The notes beneath the pieces were generated by a model. It had not been told where the DNA came from and searched no databases. It saw nothing but the letters and a program-made list of their open reading frames with translations. Shown here one piece after another: positions 1 through 64,000 of a stretch of 64,000 nt of DNA. The translations under genes were made by a program, and so were the position numbers. The stretch's first letter is position 1, and each line of letters begins with the position of its first letter. This DNA comes from Mobula birostris (taxonomy: Eukaryota): contig NC_092382.1 in NCBI RefSeq assembly GCF_030028105.1, forward strand, positions 100,270,699-100,334,698, in the 5' to 3' direction.

Positions 1-56
1 GGGCCGAAGGGCCTGTATTGTGCTGTAGGTTTTCTATGTTTCTATGTTTCTATAAA

Positions 57-65
57 GAGAGAGAA

Positions 66-101
<36 letters not shown>
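57..101. repeat. (GA)n microsatellite (others: (CA)n 3262-3318, 18405-18442, 48188-48224, 57745-57797; (AAT)n ~5374-5397; (GATA)/(GA)n ~14231-14317)
   Basis: Directly visible. Confidence 0.95.
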
Positions 102-103
<2 letters not shown>

Positions 104-501
104 ACAATAATTGGGACGCTCAAAGATTAGTGGGTGCGCAGGACACTCTGGCAGGGATGGTGTTCTGGAGGCGGAAACATTAGAAATAATTCGAAGACTC
201 TTATATACGAACATGAATGAGAGACAATTGAAGGGATATGTCGGAAGGAAGACTAAGTTAACGGTTCGGCCCAATAACAAGGGCCATCACTGTGTTGTGA
301 GAAAGAGGAAGGCACAGAGTAATGATGCCCTCCACAGGAAATGGTACAGACCGGAACTTGCAACAGCATCTTCATTCTGATTGCTTAACCTACAAGAAAG
401 GGCCGGTTTAACGCCCATCGTTTTGCCCCCAGATTCCCCACGCTAGGAGAAGAACGCCTGTGTCTCCTTGCGGACAGCCCAACGGTAAACGTGGAGAAAA
501 G

Positions 502-1124
502 ATGCTTCTGTTCCTGGCATTAATGGCTCGCTTTCACTGTAAGTCGCGCTTATCGAATGTCCGATGTTGATTGGTTCATTGTCTCGCTGAAGTATCTTTT
601 GCCCTCATTCCACCTTATCCCTGCGTCCCGCTCTACCCCCTCCCTCCCTATTAGCTCTACCCTTTCTCCTTTAATGACTTCTTGCTCATCCACATCATTT
701 ATAAAAATCACAAAGAGTAAGGGTCCCAGAACATATTCCTGAGGCACACCACTGGTACACCGACGTCCATGCAGAATATGAACCGATTATCGGGTAAATT
801 CGCTCTCTTCCTCTCTCCCCCCATTTTCCAGGTGTCAACTCTGTCACCATCGAGCAGACGCCCGCCGCGTTCTCTGGATTTCCCGGGAAGAGCGTGGAAC
901 TCTCATGCGCCATGCAGGGTAGCACAGATGCCTTGTTCTGGTACAGACAGCCCCACGGGAAGGGGCTACAGTACCTTTTCTCCTCCCGGACCACCGCTCA
1001 CAGCGACCCAGATGGGGAGGTTGACGGCTTCACCTCGGAGAGACCGACCGACAGCAGCTTCAAGCTGATGTCCTCCGGCCTGGTGGCGAATCACTCGGCC
1101 GTGTATTATTGCGCTTGGAGTTCA
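502..1124 (+). CDS. TRBV: TCR V segment, family A (V-A1), apparently functional, TRBV30-like
   Basis: Leader exon 502-538 (MLLFLALMARFH) with GTAAGT donor. Intron 539-831 ends TTCCAG. V exon 832-1124 is open: VNSVTIEQTPAAFSGFPGKSVELSC...LFWYRQPHGKG...NHSAVYYCAWSS. Followed by a 23-RSS. Confidence 0.85.
686..784 (-). repeat. 99-bp inverted copy of CR1 sequence 2615-2713 inside the V-A1 intron
   Basis: Exact reverse complement of 2615-2713 by manual comparison. Confidence 0.9.
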
Positions 1125-1163
1125 CACAGAGGCCCAGTGAAATGGAGAAGCTGAACAGAAACT
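1125..1163 (+). other. 23-RSS of V-A1
   Basis: CACAGAG + 23 nt + ACAGAAACT. Confidence 0.9.
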
Positions 1164-2039
1164 CTCAGGCTTCACAAAGGCACATCAGTCATTCTGCAGG
1201 TGTTTCCTCCGTCAAAGGGGAAAGGGCGGGTCTGGTCCCTCAAAGCGGAAGTGGCCGCGCTGTCAATCACGAGCATGAGCACAAAGGTATGTCTGCACAG
1301 TCAGACAGAAGCAAGCGCTCTTCATTGCCACTTGCCACCTTCCAGGCTGCATCGCCGTCTTCGGCGGCGTTTCAATCCTTCTCATACCCTAGATTCTCGC
1401 GAGAAACATGTCCGAGCTGTTAATTTTAGAGGAGATCAGGGAGCGCTGCCGGGAGTGGCGATAGAGGCACAGCGACGACAACGCTCTCTGTCTGCCTTAG
1501 TCCACTTTTCTGGGGAAGAGGATCAGTAATGCATTTAGCCGCAGCTATTTCCAGCTCACTGCTTTCGAGCCGCACTGACAGCACTAGTTCCTGCTTGCTT
1601 TTAAGAGTTTTCAGTTCGTGGTCCTGATTGCCAGCGTTCATTTAATCTGTACAATTCCTACTAAACCTCAGTAAACTGTTCAATCGGGGTGTCTGTCCCT
1701 CTCCCTACAAGGTTGAGCCACCACTGAACACGTGTCCGTTGCATCTTCACACCCGATGTCGGTAGCTGTCACATTTGGAGCATTGCATTGAGTTTCGGTC
1801 GCCCCATTCTAACACAATGACGCGGAGACTTTAGGGAGGCTGTGGAAGAGCCTTGCCAGGCCGAGGTTTGGATTACAAGGCAGATAGAGCAAGGAGTGGT
1901 GGGTCATTCAGTTGGTTTCCCTGGAGCGCAGGGTGCAGGAGCAATTTTTCTTTTCACATTGAGAGCGCTGCGTGCCTACAACCTGCTGTGTGGGCGGTGG
2001 GGAAGTTGGATACCATGCAGGCATTTAAGAGGCCGTAGA

Positions 2040-3250
2040 CGGACACCTGAATGTTCGGACCTTATGAGGGCATTAAGTTAGATCAGCCGGCGGGACCGGT
2101 CGAGGTATACCCCGGACTACTGTGGGAAGTGTGGGAGCAGATTGTTACTGAGCCTCCAGAGAATGTCTTTGCATCATCAATAGGGAGGGGAGAAGTACCC
2201 GTGGATTGGAGTGTTGTAAATGTTGCACCCTTGTTCAAGAAAGGGAGTAGGAATAGCCCAAGAATTTATAAACCAGTGAGACTTTCTTTAGTGGTGGGCA
2301 AGTTCTTGGAGAAGATTCTGAGAGGCAGGATTTATGAACATTTGGAGAGACATAACCGGAATAAGGAAAGTCAGAAGGATTTTATCAAGGGCACATCGTG
2401 CCTTACGAGCTGACTGAATTCTTTTGAGGATTTAACAAAACACATTTATGAAGGTAGAGCAGTGGATGTAGTGTATATGGATTTCAGTAAGGCATTTCAA
2501 AACGCTCTTCATTCAAGGCTCCTTCAGAAAGTAATGAGGCATGGAATCCAAGGAGAACTGGCTTTGTGGATCCTGAATTGGATTGCCCACAGAAGGCAAC
2601 TGGTAGTTGTAAATGGTTCATATTCTGCATGGACGTCGGTGTACCAGTGGTGTGCCTCAGGAATATGTTCTGGGACCCTTACTCTTTGTGATTTTTATAA
2701 ATGATGTGGATGAAGCAATAGTAGGCTGGGATAGTATTTTTCGGATTATAGAAAGGTTGGGGTGCTGTGGATAGTTGGAGAGCTATCAGACATTGCAGAA
2801 CGATATCGATAGTATTCAGAACTGGGCTCAGAAATGGCGGATGAAGTTCAACTTAGATAACTGTGAAGTGGTTCGATTTGAAAGATCAAATTTCAAGGCA
2901 GAGTGTAAGATTAATGACAGGACTCTTAGCTGCGTGCAGAATCAGAGGGATCTTAGAGTCCGTGTCCATTGGACACCCAACGCTGCTACGTCAGTTGATA
3001 ATGTTGTTAAGAAGGTGTATGGTGTGTTGGCATTTATTAACGGTGGGTTTGAGTTCAAGAGCTGTGAGGTAATGTTACAGCGATATAAGACCACAATTAG
3101 AACTCACTTGCGTACTGTGCTCAGTTTTGGTCACCTCTTACCGAAAGGATATGGGTACTACAGAGAGAGTGTAGCGGAGATTTACAAGGATGTTTCCTGG
3201 ATTGGAGAGCGCGTCTTATGAAAGTAGGTTGAGTGAACTTGGCCTTGATT
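2040..3250 (+). mobile_element. Decayed CR1 LINE RT fragment
   Basis: Frameshifted RT motifs (VAPLFKKGSRNSPRIYKPVRL, MDVVYMDFSKAF, QNQRDLRVRV). Confidence 0.85.
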
Positions 3251-3260
3251 CCCTGGAGCG

Positions 3261-3323
<63 letters not shown>

Positions 3324-3945
3324 GACAGAGACAGAAAGAAAGGGGAGAGAATGAGTTCAAGAACTTCGAGAGAATATTGTTAAGTGACAGAGGCTAGAAC
3401 ACAGACCGTAGAACCCGAAGACCAAAACAGGACGTTTGCCTTTTCCCCCACTATTTCTAAGTTAAAAACAATGCCAAATTTCGTTGAGTGACTTCGGACG
3501 GATCTCTGCTGATGGACACGTCGATTCCGATCTGTGAAATCCAGGGAAGAGGCTGGACGAATTTCTAATGCCTGCCAGTGAGCGGTGAACAGCGAATCTG
3601 TCTGATCGCATTTAGTGTGTTTCCTCCTAACAGGACAACAGTTCAAAGAAAGATAATTTTTTACTGGGGATCGTGGCCTGGATTGCCTGTGAGTAGTTTT
3701 GCTAAACATCTTACTCCCCTCTCGCTTGAATTTCTTCTGATGTCTTGATCTCCCAAAGCTTTCTTCCTGATCGGCAACAGAAGGGAACACTGTCCGTCAG
3801 GGGATCGTTGCTTATGCGTCTCTGTCCGTCGGTCGCTGTCCGTCCACACCGGGGTCTCCAACTTCCCTTTCCCTTTTCAACTAACCGCTGTTCTCACCTG
3901 GACGGCTGCAACCCTCTCCCACTCTCATCCGGCTCTCTGACTGCT

Positions 3946-4251
3946 GGTGAGAAGTCGGTGACAGTGCGCCCAGATTCCGGACCCTTTCGCCGCACCGCCC
4001 GCCGCCAAAATGAAATTGCACGCACAGCGGAAGGAGGGAGCAGCCCTGGTTGCAGCCGATGGTGCAGGAAGCATCCGGGAAAGGGGGTCCCCAGAACCTC
4101 ATTTATTGGATGGTCAATATGCATCGAGAACCGAAGGGGAATGCGGGCGGATTAACGCCCTAGAGGCTGAATAAACAGCTGAAGTTGACTTCCAGCGACC
4201 TAACTGCCAATCCCTTCGCACACTATTTGTGCGCTTGGAGCTTACACGGCC
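3946..4251 (+). pseudogene. Degenerate TCR V pseudogene
   Basis: GEKSVTVR...RW...PQNLIY...HYLCAWSL with frameshift and stop, no first Cys, heptamer-like CACGGCC with a shortened spacer. Confidence 0.75.
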
Positions 4252-4339
4252 ACAGTCGTATAACACGACAAAATTGATCCTATAACCGCTGCCGACTGTT
4301 AGACATTCTATCATCTATAATGCAATCCGGTTAACATGT

Positions 4340-4680
4340 TTATATTTTCTTGTTCCTCAGTTATACCCATTAGGCCTGATTCGTCGAGCTGTCCAGTGTG
4401 CCCTGTCTGAGCATTGCTGTGACCTTCCCCCCGACACGTCGTGCCACGCAACCCCGTTAATCCTTCTCGCTGTACCCCACCCACAACAACGGAACACCGG
4501 AATACAGAGCTGCCGGTAGTTCACCAAGTCTCCTACAACCAAGTCTCACTGAAGGCGACAATGGGGTAAATCCACGGGCGGACACAAACTATAACTCCGT
4601 CACATTTCCCATGATCCTCCTAGCGTTGAAGCATACGCAGCTCAGAACTTTAGACCCACCATGCCCAACCTATGTTTATT
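4340..4680 (-). mobile_element. Old CR1 endonuclease remnant (also ~19.5-19.8, 22.38-22.69, 53.47-53.8, 56.35-56.7 kb)
   Basis: The 22.4 and 53.5 kb copies translate as AFSETS..QL.NPGFRC..GGGVVA..GNITAML, matching the CR1 APE N-terminus; this copy is homologous. Confidence 0.6.
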
Positions 4681-4876
4681 CCCGGCCTTGTGTGTAGAAT
4701 TAACAAAACCTCTCTCCACAACCACTCTACTGTCTGCAGCGCTGGGTTCGTTCTCCCCCCGCCACTCCAGTTTAAACACCCACCCCTACCCCCGCACCTG
4801 CGCTGCTATTGACAGTCGCGGCTCTCCTCAGAGTTGCAGGTTTTCGCTCGTTTCACCATCCGCTCGGGCGTCTGTG

Positions 4877-5459
4877 TAAACTCCAGGCGCAGAAATAACG
4901 AGCCGAGTGATTCGCAGTCAAACTTTTAGAGATCAGCTTGAACTGGTTGTCCTGCCTCTTGGCTGTTAACCTGTCCGCCGTCTCCTTCGGTTCCAGATGC
5001 TCGTTGTTCGCCTAGTAAAGCAGGTACTGAGGTCCGTTCCCCGGGTACTGTCTGTACCAGTACATATAATCAGTATCACCCCCTCCTTCCGCCGTACAAT
5101 GCAACTCCATTCCGTCGCCGGGCAGTGCGGAAAACGCGGCGGGAGTCTGGCGGACGGTCACCGATGTCCCGCCTTTGGACCGGGAGGGGAACAAAAAGGA
5201 AGGAGGAAACACTGAGTGACCGGCGTCCGGAGGAGGGCGGCGGAGAGTGGAACAAGAAAAGGGAAATGAAGGGAGACGTAGGGAATGAAACAGCAATTGA
5301 GGGAGAGACACGACGGGTGCGGTTACAGAGAAAGAAATATAGTCGACATCTGAACAACGTTAGATGAGTGAGATAATAATAATAATAATAATAATAAAGA
5401 CGAAAGGTAAACCAGGCCGTGACGCCCAGTAAGAGAAATGCTTGTCTGTGGTCCATCAT
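4877..5459 (-). pseudogene. TRBV: TCR V pseudogene, family B (psi-B1)
   Basis: Leader MMDHRQAFLLLGVTAWFT (5406-5459) has lost its donor. 296-nt V exon 4877-5172 has an in-frame TAG (5012-5014) after QYLLY. RSS is degenerate (CACAGAC, 22-nt spacer, GCGAAAACC). Confidence 0.85.
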
Positions 5460-5639
5460 AACACAATACTGAAAGAGATGGTGACGATTCGTGGATGTAG
5501 GAGCAGACGTCTTCGCCCTTTACGGGTTAGGAGACACATCAGACGTTAGTCACACCCCTTCCGCCGTGTTAACGAATCGGAATCGAAGAGGTGGTTAGTA
5601 CGAACCCCTCCGTCGCATCGTAAATTTTTAAACATCATC

Positions 5640-6260
5640 ATTAACGCCAGAGATCCCGCAGGTGCAGGATATCCAAAGAAACGCTTCCGAAATACTGCAG
5701 CAGGTCAGCACACCAGGCAGCATCAATGGAAATGAACGTTTCGGGCCGAGACGCTTCTCCAGGACTGGGAAAGAAGGAGGAAGATCACAGAATTAAAAGA
5801 TACTGGGAAGAGGAAGAGGGCTTGCGAGGAATGGATAGGAGAAGACATGTGGGTGAGAAAGGCGATGAAAGAATCTGTTATGGGAGCTGAGTGAACGAAA
5901 GGAGAAAGGAAAGAAGGATGGGGTAGAGGGTGATAGGCAGGTGAGAAGAGGAAAGAGGCCACAGTGGGGAAGGAAGAAGAGGGGAATGGGAGGGATTTTT
6001 TGAAACCGTAAAGTGAAATCGAAATTGATACGACCAGGTTGGAAGCTGCACAGACGAAGGGAGAAGAAGCCAGAAGTAAAAGATAAGGGGAAGCGGAAGA
6101 GGGATTGCACGAAATCGATAGGAGAAACTAGGTGGGTGAGAAAGTTGAGGGTCAGGTGATGAAGGGCTCTGTACGGGAGGTGAGTGAACGAAAGGAGAAA
6201 GGAAAGAGGGCCGGCACTTGGGGTATAGGGTGATCGGCAGGTGCTGGACGGAACGCCTGT
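5640..6260 (-). mobile_element. Penelope-like element terminal remnant (also ~13.6-13.87, 21.61-21.97, 23.08-23.52, 52.03-52.47, 54.19-54.56, 62.4-62.66 kb)
   Basis: Recurrent GTCTCGGCCCGAAACG motif with a pyrimidine-rich body and CTGCTG..TCC..CAGC-type 3' part; assigned from recalled motif similarity. Confidence 0.55.
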
Positions 6261-7209
6261 TGTTCTGCTTGTCACCACCAGGGGTCGCTGTGAAGAGAAA
6301 CAGAAAGGATTGTTTTTCTCCAGTTGGTATGTGGATTGTAGTATCTAGATGTAACCTCGGGGGCATGCGCAGTTCCTTCGACCGTTCACCAATTCTGACT
6401 ATTTGTTTATGTTTGGACTAGCTCTGTGTTTTCACTGTGGTTCGAAGGAGTCCCGTTCGGTATCGTGGGGTTTTGAAGCTCTCTGTGTATTTAACAGTTT
6501 TATTTAACTTGCAGGGATTAAATGAACACGATATTCTCAATCACCGTCATTGCAGTTGTTAACTTTGGGGATCGTTGCTTCGACTGGACACTGGTGTTCC
6601 ACGAGTAGTCCTCAATTCCAACGTGGGTTCCTACGGGATTATTTCGAGCAGGATGGTCTTTCTTATCCCTCTTTGCTCGGTCGCACTGGATCCTTGTCTA
6701 ACCAAGGTCCTCTTGTATTGGGAATGCTTTCCATTCTTTAAGATTCTGTAGTTTACCTGAGCTCTAGTTATTCTTGTTGGTTAATTTTTTTAATGTATCT
6801 TTTCTTTTGTTTTGAATTGCCGATGTCCCTGTGATTCCTGCACCGGAGTGAATCGTGACAACTATTTGTTTTCATTTCATTTCAGTTCATATCGAGTTTT
6901 CGGACTGAGCGGTGAAAACAGAGCACCTGGGTGGGTGGGGGCGGGGGGAGTAAGCACACGTAGTCAGGTGGAGAAAGTACAAACTCCTGACAGCCGGCGC
7001 CGGAATTCTGCTCCGAACTCCAGAACTCCCGGAGTTGTAATCGCGTCGCGCAAACCGCGATTACAATCGCTACGTAAATGTGCGACCTGTCATTCTGCTC
7101 TTCCCCGTCTCGCTCCCGCTCCTCACCCTCTCTTTGTCTCTGTCTGTGTCTCTCTCCCTCTTGCCCGTCCCACCTCTCCCTCCCACCTCTCTCTCACACC
7201 TGTCTCTAC

Positions 7210-7253
<44 letters not shown>

Positions 7254-7944
7254 ACTTGTATCTCTCATCCAGTCAGCTACTGCTTTCAGACAGATGACGG
7301 TATGATACAGCAGTGAATCGAGGGAAAACAACAACAGAATTCAGAATAGAGCGGTACCGTCAAAGGAAAAGTACCGAGCAGACAGTCAATATTACAACTG
7401 TGTAGACTGTGAAGGAAGAGTCCACGCCACGCTACTGGGAACCGTTCTATAGCCTTTTAAAAGCGGGTTCGACCAAACGCCTCTGAGGCGTGCTTCTCGG
7501 GGCATGCGCCACGGGCCGTCAAGTGGGAGTAGTGTATATGGATATCTTGGTCGGCGAGGATCAGATGGGCCACCAAGTTTCTTCCTGTGTTGTGTGAGCT
7601 TCACTGCATGTACCCGATTCAAGCTAATCCTAATGGTCAATTTGGTCACCTCTATCGTAAACGCAACGACAACTGGCCCGGCTTTCCACTCCAGAGGCAC
7701 ACCACTTTTTCAGCAAGAAAAACGTTCCTTAAAACATTCCACACTCTCACCTAAAGCCTATGATCGCCAGGACCTGACATTTATTTACACCGTGGACGCG
7801 TCTCTGAGTATCGACTCCATCAACGCCTCTCATAATTACATAATCATCGGTCTATGACGGCCGTATCGTGTTCATTCCCATTTGTGCGAAATTCGCTTAT
7901 TATCCTCCGCAGAAAAAGCACGTTAAACGCTGTAACCCAGGCTA

Positions 7945-7960
7945 GCAACAGGGGGCGCTA
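7945..7960 (+). promoter_or_regulatory. Candidate CTCF site downstream of the V-D1 RSS
   Basis: GCAACAGGGGGCGCTA versus consensus CCACCAGGGGGCGCTA. Confidence 0.55.
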
Positions 7961-8089
7961 TGTCTATCCTTGCTCTGACCGGAAGACCCGCCCCATCATT
8001 TGACTGACAGCCTCTGTCGTATCGCACCTCAGTGCGGTGGGCGCCTGCCCTCTTTTTATTGACAGTCGCTCCCCTCCCCCAGCGTTGGA

Positions 8090-8128
8090 GGTTTTTGTTC
8101 GGTTCCACCATCTGTTCGGGCGGCTGTG
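8090..8128 (-). other. 23-RSS of V-D1
   Basis: CACAGCC + 23 nt + ACAAAAACC. Confidence 0.92.
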
Positions 8129-8697
8129 TAGACTCCAGGCGCAGAAATAACGAGCCGAGTGACTCGCAGTCAGACTTTTGGAAATCAGGTTGAACTGGTT
8201 GTCCCGCCTCTTCGCCGTTAATCCGTCCGCTGTTTCCTTCGGTACCACATGCGTTTTGGTCATCGAGTAGATCAGGTACTGAGGACCACTCCCCGGGTAC
8301 TGTCTGTACCAGTACATAGTATCAGTATCACCCCCTCCTTCCGCCGTGCACTGCAATTCCATTCCGCTGCCGGGCATGGCGGAGAGTGCGGGCGGAGTCT
8401 GCCGGACGGACACCGAGTTCTCACCTGCGGACAGAGAGCGGGAAACCGGTGAGGAATAAGAGACGTGTTGACCGAGTGGGGAGCAGCGACTGGCGGAAAG
8501 AGACGGAAATGTAACAGGGCAGTGAGACTATCAGTCAGCGGCTGGGCGGTGGGACCCGGGAAGAAAAAATACTCGAGAATAGAGTATCTGATGAATGTGG
8601 AAGCGAGAGAGGGGAGAAATTAGACAGCGAACAAAATCAACTGACAGCCACTCCAGGACATGATCCACAGTAACAGAAACATCTTTCCTCGGTTCAT
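8129..8697 (-). CDS. TRBV: TCR V segment, family D (V-D1), apparently functional
   Basis: Leader 8646-8697 MNRGKMFLLLWIMSWSG, donor GTCAGT, acceptor CCGCAG. Open 296-nt exon 8129-8424 ...LQCTAEGGGDTDTMYWYRQ...SARYFCAWSL. Confidence 0.88.
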
Positions 8698-8926
8698 TCT
8701 TTCGCAGTATTGAAGGAGAAGAGATGATAAAGTGGAGGTAGGATTAGGCAGATTCGCTCTTTACCGATGGTTGTGACGTTATATATCGGAGATAAGCCAC
8801 GCCCCTTCTCTTGATGTAACCAATCGGAATCAAAGTGACAGTCAATATAATTCGGTCCGAAGCACTACAATGTACTCTGTTAAATTTCCTTTTAGGCTCT
8901 CTCTCGCCCTCTCTCTCGCCCTCCCC

Positions 8927-9014
<88 letters not shown>

Positions 9015-10038
9015 CCTTCTGTATCTGGCGCTCACTTTCCTCTCTCTGTCTTTCCCTCTCTCTCGTTTTCTCTCTCTCTCCGTCTCTCTTTCTCTCTCTC
9101 TCTCGTTATCTCTCTCTGTCTTTCTTTCTCTCCCACTCTCTCTCACACTCCTCTGTCTCCTTTGGTCCCTCTCTCACTCGCTCTATTCCTCTCTTTATTT
9201 CTATCTCTCATCCACTATGCTGCTGAATGCAGGCAGATTCCAGGCATGATACAGCAGTAAATCGAGGGAAAACACGAACAAAATTCAATGGTACCGTCAT
9301 AGGAAAAGTACCGATCAGGCCGTCCATCAGACAACTGTGTAGACTGTGAAGAGACGAGTCCATGCCACACTACTGGGAACCGTTCCATAGCCTTTTAAAA
9401 GCGGGTTAGACCAAATACCACTGAGTCTCATGTATCGTGCTGTTCGGGGCATGCACCACTGGCCGTCAAGTGGGAGTAGTGTATATGGACAACCTGGTCG
9501 GCGAGGATGAGATGGGCAACCAAGTTTCTTTCTGTGTTGTATGAGCTTCACTACATGTACCCGTTTCAAGCTGATCCTAATGGTCAATTTGGTCACCTCT
9601 ATCGTAAACGCATCCATACCTAGCCCGGGCTTTCCGCTCCTGAGACACACAGTCCACTGCGGAAGAAAAACGTTCTGTAAAACATTCCACACTCTCACCT
9701 AAAGCATACGAACACCAGGACCTGACATTTATTTACACTGTGGAAGCGTCTCTGACTATCGACTCCATCAACACCTCTCATAATTACATAATCATCGGTC
9801 AGTGCCGGCCATATCGTGTTCATTCCCATTTGTGCGAAATTCGCCTATTATCTTCCGGTGCAAAAGCACATTAAACGCTGTAAGCCAGGCTAACCACAGG
9901 GGGGCGCCATGGCTATCCTCGCTCTGACCGGAAGACCCGCCCCATCATTTGACTGACAGTCTCTGTCGTCACGCCCCTCAGTGCGGAGGGCTCCTGCCCT
10001 CTTTTTATTGACAGTCGCGCCCCTCCCCCAGCGTTGGA

Positions 10039-10077
10039 GGTTTTTGTTCGGTTCCACCATCTGTTCGGGCGGCTGTG
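10039..10077 (-). other. 23-RSS of V-D2
   Basis: CACAGCC + 23 nt + ACAAAAACC. Confidence 0.92.
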
Positions 10078-10645
10078 TAAACTCCAGGCGCAGAAATAAC
10101 GAGCCGAGTGACTCGCAGTCAGACTTTTGGAAATCAGGTTGAACTGGTTGTCCCGCCTCTTCGCCGTTAATCCGTCCGCTGTTTCCTTCGGTTCCAGATG
10201 CGTGTTGGTCATCGAGTAAAGCAGGTACTGAGGGCCACTCCCCGGGTACTGTCTGTACCAGTACATATTATCAGTATCACCCCCTCCTTCCGCCGTGCAC
10301 TGCAACTCCATTCCGTTGCCGGGCATGGCGGAGAGTGCGGGCTGAGTCTGCCGGACGGTCACCGAGTTCCCACCTGCGGACAGAGAGCGGGAAACCGATG
10401 AGGAAGTAGACACTTGTTGACCGAGTGGGGAGCAGCGACTGGCGGAAAGAGACGGAAATGTAACAGGGCAGTGAGACTATCAGTCAGCGGCTGGGTGGTG
10501 GGACCCGGGAAGAAAAATAATCGACAGTTCAATATCTGATGAATGTGGAAGCGAGAGAGGGGAGACATTAGACAGCGAACAAAATCAACTAACAGCCAAT
10601 CAAGGTCATGATCCACAGTAACAGAAACATCTTTCCTTGGTTCAT
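10078..10645 (-). CDS. TRBV: TCR V segment, family D (V-D2), apparently functional
   Basis: Leader 10594-10645 MNQGKMFLLLWIMTLIG, donor GTTAGT. Open 296-nt exon 10078-10373 ending YFCAWSL. Confidence 0.88.
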
Positions 10646-11759
10646 TCTTTCGCAGTATCGAAGGAGAAGAGGTGGTAAAGGGGAGGTAGGATTAGGCAGA
10701 TTCGCTCTTCACCGATGGTTGTGACATTACATATCGGAGATAAGCCACGCCCCTTCTCCTGATTCAACCAATCCGAATCAATGTGACAGTCAAAGTAATT
10801 TGGTCCGAAGCACTATAATGTACTCAGTTGCATTTCATATTATCTGTCGTAGCGTTAGCGCTCTCTCTCTCTCTCGCTCTCCCTCTGTCTTTCCCTATCG
10901 TTTTCTCTCTCCCACTCCATCTCTTTCTCTCTCTCACTATCACTATCTCTCTGTCTCTATCTATCTCTCACCTCCTCTCTCACTTTCTCTCTCCCTCTCG
11001 CTCTCTCTTTCTCTCTCTCTCTTTCCCCCGTTTCTATCTCTCTCCCTCTCCATCTGTTGTTCTGTCTTCTCTTTCTCTTGTTAACTCTCTCCCTCCCTCT
11101 CTCTCCTTCCTCCTTCTCTCTCTCCTTTTGTCTCTCTCTCGCACCCTCTGTCACTCTCTCTCTCCTACTCTCTCTATTTACCGGCTGTGTAGAGCAACGC
11201 CCTGTAGTTCACCAAGGAACAATCAGGTCCCTACAACCGTCTGGCTCCTGAACTAGCGCGGATGTCTTCACTCAGCTCCACCGTAACCTCCAAGCTGCGC
11301 GGGTGCACGGCCGGGCTGTGACTGAAATGCCCCCGCGCACATCGCCTTTTGGGCGCGCAGCTGGGAAGTTGTTTTATGAGAATGCCTTATTAAAGCACCG
11401 TTCGCTTTTTCGGGCCGCGTGAAAAAAAATCCTGTTCAGGGGAATGCCTGGCCCAGCAGCTGTAATAAAATGAACGGACCGCTTCTCACCTCAACACTAA
11501 ATTGACTCCCCACGCAACGGACTCACTTTCAAGGACTCTACCAATCAGGTTCTTAGTATGATTTATTTACCTCTGTTATTTACATGATTTCTCTTCGTTT
11601 TTTCATTAGTTGCCTTTCGTCTTTGTTTATATATGGTGTTCCGTAAATTCTGTTTTATTTCTTTATTATCGTGGAGATATGTGTACGAAAATGAATCTCA
11701 AGGTAGTATCGGCTGACATATTCCAGTACCTAATGATGAAATTATTTTGAAAAATAATT

Positions 11760-13530
11760 TTTGAATTATAGACAATAGAGAATAGACAATAAGTGCAGGA
11801 GTAGGACATTCGGCCCTTCCAACGAGCATCGCCATTCACAGTGATCATGGTTGAACATCTACTATCAGTACCCCGTTCCTGTCCTATATCCCTTGACTCC
11901 GCTATCTTTACGAGCTCCATCTTGAAAGCATCCAGAGAATTGGCCTCCACAGCCTTCTGGGGCAGAGCATTCCAAAGGTCCACAACTCTCTGGGTGAAAA
12001 AAGTTTTTCCTGAACTCCGTTCTAAATGGCCTACCCCTTCTTCTTAAACTGTGGCCTCCGGTTCTGGACTCCCCCAACATCGGGCACATGTTTCCTGCCT
12101 CTAGCGTGTCCAATCCCTTAATAATCTTATATGTTTCAAACAGATCCCCTCTCATCCTTCTAAATTCCAGAGTATACAAGCCCGGTCGCTCCAATCTTTC
12201 AACATATGACAGTCCCGCCATCCAGGGAATTAACCTCGTGAACGTACGCTGCACTCCCTCCACAGCAAGAATGCCCCTCCTCAAATTTGGAGACCAAAAC
12301 TTCACAAAATACTCTGGATGTGGTCTCACCAGGGCCCTGTACAACTGCAGAAGGACATCTTTGCTCCTATACTCAACTCCTATGCTTACATGTTATATCT
12401 CAGCAAGTTTTGTCCCGATAAGGAAGCCAAGGATGTACCGTCAACCAACTTTATTTCGAAAAAAAAAACCTGCTTGAATTAAGTCAATCTATACCACTCA
12501 TGATCTTGTTTCCCTCGATCAAAGCTCCCTTCGTTATTCTGCAATCCAGGAAATAAAGTCCTCACGTATTCAATCTTTCTTTGTAACTCAGGTCAAGTCC
12601 TGGCCACGTGGTTCGGTTTTTGCTCTGCACTATTTCAATCTTATTGATAGTTTCTTGTAGGTAGGTGACCAAAATTGCACACAATGCTCCAAATTAGGCC
12701 TCCTCTACATTTGTATAACTTAAGCATAACATCTCATCTTCTGTACTCAATTTATGAAAGCTTTCTTTACGACCTTCCTGCATAGAGGTGACCTGATAGA
12801 GGTGTATAAGGTTATGAGAGGTATGGCTCGTGTGAATAGTCAGAGAGTGAAAGGGACAATATGAGAGGGCGCAGTTTCATGGTGCTTGGAAGTAGCTACA
12901 GAGGCGATGTCAGGGTTAAGTGTTTCATGCAGAGAGTGGAGAGTGCGTAGAATGGGCTGCTGGCGACCTTGGTGGTGGCAGAAACGATAGGGTCGTTTAA
13001 GAGACTGCTGGATAATTACATGGAACTTGGAAAAATAGAGGGCTATGGGTAACCCTAGGTAACTTCTGAAGTAAGAATATGTTCGGTGCAGCTTTGTGGG
13101 CCGAAAGGCCTGTATTGTCCAGGAGGTTTTCTGTCTCTCTTTGATTCTACATAGGGTAAGGATTTATAAGATTACGGAGTGCACAGACAGAATAGACTTT
13201 CACCTCTAGGGTCAAAATGTACAATACATTTTTAAGGTGGAGGGGGGAGTGAAAAGGAGATGTGAGAGGCAAGTCTTCCCACACAGTGCTGGGTGTCTGG
13301 AATGTGCAGCCTGGGGTGTTGGTAGAGGCAGATACATTAGAGGCTTTCGGTGATGCTTAGAACATAGAAATCTACGGCACATTACAGGCCCTGCGGCCCA
13401 CAATGTTGTACCGACCATGTAACCCACTCTAGAAACTGCCCAGAATTTCGCCCCCGCATAGCCCTCTATTTCCCTCAGCTCCGTGTACCTTTCTAAGAGT
13501 CTCTTTACGCCCGCAATCTGCCTGTGATGC
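11760..13530. mobile_element. Patchwork of CR1 3' fragments in both orientations
   Basis: [30 protein letters not shown] motif (11865-12344, minus) and several CR1 3'UTR tails. Confidence 0.8.
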
Positions 13531-14278
13531 CTCTTCCCATGAATTATGGACCTCAACAATGCAAATTTCAACATGATATTCGAACTCCTGCACCCCAATG
13601 AACTCATAAATTCGTCAGATGCTGAAAATCCAAAGCAACGGACATGCGAATTGCTGGAGGAACCTATCCAGGGTAGTCAGCATCTATGGAAATGAATAAG
13701 CAGGTGACGTTTCGGGCGGAGACCCTCCTTTCGGACTGGAAAACTGGGGGTGGGAGAGACGCCAGAATAAAAAGTTAGGAGTGGGGAAGGAAGTTAGCTA
13801 GAAAGAGATGAGTGAAACCAAATGGAGGGTGGGGGGAGAGAAGCGGGGAATCTGATTGGAGAGTTGAGTGGAGCACATAGGCAAGTGCCTGATTTCTGAA
13901 AGGCAACCTGCTAAACGTTCCCTTTCCTACCTGTGAAGCCATTTTGAAGGAGTTGGGGATCCGTATTCCCAAACGATTGTCCTCTACCGCATTCCTAGAT
14001 GCTGGTCCATTCGCTATGTGGTTCACGTCCTGCTTTGCCCTGGCAAACTGCAACACCTTCCACTGGTATGCGTTAAATTGTGTCTGACATTTTCTTCCCG
14101 ATTTTCTCAGCTGGTACAGATCCCGCTGCAATCTCTGAACCGCTCTACTTTATACACTCCGCACCCAATGTTGAAATAGCCTCATCTCGTTCAACATGTT
14201 AAAATCTTAGTCAACCTCGCCTTGCCTTGACGATAGATAGATAGATAGGTAGGTAGATGGATAGATAGATAGATAGAT

Positions 14279-14319
<41 letters not shown>

Positions 14320-14982
14320 CGAGTACTGTGTAAGCGACAATAAGATTCGTTCAGAAGGTGATAGAGAGTGAAAGAAAGAAGCAGAACGAGATGGAGAGAG
14401 GAACAGGAAGAGGGGAAATGGAGGTCAGAGACAAGGGGGAAAATGGCGAGAGAGCGAGGCGGAGAATGGGAAAGAGAGGAGAGAAACTGTGGAGTGGAAC
14501 TGTGCCGGCAACGGTGTTGGAGGCGGATACGATAAGGTCCTTCAGGAGACTTTTGGATAGGTACACGAAGCTTTGAAAAATAGAGGGCTGCGGGTAAGCC
14601 TAGTAATTGGTAAGGTGGGGACATGTACGGCACAACTTTGTAGACCGAAGGGCCTGTATTGTGTAGTAGGGTTTCGATGTTTCTATGTTTTCTATACAAT
14701 CGAGAGGGAGAAGGAGAGGGGGAGAGAGAAAAGAAGACGCCGATGACCAGGGAGGCAGGCAGACAGACTGAGACAGAAACAAGGGTAAGTGAGCAGATGC
14801 AGACGCACTGCGACATTAACGGAGTCATTAAGAGGTAACTCCCTGAATGAGCGAGGTTCCGCAAACAGATGGAGATGGATACTAATATATGTGTAACAGC
14901 AACACATTTCTAAAGAGGGAGCAGTCACCGGCGGAAAGCGAGAACGGGAGATGTGTGCAGAATATAAATCCGAATGAAGTCA

Positions 14983-15023
14983 TACGTCACGGCGGGACTG
15001 ACAGCGCCGTCGAATCTGATTGG
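14983..15023 (+). promoter_or_regulatory. V-C1 promoter: CRE-like site plus inverted CCAAT
   Basis: TACGTCAC at 14983 and GATTGG at 15018, ~130-170 nt upstream of the leader ATG. Confidence 0.5.
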
Positions 15024-15150
15024 TTCACTACGATGCATGGGCGTGGCGAACCCGTGTAATCCTTCGTCGTGTTTCCAGTGGAGCCGTACACGGAGTTATT
15101 GCGTCTCGCTCCCTGTCTCGACGGCCGGGGTTAAGTAATCGCTAGAAAAG

Positions 15151-16442
15151 ATGCTTCCATTGCTACCGCTGCTAGCTTCATTCTACTGTAAGTCATCTTT
15201 AAAAAGATTTATCTTACGTTTCACTCTCACCTTCTGCTCTCTCTGTTTACGATCGCCCTTTCGCCGCCGCTTTCCCTCGCTGCCTCTCGGGGTCTCTCTA
15301 AATCTGCGCACCTCTCCATCTGCACACGCATCGGCGGTCCATCTTTCTTCCTCGGCCCCACGGCCGCTCTCTGCCGCTTGTTTCCTATCCGATTCACTCT
15401 GACCCTTTTGTCCAGAAAGCGGCAGCCATGATAGTGCCGGTGAACCGCTTCGGCACCCGCTCCTAAGCAGGGAAACCCTTCCCTGCGAAGTGGCGACCAG
15501 AACGATACACGACACTTCAGATGTTTGCCGGAGCACAGGGGAGACTCGTTCACCCGTATCAATAGTAGAGTGGCTGAACTGTGAAGACTGTGCCCTTCGT
15601 GGTTTTACACACCTCTGTAAGGTCACCCATACGCTCCAAGGAATAAAACCCCAACCTTCCCGACCTCTCTCCGTAACTTGGTCCCTGGAATCCCGGTAAT
15701 ATCCTCGTATATCTCCCTCTGAAATCTTTTCAGCTCGGTGGCATCTTTCCTGCAGCAGGGCGACCAACACTGAACGCCGCACCCCAAGCGTGGTCTCACC
15801 GACGTCTTGCCCAATTGGAACGTGACCTCCCGACTCCCGTACTCAGCGTCCTGACGGATCAAGGCCAGCGCGCCAAACTTCGCCACGCCTGGGACCCACT
15901 GTACCACAACACTCCCCGGGGGTCCTGCAAGTCCTCCCTCTGCGGTGCATATTTCTATCAGGATCATTTCTACCCACCCTGTGCAAGCGAAATTCTCCAT
16001 GTAGCGTCACGAACAGATCTGCGCACAATTACCTTTGTAACTAAACCCTAAGCCCATTGTCATAACCGGTACTGGGGCAGACTTGAGAGATCGACTCCTG
16101 CAAATCGGTAGCTAATTTCTTGCATTCTCATTTTTTTTTCCTCTAGGGGCGAACGCAGTGACCATCCATCAGATCCCGGACACCTTCTCTGGGAGTCCCG
16201 GGGAGAAAATATCCCTGAAATGTGTTGCGCAGGGTGCCGGGACTAACACGATGCTTTGGTACAGGCAACGCGCGGGGAAGGCGCCGGAGAACCTCTTTTA
16301 CTCCACAACCGTTGGCCACGCTGTCCCGGCAGCGGAGGCGGAAGGCCTCTCGGCCGAGAGACCGAACGGCCGGGAGTTTAATTTGAAGGCCTCCGGCCTG
16401 GGGATGAACCACACGGCCCTGTACCTCTGCGCCTGGAGTCTA
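15151..16442 (+). CDS. TRBV: TCR V segment, family C (V-C1), apparently functional, closest to TRBV30
   Basis: Leader 15151-15187 MLPLLPLLASFY + GTAAGT. The 959-nt intron contains a CR1 remnant. Exon 16147-16442: AVTIHQIPDTF..ISLKC..MLWYRQRAGKAPENLFYS..LSAERP..EFNL..ALYLCAWSL. Confidence 0.87.
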
Positions 16443-16481
16443 CACGGCGACGCAGAGATTCGGCGCCGTACAACAAAAACT
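16443..16481 (+). other. 23-RSS of V-C1
   Basis: CACGGCG + 23 nt + ACAAAAACT. Confidence 0.85.
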
Positions 16482-16639
16482 GCGAGTGCTAAAAGGGGGG
16501 CGGGGCGTGACTCTCTGAGAGACGGCTGAGATCTTATCTGTGATAAGATCAGCTTTTCTTATCACGTGCGTCGTTTTGTGTCGACGTCTGAGGATTGTGG
16601 AGTTGGGGAGGAGGCGGAGACTGACAGTGTCACGATGTT

Positions 16640-17490
16640 TTAACTATATAACCATATAACAAAAACAGCACAGAAACAGGCCATCTCGGTCCTTCTAGTT
16701 CGTGCCGACCTCTTATTCTCACCCAGTCCCAGCGACCTGCACTCAGCCCATAACCCTCCATTCCTTTCCTGTCCATAGAGCTGTCCAATTTAACTTTAAA
16801 CAACAACATCGAACCTGCCTCAGCCACTTCTTCTGGAAGCTCGTTCCACACGGCTACCACTCTCAGAGTAAAGAAGTTCCCCCTCATGTTACCCCTAAAC
16901 TTTTGCCCCCTAACTCTCAACTCATGTGCTCTTGTTTGAATCTCCCCACCTCTCAATGGAAAAAACCTATCCACGTCAACTCTATCTATCCCCCTCATAA
17001 TTTTAAATACCTCTATCAAGTCCCCCCTCACCCTTCTACACTACAGAGAATAAAGACCCAACTTGTTCAACCTTTCTCTGTAATTCAGGAGATGAAACCC
17101 AGGTAACATTCTAGTAAATCCTCTCTGTACTCACTCAATTTTGTTGACCTTTTTCCTATAATTTGGTGACCAAAACTGTACACAGTACTCCAAATTTGGT
17201 CTCATCGATGCCTTGTACAATTTCAACACTACATCCCAACTCCTATACTCAATGCTCTGATGAATAAAGGCCAGCAAACCAAAAGCTTTCTTCACCACCC
17301 TATCCACATGAGATTCCACCTTCAGGGAACTATGCACCATCATTCCTAGATCCCTCTGTTCTACTGCATTCTTCAATGCCCCACCATTTACCATGTATGT
17401 CCTATTTTGATTAGTCCTACCAAAATGTAGCACCTCACATTTATCAGCATTAAACTCCACTTGCCATCTGTCAGCCCACTTTTCTAACTC
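16640..17490 (-). mobile_element. 5'-truncated CR1 LINE (mirror ~58710-59565, +)
   Basis: KWADRWQVEFNADKCEVLHFG...RPNLEYCVQFWSP...MRGDLIEVFK plus CR1 3' tail. Confidence 0.9.
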
Positions 17491-17499
17491 GCCTACAAA

Positions 17500-17640
17500 G
17501 CCAGTATCCATAACCCACTTTGTTTTTGGAATGCGGAAGGAACCGGGGAAACCCCGAGGAAACACCCACCGTCACGGAGAGGACGTTCGCAAAAGAGAAA
17601 ACCTCTAGACAGCAGCGGGAATGGAACGCCGACCGCGAGG
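17500..17640 (-). mobile_element. V-SINE/HE1-like tRNA-SINE remnant (mirror ~58560-58700)
   Basis: CGTCCTCTCCGTGACGG..GTTTCCTCGGGG..TCC..CATTCCAAA resembles the V-SINE central domain (recalled similarity). Confidence 0.5.
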
Positions 17641-18403
17641 GCTGCAGAGCGCTGCACCGGCCGCTGCGCTCCCGGGAGCGGGGCAATTGTTCCCTTCAGC
17701 CGGCATTTATCTTTTCGCTGCGACTCCGATCAAAGGAGAGCTAGGGAGGGAACCACAACTTTCACGGTGAAAGCGACTGAAAGATTCTTCCTGTAGATCG
17801 ATACCAGTCCCTGATGACAAAGGACGGTCCGTATCTGATATCCAGCACGCAATCAGAGCTCACCGTAGTGTCGGGAAACCCACTCAATCCCTGTGACGCC
17901 TTCCGTCCGTTTATGCCCCTTATCCTGGTCAGTCTGTAGAGGGTTGGAGTCTCGGATGCAAAGAGAACTGCCCTGGGACAGAAGGACGTCCCTTTAAAAC
18001 CACAGATGAGGGAGAAATTCCATCGATAGAAGGTGTTGAATCTGCGTAGAAGACTAAAGGCAGGACTCTTGACTGTGTGCAGAATCAGAGGGATCTTGGA
18101 GTCCGTGTCCATAGGACACTCAAAGCTGCTACGCAAGTTGATAATGTTGTTAAGAAGGCGTATGGCTTGTTGGCATTCATTAACGGTGGGTTTGAGTTTA
18201 AGAGCCGTGAGGTAATGTTACAGCGATATAAGACGTCAATTAGAGTTGACTTGAGTACGCTGCTCAGTTCTGTTCACCTCATTACAGAAGGGATATGGGT
18301 ACTACAGAGAGAGTGCAGTGGAGATTTAGGAGGATGTTTCCCGGGTTGGAGAGAGCGTCTTATGGAAGTAGGTTGAGTGAACTTGGCGTTGACTCCCTGG
18401 TGC

Positions 18404-18447
<44 letters not shown>

Positions 18448-19097
18448 CACAGTAACAGAGACACAAAGAAAGAAAGGGGAGAGAATGAGTTCAAGAACTT
18501 TAAGAGAATATTGTTAAGTGACAAACAGAGGCTAAAACACAGACCGTAGAACTCGAAGACCAAAATAGGCCGTTTGCCCTTTCCCCCACTATTTCTAGGT
18601 TAAAAACGATGCCAAATTTTGTTGGGAGAGTTCGGACGGATCTCCGCTGATGGACACGTCTATTCCGAACGGTCAAATCGAGGGAATAGGCTGGTCGAAT
18701 TTCTAATGCCTTCCAGTGAGCGGTCAACCGCGAATCTGTCTGATAATAACCCCAACATCGCATTTAGTGTGTTTCCTCCTAACAGGACAACGGTTCAAAG
18801 AAAGATAATTTTTTACTCGGGATCATGTTCTGGATTGCCTGTGAGTAGTTTTGCTAAATATCTTACTCCTCTCTCGCTTGAGTTTCTTCTGATGTCTTGA
18901 TCTCCCAAAGATTTCTTCCTGATCGGGCACAGAGGTGAACACTGCCCGTCAGGGGGTCGTTGCCTCTGCTTGTCTGTGCCTCGGTGGTTGTCCGTCCACA
19001 CCGGGGTCTCCGACTTCCCTTTCCCTTTTCAACGAACGCCTTTGTCACTGGGACGCCTGTCATCCTCTCCTACTCTCATCCAACTCTCTGACTTCTG

Positions 19098-19401
19098 GTG
19101 AGAGGTTGGTGACAGTGCGCCCAGAATCCGGACCCTTTCGGCGCACCGCCCGCCGCCAAAATGAAATTGCAGGCAAAGCGGAAGGTGGGAGCAGCCCTGG
19201 TTGCACCCCATGGTTCAGGAAGTATCCGGGAAAGTGATCCCCAGAACCTCATTTATCGGATGGTCAACATGCATCGAGAGCCGAGGGGGAATGCGGGCAG
19301 ATTAACGCCCAAGAGGCTAAAAAAACAGATGAAATTGACTTCCAGCGACCTAACTGCCAATCCCTTCGCACGCTATTTGTGCGCTTGGAGCTTACACGGC
19401 C
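19098..19401 (+). pseudogene. Degenerate TCR V pseudogene (paralog of 3946-4251)
   Basis: Frameshifted; 3' frame PQNLIYRMVNMH...RYLCAWSL followed by CACGGCC. Confidence 0.75.
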
Positions 19402-20022
19402 ACAGTCTTATAACACGACAAAATTGATCCTATAACCGCTGCCGACGGTTAGACATTCTATCATCTATATTACAATCCGGTTAACGTGTTTATATTTTCT
19501 TGTTCCTCAGTTATACCCATTAGGCCTCATTCGTCGAGCTGTCCAGTCTGCCCTGACTGCGCATTGCTGTGACCTTCCCCTTGACACGTCGTGCCACGTA
19601 ACCCCGTTAATCCCTCTCGCTGTACCCCACCCACAACAACGGAACACCGGAATACAGAGCTGCCGGTAGTTCACCTCCTACAACCAAGTCTCACTGAAGG
19701 CGACAATGGGGTAAATCCACGGGCGGACACAAACTATAACTCCGTCACATTTCCCATGATCCTCCTTGCGTTGAAGCCTGCGCAGCTCAGAACTTTAGAC
19801 CCACCATGCCCAACCTATGTTTATTCCCGACCTTGTGTGTAGAATTAAAAAAATCCCTCTCCACAACCACTCTAGTGTCTGGAGCGCTGGGTTCGTTCTC
19901 CCCCCGACACTCCAGTTTAACCACCCACCCCCACCCCCGCACCTGCGCTCCCATTGACAGTCGCGGCTCTCCTCAGAGTTGCAGGTTATTGTTCGGTTTC
20001 ACCATCCGGTCGGGCAGCTGTG

Positions 20023-20673
20023 TAAACTCCAGGCGCAGAAATAACGAGCCGAATGATTCGCAGTCAGACTTTTAGAAATCAGCTTGAACTGGTTGTCCTG
20101 CCTCTTGGCTGTTAACCCGTCCGCCGTCTCCTTCGGTTCCAGATGCTCGTTGTTCGCCTAGTAAAACAGGTACTGAGGTCCGTTCCCCGGGTACTGTCTG
20201 TACCAGTACATATAATCAGTATCACTCCCTCCTTCCGCCGTACAATGCAACTCCATCCCGTCGCCGGGCATTGCGGAAAACGCGGCGGGAGTCTGGCGGA
20301 CAGTCACCGATGTCCCGCCTTTGGACCGGGAGGGGAACAAAAAGGAAGGAGGAAACACTGAGTGACCGGCGTCCGGAGGAGGGCGGCGGAGAGTGGAACA
20401 AGAAAGGGGAAATGAAGGGAGACGTTGGGAATGAAACAGCAATTGAGGGAGAGACACGACGGGTGCGGTTACAGAGAAAGAAATATAGTCGACATCTGAA
20501 GAACGTTAGATGAGTGAGAGAGAATGATAATAATAATAATAAGCAGAAGAAGAGGAAGAAGAAGAAGAAGAAAAAAAAGATGAAGAAGACGAAAGTAAGA
20601 AATTAAATAAAACCTACATACACGTAAACCAGGCTGTGATCCACGGCAAGAAAAGTTCTTGTCCGTGGTTCAT
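20023..20673 (-). pseudogene. TRBV: TCR V pseudogene, family B (psi-B2)
   Basis: Leader 20622-20673 MNHGQELFLPWITAWFT with GTATGT donor. Exon 20023-20318 has TAG at 20158-20160. RSS is CACAGCT-23-ACAATAACC (19984-20022). Confidence 0.87.
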
Positions 20674-20943
20674 TTTAACGCAATGCCGAAAGAGAGGAGG
20701 GTGACGAATCGCCGAGGTAACAGCAGAGGGCTTTGCGCTTTGCGCGTTAGGAGACACATGGGATATCAGTCACACCCCTTCCGCCGAGTTAACCAATCGG
20801 ATTCGATGACGTAGTTAAAGCGGCCCCTTCGGCGCATCATAAAGTTTTACTTGTTATGAACGCCAGCGATTCTGCAGAGTCTAGAAATCCAAAGCAACGC
20901 CTTCAAAATGCTGGTGGAGCTCAGCACGCCTGGCAGCGTTAAT

Positions 20944-21607
20944 AGAAGCATATCTTGGTGTTGAAATTAGCACGGATCTTAACTGGGCATCCCACATCAA
21001 TCAGAGTGCAGCCAAAGCAAATAAAATGGCGTGTATGCTGAGAAGGCACCTCCACTCATGTGGTAAGTCCGTCAAGGACATGGCGTACGAGACACTCGAC
21101 CGTTCAAAGCTTGAGAATTGCGCGGCCATGTGGGATTCCCATCAAGCTGACTATAAAAGTTCATCGAAAAATATCCAACGTCGTGCTGCTCGCTTTGTGT
21201 GAAACAATTACAGCAGGAAATCCAGTGTCAACAACATGCTCTCTAACCTTCAATGAGAACCACTTGAAAACCGGCGTATTAAACTACGGTTAATTTTCAT
21301 TTTCGAAGAAGTGCACACCATCACTCCATCAAACATCCAAATTCGACACAGGGTCAGTTCTACTCGACAGGAAACTGGACCTCACATATTGGAAACCCCT
21401 TCATTGAATAGAATTTGCTACCAGTACTCCCTGTACCCAAGATGAACAAAAGAGTGGAATCTTCTGCCGCCAGACCTGAGCAGTATTTCTGATATGACTA
21501 ATTTTAAGAGATAAACTAAATCAAATCGATTTTGGGGATCCAGTCAACAAAGCTTATTTTACAATGCAACTGTAAAATTTTGCGCAGTACCAAGCAGAAA
21601 CAGAAGC
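20944..21607 (+). mobile_element. 5'-truncated non-CR1 LINE (RTE-X-like), mirror 54561-55241
   Basis: YLGVEISTDLNWASHINQSAAKANKMACMLRRHL..YETLVRPKLE.C..WDSH; tail AAGCAGAAACAGAAGC; absent at the paralogous sites ~5727 and ~23135. Clade call is an inference. Confidence 0.6.
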
Positions 21608-22007
21608 GGAAATGAACGGTCCGGGCCGAGACGCTTCTCCAGCAGCTGGGAGGAAGCGAGAAAAAGCCAGAATTAAAACCTAAGGGGACGAGGAACAGGA
21701 ATTGCGAGAAATGGATAGGTTAAGCCAGGTGGGTGAAAAAGGGAAGGGTAGGGTGATGAAAGAATCTGCTGTTGAAAGGAGAAAGGAAAGGAAGCCCGGC
21801 ATTTGTGGGGGGGGGAGGTTGCCGAGGTGATAGGTGAGAAGGGGTAAGAGGCTAGAGTGGGCGGAAGAGGCGAGTGGGAGGAATTGTTTAAACTCGAAAG
21901 TGAATTCGATATTGCTGTCACCAAGTTGGAGGCTGCCCATACGGGATATAAGCTGTCGCTCAGCACCCTCCGAATCGCGGTCTAATTTCCTGTAACTAAG
22001 ATCATAA

Positions 22008-22066
<59 letters not shown>

Positions 22067-22854
22067 CTATCTTTCGCTCTCTGATTTACAAGCGCATGTG
22101 AGACGAATGAGACAGCAGAATCTCTCTCTGACTGGAACCTAGATGCACTGGTTACGGAAACTTCCTTCAACACATTTGAGAAAAAAACTGCTTCCTATCT
22201 CGGCATTTTTACAGAACGGAGTCGCAGTCAATATTTGGACAGTTAAAATCTCCTGTTATCACCACCTTATGTTTCTTGCAAAAGTCTCTCAAGAAAATTA
22301 CTCCGGTAACTTTCGCGTACTGTTGGACGTTCTATAATCTGATCCAGTTAACGTGGTTATACTTTCCGATTAATCACTTCTATGCATAATGCCTCAGTGG
22401 TCGAGCTCTGCAGTCTGTTCTGACTGAGCATTGCAGTGATATTTCCCCCGACAGGTCGTGCTACAACCCCCCCCCCCCCCGTTAATCCCTCTGGCTTTAT
22501 CACGCCCACAACAGCGAAACCCCGGATTACAGAGCTGCCGGTACTGCACCTCCTCCAACGAAGTCTCACTGAAGGCGGCAATGCGGTAAATCCACGTGCG
22601 GACACAAACTATAACTCCGTCACACTTCCCATGATCCTCCTTGCGTTGAAGCACACGCAGCTCAGAACTTTAGACCCACCATGCCCAACCTAATTTATTC
22701 CTGACCTTGTCCGTAGGTTGCACAAAATCTGTCCCCAAAATATAGTCGACATCTGAACAACGTTAGATGAGTGAGAGAGCATAATAATAATAATAATAAT
22801 AATAGGACGAAGAAGAAGAAGACGAAAGTAAGAAATTCATTTAAACCTACGTAG

Positions 22855-22906
22855 AGGTAAACCAGGCCGTGATCCCCAGCGGGAGAAATGCTTCTCTGTG
22901 GCCCAT
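22855..22906 (-). pseudogene. Orphan family-B leader exon; V exon deleted
   Basis: MGHREAFLPLGITAWFT with donor GT>CT; the intron is fused at ~22736 to sequence ~130 nt beyond where the RSS should be. Confidence 0.85.
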
Positions 22907-23718
22907 TTTAACGCAATACTGAAAGAGAGGGTGACGAATCGCGGCGGTAGGAGCAGACGGCTTTGCCCTTTGCGCGTAAGGAGACACCAAGGACTGTAGT
23001 CATACCTCTTCCGCCGAGTTATCCAATCGGAATCGATGACGTAATTAGTGCGACCCGAGATGCCGCGGAAGCTGGAAATCCAAAGCAACGCACTCAAAAT
23101 GTTGGGGGAGCTCAGCGCCGCAGGGAGGATCCAAGGAAATGAACGTTTCGGGCCGAGACGCTTCTCCAGGACAGGGAAGACAGGTAGAACAAGCCAGAAT
23201 TAAAGTATAAGGGGAAGAGGAGAGCGGTTGCGAGAAATCGATAGATAGAAGCCAGGTGGGTGAGAAAGGTGAAGGTCAGGTGATGAAAGGATCTGTTGTG
23301 GGAGGTGATTGAAGGAAAGGAGGACCGACACGTGAGGTGGCGGGGGTGGTGGTGATAGGCTGGTGAGACGAGATAACAGGCTAGGGTGGGGAAGATAAAC
23401 AGAGAGGAGTGGGATGGATGGCTTTTTAAACCGGAAAGTGAAATCGATATTCAAGCTATCAGTTTGGAGACTGCCGAGCCGGGACATAAGGTTTTGTTTA
23501 CCACTCTCCAATATCGCGGTCTGACCCGATGTAATATAACTCTTCATCTCTTTTACTCACTCTCTCACTCTCAATCTCTCTCTCTCTCACTCTCACTCTC
23601 TATCTCGCTCTCTCACTCTCAATCTCTCTATCTCGCTCTCTCGATCTCCTTCTCCCTCCCTCTCTCTCTCTCTCTCTCTCTCACTCTCTTACTCTCTATC
23701 TCACTCTCTCGATCTCCT

Positions 23719-23750
<32 letters not shown>

Positions 23751-23926
23751 AGACACATGCGAGTATAAATTTGCAATCCCCATCAATTAAATCTTCCTCC
23801 GATCCCATCCGCCGACAGCATCGAGGGAGAGCGAGATCACACGAACGCGAGGGCCTTCCCTCGGGAGCAACGAGCGAGCGACCGCCACACGCAGCCACCT
23901 TCTCCGGCAGAGCAGCGAGCGAGAGG

Positions 23927-23940
23927 CCGCTAGATGGCGC
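23927..23940 (+). promoter_or_regulatory. Candidate CTCF site (mirror 51650-51663, minus)
   Basis: CCGCTAGATGGCGC versus CCACTAGATGGCGC, in a CpG-rich patch. Confidence 0.6.
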
Positions 23941-24428
23941 CGAAGGCCCGCCCCCGCGCCCGCTGAGACGATTTTATTCTTCCTCGGCGCTTTAATCGGC
24001 GGGATCGCTAGACAGTCGATCATGGGATCGCGACCCGTCCGTCTCCCGGAACCCCTGGCCTCCAGGCCGCACGCTTTGGTCACAACCTCCTGGAGCACTC
24101 TCGGAACCTGCAAAGCGCCAGATCGCCCGATCGGCCTGAAATCACACACCAGAGTGTAGCTAACAGGCTCTGCCAGGAAAAGAAGGATATCTGAACTAAA
24201 ATGAAGATGTAAAAGAAATGCAAGGCATTGTTTTGTGAACCGTCTTCAGGATGTCGCCCAAAACCGCCCGCACTCTCACCCTATAAGCCTATGAACGCCA
24301 GTACCTGAACTTTACACACTTGCCGACTGTCAAACCTATGGACGCATCTCATAACTGAATAAGCATCTATCGGATTTCCCCCACGGCCCCACATGGAGCA
24401 GCAAGTTCGCCCACCGTTTTATTGTCGA

Positions 24429-26915
24429 TAGAACCATAGTACCATAGAGCGAACAGCACAGAAACAGGCCTTTTGGCCCTTCTTGGCTGTGCCGAACCAT
24501 TTTCTGCCTAGTCCCACTGACCTGCACACGGACCATATCCCTCCATACGCCTCCCATTCATGTATCTGTCAAATTTATTCTTAAATGTTAAAAAAGAACC
24601 CGCGTTTACCACCTCGTCTAGCAGCTTATTCCATACTCCCACCACGCTCTGTGTGAAGAAGCCCCCCCAACGTTCCCTTTAAACTTTCCCCCCTCACCCT
24701 TAACCCATGTCCTCTGTTTTTTTTTTCTCCACTTGCCTCAGTGGAAAAAACCTGCTTGCATTCACTCTATCTATACCCATCATAACTTTATATACCTCTA
24801 TCAAATCTCCCCTCATTCTTCTACGCTCCAGGGAATAAAGTCCTAACCTATTCAACCTTTCTCTGTAACTGAGTTTCTCAAGTCCTGGAAACATCCTTGT
24901 AAACCTTCGCTGCACTCTTTCAACCTTATTTATATCCTTCCTGTAATTTGGTGACCAAAACTGAACACAATACTCCAGATTCGGCCTCACCAATGCCTTA
25001 TACAACCTCATCATAACATTCCAGCTCTGATACTCAATACTTCGATTAATAAAGGCCAATATACCAAAAGCTCTCTTTACGACCCTATCTACCTGTGACG
25101 GAACTTTTAGGGAATTATGTATCTGTATTCCCAGATCCCTCTGTTCTACTGCACTCCTCAGTGCCTTACCATTAACCCTGTTTGTTCTACCTTTGCTTGT
25201 CCTTCCAACGTGCAATACCTCACACTTGTCTGTATTAAACTCCATCTGCCATGTTTCAGCCCATTTTTCCAGCTGGTCCAAGTCCCTCTGCAGGCTCTGA
25301 AAACCTTCCTCACTGTCTACTATACCTCCAATCTTTGTATCATCAGCAAATTTGCTGATACAATTTGCCACATTATCATCCAGATCATTGATATAGATGA
25401 CGAAAACAATGGACACAGCACTGATCCCTGTGGCACACCACTAGTCACAGGCTCCACTCAGAGAAGCAATCCTGTACTAGCACTCTTTGGCTTCTTCCAT
25501 TCAGCCAATGTCTAATCCAATTTACCTCCTCTCCATGTATACCTAGCGACTGAATTTTCCTAACTAACCTCCCATGCGTGACCTTGTCAAAGGCCTTATT
25601 GAAGTCCATGTAGAAAATATCCACTGCCTTCCCTTCATCCACTTTCCTGGTAACATCGTCGAAAAACACCAACAGATTGGTCAAAGATGACCTACCGCGC
25701 AGAAGGCCATGTTGACTCTCCCTAATAAGTCCCTGTCTATCGAAATGCGTGTAGATTCTGTCTCTTAGTACTCCCTCTAATAACTTAACTACTACCGACG
25801 TTAAACTTACTGGCCTATAATTTCCCGGATTACTTTTCGATCCTTTTTTAAACAACGGAACAACATGAGCCATTCTCCAATCCTCCGGCACCTCGCCTGT
25901 AAACAGCGACATTTTAAATATTTCTGCCAGGGCCCCTGCAATTTCAACACTAGTCTCCTTCAAGGTCCGAGGGAACGCCCTATCAGGTCCCGGGGATTTA
26001 TCCACTTTAATTTTCCTCAAGATAACAAGGACCTCCTCCTTTTCGATCTGACAGTTTCCATGATCTCGCGACCTGTTTCCCTTAATTCCATAGACTTCAT
26101 GCCAGTTTCCTTAGTAAATACAGACGCAAAAAACCTATTTAAGATCTCCCCCATTTTCTTTGGTTCTGCACATAGCCGACCACTGTGATCTTCAAGAGGA
26201 CCAATTTTATCCCTTACAATCCTTTAGCTCTTAATATACCTGCAAAAGCTCTTTGGATTATCCTTCACTTTGACTGCCAAGGCAACCTCATGTCTCCTTT
26301 TAGTCCTCTTGATTATTTTCTTAAGTATTTTCTTCCACTTCTTATACTCCTCAAGCACCTTATTTACTCCCTGCTCCCTATACATGTCATACAACTCCCT
26401 CTTCTTCTTTATCAGAGTTGCAATATCCCTTATTCCTATTCACTTTGCCTTTAATCCTGACAGGAACATACAAACTCTGCACTCTCAAAATTTCTCTTTT
26501 GAAGGCTTCCCACCTACCGATCACAGCCTTGCCACAGAACAACCTGTCCTAATCCATGCTTTTTAGATCCTCTCCCATTTCTTCAAATTTGGCCTTCTTC
26601 CAGTTAAGAACCTCAACCCTAGGACCAGATTTATCCTTGTCCATGATCAAGTTGAAACTAATGGTGTTTTGATCACTGGAACCAAAATGCTCCCCATACA
26701 CAGACTTTTGTCACTTGTCCTAACTCGTTTCCTAACAGGAGATTCAATATTGCATCCGCTCTAGTTGGTCCCTCTAAATATTGATTTAGAAAACTTTCCT
26801 GAACACATTTTACAAACTCTAAACCATCTAGACCCCTAACAGTATTGTAGTCCCAATCAATATATGGAAAAGTAAAATCCCCTACCACCACAACTTTATG
26901 TTTCCTGCAGTTGCC
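24429..26915 (-). mobile_element. CR1 LINE, partial EN + RT + 3'UTR, with frameshifts
   Basis: ORFs 26673-26930, 25445-26020 and 24700-25416; a 1-nt deletion near 25452 relative to the mirror copy. Confidence 0.93.
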
Positions 26916-27774
26916 TGTCGACTTCATCACGTTCGGGGCACCGCATTAACAAACCCCACACGTTCGTGACGTCGCTGCATCGGAAATGGAACTGAAGGGA
27001 AGGAGGGGTGAGACGGATCGGGCGTTTGAGTGCGCAGGGCTTCGAAGGAGAGATAAATGGTGGATAAGTGAGGGGATTAGCGTTGGAAAGTCGTGGCAAA
27101 TGAAGGCAGATGAAAAATGAGGTTACTGTGCTCCATCTTTCCGAACACTAAATGCTTCATTGACCAGAGGGAGATCAAGTCCGAAGCGGGATGGGGAGAG
27201 GGACAGAGAGAGACAGACATGTGGGAGTGGAGAAAAATAATTGAATTGAAATGAATTGAATTGAATTGACTTTCATAAACAGGAGGAGTAAAAATCTATA
27301 TGTTACCAAAGAGCGAGTTGGGGAGAATGCAAATTGTGGACACACACACACACACCCACCCACTGACAGAGACAGAAAGAAAGGGGAGGGAATGAGTGCA
27401 AAACCCTTAAGAGAATTTTATGCAGTGACAGACAGGGGTTCGAATACATGCCGTAGAAAACCTAGATCACAACAGCAAGAATTTTGCTCTTTCTCCCACT
27501 ATTTCTATGATAAAAACGCTGCCAGATTTTGATGAGAGAGTTCGGATGGATCTCCGCTGATGGGCACATCGATGCCGATCGGTTAAATCGAGGGAAGAGG
27601 CTTGAATAATTTCCAGTACCTTCCAGTAAGAGGTAAACAGCGAATCTGTCTGTTCACATCTGATGTGTTTCGTTCTAAAACTACCACTGATCAAAGAAAG
27701 ATGATTTATTACTGGGGATCATGGCCTGGATTTCCTGTGAGAAGTTTTGTTAAATACCTTACTCCCCGAGAAAG

Positions 27775-27913
27775 GGACATCGGAACCTGATTTACTCGGT
27801 GGCCGAACTGACGGCGGACTCATTAACCGCCAGGAGGCAGCACTACCAGTTCAATTTGACTTCCAGCGGTCTGACTGCCAATCATTTCCCTCGCTCCGTA
27901 GATTCACACGGCC
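27775..27913 (+). pseudogene. 3' remnant of a TCR V (mirror 47634-47772, minus)
   Basis: RNLIYSVAELTADSLTARRQHYQFNLTSSGLTANH followed by heptamer-like CACGGCC; 5' half and YxC missing. Confidence 0.6.
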
Positions 27914-28683
27914 CCGTCACGAGATGGTGACGTTACAGTGGGGCGTGACTGTGCACGTGGTGGGGGTGGGGGCGGGGTAGTAGTCCAAAGAGAGGCAAAG
28001 GAGGGAAAGAGAGTCTGTCACAAAAACGGTGTGAACGCTTTTGGTCAGAGCGGGGACGGGGTCCATCAATGAAAGAGAGGACGAGGGGAAGAGAATGTTA
28101 AACAACCTTCTCTCTCCGCGCAGTGACCGAGACAATAAGCCGTTTCTCATTCGGCAAATTGCTACCGAATTTGCTAAAAATTTACAAACATTGCCGGACT
28201 TCGGGAGCGGAGAAACAGCAGATCGACTTCAATCCGGATTACACGAGGACGCTGCACTTCGCGAGTACACACTCTGTATGGTTAAACAGCATTTGTTCTC
28301 GGTGGGGCTGGTTGCTGATTATAAGCAGAACGGACGCTTTCGCTCTTCAGAGGAACCGTTTGAAGAGGGGCTGGTGGCGGGTGGTCGCGGTCACAACGTC
28401 AGGGACATACGGCAGAACTCCGGACCCTGCAGCCTCATCGCTCCGTGCCGGCTGTATAGTGTTCATTCGTATTTGTGCGAAATTCGCATATTATCCTCCG
28501 GAGCGAAAGCACATTAAACGTTGTAACCAAGGCTAACCAGAGGGGGGGAACCGAGGCTATTCCTCGCTCTGACCGAAAGACCCGCCCCATTATTTGACTG
28601 ACAGCCTCTGTCGTATCGCCCCTCAGTGCGGAGGGCACCTGCCCTCTTTTTATTGACAGTCGCTCCCCTCCCCCAGAGTTGGA

Positions 28684-28722
28684 GGTTTTTGTTCGGTTCC
28701 ACCATCTGTTCGGGCGGCTGTG
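28684..28722 (-). other. 23-RSS of V-D3
   Basis: CACAGCC + 23 nt + ACAAAAACC. Confidence 0.92.
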
Positions 28723-29290
28723 TAAACTCCAGGCGCAGAAATAACGAGCCGAGTGACTCGCAGTCAGGCTTTGAGAAGTCAGATTGAACTGGTTGTCCCG
28801 CCTCTTCGCCGTTAACCCGTCCGCTGTTTCCTTCGGTACCACATGCGTTTTGGTCATCGAGTAGATCAGGTACTGAGGACCACTCCCCGGGTACTGTCTG
28901 TACCAGTACATATTATCAGTATCAACCCCTCCTTCCACCGTGCACTGCAACTCCATTCCGCTGCCGGGCATGGCGGAGAGTGCGGGCTGAGTCTGCCGGA
29001 CGGTCACCGAGTTCCCACCTGCAGACAGAGAGCGGGAAACCGGTGAGGAATAAGAGACGTGTTGACCGAGTGGGGAGCAGCGACTGGCGGAAAGAGACGG
29101 AAGTGTAACAGGGCAGTGAGACTATCAGTCAGTGGCTGGGCGGTGGAACCCGGGAAGAAAAATAATCGAGAATAGAATATCTGATGAATGTGAAAGCGAG
29201 AGAGGGGAGAAATTAGACAGCGAACAAAATCAACTGACAGCCAATTGAGGACATGATCCACAGTAACAGAAACATCTTTCCTCGGTTCAT
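28723..29290 (-). CDS. TRBV: TCR V segment, family D (V-D3), apparently functional
   Basis: Leader 29239-29290 MNRGKMFLLLWIMSSIG with GTCAGT donor; open exon 28723-29018 ending YFCAWSL. Confidence 0.88.
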
Positions 29291-29494
29291 TCCTTCGCAA
29301 TATCGAAGGAGAAGAGGTGGTAAAGTGGAAGCAGGATTAGACAGATTCGCTCTTTACCGATGGTTGTGACATTATATATCGGAGTTAAGACACGCCCCTT
29401 TTCCTGATGTAACCAATCCGAATCAATTGACAGTCAATGTAATTCGGTCCGAAACACTGTAATGTATAGTACTCCGTTGAATTTTATGTTATCT

Positions 29495-29664
29495 NNNNNN
29501 NNNNNNNNNNNNNNNNNNNNNNNNNNNNNNNNNNNNNNNNNNNNNNNNNNNNNNNNNNNNNNNNNNNNNNNNNNNNNNNNNNNNNNNNNNNNNNNNNNNN
29601 NNNNNNNNNNNNNNNNNNNNNNNNNNNNNNNNNNNNNNNNNNNNNNNNNNNNNNNNNNNNNNNN
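29495..29664. other. Assembly gap (others at 42468-42609, 45898-46053, 61868-62050)
   Basis: Runs of N; three lie at or opposite low-complexity tracts or arm ends. Confidence 1.
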
Positions 29665-29927
29665 AATCTCTCCCTCCCTCTCTCTCATTTTCTCTCTTCC
29701 TCTCGGTCTCTCTTTCTCTCTCGCTCTCTCACACACACACACTCTCTCTCTACCTTTCCGAATGTCCTTCTCTCTCTTTCTCTCTCGTTAACTCTTTCTC
29801 TTTCCTCTTGTCTATCTCTCTCTCTCTCTCTCTCTCACTCTCTCTGTCGCTCTCTTTCTCTCTCTATTTCTCGGCTGTGTAGCGCAGTGTTCTGCAGATC
29901 ACTGAAGAGCAATTAGGTCCCTACAAC

Positions 29928-32900
29928 AGGGCCTGAGAAATGACTATTCAAAGATATACGTCCTATCGAAAGGACAGACTGATGGGTAGAGGGGGTGGGG
30001 TGGCTCTGTTGGTGAGGAATGATATTCAGTCCCTTGCGTGGGGGGACATAGAATCAGGAGACGTAGAGTCAGCAGGAATGGAACTGAGAAATTCTAAGGG
30101 TAGACAGACCTTAATGGGAGTTATCTACAGGCCCCCAAACAGTAGTCTGGATGTAGGGTGTAAGTTGAATCAAGAGTTAAAATTGGCATGTCGCAAAGGT
30201 AATGCTACAGTTGTTATGGGGGATTTCAACATGCAGGTAGACTGGAGGAATCAGGTTGGTACTGGGCCCCAAGAAAGGGAGTTTGTGGAGTCCCTCTGAG
30301 CTGGATTCTTAGAACAGCTTGTACTGGAGCCTACCAGAGAGAATTCAATTCTAGATTTAGTGTTGTGCAATGAACCGGATTTGATCAGGGACCTCGAGGT
30401 AAAGGAGCCATTAGGAGGTAGTGACCATAATATGGTAAGTTTTAATCTACAATTTGAGAGGGAGAAGGGAAACTCGGAAGTGTCATTATTACAGTTGAAC
30501 AAAGGGAACTATGGTGCTATGACGGAGGAGCTGGCCAAAGTTCAATGGAACAATACCCTAGCAGAGATAACAGTGGAACAACAATGGCAAGTGTTTCTGG
30601 GAATAATGCGGAAAGTGCAGGATCAGTTCGTTCCAAACAGGAAGAAAGATCTTAAGGGGAGTAAGGGGAGGCCGTGGCTTACAAGGGAAGTAATGGACAG
30701 TATAAAAATAAAAGAGAAGAAGTATAACATAGCCAGGACTAGTGGGACGCCGGAGGATTGAGAAACATTTAAAGAGCAACAGAAGGTAACTAAAAAGGCA
30801 ATACGTGGAGAATATGGGGTGTCAGAGAAGGGTAGCACCTCTGGTGGGGAACATGTCGCGTCCTTTTCAAGGCGGTTAGTCCACCTTTGTCCGCACCTGG
30901 CACTCAGCTCTCATCTGTGGCTCCCCGTAGCTGTTTGCATGCGACACCAGCCACACCCCGGGCAACGGCTTCGACAAGCCGGCTAAACCAGGCGAGGGTA
31001 GCCGACGGGTCTCAAACCCTCGGTGAGATAAGGAGTTGTCTATCCCAGCATGTGAAGACAGACTCCGGCGGATAGAGCAGACGAGACCAATGGAAGGTCC
31101 AATGGTCAAGAAGCCGGTATCTGCAAACGTCGTGGAACGTGTGGGGCAGGACAAGACACGGAAGACGTCCTGGTCATCCACTGCGCCTAGTCCCATCTCC
31201 AGCCGTCTCGACTCTGTCTTGCCACTGGATCCAGATGGGAATTGGGAAGAGTGAGTGTGGCTGACGCTGCGCAACTCTCCCTCACTTAAATCCAATCATG
31301 CGCTAGTCTCGACACCATCATAATGGTGTCGTGGGCCTCATCGACGTCAGGGATGGACAAACAACAACGTCGAGAAAACGTGAGGTACGAAGGTAAACTA
31401 GCCAAGAATATAAAAGAGGATAGTAAAAGCTTCTTTAGGTAAGTGAAAAGGAAAAAAATAGTTAAGACCAAAATTTGGCCCTTGAAGAGAGAAGCGGGTG
31501 AATTTATTATGGGGAACAAGGAAATGACAGACGAGTTGAACAGGTACTTTGGATCTGTCTTCACTAGGAAAGACACAATCTCCCAGTGCCCAAAATACCT
31601 AGGGTAATGGATGAATTGAAGGAAGTTTACATTAGGCAGGAAATGGTGTTGGATAGACTGTTGGGTCTGAAGGCTGGTAAGTCCCCGGGACCTGATGGTC
31701 TGCATCCCAGGGTACTTAAGGAGGTGGTTTTAGAAATCGTGGACGCTTTGGTAATCATTTTCCAATGTTCTATAGATTCAGGATCAGTTCCTGTGGATTG
31801 GAGGGTGGTTAATGTTGTCTCTCTCTTCAAGAAGGGACGAAGAGATAAAACAGGGAATTATAGACCGGTTAGCCTGACGTGGATGGTGGGAAAGATGCTG
31901 GAGTCAATTATAAAAGATGAAAATACGACACATCTGAATAGTAGTAACAGGATTGGTCCGAGTCAGCATGGATTTACGAAGCGAAATCGTGCTTGACTAA
32001 TCTTCTGGAATTTTTTGAGGATGTAACTATGAAAATGGACAAGGGAGAGCCAGTGGATGGAATGTACCTGGACTTTCAGAAAGCCTTTGATAAAGTCCCA
32101 CATAGGAGATTAGTGGGCAAAATTAGAGCAAATGGTATTGGGGGCAGAGTACTGACATGGATAGAAAATTGGCTGGCTGACAGAAAACAAAGGGTAACGT
32201 TTAACGGGTCCCTTTCGGAATGGCAGGCGCTGTCCAGTGGGGTACCGCAGGGTACAGTGCTGGGACCGCAGCTGTTTACAATATATATTAATGATTTAGA
32301 TGAGGGAATTAAAAGTAATATTAGCAGATTTGACGATGACACAAAGCTGGGAGGCAGTGTGAAATGTGAGGAGGATGTTATGAGAATGCAGGGTGACCTG
32401 GACAGGCTGGGTGAGTGGGCAGATGCATGGCAGATGCAGTTTAATATGGATAAATGTGATGTTATCCACTTTGGTGGTAAGAACGGGAAGGCAGGTTATT
32501 ACCTGAATGGAGTCAAGTTAGGAAAAGGGGAAGCACAGCGAGATCTAGGTGTTCTTGTACATCAGTCACTGAAAGCAAGCATGCAAGTACAGCAGGCAGT
32601 GAAAAAAGCTAATGGCATGCTGGCCTTTATAACAAGGGGAACTGAGTATAAGAGCAAAGAGGTCCTTCTGCAACTGTACAGGGCCCTGGTGAGACCACAC
32701 CTGGAGTACTGTGTGCAGTTATGGTCTCCAAATTTGAGGAAGGACATTCTTGCTATTGAGCGAGTGCAGCGTCGGTTCACAAGGTTAATTCCCGGGATGG
32801 CGGGGCTGTCATATGTCGAAAGATTGAAGCGACTGGGCTTGTATACTCTGGAATTTAGAAGGCTGAGAGGGGATCTGATTGAAACATCTAAGATTATTAA

Positions 32901-33263
32901 GGGATTGGACACGGTGGAGGCAGGAAGCATGTTCCCGCCGATGGGTGAGTCCAGAACCAGAGGCCACAGTTTAAGAATTAGGGGTAGGTCATTTAGAACG
33001 GAGTTGCGGAAAAACTTTTTCACCCAGAGAGTGGTGGATATGTGGAATGCTCCGCCCCAGAAGGCAGTGGAGGCCAAGTCTCTGGATGCTTTCAAAAAAG
33101 AGATGGATAGAGCTCTTAAAGATAGTAGATTCAAGGGTTATGGGGGTTATGAGGCAGGAACTGGATACTGATAGTGGATGATCAGCCATGACCACAGTGA
33201 ATGGCGGTGCTGACTCGAAGGTCCGAATGGCCTACTCCTGTCCCTGTTGTCTATTTCTACTGT
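29928..33263 (+). mobile_element. Near-complete CR1 ORF2 (EN + RT) with 3'UTR, decayed
   Basis: EN motifs (GVIYRPPNS, VVMGDFN), 392-aa RT ORF 31993-33171; flanked by CTACAAC/CTATAAC; empty paralogous site at 11231-11237. Confidence 0.93.
30813..31366 (+). mobile_element. 554-bp non-coding retroelement (SINE-like or RTE-derived) nested in CR1
   Basis: 10-bp TSD ACGTGGAGAA/ACGTCGAGAA; 3' hairpin CGACACCAT-CATA-ATGGTGTCG; (CAA)n tail; the CR1 sequence resumes across it. Confidence 0.8.
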
Positions 33264-34252
33264 CTATAACCGTCTGGCTCCTGAACCAGCGCGGATGTCT
33301 TCGCCCAGGGAAGGGGGGCAACTGGTCCTGAGGATGCACGACCTCATCAATGTCTTGTGAAAATGCAATGCAATCCTCCAACATCTGCAGTCAGTGCTCT
33401 GACTGTTGAAGGCCATCGAGTCAAACGGCTTCTTCCCCGTCGTGTCGACGTGCGGGGTCCTCATTCAGGGAACCATACACCTGAATGGCGCTGGAAGTGG
33501 ATACCAACGGTCTTTCTAAGAGTCTCCGAAAGAGGTACATGGAGCTTCGAAAACTAGAGGGCCTTGCTCTAGGGAAATTCTAGGCAGTTTCCAGAGTAGG
33601 TTACATGGTCGGCACAACGTTGTGGGCCGAAACGCCTGTAATGTGCTGCGGATCTCTATGTTCTGTTTTATGTTCAATGCATACTTGCTTTTCCTGGGCA
33701 CTGGGTGCGCTGACTGCCAACACCAATGCACCTTAAGACTGCGTCCTCGACGCTCATGAATGCTAGGTATGCACCTTCAAAGGTCACCCAGGTTACGGTC
33801 TCTTCTCGTTACTTTGTCACCCTCTCAACGTCTGTTACCGTGCTCCAGCAACCCAAGAACCCGGCTGATTAAGTGCATACTCTGCCCATTTACTTCATCT
33901 CCCCAGAGCCCAGCATCTCACGCTTATCTCTCTTAAACTCTTCAATTTCTCCGCAACCGTACCAGAAAATGCCAGAAAAGCTCCGCAGGTGGGGCGGCGT
34001 CTGCGGGAAGAGGCCCGGTCAATCCTCCCGGACTACGTTATTATAGCCGAAGCCCGAGATGATTTGGCTACGGCAAAAGACAACGTTTCCTCTCTGCGAC
34101 ATTTCACACGGGAGAAGTCCCCAACGCAGCCCCTTTGTTTGTCAGTCACAGACTGTCTTCATGCTAGAGACCCGTCTCTTATTGACGGTCGCGCCGCTCT
34201 GTTTGTAATTGCAGGTTTTTGTTCGGTTTCACCATCTGTTCGCGTGGCTGTA

Positions 34253-35244
34253 TAAACTCCAGGCGCAGAAGTAGTGAGCCGAGGGATTCGTAGTCAGGCT
34301 GCTGGCAGTCAGGTTGAACTGGTTATCAAGCCTCTGGGCCCTCAGACCGTCCGTCGTTTCTTCCGGTTCCAGGTGAAAGCTGTTCGTCGAGTAAACCAGG
34401 AATTCGGGCCCGCTCCCCGGGGACTGTCTGCACCAGTACATCCTGTTAGTGTTGCTCCCTCCTTCCGCCGTGCACACGAGCGCCATCCCGCCGCCGGGCA
34501 GCGCGGAGAAGGCGGCTGGGGTCTGGCGGACGGTCACCGAACTCCCGCCTGCGGGAAGAGAGCGGAAAGTGGAGGAGCCCCGTCGTGGCCAGTCACAAGC
34601 ACGATTGGGAAAGGAAGAGAGTTGGCCGAGGGGCTTCTAACCCCATCCCGTAAAAACCCCGCGCCACAGAAACGTCAAGTCGCTCATCCCTGGGAGAGAG
34701 GGAGGGACTTGGATGGGTTACATCTGGGACAAGTTGAAAAGCTATCCCAGGACCGCGGATTCGGTGGCCTTCGCCCCGCTAGGGATGATGCCTCGAGTAA
34801 AATTAAGTTATGCTTCAGACTGTGTGTGCCTGAAAGTGTGTAGGAGGGAAAAGAGATGTCGGTGATCGAGGGAGGTGGGGGAGAGGAGAGTAGAGACGTG
34901 GAGACAGAGACTCGGAAGCAGCGTGGCCAAAGTGTCGGTCAAGCGTTCATACCGACGTCGCTCTGAGATTGGTTTTGACAAGAGTAATGGCCCGGCCGAG
35001 TCGGTTTCCGATATTTCTGGGGATGCGTGGTTAGTGAGTTGTCCGGGCTGGACTCAATGCAGGTCCGAGGCAGGGACGGGCTTCGATGCAGGAACAGAGA
35101 AAGAAAAATAAAATCGCCATGAGAGGAGAATAACAGAAAACGGTGGAAGCAGGGAGAGGTTGGAAATATGACACTAAATAAAGCGCACTTACATCCAAAG
35201 CAACTCATGATGCCCAGTATCAGAAACATCCTTCCGCAGGCCAT
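34253..35244 (-). pseudogene. TRBV: TCR V, family E: open frame but defective RSS (ORF/pseudogene)
   Basis: Leader 35193-35244 MACGRMFLILGIMSCFG + GTAAGT. Exon 34253-34548 is open but has WCRQ for WYRQ. Heptamer is TACAGCC (34246-34252); spacer 23 and nonamer ACAAAAACC are intact. Confidence 0.8.
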
Positions 35245-36499
35245 CGTCAGAGAATCGAGATGGACGGGACATGGAGTGCCCGACGGAAGAGAAGTCACTG
35301 TTGTTCTTTACGATGGTTGTGGGAGATCTCGGATGTTAGCCACGCCTCTTCTCCCGACTCAGCCAATCCGAATCAGTGTGGTCATCAGCATAGCAGCTCG
35401 GTCCGGCGCACCGTAAACTTCTGGTTCTCAACTCGAATTTCTTGAGCTTTAATTTGGGGTTATTTCTTAGCACACCTCCCATGTTTGACGAGGAATTACC
35501 TCTTAATACCCCTTACTCTCTCTCTCTGTCTCGCTCCCCAACACCCTGCCTCTCTCCCTGTCACTGTCTCTCTTCCCCTCTCTGTCTCTCTCCTTCCCTC
35601 TGCTCCTCCTCCTCTCTCTCTTTCTATCTCTCTTTCTCTGCCCTCTCTCTCTTTCTCTCTGTCCAGCACCATCCCCCCCCCCACCCCCCCCGCTTCGCAT
35701 GGTCAATTTCTCTGATGTTTGACAAGGAATTCCCTTTCAAAACCCCTTACTCTCTTTCTTTCTTTCTCCCCAACATTTATTCTGTCTCTCTCTGTCACTT
35801 ACTCTCTCTCTCTGCCCCTCTATTCCTCTCTTTCTCTCGCTCTCTTTTATTCTCTACCCACCTCTCTTGTTGTATCATGTGATATCATCCTGTTAATTCC
35901 TCCTTCCACCTTCTTTAACTCTGTGATCTACTACCGAGGGATTATTTCCCCCGTCGTTTAACCAGAACACATCTTGCGTCTCACGGACAGTAGTTTGGGT
36001 GATTTGCTTCAGAATGATCACATCCCTCCTTGCTGCCTTTGCCTTCACCACAGCAATCCCATTCTTTGACGTTGTAGGTTGTGCCCTGAAGTAACGATCT
36101 CTCTCTCTCTCTTTCTGTCTCCCCCTCCCGCTCTCTCTTTCCCTCCTCGCTCTTTCTCATTGACATATTGTGGAACAGTGTAATATTTGTAAAGGTTGGT
36201 AGGTCCTTGATTAGTGATGCCACCCAATATTACGGGGAGCAGACAAGAGAATTCTCCTGAAACGTTTAGTAAATCAGCCATTATGGAATGGCGGAACAGG
36301 CCTTACAAAACGTGTCGCCTGCAGCTTTATAAAACTATATGGCGTATACTCGCTTTATGCCGACTGGTATAGCTCCAGAATACTTTTTTTTTTTTTTGGC
36401 GTGCGCCTGCGTGCGTGCGCGTCTGTGCCTGTGCGTCTGCGTGTCCGTGATGAAGTCTTTTTCACGGCTTTGTACAAGGCGCTGAGCGAGAGAGACAGA

Positions 36500-36698
36500 G
36501 AGAGAGACTGTGTGGCGCGCCACTCCTCACACAGACATTTTTTTGCAGTATTTTCCCTTCGTTTTACGAGCTGCGATCTCGACTCTCAACGCGGCATGGA
36601 TGGAAAGCATACTCGGGGGCGGAGCAGACTAGTTTCGAACCCGGGGAACCTCCGGTCCCGGGTCCGGCGCCGATGTCGTTGCGCCACCAGCCGGCCCC
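36500..36698 (-). mobile_element. tRNA-derived SINE
   Basis: Minus strand begins GGGGCCGGCTGGTGGCGCAACG (A box) ... GGGTTCGAAAC (B box). Confidence 0.6.
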
Positions 36699-38434
36699 AG
36701 AATACTGTTTTAATCTGTTCATTTCATTGAGTTAATATTACTTTCGTGCTGGATGTGATACGTCTTCAGCGCTTCGCCTCTCGTTCCCTGACGAGCGTGG
36801 TTTCATCTGGCTGTGTCGACAGTTCAACGACAATAAACCTGAATTTGAATTGAAGCCGTTCTCAGATGGGCGTGCGAAATTACAGTCAATGGTAGAGGCA
36901 GAAGGTATCATTTTTCTTGAGCATTTAATTCCTAATTTATTGAGTTCAGTCATACACTGATAGGCCGAATGGCCTGTTCCACGCCGCGCTGTATTTCCTA
37001 CGTTATATGCTCTATTACACAAACCGCATACCAACGACATTTGGTTGTTCCAGTAAGATGGCGGCGCGCTCGGTTGCAGACGCCTCTGCGGGTTCAGCAA
37101 ATGGGGAAAATATGCGTCTTTCCAATTTGACAACAAAAAAACACTAATGCAAGTAGGTTTATTTTTTTATTAGTGCGACAGACGGGGGCGGCGTGGGGTG
37201 GGGTAGAATTTCCGTGGCACCAGCTTTTGCGCGGGCCTGGCCCTCTTGCTGAGTCTCTTATTGCAGACCGCAAAGGAGAAAGCACCAGAGGTGCGGTGCG
37301 CCTGGGAGCCACGTGCCCGATTCGGGACAGGCCCCCGCAGGCCGGCTCCCGTCGGCGTCGCTCTCCAGTTTGCTCTCCCGGGAAGTCAAGCTGCATTGCC
37401 TTCGCTTGCGGAACCATCGCGAGATGAGGAACTGTTGCATCATTGCTCCTGCAGAAACGTCGCTCCAGGACAATATCCCATGAACCATCAATCTTCAGCC
37501 CATGCTACCCAAGGAGCTGCGCCAATATCGTTTGTATAGCTCTGTGCGCTATCGTAACTTTAATGTGGAGCGCATAACTCCTATGCTGGGAGAGTCTGAG
37601 ACCACAGGCCGCAGCCCCCGAATAGAGGGGCGTCCTTTTAGAACGGAGGCAAGAAGGAATTTATTCAGCCAGAGGGCGGTGAATCTGTGGAATTCGTTGC
37701 CACAGAGAATGGAGGGAAACGGGGAGAAGTCAGGCGATTGGGACAGAGAGGAAAATTGGCTCAGCCGTGAAGAACAACCTCGATGGGACAAATGACCTAA
37801 TTCTGCGCCTTTACCTTACTGTCTTATGGCCTGTCTTATTCCACGCTGTGTGCTGCGTGCAATATCTGTAGAGCGCTTTCCAACTTGGTCCTGGAAGAAC
37901 GCCTTTTCGTTTGACAAGGTGCCGCACATGAGTCTGTTTAACAAGCTAGGAACTTACAGTACTACAGGAAGGACACTAAACTGGATAGACGATTCGCTAG
38001 CTGACTGGAGGCAAAAAGATTGGCCGCCGGTGAGCAGTGGTGTTCCGCAGGGATCGGTGTTGGGACGTCTTCTCTTCCTGTCATTTTGCAACAGCCTCAG
38101 AAGAGAGGGATGCCCGTTCGGAATAAAGATGAAAGGGGGATATCCTCAGAAATAGGGTGGGCGAATCTGCTGAACACATTGCCGCAGACGGCTGAGGAGG
38201 TCCTTGTAGGTTCTCAGAGCGTCGGAGATTACAGGGAAGGGCTAGCAGAAGGGGGTTGTGAAGGAGAATGGAATAGCGGAGCACACGTGGTGGGATGAAT
38301 ATCTTATTATCTTATTATATATCTTATAATAATATCTTATTATCTGGTCTTATTATCTTATATTTGCACCCGATGCAGAGGAACGTAAGACAGTGTAGGA
38401 CAGTAACGGGCCCTTACGCCGGATTCCAATTAAA

Positions 38435-39113
38435 ATTTAGATTAGATTAGATTATGAGGACACTCAGTCCTCGTTTATCGTCATTTAGAAATGCATGCAT
38501 GCATTAAGAAAAGATACAATGTTCCTCCAGAGTGATATCACAAAAAAAGGACAAACCAAAGACTGACACTGACAAGACCACATAATTATAACATATAGTT
38601 ACAGCAGTGGGAAACAATACCATAATTTACTAAAGTGGAAACAATGGGAACGGTAAAAAAAAGTCTCAAAGTTCCGATCGACTCCCGATAGTCCCCGACA
38701 GCAGGCGGCAGAAGGGAGAAGCTCTCTCTGCCATAAACCTCCAGGCACCGACAACTGTCGATGCGTTGGAAGCACCCGACCACAGCCGACTCTGAGCCCG
38801 TCCGAAAACTACGAGCCTCCGAACAGCCCTTCGACGTCGAGCACCGAGCACCACCTCAGCCGAGCGCTTCGATCCCGTCCCGGCCGCCGAGCAACAAGCA
38901 AAGCCAAGGATTCGGGGCCTTCCCCTCTGGAGATTCTGGATCACGCAGTAACAGCGACCGCGAAAAAGGCATTTCAGAAGTTTGTCCAGATGTTCCTCCT
39001 TTCTCTCACGTCTCTCTCCATCAGATCAGGATTGTGGACGGCACCCTACTTGACAGATTACAGATATCATTCAGCGGAGTGGCCGCGAAAGCTGTGTCGC
39101 GCCGCCATCTTCA
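38435..39113 (-). mobile_element. Non-autonomous LINE-related repeat with (ATCTA)n tail
   Basis: 5' AAGATGGCGGCGCG start, 3' ATAATCTAATCTAATCT tail, no RT coding. Confidence 0.5.
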
Positions 39114-39581
39114 AATAGCAATCTAGTTGGCAGCGTCACTATTCCCCCGTGACCAAACAAGGACTACAACCCTCCAGCTTCCTCATATTCGTGTGTCTAT
39201 CTAAACAGTCCCCGATCTGCGTGCCTCTACCGCGACTCTAGGTGGCGCATCCCAGGCACCTACCACCCTGTGTAAAACTATTGCCTCTCAGATCTCCTTT
39301 GAAAATGTCGTATTGTTGCAAGAAATGTGGGCATGAAAAGGGCCTAAATGCTGCCGAAGACGCCGATGCAGCTTGGAAGGCGGCAAGTAGGGATCATGAG
39401 CGGAAACGCCTTCGAAGAGCGTTTGCTTGGGTATGACTATGCAGACATACCTTTGTGCTCACGCTTGTGATTGACAGCGCGGCCACTTCCGCTTTGAGGG
39501 GCAGACCCGCCCCTCCCTCCTTGACGGAAGAAACAACTGTGGAATGATTGATGTGCACGCTCCGCCTTTGTGAAACCTGGG

Positions 39582-39620
39582 AGTTTCTGTTCAGCTTCCC
39601 CATCTCTCTGGACCTCTGTG
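39582..39620 (-). other. 23-RSS of V-A2
   Basis: CACAGAG + 23 nt + ACAGAAACT. Confidence 0.9.
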
Positions 39621-39913
39621 TGAACTCCAAGTGCAGTAATACACGGCCGAGTGATTCGCCCACAGGCCGGAGAACATCAGTTTGAAGCTGCTTTCGGTCG
39701 GTCGTTCCGCGGTGAAGCCTTCTACCTGCCTATCTGGGTTGACGTGAGCGGTGGTTTCGGAGGAGAACAGATACTGTAGCTCCTTCCCCTGGGGCTGTCT
39801 GTACCAGAACATGGTTACTGTGCTACAGTGCACCGCGCACGACATGTCCACGCTCTTCCCGGGATAGCCGGAGATCGCGGCGGGCGTCTGCTCGATGGTG
39901 ACAGAGTTGACAC
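39621..39913 (-). CDS. TRBV: TCR V exon, family A (V-A2); open frame, leader not found
   Basis: Acceptor TTTCATAG; VNSVTIEQTPAAISGYPGKSVDMSC..MFWYRQPQGK..NHSAVYYCTWSS; clear paralog of V-A1 including the 3' flank. Confidence 0.75.
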
Positions 39914-41454
39914 CTATGAAATTGGGGGAGAGAGGAAGAGAGTGAATTTACCTGATAATCGGGGCACTGGGGCAAAAAGTCACTGAAGGAGTAAGGTAAG
40001 CGAGCTCCCGATTCTCCTGAACTCGGTGAGCCGTAGACATGTTGTGCTGGCGCGGGAATCGTGGCGACACCTGCTGGCTGTTCTTCAGCACATCATCTGA
40101 CCGTGTTGGCCATTTGACGCACCACGTCGCCTTTCACCGTATGTTTCAATGTACACGCGGTAAATAAATCTAATTTTTATATTTAATCTTTAATCTATAA
40201 TTTTCATCTAGGGAAAAAGACAAGCGCGTTGGCTCAGTTGTTGCCCACGTCATGATCTTGAACACCTCTATGACGTCATCCCTCAGTGTCCTCGGCAATA
40301 AAGGCCCAGCTTGCCCAATCTCTCCCGGCAACGCAGGTCTTTAGATCCTAACGTTGTACAGATCCATAGGCCGATGCTCCTAATGCGGCCTCACCAACTC
40401 TTTTCCAACTGTAAGACAACGACCCAACTTCTAAACAGATCAGCTCGTGTCACCGCGTTCAGCAAAGTTAGATCCCTCTCTTCTGCAGAGCTCCCCACTG
40501 TCCCAAGGCGAAACCCCTCCCTTGGGTTTGCTTCCTGAAATGCAACAGTTCGCACTTTTCGGGATAAGTGAACTGGAACAAAGGAGAAGGAGGGGGAAGG
40601 TGAAAACCAAGAATAATATATGGGAGGGGAGATGCAGAACGGAGGGAAGGCCGATTGGACGGGCAGAGGAAATGGATGCAAGTTTGACCGTGTTGCAATC
40701 AAGTGAGGGAGATTAAAATCAAACAAGGGAAGGGGAAGAAAGATAATGCTTCAAAGATATCACTTACTTTGGAACCGAACCGTCAACAGCAGTAACAGCA
40801 GCATCCTTCTGTCGAATGTGTTCTCTCTAAAATGAAGGCAGCGGAGACGAGTCTGCCTTCTGGAGATACATTCTGGTACGGACAATGAAGTTCCACACGC
40901 CCCCTTTTCGTCCGCTCGCCATTCCGAATGCACCACCTCATTTTCTACCCCCTCCTCCCTCGTTACGCTTCGGTTTGTCCAACCATACGCTGGTCTATCT
41001 CCCTCTTCAAACTGGCGTTGAAAGGAGGTCTGCGATATGTTAGCAGTGAGTCAAGGAGCAGTTCGGTATGTTGTAGTTTCACAAAACCTCTGGGTAGATT
41101 ATCTGTGCTGGAGTAGAATTGGTTTATTACTGTCATTTACACGTGGACTGAGAGACAACTGCAACACCCTGGGAAAGGTTTCACTGCCAATGTTCGGGTG
41201 AAGGTGAGAGATAACGGGAGCTTCTGAATGTGAGCCGTCCCATGACGAGGGGGTGGTTGCGTGCCTTGTGCCAGACCCCGGTGTGATCCGGGTTCTTTGT
41301 TCGGCGAGAGATGAGGAGAGAAGACGGCGGAGTGATCCAACAAAGGCCGGGAAGATCGAAGGAGGATCGGCGAAGGGGAAACCCTGAGCTCCAACTTGAG
41401 CACATTAGACCGTTTCATCAAAATGGGCCCTTTCTCAGCACAGCGACTGCGTGA

Positions 41455-41698
41455 GGGGACGGTGTGGTGGTAGCGACAACCTGTGTCTCAACGCGGGCAG
41501 TGCGTCCAGGGACGGTGTGCCGGGAGCGACACCTAGTGTCTCAACGCGGGCAGTGCGTCCAGGGACGGTGTGCCGAGAGCGACACCTAGTGTATCAACGC
41601 CGGCAGTGCCTCCAGGGACGGTGTGCCAGGAGCGACACCTAGTGCATCAACGCCGGCAGTGCCTCCAGGGACGGTGTGCCAGGAGCGACACCTAGTGT
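41455..41698 (+). repeat. 53-bp minisatellite, ~4.6 copies
   Basis: Units start at ~41455, 41508, 41561, 41614 and 41667 (AGGGACGGTGTGCC...). Confidence 0.92.
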
Positions 41699-43589
41699 TT
41701 GAACAACGCACATAAAAGTTGCTGGTGAATGCAGCAGGCCAGGCAGCAACTCTAGGAAGAGGTACAGTCGACGGGCCCTTTGTTTTTGCTTTTCCTTCTC
41801 CGAAATCGTGTAAGCTAAACCGTTTAATTGATAACGTAGATAGGGTGGAAATGCCTTAAAGTTCAAAGGGGATGCGAGTGGAACGTATTTTTTTACACAC
41901 ATGCAGCTCCCCTGGTAGCCTCAGGGTCGCTCAGATCACTTTCGGCTCGGTGGAGCAGCCTTCGGCGTCGCTAAACTTGGTATATCAAGTTTGTGTGGAT
42001 GGTCTCCCACACCGCCGAGTAACAGACAATACACCATATGCGATTAAATGTTTACACTTTCTAGATCTTACTGGAAATATGTAATTAATAGAGATAAAAT
42101 ATAAAAGGAAAGTATAAGGCGCCAAACTTATCAAAGTGCAACCACTTCGTGCACAACTGTTGGAACTCAGTTAACGGAGTCATTTTCCCACCTTTCCATT
42201 CCTTCCGACCACCTCCACCCGCCGCCTGTGACCAACTGCCGACCAGACGCTCCACACGAGTCTCTCTTCGTCTCCTCTCCCCGCCGAAGACCCTGGGCCG
42301 CGGACTCCAGCTCGGGGTCCGTCCCGCCGCCCAGCTTACAGTACCGCATCTCCTCTCTCCGTCCTCATTGCGCCTTCTGCCCCAAAGCCCGCGAAAACAA
42401 TAGCTTAGAGACACACAAGAAAGAATAACATCTATTCCAATTGGTTCGTTCTTTCTTTTATCAATAANNNNNNNNNNNNNNNNNNNNNNNNNNNNNNNNN
42501 NNNNNNNNNNNNNNNNNNNNNNNNNNNNNNNNNNNNNNNNNNNNNNNNNNNNNNNNNNNNNNNNNNNNNNNNNNNNNNNNNNNNNNNNNNNNNNNNNNNN
42601 NNNNNNNNNTTATTACAGAAAAAGCCTTTTTATTCTGACATAAAAAAGAGGCCATTTTCATTCGCCTCAGCAGTAACACAAAAGAAGAAACCACTTCCGC
42701 ACAGAGAGCGGAGGGTGCTTGTAATGTGCTGTCAAGAGCGGTGGAAGGAGACAAGCGTTTGAGAGGGTCTCATGGATGCGCGGTTAATGGAGAGGTTTTG
42801 GAAGTAAGGAGGCTGTTTTAATCGGTGATCCCTTTAATTGGCTTAATCTTTTCTGTTTTGTACTATTGCAGAGAGAAACCATCAGTCACTCGCTACCCAA
42901 CTCGAATACTACCACATTGAAAGGAAACGACGTAATGATGAGGCTTTATGGAGCCTACTGAGGCCTCACTTGTGCACTGAAATTGAGAATAATCACCCCA
43001 ATTACCAATAAATCAATTTAATTTACTTTCTTGTTTCATAACCCGATATACAGCATAGAACAGGGACCTCTGTGCATCACCGGAACAAGCTGTTTGGATC
43101 ATGATGTTCTTCCTAATCAATTCAACAAATAATTTAAATTACATGTGAAGTAGACCCAGCTGCGTATTCCATGCACCTGTATTTCTGTGTCCCTGCAGTC
43201 TACAACTCCCCGCTGAGGTCGTGCGTTTACTGTGTATGTCGTAACCTGGCGGGAATTCCTGAAATACGATTGGTGAGGAGCTGAGTTACCCATCCCCCAA
43301 CACGGCGATGAACAACCGCGAAGAGAATGGGACCATAAGACCACAAAGCATAAGACAAAAATGCAGAATTAGACAACCAGCCCGTCGAGTTTGCTCCGCC
43401 ATTCCATTGTGGCTGATCCGAGACGCCACTCAACCTCATTCACCTGCCTTCACGCCACATCCTTTGCGGCCCGGACCAACCAGGTGTCAGACTCGCTTCA
43501 CTTAGTGGCATGATCTCGTGGGTGGCTCCCCCTCCCCGACCAAACTTTATCTCTCTTGTTTGGGTGGATGCTGCGTGTTGTGTCCCCTG

Positions 43590-44090
43590 TGTAACATCAG
43601 TACCCCGAAATAATATTCACGACACAATGTGCCGTTACACGATTAAGAGTTTATATTTAAGTATTGGGTAGGTAGAGAAAAAAAACGGAAAACAAATAAA
43701 AGGCGCCAATAATCTCATGATCATGTCCAGTGCACAATCGTTGAAGCTCACTGTTTTCCTGTCGCTGATTCTCCTTCGCTCTTCGTCGACCCCTGGGCTC
43801 CCGTCCCGAGCCCAAGCCCAGCGGGTCCGGCAACCATCTCCTCAGCCCACCTCTTCTCTCTTCATCCTCCTCGCGCCTTCTCCCCCGAAGCCCGCGCGAA
43901 CTAACAGCTTTCACACAGACAGGAAGAATGACATCTATCCCCCTTGGTTATCAAATGAATAAAAGTCCCGTTATCACTAATTATAACCCAAACATGCTGC
44001 TATAGACAACCACTGCCTCAGCAGTTAACAGTACAGAAAGCCATTGTATTCACCTTAGCAGTAACATAAAAGGAAAAAAAAACCCTTACA
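43590..44090. mobile_element. Solo-LTR-like repeat; related copy ~41994-42703
   Basis: TGTAA...TTACA termini, internal AATAAA, similarity between the two copies; no TSD recognised. Confidence 0.4.
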
Positions 44091-45594
44091 CAGGAAACTA
44101 ATAATTTTCGCCTTAAATGTACCTACGGTTTGGTCTCCACCGCAGTCTGAGGCAGAGCATTCCACAGATCCATAACTCTCTGGCTAAAAAGGAAATCCTC
44201 CTTAACTCTTTTCTAAAAGATGTCCCTCAGCTTTCAGGCCGTGCCCTCCAGTTCTGGATACTCCCACCACGGGAAACATCTTCTCCACATCCACCTTATC
44301 TAGTCCTTTCAACAATAGATGGGTTTCAATGAGATCACCACGCATTCTTCTAAATTCAGTGAGTACAGACCCAAAGCTGCCCAACGCCACTCAAATGTTA
44401 ATACCCTCATGCCCGAAATCATCTCCCTTGAATCCCCTCTGCACTCTCTCTAATGACAACGCTTCCATAACATGTAGGCCGATTGAGTTTGCTCCGCAAT
44501 TTCATCAAGGCTTATCCAATCTTTCCTCTCAGCACCAAACACCTACCTTCACCCCGTATCCCATCATGCCCTGACTAACCTGGTCTGCGACTCCCGTACC
44601 ATAAGCAACATCTTATCCACATCGCATCTATCGAGGTCTTTCAATATGCGATAGGTTTCAATTAAGTCACCACTTGTTCTTCTGAATTCAGGTGAATACA
44701 GGCACAAAACCATCAAACTCTATTTCTCTCCTCCACCCCTCCCCGTCACCGCCACCCTCCCACCCCAACACCGCTCCCCATCTTCGTCACCCCTCCCTGC
44801 CCTACACTGCTCTCCGTCTCCGTCACCCCTCCCTCGCCTACCCTCCTCCACGTCCTTGTCAATCTCTCCCTCCCCTACATCCCTCCCCATCTCCGTCACC
44901 TTCTCCCTCCCCTGCACCCTTCCCCGTCACAGGCACTCCCCTCCCTCCCCAACACCCCTCCCGGTCTCTTCATATAACAAACTTTTCAAGCGCGGACTCA
45001 TTTTCGTGAGCGTCCTTTGAACCCTCTCCAACGTCAGCACACCCTTTTCCTGGATAAGGGGCCCTAAACTGCGCTCAATACCACAAGTGGGGCCTCGCCA
45101 ATGCTTTCCACAGCCTCGACATTCAATCCTTGGTGCTGTAATTTTGGCCTATCGAAATCAATGCTATCATTGCATTCCATAGAACCATAGAACACTACAG
45201 CACAGAAAACGGTCCATTCGGCCCATCTAGTCTGTGCCGAAACATTATTCCGCACCGCCAACCGAAACTGCAAATTAACCATCAGGGAATCTTGCACGAG
45301 GACTCCAAAGTTCCTTTGCGCCGCAGATTTTTGAATTTTATCTCCGTTTAAAAATAATCTACACTTACGTTTTGCTGTTCGAGCATTCTATTTGCCACCT
45401 CTTCGCCCATCCTCCTGTTCTGAAGCATCTGTGCTTCCTTAAAACTACCTGAACTCCGGTTATCTTCATTTCGTCCGGAAAAGAGGCCACACAGCCATCA
45501 ATCCCATCAACCAAATCATTCGAGAGAGAGAGATACAGTTTCTTCAGGGATTGTTGTGCTGAGGGTAAAAGTGGCAAGGAGAGATAGTGGTCAT

Positions 45595-45897
45595 AGTCTT
45601 AGTCATAGCCATAGTCATAGTCATACTTTATTGATCCCAGGGGGAAATTGATTTTCGTTACAGTTGCACCATAAATAATAAATAGTAATAGAACCATAAA
45701 TAGTTAAATAGTAATATGTAAATTATGCCAGGAAATAAGTCCAGGACCAGCCCCTCCAAGGGAGGAGTTGTAAAGTTTGATGGCCACAGGCAGGAATGAC
45801 TTCCTATGACTCTCTGTGCTGCATCTTGGGGGAATGAGTCTCTGGCTGAATGTACTCCTGTGCCCACCCAGTACATTATGTAGTGGATGGGAGACAT
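45595..45897 (-). mobile_element. Rex1/Babar-type LINE 3' end
   Basis: Minus strand CSTESHRKSFLPVAIKLYNSSL; 3' GGGATCAATAAAGTATGACTATGACT tail. Confidence 0.65.
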
Positions 45898-46131
45898 NNN
45901 NNNNNNNNNNNNNNNNNNNNNNNNNNNNNNNNNNNNNNNNNNNNNNNNNNNNNNNNNNNNNNNNNNNNNNNNNNNNNNNNNNNNNNNNNNNNNNNNNNNN
46001 NNNNNNNNNNNNNNNNNNNNNNNNNNNNNNNNNNNNNNNNNNNNNNNNNNNNNAGATAACATGAAATTCAACGGAGTACTGTAGATTACAGTGTTTCGCA
46101 CCGAATTACATTGACTGTCACATTGATTCCG

Positions 46132-46177
46132 ATTGGTTACATCAGGAGAAGGGGCGTGTCTTAACTCCGATATATAA
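46132..46177 (+). promoter_or_regulatory. Family-D V promoter: inverted CCAAT, CRE-like site, GC box, TATA
   Basis: ATTGG 46132, TTACATCA 46137, GGGGCGTG 46151, TATATAA 46171; the same layout is upstream of D1, D2 and D3. Confidence 0.6.
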
Positions 46178-46258
46178 TGTCACAACCATCGGTAAAGAGC
46201 GAATCTGCCTAATCCTACCTCCACCTTACCATCTCTTCTCCTTCAATACTGCGAAAGA

Positions 46259-46826
46259 ATGAATCGAGGAAAGATGTTTCTGTTACTGTGGGTCACGTCC
46301 TCAATTGGCTGTCAGTTGATTTTGTTCGCTGTCTAATTTCTCCCCTCTCTCGCTTCCACGCCCATCAGATATTCTATTCTCGATTATTTTTCTTCCCGGG
46401 TCCCACCACCCAGCCGCTGACTGATAGTCTCACTGCCCTGTTACACTTCCGTCTCTTTCCGCCAGTCGCTGCTCCCCACTCGGTCAACGCGTCTCTTATT
46501 CCTCACCGGTTTCCCGCTCTCTGTCCGCAGGTGGGAACTCGGTGACCGTCCGGCAGACTCCGCCCGCACTCTCCGCCATGCCCGGCAGCGGAATGGAGTT
46601 GCAGTGCACGGCGGAAGGAGGGGGTGATACTGATACTATGTACTGGTACAGACAGTACCCGGAGAGTGGCCCTGAGTACCTGCTTTACTCGATGTCCAAC
46701 ACGCAACTGGTACCGAAGGAAACAGCGGACGGGTTAACGGCGAAGAGGCGGGACAACCAGTTCAATCTGACTTCTCAAAGCCTGACTGCGAGTCACTCGG
46801 CTCGTTATTTCTGCGCCTGGAGTTTA
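46259..46826 (+). CDS. TRBV: TCR V segment, family D (V-D4), apparently functional
   Basis: Leader 46259-46310 MNRGKMFLLLWVTSSIG, intron 46311-46530, open exon 46531-46826 ending YFCAWSL. Confidence 0.88.
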
Positions 46827-46865
46827 CACAGCCGCCCGAACAGATGGTGGAACCGAACAAAAACC
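46827..46865 (+). other. 23-RSS of V-D4
   Basis: CACAGCC + 23 nt + ACAAAAACC. Confidence 0.92.
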
Positions 46866-48187
46866 TCCAACGCTGGGGGAGGGGCGCGACTGTCAATAAA
46901 AAGAGGGCAGGCGCCCTCCGCACTGAGGGGCGTGACGACAGAGGCTGTCAGTCAAATGATGGGGCGGGTCTTCCGGTCACAGCAAGGATAGCCACGGCGC
47001 CCCCCTCTGGTTAGCCTTGGTTACAACGTTTAATGTGCTTTCGCTCCGGAGGATAATAAACGAATTTCGCACAAATACGAATGAACACTATACAGCCGGC
47101 ACGGAGCGATGAGGCTGCAGGGTCCGGAGTTCTGCCGTATGTCCCTGACATTGTGACCGCGACCACCCGCCACCAGCCCCTCTTCAAACGGTTCCTCTGA
47201 AGAGCGAAAGCGTCCGTTCTGCTTATAATCAGCAACCAGCCCCACCGAGAACAAATGCTGTTTAACTATACAGAATGTGTACTCCCGAAGTGCAGCGTCC
47301 TCGTGTAATCCGGATTGAAGTCGATCTGCCGTTTCTCCGCTCCCGAAGTCCGGCAATGTTTGTAAATTTTTAGCAAATTCGGTGGCAATTTGCCGAATGA
47401 GAAACGGCTTATTGTCTCGGTCACTGCGCGGAGAGAGAAGGTTGTTTAACATTCTCTTCCCCTCGTCCTCTCTTTCATTGATGGACCCCGTCCCCGCTCT
47501 GACCAAAAGCGTTCACACCGTTTTTGTGACAGACTCTCTTTCCCTCCTTTGCCTCTCTTTGGACTACTACCTCCCCACCACCCCCACCACGTGCACAGTC
47601 ACGCCCCACTGTAACGTCACCATCTCGTGACGGGGCCGTGTGAATCTACGGAGCGAGGGAAATGATTGGCAGTCAGACCGCTGGAAGTCAAATTGAACTG
47701 GTAGTGCTGCCTCCTGGCGGTTAATGAGTCCGCCGTCAGTTCGGCCACCGAGTAAATCAGGTTCCGATGTCCCTTTCCCGGGGAGTAAGGTATTTAACAA
47801 AACTTCTCAGGAAATCCAGGCCATGATCCCCAGTAATAAATCATCTTTCTTTGATCAGTGGTAGTTTTAGAACGAAACACATCAGATGTGAACAGACAGA
47901 TTCGCTGTTTACCTCTTACTGGAAGGTACTGGAAATTATTCAAGCCTCTTCCCTCGATTTAACCGATCGGCATCGACGTGTCCATCAGCGGAGATCCGTC
48001 CGAACTCTCTCATCAAAATCTGGCAGCGTTTTTATCATAGAAATAGTGGGAGAAAGAGCAAAATTCTTGCTGTTGTGATCTACGTTTTCTACGGCATGTA
48101 TTCGAACCCCTGTCTGTCACTGCATAAAATTCTCTTAAGGGTTTTGCACTCATTCCCTCCCCTTTCTTTCTGTCTCTGTCAGTGGGT

Positions 48188-48227
<40 letters not shown>

Positions 48228-48647
48228 ACAATTTGCATTCTCCCCAACTCGCTCTTTGGGAACATATAGATTTTTACTCCTCCTGTTTATGAAAGTCAAT
48301 TCAATTCAATTCATTTCAATTCAATTATTTTTCTCCACTCCCACATGTCTGTCTCTCTCTGTCCCTCTCCCCATCCCGCTTCGGACTTGATCTCCCCCTG
48401 GTCAATGAAGCATTTAGTGTTCGGAAAGATGGAGCACAGTAACCTCATTTTTCATCTGCCTTCATTTGCCACGACTTTCCAACGCTAATCCCCTCACTTA
48501 TCCACCATTTATCTCTCCTTCGAAGCCCTGCGCACTCAAACGCCCGATCCGTCTCACCCCTCCTTCCCTTCAGTTCCATTTCCGATGCAGCGACGTCACG
48601 AACGTGTGCGGTTTGTTAATGCGGTGCCCCGAACGTGATGAAGTCGA

Positions 48648-51138
48648 CAGGCAACTGCAGGAAACATAAAGTTGTGGTGGTAGGGGATTTTAATTTTCCA
48701 TACATTGATTGGGACTCCAATACTGTTAGGGGTCTAGATGGTTTAGAGTTTGTAAAGTGTGTTCAGGAAAGTTTTCTAAATCAATATTTAGAGGGACCAA
48801 CTAGAGCGGATGCAATATTGAATCTCCTGTTAGGAAACGAGTTAGGACAAGTGACAAAAGTCTGTGTATGGGGAGCATTTTGGTTCCAGTGATCAAAACA
48901 CCATTAGTTTCAACTTGATCATGGACAAGGATAAATCTGGTCCTCGTGTTGAGGTTCTTAACTGGAAGAAGGCCAAATTTGAAGAAATGGGAAAGGATCT
49001 AAAAATCATGGATTGGGACAGGTTGTTCTGTGGCAAGGCTGTGATCGGTAGGTGGGAAGCCTTCAAAAGAGAAATTTTGAGAGTGCAGAGTTTGTATGTT
49101 CCTGTCAGGATTAAAGGCAAAGTGAATAGGAATAAGGGATATTGCAACTCTGATAAAGAAGAAGAGGGAGTTGTATGACATGTATAGGGAGCAGGGAGTA
49201 AATAAGGTGCTTGAGGAGTATAAGAAGTGGAAGAAAATACTTAAGAAAATAATCAGGAGGACTAAAAGAAGACATGAGGTTGCCTTGGCAGTCAAAGTGA
49301 AGGATAATCCAAAGAGCTTTTACAGGTATATTAAGAGCTAAAGGATTGTAAGGGATAAAATTGGTCCTCTTGAAGATCACAGTGGTCGGCTATGTGCAGA
49401 ACCAAAGAAAATGGGGGAGATCTTAAATAGGTTTTTTGTGTCTGTATTTACTAAGGAAACTGGCATGAAGTCTATGGAATTAAGGGAAACAGGTCGCGAG
49501 ATCATGGAAACTGTCAGATCGAAAAGGAGGAGGTCCTTGTTATCTTGAGCAAAATTAAAGTGGATAAATCCCCGGGACCTGATAGGGCGTTCCCTCGGAC
49601 CTTGAAGGAGACTAGTGTTGAAATTGCAGGGGCCCTGGCAGAAATATTTAAAATGTCGCTGTTTACAGGCGAGGTGCCGGAGGATTGGAGAATGGCTCAT
49701 GTTGTTCCGTTGTTTGAAAAAGGATCGAAAAGTAATCCGGGAAATTATAGGCCAGTAAGTTTAACGTCGGTAGTAGTTAAGTTATTAGAGGGTGTACTAA
49801 GAGACAGAATCTACACGCATTTCGATAGACAGGGACTTATTAGGGAGAGTCAACATGGCCTTCTGCGCGGTAGGTCATCTTTGACCAATCTGTTGGTGTT
49901 TTTCGACGATGTTACCAGGAAAGTGGATGAAGGGAAGGCAGTGGATATTTTCTACATGGACTTCAATAAGGCCTTTGACAAGGTCACGCATGGGAGGTTA
50001 GTTAGGAAAATTCAGTCGCTAGGTATACATGGAGAGGAGGTAAATTGGATTAGACATTGGCTGAATGGAAGAAGCCAAAGAGTGCTAGTACAGGATTGCT
50101 TCTCAGAGTGGAGGCCTGTGACTAGTGGTGTGCCACAAGGATCAGTGCTGGGTCCATTGTTATTTGTCATCTATATCAATGATCTGGATGATAATGTGGC
50201 AAATTGTATCAGCAAATTTGCTGATGATACAAAGATTGGAGGTATAGTAGACAGTGAGGAAGGTTTTCAGAGCCTGCAGAGGGACTTGGACCAGCTGGAA
50301 AAATGGGCTGAAACATGGCAGATGGAGTTTAATACAGACAAGTGTGAGGTATTGCACGTTGGAAGGACAAGCAAAGGTAGAACAAACAGGGTTAATGGTA
50401 AGGCACTGAGGAGTGCAGTAGAACAGAGGGATCTGGGAATACAGATACATAATTCCCTAAAAGTTCCGTCACAGGTAGATAGGGTCGTAAAGAGAGCTTT
50501 TGGTATATTGGCCTTTATTAATCGAAGTATTGAGTATCAGAGCTGGAATGTTATGATGAGGTTGTATAAGGCATTGGTGAGGCCGAATCTGGAGTATTGT
50601 GTTCAGTTTTGGTCACCAAATTACAGGAAGGATATAAATAAGGTTGAAAGAGTGCAGCGAAGGTTTACAAGGATGTTGCCGGGACTTGAGAAACTCAGTT
50701 ACAGGGAAAGGTTGAATAGGTTAGGACTTTATTCCCTGGAGCGTAGAAGAATGAGGGGAGATTTGATAGAGGTATATAAAGTTACGATGGGTATAGATAG
50801 AGTGAATGCAAGCAGGTTTTTTCCACTGAGGCAAGTGGAGAAAAAAAACAGAGGACATGGGTTAAGGGTGAGGGGGGAAAGTTTAAAGGGAACGTTGGGG
50901 GGGGGCTTCTTCACACAGAGAGTGGTGGGAGTATGGAATGAGCTGCCAGACGAGGTGGTAAACGCGGGTTCTTTTTTAACATTTAAGAATAAATTGGACA
51001 GATACATGAATGAGAAGCGTATGGAGGGATATGGTCCGTGTGCAGGTCAGTGGGACTAGGCAGAAAATGGTTCGGCACAGCCAAGAAGGGCCAAAAGGCC
51101 TGTTTCTGTGCTGTTCGCTCTATGGTACTATGGTTCTA
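48648..51138 (+). mobile_element. CR1 LINE with an uninterrupted 504-aa RT ORF (49545-51059)
   Basis: RT motifs QHG, DFNKAFD, GVPQGSVLGP, KFADD; EN is broken; mirror of 24429-26915. Confidence 0.95.
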
Positions 51139-52505
51139 TCGACAATAAAACGGTGTCACCGATGGCGAACTTGCTGCTCCATGTGGGGCCGTGGGAGAAA
51201 TCCGATAGATGCTTATTCAGTTATGAGATGCATCCATAGGTTTGACAGTCGGCAAGTCTCCTACAGTGTGTAAAGTTCAGGTACTGGCGTTCATAGGCTT
51301 ATAGGGTGAGAGTGCGGGCGGCTTTGGGCGACATCCTGAAGACGGTTCACAAAACAATGCCTTACATTTCTTTTACATCTTCATTTTAGTTCAGATATCC
51401 TTCTTTTCCTGGCAGAGCCTGTTAGCTGCACTCTGGTGTGTGATTTCGGGCCGATCGGGCGATCTGGCGCTTTGCAGGTTCCGAGAGTGCTCCAGGAGGT
51501 TGTGACCAAAGCGTGCGGCCTGGAGGCCAGGGGTTCCGGGAGACGGACGGGTCGCGATCCCATGATCGACTGTCTAGCGATCCCGCCGATTAAAGCGCCG
51601 AGGAAGAATAAAATCGTCTCAGCGGGCGCGGGGGGCGAGCGGGCCTTCGGCGCCATCTAGCGGCCTCTCGCTCGCTGCTCTACCGGAAAAGGTGGCTGCG
51701 TGTGGCGGTCGCTCGCTCGTTGCTCCCGAGGGAAGGCCCTCGCGTTCGTGTGATCTCGCTCTACCTCGATGCTGTCGGCGGATGGGATCGGAGGAAGCTT
51801 TAATTGATGGGGATTGCAAATTTATACTCGCACGTGTCTGAGAGAGAGAGAGAGAGAGAGAGGGAGAAGGAGATCGAGAGAGCGAGATAGAGAGTAAGAG
51901 AGTGAGAGAGAGAGAGAGAGAGAGAGATTGAGAGTGAGAGAGCGAGATAGAGAGTGAGAGTGAGAGAGAGAGAGATTGAGAGTGAGAGAGTGAGTAAAAG
52001 AGATGAAGAGTTATATTACATCGGGTCAGACCGCGATATTGGAGAGTGGTAAACAAAACCTTATGTCCCGGCTCGGCAGTCTCCAAACTGATAGCTTGAA
52101 TATCGATTTCACTTTCCGGTTTAAAAAGCCATCCATCCCACTCCTCTCTGTTTATCTTCCCCACCCTAGCCTGTTATCTCTTCTCACCAGCCTATCACCA
52201 CCACCCCCGCCACCTCACGTGTCGGTCCTCCTTTCCTTCAATCACCTCCCACAACAGATCCCTTCATCACCTGACCTTCACCTTTCTCACCCACCTGGCT
52301 TCTATCTATCGATTTCTCGCAACCGCTCTCCTCTTCCCCTTATACTTTAATTCTGGCTTGTTCTACCTGTCTTCCCTGTCCTGGAGAAGCGTCTCGGCCC
52401 GAAACGTTCATTTCCTTGGATCCTCCCTGCGGCGCTGAGCTCCCCCAACATTTTGAGTGCGTTGCTTTGGATTTCCAGCTTCCGCGGAATCTCGGGTCGC
52501 ACTAA

Positions 52506-52527
52506 TTACGTCATCGATTCCGATTGG
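52506..52527 (+). promoter_or_regulatory. Family-B V promoter: CRE + inverted CCAAT
   Basis: TTACGTCATCGATTCCGATTGG ~120-140 nt upstream of the ATG; also upstream of psi-B2, psi-B3 and the orphan leader. Confidence 0.55.
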
Positions 52528-52643
52528 ATAACTCGGCGGAAGAGGTATGACTACAGACGTAGGTGTCTCCTTACGCGCAAAGGGCAAATCCGTCTGCTCC
52601 TACCGCCGCGATTCGTCACCCTCTCTTTCAGTATTGCGTTAAA

Positions 52644-53267
52644 ATGGGCCACAGAGAAGCATTTCTCCCTCTGGGGATCACGGCCTGGTTTACCTGTACG
52701 TAGGTTTAAATGAATTTCTTACTTTCGTCTTCTTCTTCTTCGTCCTATTATTATTATTATTATTATGCTCTCTCGCTCATCTAACGTTGTTCAGATGGCG
52801 ATTACTTTTCTATCTCTGTAACCGCACCCGTCGTGTCTCTCCCTCAATTCCTGTTTCATTCCCTACATCTCCTTTCATTTCCCCTTTCTTGTTCCACTCT
52901 CCGCCGCCCTCCTCCGGACGCCGGTCACTCAGTTTTTCTTCCCTTCTGTTTGTTCCTCTCCCGGTTCACAGGCGCGATGTCGGTGACCGTCCGCCAGACT
53001 CCCGCCGCGTTTTCCGCACTGCCCGGCGACGGGATGGAGTTGCATTGTACGGCGGAAGGAGGGGGTGATACTGATCCTATGTACTGGTACAGACAGTACC
53101 CGGGGAACGGACCTCAGGGTCTGATCTACTCGACGAACAAAATGCATCTGGATCCGAAGGAGACGGCGGACGGGTTAACAGCCGAGAGGCGGGAGAAGCA
53201 GTTCAAGCTGATTTCTAAAAGTTTGACTGCGAGTCACTCGGCTCGTTATTTCTGCGCCTGGAGTTTA
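52644..53267 (+). CDS. TRBV: TCR V segment, family B (V-B), the only intact family-B copy
   Basis: Leader 52644-52695 MGHREAFLPLGITAWFT + GTACGT, acceptor TCACAG, open exon 52972-53267 ending YFCAWSL. Confidence 0.88.
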
Positions 53268-53306
53268 CACAGCCGCCCGACCGGATGGTGAAACCGAACA
53301 AAAACC
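53268..53306 (+). other. 23-RSS of V-B
   Basis: CACAGCC + 23 nt + ACAAAAACC. Confidence 0.92.
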
Positions 53307-54102
53307 TCCAACTCTGAAGACAGCCTCGACTGTCAATGGGAGCGCAGGTGCGGGGGTGGGGGCGGGTGTTTAAACTGGAGTGTCGGGGGGAGAACGAACC
53401 CAGAACTCCAGAATAGACAGTAGAGTGGTTGTGGGGACAGATTTTGTGCAACCTACCGACAAGGTCAGGAATAAATTAGGTTGGGCATGGTGGGTCTAAA
53501 GTTCTGAGCTGCGTGTGCTTCAACGCAAGGAGGATCATGGGAAGTGTGACGGAGTTATAGTTTGTGTCCGCACGTGGATTTACCGCATTGCCGCCTTCAG
53601 TGAGACTTCGTTGGAGGAGGTGCAGTACCGGCAGCTCTGTAATCCGGGGTTTCGCTGTTGTGGGCGTGATAAAGCCAGAGGGATTAACGGGGGGGGGGGG
53701 GGGTTGTAGCACGACCTGTCGGGGGAAATATCACTGCAATGCTCAGTCAGAACAGACTGCAGAGCTCGACCACTGAGGCATTATGCATAGAAGTGATTAA
53801 TCGGAAAGTATAACCACGTTAACTGGATCAGATTATAGAACGTCCAACAGTACGCGAAAGTTACCGGAGTAATTTTCTTGAGAGACTTTTGCAAGAAACA
53901 TAAGGTGGTGATAACAGGAGATTTTAACTGTCCAAATATTGACTGCGACTCCGTTCTGTAAAAATGCCATGATAGGAAGCAGTTTTTTTCTCAAATGTGT
54001 TGAAGGAAGTTTCCGTAACCAGTGCATCTAGGTTCCAGTCAGAGAGAGATTCTGCTGTCTCATTCGTCTCACATGCGCTTGTAAATCAGAGAGCGAAAGA
54101 TA

Positions 54103-54137
<35 letters not shown>

Positions 54138-55511
54138 GGAAAAAGAGAGAGAGATTATGATCTTAGTTACAGGAAATTAGACCGCGATTCCGAGGGTGCT
54201 GAGCGACAGCTTATATCCCGTACGGGCAGCCTCCAACTTGGTGACAGCAATATCGAATTCACTTTCGAGTTTAAACAATTCCTCCCACTCGCCTCTTCCG
54301 CCCACTCTAGCCTCTTACCCCTTCTCACCTATCACCTCGGCAACCTCCCCCCCCCCCCCCCACAAATGCCGGGCTTCCTTTCCTTTCTCCTTTCAACAGG
54401 AGATTCTTTCATCACCCTACCCTTCCCTTTTTCACCCACCTGGCTTAACCTATCCATTTCTCGCAATTCCTGTTCCTCGTCCCCTTAGGTTTTAATTCTG
54501 GCTTTTTCTCGCTTCCTCCCAGCTGCTGGAGAAGCGTCTCGGCCCGGACCGTTCATTTCCGCTTCTGTTTCTGCTTGGTACTGCGCAAGCGCAGCCGGAC
54601 GGCTGTTACAACGCGCAGTCGCTGTTAAAGCTTTGTTGACTGGATCCCCAAAATCGATTTGATTTAGTTTATCTCTTAAAATTAGTCATATCAGAAATAC
54701 TGCTCAGGTCTGGCGGCAGAAGATTCCACTCTTTTGTTGATCTTGGGTAGAGGGAGTACTGGTAGCAAATTCTATTCAATGAAGGGGTTTCCAATATGTG
54801 AGGTCCAGTTTCCTGTCGAGTAGAACTGACCCCTGTGTCGAATTTGGATGTTTGATGGAGTGATGGTGTGCACTTCTTCGAAAATGAAAATTAACCGTAG
54901 TTTAATACGCCGGTTTTCAAGTGGTTCTCATTGAAGGTTAGAGAGCATGTTGTTGACACTGGATTTCCTGCTGTAATTGTTTCACACAAAGCGAGCAGCA
55001 CGACGTTGGATGTTTTTCGATGAACTTTTTATTGTCAGCTTGATGGGAATCCCACAAGGCCGCGCAATTCTCAAGCTTTGGACGGACGAGTGTCTCGTAC
55101 GCCATGTCCTTGACGGACTTACCACATGAGTGGAGGTGCCTTCTCAGCATACACGCCATTTTATTTGCTTCGGCTGCACTCTGATTGATGTGGGATGCCC
55201 AGTTAAGATCCGTGCTAATTTCAACACCAAGATATGCTTCTATTAACGCTGCCAGGCGTGCTGAGCTCCACCAGCATTTTGAAGGCGTTGCTTTGGATTT
55301 CTAGAATCTGCAGAATCGCTGGCGTTCATAACAAGTAAAACTTTATGATGCGCCGAAGGGGCCGCTTTAACTACGTCATCGAATCCGATTGGTTAACTCG
55401 GCGGAAGGGGTGTGACTGATATCCCATGTGTCTCCTAACGCGCAAAGCGCAAAGCCCTCTACTCTTACCTCGGCGATTCGTCACCATCCTCTCTTTCGGC
55501 ATTGCGTTAAA

Positions 55512-56164
55512 ATGAACCACGGACAAGAACTTTTCTTGCTGTGGATCCCAGCCTGGTTTACGTGTATGTAGGTTTTATTTAATTTCTTACTTTCGTCTTC
55601 TTCATCTTTTTTTTCTTCTTCTTCTTCTTCCTCTTCTTCTGCTTATTATTATTATTATTATCATTCTACTCACTCATCTAACGTTCTTCAGATGTCGACT
55701 ATATTTCTTTCTCTGTAACCGCACCCGTCGTGTCTCTCCCTCAATTGCTGTTTCATTCCCTACGTCTCCCTTCATTTCCCCTTTCTTGTTCCACTCTCCG
55801 CCGCCCTCCTCCGGACGCCGGTCACTCAGTGTTTCCTCCTTCCTTTTTGTTCCCCTCCCGGTCCAAAGGCGGGACATCGGTGACCGTCCGCCAGACTCCC
55901 GCCGCGTTTTCCGCAATGCCCGGCGACGGGATGGAGTTGCATTGTACGGCGGAAGGAGGGAGTGATACTGATTATATGTACTGGTACAGACAGTACCCGG
56001 GGAACGGACCTCAGTACCTGCTTTACTAGGCGAACAACGAGCATCTGGAACCGAAGGAGACGGCGGACGGGTTAACAGCCAAGAGGCAGGACAACCAGTT
56101 CAAGCTGATTTCTAAAAGTCTGACTGCGAATCATTCGGCTCGTTATTTCTGCGCCTGGAGTTTA
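55512..56164 (+). pseudogene. TRBV: TCR V pseudogene, family B (psi-B3, mirror of psi-B2)
   Basis: Leader 55512-55563; exon 55869-56164 with TAG at 56027-56029; RSS CACAGCT-23-ACAATAACC (56165-56203). Confidence 0.87.
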
Positions 56165-56785
56165 CACAGCTGCCCGACCGGATGGTGAAACCGAACAATA
56201 ACCTGCAACTCTGAGGAGAGCCGCGACTGTCAATGGGAGCGCAGGTGCGGGGGTGGGGGTGGGTGGTTAAACTGGAGTGTCGGGGGGAGAACGAACCCAG
56301 CGCTCCAGACACTAGAGTGGTTGTGGAGAGGGATTTTTTTAATTGTACACACAAGGTCGGGAATAAACATAGGTTGGGCATGGTGGGTCTAAAGTTCTGA
56401 GCTGCGCATGCTTCAACGCAAGGAGGATCATGGGAAATGTGACGGAGTTATAGTTTGTGTCCGCCCGTGGATTTACCCCATTGTCGCCTTCAGTGAGACT
56501 TGGTTGTAGGAGGCGAACTACCGGCAGCTCTGTATTCCGGTGTTCCGTTGTTGTGGGTGGGGTACAGCGAGAGGGATTAACGGGGTTACGTGGCACGACG
56601 TGTCAAGGGGAAGGTCACAGCAATGCGCAGTCAGGGCAGACTGGACAGCTCGACGAATGAGGCCTAATGGGTATAACTGAGGAACAAGAAAATATAAACA
56701 CGTTAACCGGATTGTAATATAGATGATAGAATGTCTAACCGTCGGCAGCGGTTATAGGATCAATTTTGTCGTGTTATAAGACTGT

Positions 56786-57089
56786 GGCCGTGTAAGCTCC
56801 AAGCGCACAAATAGCGTGCGAAGGGATTGGCAGTTAGGTCGCTGGAAGTCAATTTCATCTGTTTTTTTAGCCTCTTGGGCGTTAATCTGCCCGCATTCCC
56901 CCTCGGCTCTCGATGCATGTTGACCATCCGATAAATGAGGTTCTGGGGATCACTTTCCCGGATACTTCCTGAACAATGGGGTGCAACCAGGGCTGCTCCC
57001 ACCTTCCGCTTTGCCTGCAATTTCATTTTGGCGGCGGGCGGTGCGCCGAAAGGGTCCGGATTCTGGGCGCACTGTCACCAACCTCTCAC
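56786..57089 (-). pseudogene. Degenerate TCR V pseudogene (mirror of 19098-19401)
   Basis: Same frameshifted RYLCAWSL sequence. Confidence 0.75.
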
Positions 57090-57741
57090 CAGAAGTCAGA
57101 GAGTTGGATGAGAGTAGGAGAGGGTGACAGGCGTCCCAGTGACAAAGGCGTTCGTTGAAAAGGGAAAGGGAAGTCGGAGACCCCGGTGTGGACGGACAGC
57201 GACCGAGGCACAGACAAGCAGAGGCAACGACCCCCTGACGGGCAGTGTTCACCTCTGTGCCCGATCAGGAAGAAATCTTTGGGAGATCAAGACATCAGAA
57301 GAAACTCAAGAGAGAGAGGAGTAAGATATTTAGCAAAACTACTCACAGGCAATCCAGAACATGATCCCGAGTAAAAAATTATCTTTCTTTGAACCGTTGT
57401 CCTGTTAGGAGGAAACACACTAAATGCGATGCTGGGGTTATTATCAGACAGATTCGCGGTTGACCGCTCACTGGAAGGCATTAGAAATTCGACCAGCCTA
57501 TTCCCTCGATTTGACCGTTCGGAATAGACGTATCCATCAGAGGAGATCCGTCCGAACTCTCCCAACAAAATTTGGCATCGTTTTTAACCTAGAAATTGTG
57601 GGGGAAAGGGCAAACGGCCTGTTTTGGTCTTCGAGTTCTACGGTCTGTGTTTTAGCCTCTGTTTGTCACTTAACAATATTCTCTTAAAGTTCTTGAACTC
57701 ATTCTCTCCCCTTTCTTTCTTTGTGTCTCTGTTACTGTGCA

Positions 57742-57799
<58 letters not shown>

Positions 57800-59722
57800 G
57801 CACCAGGGAGTCAACGCCAAGTTCACTCAACCTACTTCCATAAGACGCTTTCTCCAACCCGGGAAACATCCTCCTAAATCTCCACTGCACTCTCTCTGTA
57901 GTACCCATATCCCTTCTGTAATGAGGTGAACAGAACTGAGCAGCGTACTCAAGTCAACTCTAATTGACGTCTTATATCGCTGTAACATTACCTCACGGCT
58001 CTTAAACTCAAACCCACCGTTAATGAATGCCAACAAACCATACGCCTTCTTAACAACATTATCAACTTGCGTAGCAGCTTTGAGTGTCCTATGGACACGG
58101 ACTCCAAGATCCCTCTGATTCTGCACACAGTCAAGAGTCCTGCCTTTAGTCTTCTACGCAGATTCAACACCTTCTATCGATGGAATTTCTCCCTCATCTG
58201 TGGTTTTAAAGGGACGTCCTTCTGTCCCAGGGCAGTTCTCTTTGCATCCGAGACTCCAACCCTCTTCAGACTGACCAGGATAAGGGGCATAAACGGACGG
58301 AAGGCGTCACAGGGATTGAGTGGGTTTCCCGACACTACGGTGAGCTCTGATTGCGTGCTGGATATCAGATACGGACCGTCCTTTGTCATCAGGGACTGGT
58401 GTCGATCTACAGGAAGAATCTTTCAGTCGCTTTCACCGTGAAAGTTGTGGTTCCCTCCCTAGCTCTCCTTTGATCGGAGTCGCAGCGAAAAGATAAATGC
58501 CGGCTGAAGGGAACAATTGCCCCGCTCCCGGGAGCGCAGCGGCCGGTGCAGCGCTCTGCAGCCCTCGCGATCGGCGTTCCATTCCCGCTGCTGTTTAGAG
58601 GTTTTCTCTTTTGCGAACGTCCTCTCCGTGACGGTGAGTGTTTCCTCGGGGTTTCCCCGGTTCCTTCCGCATTCCAAAAACAAAGTGGGTTATGGATACT
58701 GGCTTTGTAGGCGAGTTAGAAGAGTGGGCTGACAGATGGCAGATGGAGTTTAATACTGATAAATGTGAGGTGCTACATTTTGGTAGGACTAATCAAAATA
58801 GGACATACATGGTAAATGGTAGGGCATTGAAGAATGCAGTAGAACAGAGGGATCTAGGAATGATGGTGCATAGTTCCCTGAAGGTGGAATCTCATGTGGA
58901 TAGGGTGGTGAAGAAAGCTTTTGTTTTGCTGGCCTTTATTCATCAGAGCATTGAGTATAGGAGTTAGGGTGTAATGTTGAAATTGTACAAGGCATCGATG
59001 AGACCAAATTTGGAGTACTGTGTACAGTTTTGGTCACCGAATTATAGGAAAAATGTCAACAAAATTGAAAGAGTACAGAGAGGATTTACTAGAATGTTAC
59101 CTGGGTTTCATCTCCTGAATTACAGAGAAAGGTTGAACAAGTTGGGTCTTTATTCTCTGTAGTGTAGAAGGGTGACGGGGGACTTGATAGAGGTATTTAA
59201 AATTATGAGGGGGATAGATAGAGTTGACGTGGATAGGCTTTTTCCATTGAGAGGTGGGGAGATTCAAACAAGAGCACATGTGTTGAGAGTTAGGGGGCAA
59301 AAGTTTAGGGGTAACATGAGGGGGAACTTCTTTACTCTGAGAGTGGTAGCTGTGTGGAACGAGCTTCCAGAAGAAGTGGCTGAGGCAGGTTCCATGTTGT
59401 TGTTTAAAGTTAAATTGGACAGCTCTATGGACAGGAAAGGAATGGAGGGTTATGGGCTGAGTGCAGGTCGCTGGGACTGGGTGAGAATAAGAGGTCGGCA
59501 CGAACTAGAAGGACCGAGATGGCCTGTTTCTGTGCTGTTTTTGTTATATGGTTATATAGTTTTAAACATCGTGACACTGTCAGGCTCCACCTCCTCCCCA
59601 ACTCCACAATCCTCAGACGTCGACGCAAAACGACGCACGTGATAAGAAAAGCTGATCTTATCACAGATAAGATCTCAGCCGTCTCTCAGAGAGTCACGCC
59701 CCGCCCCCCTTTCAGCACTCGC

Positions 59723-59761
59723 GGTTTTTGTTGTACGGCGCCGAATCTCTGCGTCGCCGTG
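59723..59761 (-). other. 23-RSS of V-C2
   Basis: CACGGCG + 23 nt + ACAAAAACC. Confidence 0.85.
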
Positions 59762-61053
59762 TAGACTCCAGGCGCAGAGGTACAGGGCCGTGTGGTTCAT
59801 CCCCAGGCCGGAGGCCTTCAAGTTAAACTCCCGGCCGTTCGGTCTCTCGGCCGAGAGGCCTTCCGCCTCCGCTGCCGGGACAGCGTGGCCGACGGTTGTG
59901 GAGTAAAAGAGGTTCTCCGGCGCCTTCCCCGCGCGTTGCCTGTACCAAAGCATCGTGTTAGTCCCGGCACCCTGCGCAACACATTTCAGGGATATTTTCT
60001 CCCCGGGACTCCCAGAGAAGGTGTCCGGGATCTGATGGATGGTCACTGCGTTCGCCCCTAGAGGAAAAAAAAATGAGAATGCAAGAAATTAGCTACCGAT
60101 TTGCAGGAGTCGATCTCTCAAGTCTGCCCCAGTACCGGTTATGACAATGGGCTTAGGGTTTAGTTACAAAGGTAATTGTGCGCAGATCTGTTCGTGACGC
60201 TACATGGAGAATTTCGCTTGCACAGGGTGGGCAGAAATGATCCTGATAGAAATATGCACCGCAGAGGGAGGACTTCCAGGACCCCCGGGGAGTGTTGTGG
60301 TACAGTGGGGCCCAGGCGTGGCGAAGTTTGGCGCGCTGGCCTTGATCCGTCAAGACGCTGAGTACGGGAGTCGGGAGGTCACGTTCCAATTGGGCAAGAC
60401 GTCGGTGAGACCACGCTTGGGGTGCGGCGTTCAGTGTTGGTCGCCCTGCTGCAGGAAAGATGCCACCGAGCTGAAAATATTTCAGAGGGAGATATACGAG
60501 GATATTACCGGGATTCCAGGGACCAAGTTACGGAGAGAGGTCGGGAAGGTTGGGGTTTTATTCCTTGGAGCGTAGGGGTGACCTTACAGAGGTGTGTAAA
60601 ACCACGAAGGGCACAGTCTTCACAGTTCAGCCACTGTACTATTGATACGGGTGAACGAGTCTCCCCTGTGCTCCGACAAACATCTGAAGTGTCGTGTATC
60701 GTTCTGGTCGCCACTTCGCAGGGAATGGTTTCCCTGCTTAGGAGCGGGTGGCGAAGCGGTTCACCGGCACTATCATGGCTGCCGCTTTCTGGACAAGAGG
60801 GTCAGAGTGAATCGGATAGGAAACAAGCGGCAGAGAGCGGCCGCGGGGCCGAGGAAGAAAGATGGACCGCCGATGCGTGTGCAGATGGAGAGGTGCGCAG
60901 ATTTAGAGAGACCCCGAGAGGCAGCGAGGGAAAGCGGCGGCGAAAGGGCGATCGTAAACAGAGAGAGCAGAAGGTGAGAGTGAAACGTAAGATAAATCTT
61001 TTTAAAGATGACTTACAGTAGAATGAAGCTAGCAGCGGTAGCAATGGAAGCAT
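59762..61053 (-). CDS. TRBV: TCR V segment, family C (V-C2, mirror of V-C1), apparently functional
   Basis: Leader 61017-61053; exon 59762-60057; V protein identical to V-C1. Confidence 0.87.
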
Positions 61054-64000
61054 CTTTTCTAGCGATTACTTCACCCCGGCCGTCGAGACAGGGAGCGAGA
61101 CGCAATAAATCCGTGTACGGCTCCACCGGAAACACGACGAAGGATTACACGGGTTCGCCACGCCCGTGCATCGTAGTGAACCAATCAGATTCGACGGCGC
61201 TGTCAGTCCCGCCGTGACGTATGACTTCATTCGGATTTATATTCTGCACACATCTCCCGTTCTCCCTTTCCGCCGGTGACTGTTCCCTCTTTAGAAATGT
61301 GTTACTATTACACGTATATTAGTATCCATCTCCATCTGTTTGCGGAACCTCGCTCATTCAGGGAGTTACCTCTTAATTACTGCGTTAATATCGCAGTGCG
61401 TCTGCATCTGCTCACTTACCCTTGTTTCTGTCTCAGTCTGTCTGCCTGCCTCCCTGGTCATCGGCGTCTTCTTTTCTCTCTCCCCCTCTCCTTCTCCCTC
61501 TCGATTGTATAGAAAACATAGAAACATCGAAACCCTACTACACAATACAGGCCCTTCGGTCTACAAAGTTGTGCCGTACATGTCCCCACCTTACCAATTA
61601 CTAGGCTTACCCGCAGCCCTCTATTTTTCAAAGCTCCGTGTACCTATCCAAAAGTCTCTTGAAGGACCCTATCGTATCCGCCTCCAACACCGTTGCCGGC
61701 ACAGTTCCACTCCACAGTTTCTCTCCTCTCTTTCCCATTCTCCGCCTCGCTCTCTCGCCATTTTCCCCCTTGTCTCTGACCTCCATTTCCCCTCTTCCTG
61801 TTCCCCTCTCCATCTCGTTCTGCTTCTTTCTTTCACTCTCTATCACCTTCTGAACGAATCTTATTGTNNNNNNNNNNNNNNNNNNNNNNNNNNNNNNNNN
61901 NNNNNNNNNNNNNNNNNNNNNNNNNNNNNNNNNNNNNNNNNNNNNNNNNNNNNNNNNNNNNNNNNNNNNNNNNNNNNNNNNNNNNNNNNNNNNNNNNNNN
62001 NNNNNNNNNNNNNNNNNNNNNNNNNNNNNNNNNNNNNNNNNNNNNNNNNNAGGTTGACTAAGATTTTAACATGTTGAACGAGATGAGGCTATTTCAACAT
62101 TGGGTGCGGAGTGTATAAAGTAGAGGGGTTCAGAGATTGCAGCGGGATCTGTACCAGCTGAGAAAATCGGGAAGAAAATGTCAGACACAATTTAACGCAT
62201 ACCAGTGGAAGGTGTTGCAGTTTGCCAGGGCAAAGCAGGACGTGAACCACATAGCGAATGGACAAGCATCTAGGAATGCGGTAGAGGACAATCGTTTGGG
62301 AATACGGATCCCCATTTCCTTCAAAATGGCTTCACAGGTAGGAAAGGGAACGTTTAGCAGGTTGCCTTTCAGAGCTCAGGCACTTGCCTATGTGCTCCAC
62401 TCAACTCTCCAATCAGATTCCCCGCTTCTCTCCCCCCACCCTCCATTTGGTTTCACTCATCTCTTTCTAGCTAACTTCCATCCCCACCCCTAACTTTTTA
62501 TTCTGGCGTCTCCCCCACCCCCAGTTTTCCAGTCCGAAAGGAGGGTCTCCGCCCGAAACGTCACCTGCTTATTCATTTCCATAGATGCTGACTACCCTGG
62601 ATAGGTTCCTCCAGCAATTTGCATGTCCGCTGCTTTGGATTTTCAGCATCTGACGAATTTATGAGTTCATTGGGGTGCAGGAGTTCGAATATCATGTTGA
62701 AATTTGCATTGTTGAGGTCCGTAATTCATGGGAAGAGGCATCACAGGCAGATTGCGGGCGTAAAGAGACTCTTAGAAAGGTACACGGAGCTGAGGGAAAT
62801 AGAGGGCTATGCGGGGGCGAAATTCTGGGCAGTTTCTAGAGTGGGTTACATGGTCGGTACAACATTGTGGGCCGCAGGGCCTGTAATGTGCCGTAGATTT
62901 CTATGTTCTAAGCATCACCGAAAGCCTCTAATGTATCTGCCTCTACCAACACCCCAGGCTGCACATTCCAGACACCCAGCACTGTGTGGGAAGACTTGCC
63001 TCTCACATCTCCTTTTCACTCCCCCCTCCACCTTAAAAATGTATTGGACATTTTGACCCTAGAGGTGAAAGTCTATTCTGTCTGTGCACTCCGTAATCTT
63101 ATAAATCCTTACCCTATGTAGAAACAAAGAGAGACAGAAAACCTCCTGGACAATACGGGCCTTTCGGCCCACAAAGCTGCACCGAACATATTCTTACTTC
63201 AGAAGTTACCTAGGGTTACCCATAGCCCTCTATTTTTCCAAGTTCTATGTTATTATCCAGCAGTTTCTTAAACGACCCTATCGTTTCTGCCACCACCAAC
63301 GTCGCCAGCAGCCCATTCCACGCACTCTCCACTCTCTGCATGAAACACTTAACCCTGACATCGCCTCTGTAGCTACTTACAAGCACCATGAAACTGCGCC
63401 CTCTCATATTGTCCCTTTCACCCTCTGACTATTCACACGATCCATACCTCTCATAACCTTATACACCTCTATCAGGTCACCTCTATGCAGGAAGGTCGTA
63501 AAGAAAGCTTTCATAAATTGAGTACAGAAGATGGGATGTTATGTTCAAGTTGTACAAATGTAGAAGAGGCCTAATTTGGAGCATTGTGTGCAATTTGGTC
63601 ACCTACCTACAAGAAACATATCAATAAGATTGAAATAGTGCAGAGCAAACATCGAACCACGTGGCCAGGACTTGACCTGAGTTACAAAGAAAGATTGAAT
63701 ACGCGAGGACCTTATTTCGTGGATTGCAGCATAACGAAGGGAGCTTTGAGCGAGGGAAACAAGACCATGAGGGGTATAGATTGACTAAATTCAAGCAGAT
63801 TCTCTGTTTTGGAAATAAAGTTGGTTGACACTACATCCTTGGCTTCCTTATCGGGAGACAACTTCTTGCTGAGATATAACACGTAAGTATAGGAGTAAAG
63901 AGGTCCTTCTGCAGTTGTACAGGGCCCTGGTGAGACCACACCTGGAGTATTTTGTGCAGTTTTGTTCTGCAGATTTGAGGAAGGACATTCTTGCTATTGA

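What the first reader, a model, noticed from the sequence alone, without database searches (positions are those of the whole stretch)
12262..64000. Palindrome with ~17-18 kb arms duplicating the V array around a ~16 kb spacer
Seen: 12.26-29.49 kb is mirrored at 46.05-64 kb, including V genes, promoters, LINE insertions and microsatellites. Both inner ends stop at N gaps at the same homologous base (TGTTATCT|N and N|AGATAAC). Inference: either a real inverted segmental duplication inside a rearranging locus, or an alternative haplotype scaffolded in inverted orientation.
Basis: partly seen in the sequence, partly recalled or inferred. Interest (0 to 1): 0.72.

Follow-up and report, generated by a model that had tools for sequence, protein, structure and literature searches.

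The report
Inverted duplication in shark TCR V array
Two roughly 20 kb blocks of T-cell-receptor V gene segments lie as mirror images around a 16.5 kb spacer in a cartilaginous-fish genome; this is most likely a real, recent inverted duplication of a known kind, but assembly gaps at its inner ends mean an assembly artefact is not excluded.

Summary
The mirror is real and larger than reported. Window 9707-29494 pairs, inverted, with 46054-66502, which runs 2.5 kb past the window end, so the reported outer end at 12262 only reflects where the window stops.

The arms have two layers:
- An inner 16 kb differing by 1.43%.
- An outer 3 kb differing by about 8%. A collinear 78-80% tail continues beyond it.

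Both outer ends lie in gap-free sequence that continues into different flanks. The inner ends stop at gaps on or beside polypyrimidine tracts.

Contigs from four runs of one animal show both arm versions: 27 of 27 variant sites carry exactly the right arm's letter. They show no third haplotype. Contig k-mer depth per assembled copy equals that of the neighbouring left-specific sequence in three of four runs, not half of it. The spacer occurs once in the assembly and the arms twice.

The locus also holds other direct and inverted V duplications in gap-free sequence, and V segments lie about equally on both strands.

I rate a real inverted segmental duplication at about 0.62. An artefact, either a heterozygous inversion or a haplotig scaffolded as a palindrome, is at about 0.28. 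The kind is known from human IGK and avian IGH.

The parts
9707..29494 (.). Left arm of the palindrome, inside gap-free contig A, which extends at least 39 kb further left
   Evidence: collinear inverted alignment to 66502-46054
46054..64000 (.). Right arm. It continues to about 66502, 2.5 kb beyond the window. It is made of contig D (46054-61867) plus the start of contig E (62051 onward; E is gap-free for at least 32 kb)
29495..46053 (.). Spacer of 16.5 kb: gap, contig B (29665-42467: a LINE with endonuclease and RT ORFs, V34537 and V39902 on the minus strand), gap, contig C (42610-45897), gap. Its unique parts occur once in the assembly
9707..12650 (.). Outer, older layer of the left arm, 8.2% divergent from 63700-66502. 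It includes V10362 and a LINE 3' fragment that both arms share
12700..28434 (.). Inner, young layer, 1.43% divergent (ts/tv 1.47; 53 of 222 differences in CpG context)
29495..29664 (.). Gap A|B. B starts with 130-200 bp that are 85-90% C+T on the plus strand, as expected after this unit, so the join fits the unit structure
42468..42609 (.). Gap B|C. The flanks are unremarkable; continuity is unknown
45898..46053 (.). Gap C|D, the inner junction of the right arm. C's end is not purine-rich and has no homology to the arm, so nothing in the sequence supports this join
61868..62050 (.). Gap D|E. Its flanks are homologous to 14337 and 14217, the two sides of an uninterrupted simple repeat in the left arm, so D and E are collinear with a contiguous copy
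14218..14336 (.). Simple-repeat tract in the left arm, homologous in position to gap 61868-62050
   Evidence: reads cut at 14227-14327
16158..16457 (+). V exon V16158, open, with a 23-bp-spacer signal. Its right-arm twin V60046 (59747-60046, minus strand) differs at 2 of 300 nt and 0 of 100 aa
20008..20307 (-). V20307, a pseudogene with an in-frame stop. Its twin V55880 (55880-56179, plus strand) has the same stop, so the stop predates the split of the arms
28708..29007 (-). V29007, open, canonical signal CACAGCC-23-ACAAAAACC. Its twin V46542 (46542-46841, plus strand) differs at 13 nt and 11 aa, concentrated in CDR1 and CDR2
28615..28886 (.). Tract where the left arm shares derived letters specifically with paralog V8413, which looks like gene conversion
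52806..53427 (+). 622 bp present only in the right arm, holding intact V52983 (52983-53282) with a canonical 23-bp signal. The left arm has a clean deletion at 22740/22741
10063..10362 (-). V10362, open. Its right-arm counterpart V65850, beyond the window, is frameshifted

Best explanation
This is a real inverted segmental duplication, a palindrome with a spacer, inside a TRB-like V-segment array of a cartilaginous fish.

Proposed history, which is inferred:
1. An older inverted pair of V units already flanked the region. It survives as the roughly 92% outer layer and the 78-80% tail.
2. The adjacent 17 kb block (12.7-29.5 kb) was later copied in reverse next to the right-hand member of that pair. 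One junction formed by homology within the old inverted repeat, so it left no sharp breakpoint.
3. The other junction fell in or beside a polypyrimidine/polypurine tract at the inner end.
4. The copies have since diverged by 1.4%. Each lost a different V: a 622-bp deletion on the left and a frameshift in V65850 on the right. They also exchanged sequence with paralogs by gene conversion.

Effect: the array gains V segments with intact 23-bp-spacer signals on the opposite strand. Depending on where the D-J-C part lies, the V segments of one arm would join by deletion and those of the other by inversion.
For: Shown:
- The mirror exists, and its extent and layers are measured.
- Both outer ends lie in gap-free contigs that continue into non-homologous flanks, at least 39 kb on the left and at least 27 kb on the right.
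- D|E is collinear with the ungapped left arm, and identity is the same on both sides of that gap: 99.2% at 14.0-14.2 kb and 97.8% at 14.5-15.0 kb.
- Depth over the stretch homologous to contig D is not lower than over the stretch homologous to contig E. That rules out D alone being a haplotig.
- Contig k-mer depth divided by local multiplicity gives an arm/flank ratio of 1.08 (deep run X1), 0.96 (X3) and 1.13 (X4), against 0.5 expected if the arms were alleles.
- All 27 variant sites seen in read contigs carry exactly the right arm's letter, so both arm versions are real sequence and not errors.
- The arms occur exactly twice and the spacer once in the 4.0 Gb assembly, with no leftover haplotigs.
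- No heterozygous site was seen in about 1.1 kb of left-specific contigs across four runs, whereas the arms differ by 1.4%.
- Gap-free sequence of the same locus holds a 98.0% direct V duplication and a roughly 90% inverted V pair with a 1.9 kb spacer. V strands split 15 plus to 14 minus, and V-bearing homologous pairs split 17 direct to 14 inverted.
- The arm differences have a natural mutational spectrum.
Against: - Gaps separate the duplicated pair, which is a hallmark of false duplications (PMC9516828).
- Contig D (15.8 kb) lies wholly within the right arm and has gaps at both ends.
- Nothing in the sequence supports the C|D join.
- Only two haplotypes are visible in the single animal available.
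- One of the four runs (X2) gives an arm/flank depth ratio of 0.59.
- The depths are per-contig k-mer means from Logan contigs, which the tool itself says are no copy number.
- The orientation of contig E relative to contig A rests on scaffolding evidence I could not see.
Confidence: 0.62

Rival explanations
1. Assembly artefact from heterozygosity. The animal carries the roughly 36 kb segment (inner arm plus spacer) in both orientations, as a heterozygous inversion between the older flanking inverted V units. Alternatively it simply has two divergent alleles of the inner arm. The assembler kept the left junction from one haplotype (contig A) and the right junction from the other (contigs D and E). 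The scaffold therefore shows a palindrome that no single chromosome has.
For: - Gaps lie between the pair, and contig D is bounded by gaps on both sides (criteria in PMC9516828).
- Both arms break at the same homologous base, as a bubble's end would.
- Exactly two haplotypes appear in the reads.
- The abrupt identity step at about 12.6-12.75 kb could be the border between a paralogous repeat and an allelic segment.
- The C|D join is unsupported.
- Run X2 gives a depth ratio of 0.59.
- Inversions between inverted SDs do occur in such loci, for example a human IGK haplotype (PMC11327106).
Against: - Three of four runs, including the only deep one, give arm/flank per-copy depth near 1.0 rather than 0.5.
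- The spacer should then also exist as a second copy about 1.4% divergent, yet the assembly has only one.
- A 1.4% allelic divergence with 58 indels sits beside left-specific flank sequence with no heterozygous site. That would need an old balanced polymorphism.
- The version in which only D is a haplotig is contradicted by equal depth over the stretches homologous to D and to E.
Confidence: 0.28
2. The duplication is real but the layout is wrong. The small contigs B, C and D, or contig E, are misplaced or misoriented. The true arrangement would then differ from the scaffold, for example a direct rather than inverted copy, or a different or absent spacer.
For: - Contigs B, C and D measure 12.8, 3.3 and 15.8 kb, sizes that chromatin-contact scaffolding orients poorly (my own knowledge).
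- The C|D and B|C joins have no support in the sequence.
Against: - A|B fits the expected polypyrimidine tract on the correct strand.
- D|E is collinear with the left arm.
- E is contiguous with at least 27 kb of right flank, and A with at least 39 kb of left flank.
- The older 78-92% homology between A and E has the same inverted sense as the young arms.
Confidence: 0.07

Closest known systems
Human IGK locus: proximal and distal V clusters as two large inverted segmental duplications (PMC11327106)
   Same: Both are inverted duplications of a block of V segments within a rearranging antigen-receptor locus, separated by a spacer. Both show paralog gene conversion and copy-specific gene losses. 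In both, V segments on the opposite strand must join by inversion.
   Different: - This one is about 25 times smaller (20 kb arms against about 0.5 Mb).
- It lies in a TRB-like locus of a cartilaginous fish.
- It has two age layers.
- Its existence on one chromosome is not yet proven.
Avian IGH 'cross-stitch' architecture of recurrent inverted duplications (bioRxiv 10.64898/2026.09.05.749481)
   Same: - V units are repeatedly copied in reverse.
- V strands are about equally split (15/14 here).
- Palindromes of different sizes and ages occur.
- Gaps and coverage loss occur at low-complexity sequence in such loci.
   Different: - Avian units average 2.8 kb and are mostly pseudogene donors for somatic gene conversion.
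- Here many V segments are open with canonical recombination signals.
- The youngest arm here is 20 kb.
- The preprint states that no analogous architecture is known at IGH of other vertebrates. The locus here is a TCR locus, not IGH.
Inverted-repeat-mediated and fold-back inverted duplications (PMC3907307, PMC7467729; the DUP-TRP/INV-DUP model is from my own knowledge)
   Same: One junction lies within a pre-existing inverted repeat and the other is a non-homologous junction. A spacer lies between the arms.
   Different: Those are de novo pathogenic or experimental events. Here the mechanism is inferred from layers of identity alone.
Heterotype false duplication in assemblies (PMC9516828)
   Same: A gap lies between the two copies, the copies differ at haplotype-like sites, and one copy is a small contig.
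   Different: Arm depth is not half that of the neighbouring sequence in three of four runs. The outer ends are inside long contigs with different flanks. The spacer is not duplicated.

Membership tests
Inverted segmental duplication (palindrome with spacer) in an antigen-receptor V array | Two long arms in reverse-complement orientation with high identity, far beyond chance | tested here: met
   About 19.5 kb aligned at 97.4% overall
Inverted segmental duplication (palindrome with spacer) in an antigen-receptor V array | Both arms present on the same chromosome, so each is at full diploid copy number | tested here: inconclusive
   Per-copy contig k-mer depth of arms against left-specific flank is 1.08, 0.96 and 1.13 in three runs but 0.59 in one. 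Only contigs were available, not raw reads
Inverted segmental duplication (palindrome with spacer) in an antigen-receptor V array | Single molecules spanning arm to spacer at both inner junctions | not testable with these tools
   Only short de Bruijn contigs of one sample were available, and they stop at the simple repeats
Inverted segmental duplication (palindrome with spacer) in an antigen-receptor V array | Arms carry V segments with recombination signals on opposite strands | tested here: met
   Pairs V16158(+)/V60046(-) and V29007(-)/V46542(+), each with a heptamer-23-nonamer signal
Heterotype false duplication (Ko et al. 2022) | Assembly gap between the duplicated pair | tested here: met
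   Three gaps lie between the arms and one lies within the right arm
Heterotype false duplication (Ko et al. 2022) | Half (haploid) read depth on each copy | tested here: inconclusive
   Relative to adjacent left-specific sequence this is not met in X1, X3 and X4 and is met in X2. There is no genome-wide baseline
Heterotype false duplication (Ko et al. 2022) | Copy-specific k-mers of both copies present in reads | tested here: met
   27 of 27 variant sites carry the other arm's letter. True paralogs would give the same result
Heterotype false duplication (Ko et al. 2022) | Discordant read pairs or linked reads across the join | not testable with these tools
   No raw paired or long reads were served
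Homotype (error-derived) false duplication | Differences between copies lack read support or look like sequencing errors | tested here: not met
   Independent runs carry both letters at the sites. ts/tv is 1.47 and 24% of differences are in CpG context
TRBV gene segments | V-set Ig domain ending in Cys plus a few codons, followed by heptamer, 23-bp spacer and nonamer | tested here: met
   Pfam V-set E 1e-9 to 1e-12. The sequence reads CACAGCC, then 23 nt, then ACAAAAACC
TRBV gene segments | Beta-chain identity: linkage to TRB D-J-C, or closest relatives being V-beta | tested here: inconclusive
The best single-domain solved chains are TCR beta (5xov_J, 3hg1_E), but antibody scFv chains score as high. 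D-J-C was not located.

The most novel reading that the evidence does not exclude
The TRB-like V array of this cartilaginous fish is built by recurrent inverted and direct duplication of V units. V strands split 15/14 and palindromes of about 80%, 90% and 98.6% identity are nested within each other. That would be the same cross-stitch architecture recently described as peculiar to avian IGH. Here, however, it occurs in a TCR locus whose V segments keep open frames and canonical signals. The architecture would then not be tied to pseudogene-donor gene conversion, and inversional V(D)J joining would be routine in this locus. The 20 kb palindrome would be its newest layer.
Probability: 0.45. Interest if true: 0.55.

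Novelty: new member of a known kind. Interest (0 to 1): 0.36.

Why it matters
If real, the palindrome adds four or five V segments on the opposite strand. It also shows how a TCR V array grows in a cartilaginous fish: by reverse copying next to an older inverted repeat, followed by reciprocal V loss and paralog gene conversion. It would extend the inverted-duplication architecture known from human IGK and avian IGH to a TCR locus at the base of jawed vertebrates. If it is an artefact, V-gene counts for this species are inflated by about five segments. In that case the locus would more probably hold a 36 kb inversion polymorphism, which would matter for repertoire genetics.

Tried and rejected
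1. Third-haplotype test. I laid four runs on 10500-16499 and looked for variant letters belonging to neither arm. None were found: 27 of 27 sites carry the right arm's letter. This is uninformative between the hypotheses. All runs come from one sample, only contigs are kept, and contigs drop minor variants.

2. Copy-number probe with the 622 bp unique to contig D. Every run, including the deep one, holds only 0.32-0.45 of its sampled words. A third of those words are shared with V paralogs. The contig graphs evidently lose V-exon parts, so the probe says nothing about copy number.

The sizes are therefore only lower bounds.

4. Search for leftover haplotigs of arms or spacer on other scaffolds found none.

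5. Solved-structure search to fix the chain type supports TCR beta among single-domain chains but does not exclude other V types.

6. Earlier notes of this scan list other inverted duplications in this genome, unverified and on other pieces. They were not used. A word search for TRB constant or J notes found nothing.

7. 'Only contig D is a haplotig while E's homology is real' is rejected: depth over the stretch homologous to D is at least that over the stretch homologous to E.

8. An error-derived duplicate is rejected.

9. I did not try to read or infer the letters of any gap. Homologous copies were used only for coordinates and base composition.
Full report
**What is there**

The window is C17:100270699-100334698 of a 4.0 Gb assembly with 4715 sequences. 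It has four N runs: 29495-29664, 42468-42609, 45898-46053 and 61868-62050. These cut it into five contigs:
- A, up to 29494
- B, 29665-42467
- C, 42610-45897
- D, 46054-61867
- E, from 62051

Self-alignment confirms the mirror: 14337-22740 with 61867-53429, 22746-29494 with 52801-46054, and 12264-14217 with 63995-62051. The last block ends five bases from the window's end, so I fetched 30 kb on each side. There are no further gaps in those 60 kb. The inverted homology continues to 9707 paired with 66502, and then as a collinear 78-80% tail out to 4282 paired with 71138. The reported outer end at 12262 is therefore set by the window's edge. The arms measure about 19.8 and 20.4 kb and the spacer 16.5 kb.

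**Anatomy of the arms**

A column-by-column alignment shows three zones:

| Zone (left-arm coordinates) | Divergence |
|---|---|
| 12700-28434 | 1.43% (ts/tv 1.47; 53 of 222 differences in CpG context) |
| 28435-29494 (innermost 1 kb) | 5.0% |
| 9707-12650 | 8.2% |

An abrupt step lies at about 12.6-12.75 kb. There are 58 indels. Only one is large: 622 bp (52806-53427) present in the right arm alone.

The extra divergence at the inner end is partly explained. Over 28615-28886 the left arm shares derived letters specifically with paralog V8413, 20 kb away. That is the signature of gene conversion, and it falls in the CDR2 region of the V exon.

**Gene content**

The ORFs are V-set domains and LINE endonuclease or reverse-transcriptase pieces. 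The V exons end in Y-F-C-A-W-S and are followed by CACAGCC, a 23-nt spacer and ACAAAAACC. The best single-domain solved relatives are TCR beta chains. I accept 'TRB-like' but did not locate D-J-C.

Paired V segments:
- V16158/V60046: 2 nt and 0 aa differences.
- V20307/V55880: both carry the same in-frame stop.
- V29007/V46542: 13 nt and 11 aa differences, in CDR1 and CDR2.
- V10362 is open and its partner V65850 is frameshifted.
- V52983 is intact on the right and deleted on the left.

Each arm has thus lost a different V.

**The gaps, tested first as the scan's program asked**

Three of the four gaps sit on or beside strongly strand-biased simple sequence.

- D|E: its flanks are homologous to 14337 and 14217, the two sides of an uninterrupted simple repeat (14218-14336) in the left arm. 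D and E are therefore collinear with a contiguous copy. Identity is alike on both sides, 99.2% and 97.8%.
- A|B: tracts of 300-360 bp that are at least 88% pyrimidine follow the homologous point in other V units (8871-9190, 10861-11190, 35511-35850). B begins with 130-200 bp that are 85-90% C+T on the right strand, so this join fits the unit structure.
- B|C: nothing can be said.
- C|D: C's end is neither purine-rich nor homologous to anything in the arms. This join, the inner junction of the right arm, is the weak point.

No coding sequence crosses a gap. I did not infer any unread letters.

The coincidence that both arms stop at the same base is explained by that base being the edge of the tract.

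**Real duplication or artefact**

False duplications typically show half depth, a gap between the copies, discordant links and haplotype-specific k-mers (PMC9516828). The gap criterion is met.

Only one animal of the species is available, and only as de Bruijn contigs. Raw depth, spanning molecules and multi-animal phasing could therefore not be tested.

I laid four runs on 10500-16499. All 27 variant sites carry exactly the right arm's letter. Both versions are thus real sequence, which excludes an error-derived duplicate. No third haplotype appears, and that result fits either reading.

The contigs carry mean k-mer depths. I divided each by the local 31-mer multiplicity and compared arm contigs with contigs from the left-specific outer zone:

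| Run | Arm/flank ratio |
|---|---|
| X1 (the only deep run) | 1.08 |
| X3 | 0.96 |
| X4 | 1.13 |
| X2 | 0.59 |

Equal copy number per assembled copy predicts 1.0. 'Arms are alleles, flank diploid' predicts about 0.5. Depth over the stretch homologous to contig D is also not below that over the stretch homologous to contig E, which excludes 'only D is a haplotig'. These are noisy figures, and the tool warns against reading them as copy number, so I treat them as moderate evidence.

**Structural arguments**

- Both outer ends of the homology lie inside gap-free contigs that run on into unrelated flanks. A simple haplotig cannot do that.
- The only allelic model that fits is a heterozygous inversion of inner arm plus spacer between the older inverted V units.
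  - That model predicts a second copy of the spacer, about 1.4% divergent. The assembly has one copy of the spacer and two of the arms, with nothing on unplaced scaffolds.
  - It also needs 1.4% allelic divergence beside left-specific sequence that showed no heterozygous site in about 1.1 kb across four runs.
- Gap-free sequence of the same locus holds a direct V-unit duplication at 98.0% (-29644..-27383 with -25360..-23099) and an inverted V pair at about 90% with a 1.9 kb spacer (85202-87591 with 91941-89509). V strands split 15 to 14, and V-bearing homologous pairs split 17 direct to 14 inverted across all identity bands. Young duplications and inverted duplications are thus an established habit of this array, independent of any gap.

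**Most likely mechanism (inferred)**

An older inverted pair of V units flanked the region. The neighbouring 17 kb was then copied in reverse next to the right-hand member. One junction formed by homology within the old repeat, so only an identity step remains and no sharp breakpoint. The other junction formed in or beside a polypyrimidine/polypurine tract.

This matches inverted-repeat-mediated and fold-back models of inverted duplication (PMC3907307, PMC7467729; the DUP-TRP/INV-DUP model is from my own knowledge). The copies then diverged, lost different V segments and exchanged patches with paralogs.

Functionally, the V segments of the two arms face opposite ways. One set must join to D-J by inversion, as the distal V segments of human IGK do (PMC11327106; the joining mode is from my own knowledge).

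**Comparison and novelty**

The closest known cases are the human IGK proximal and distal inverted duplications and the recurrent inverted duplications of avian IGH. The avian preprint also reports coverage loss and gaps at low-complexity sequence in such loci.

This would be a small, young member of that kind in a TCR locus of a cartilaginous fish: a new member of a known kind. The broader pattern, alternating V strands and nested palindromes with functional-looking V segments, is the more interesting lead.

**Verdict**

| Reading | Probability |
|---|---|
| Real inverted duplication | about 0.62 |
| Heterozygosity artefact (inversion or haplotig) | about 0.28 |
| Real duplication but wrong layout | about 0.07 |

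The observation itself is confirmed, with corrected bounds. Interest is moderate to low (0.36).

Noticed in passing
beyond the window: window coordinates 85202-87591 and 89509-91941 (loci L022/L023): An older palindrome of about 90% identity with a 1.9 kb spacer, wholly in gap-free sequence. Each arm holds a V of a different family (motif ...MKCLQKGQ..WYRQ).
   Followed up: partly
beyond the window: window coordinates -29644..-27383 and -25360..-23099 (locus L026): A direct tandem duplication of a V unit at 98.0% identity with no indels, in gap-free sequence. Its divergence matches that of the palindrome's inner layer.
   Followed up: partly
window 8871-9190, 10861-11190, 35511-35850; 68031-68390 beyond the window: Polypyrimidine/polypurine tracts of 300-360 bp lie about 0.45 kb upstream of many V exons. 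Three of the four assembly gaps sit on or beside such tracts. They may be break-prone sites as well as sequencing obstacles.
   Followed up: partly
window 49545-51059 versus 24700-26020: A LINE reverse-transcriptase ORF is open for 504 aa in the right arm but split into 238 and 191 aa in the left arm.
   Followed up: no
window 783-1323 versus 39962-39414: Another inverted V pair (V843 on plus, V39902 on minus) at 85.6% identity. Its axis differs from that of the main palindrome, so inverted duplications with different centres are nested here.
   Followed up: no
unplaced scaffolds C4653, C645, C1131, C1455, C1219 and others: Many 80-85% matches to the V16158-type V exon lie on small unplaced scaffolds. 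Part of this V family is therefore not placed on chromosomes.
   Followed up: no
window 14142 and 15972: At these two arm-difference sites all four runs' contigs carry the right arm's letter and none carries the left arm's letter.
   Followed up: no
runs X5-X8 and X15 (organism B) and X9, X16, X17 (organism C): Related species hold 5-16% of the sampled words of these stretches, so relatives with roughly 6-9% divergence have sequence data that could date the duplication.
   Followed up: no
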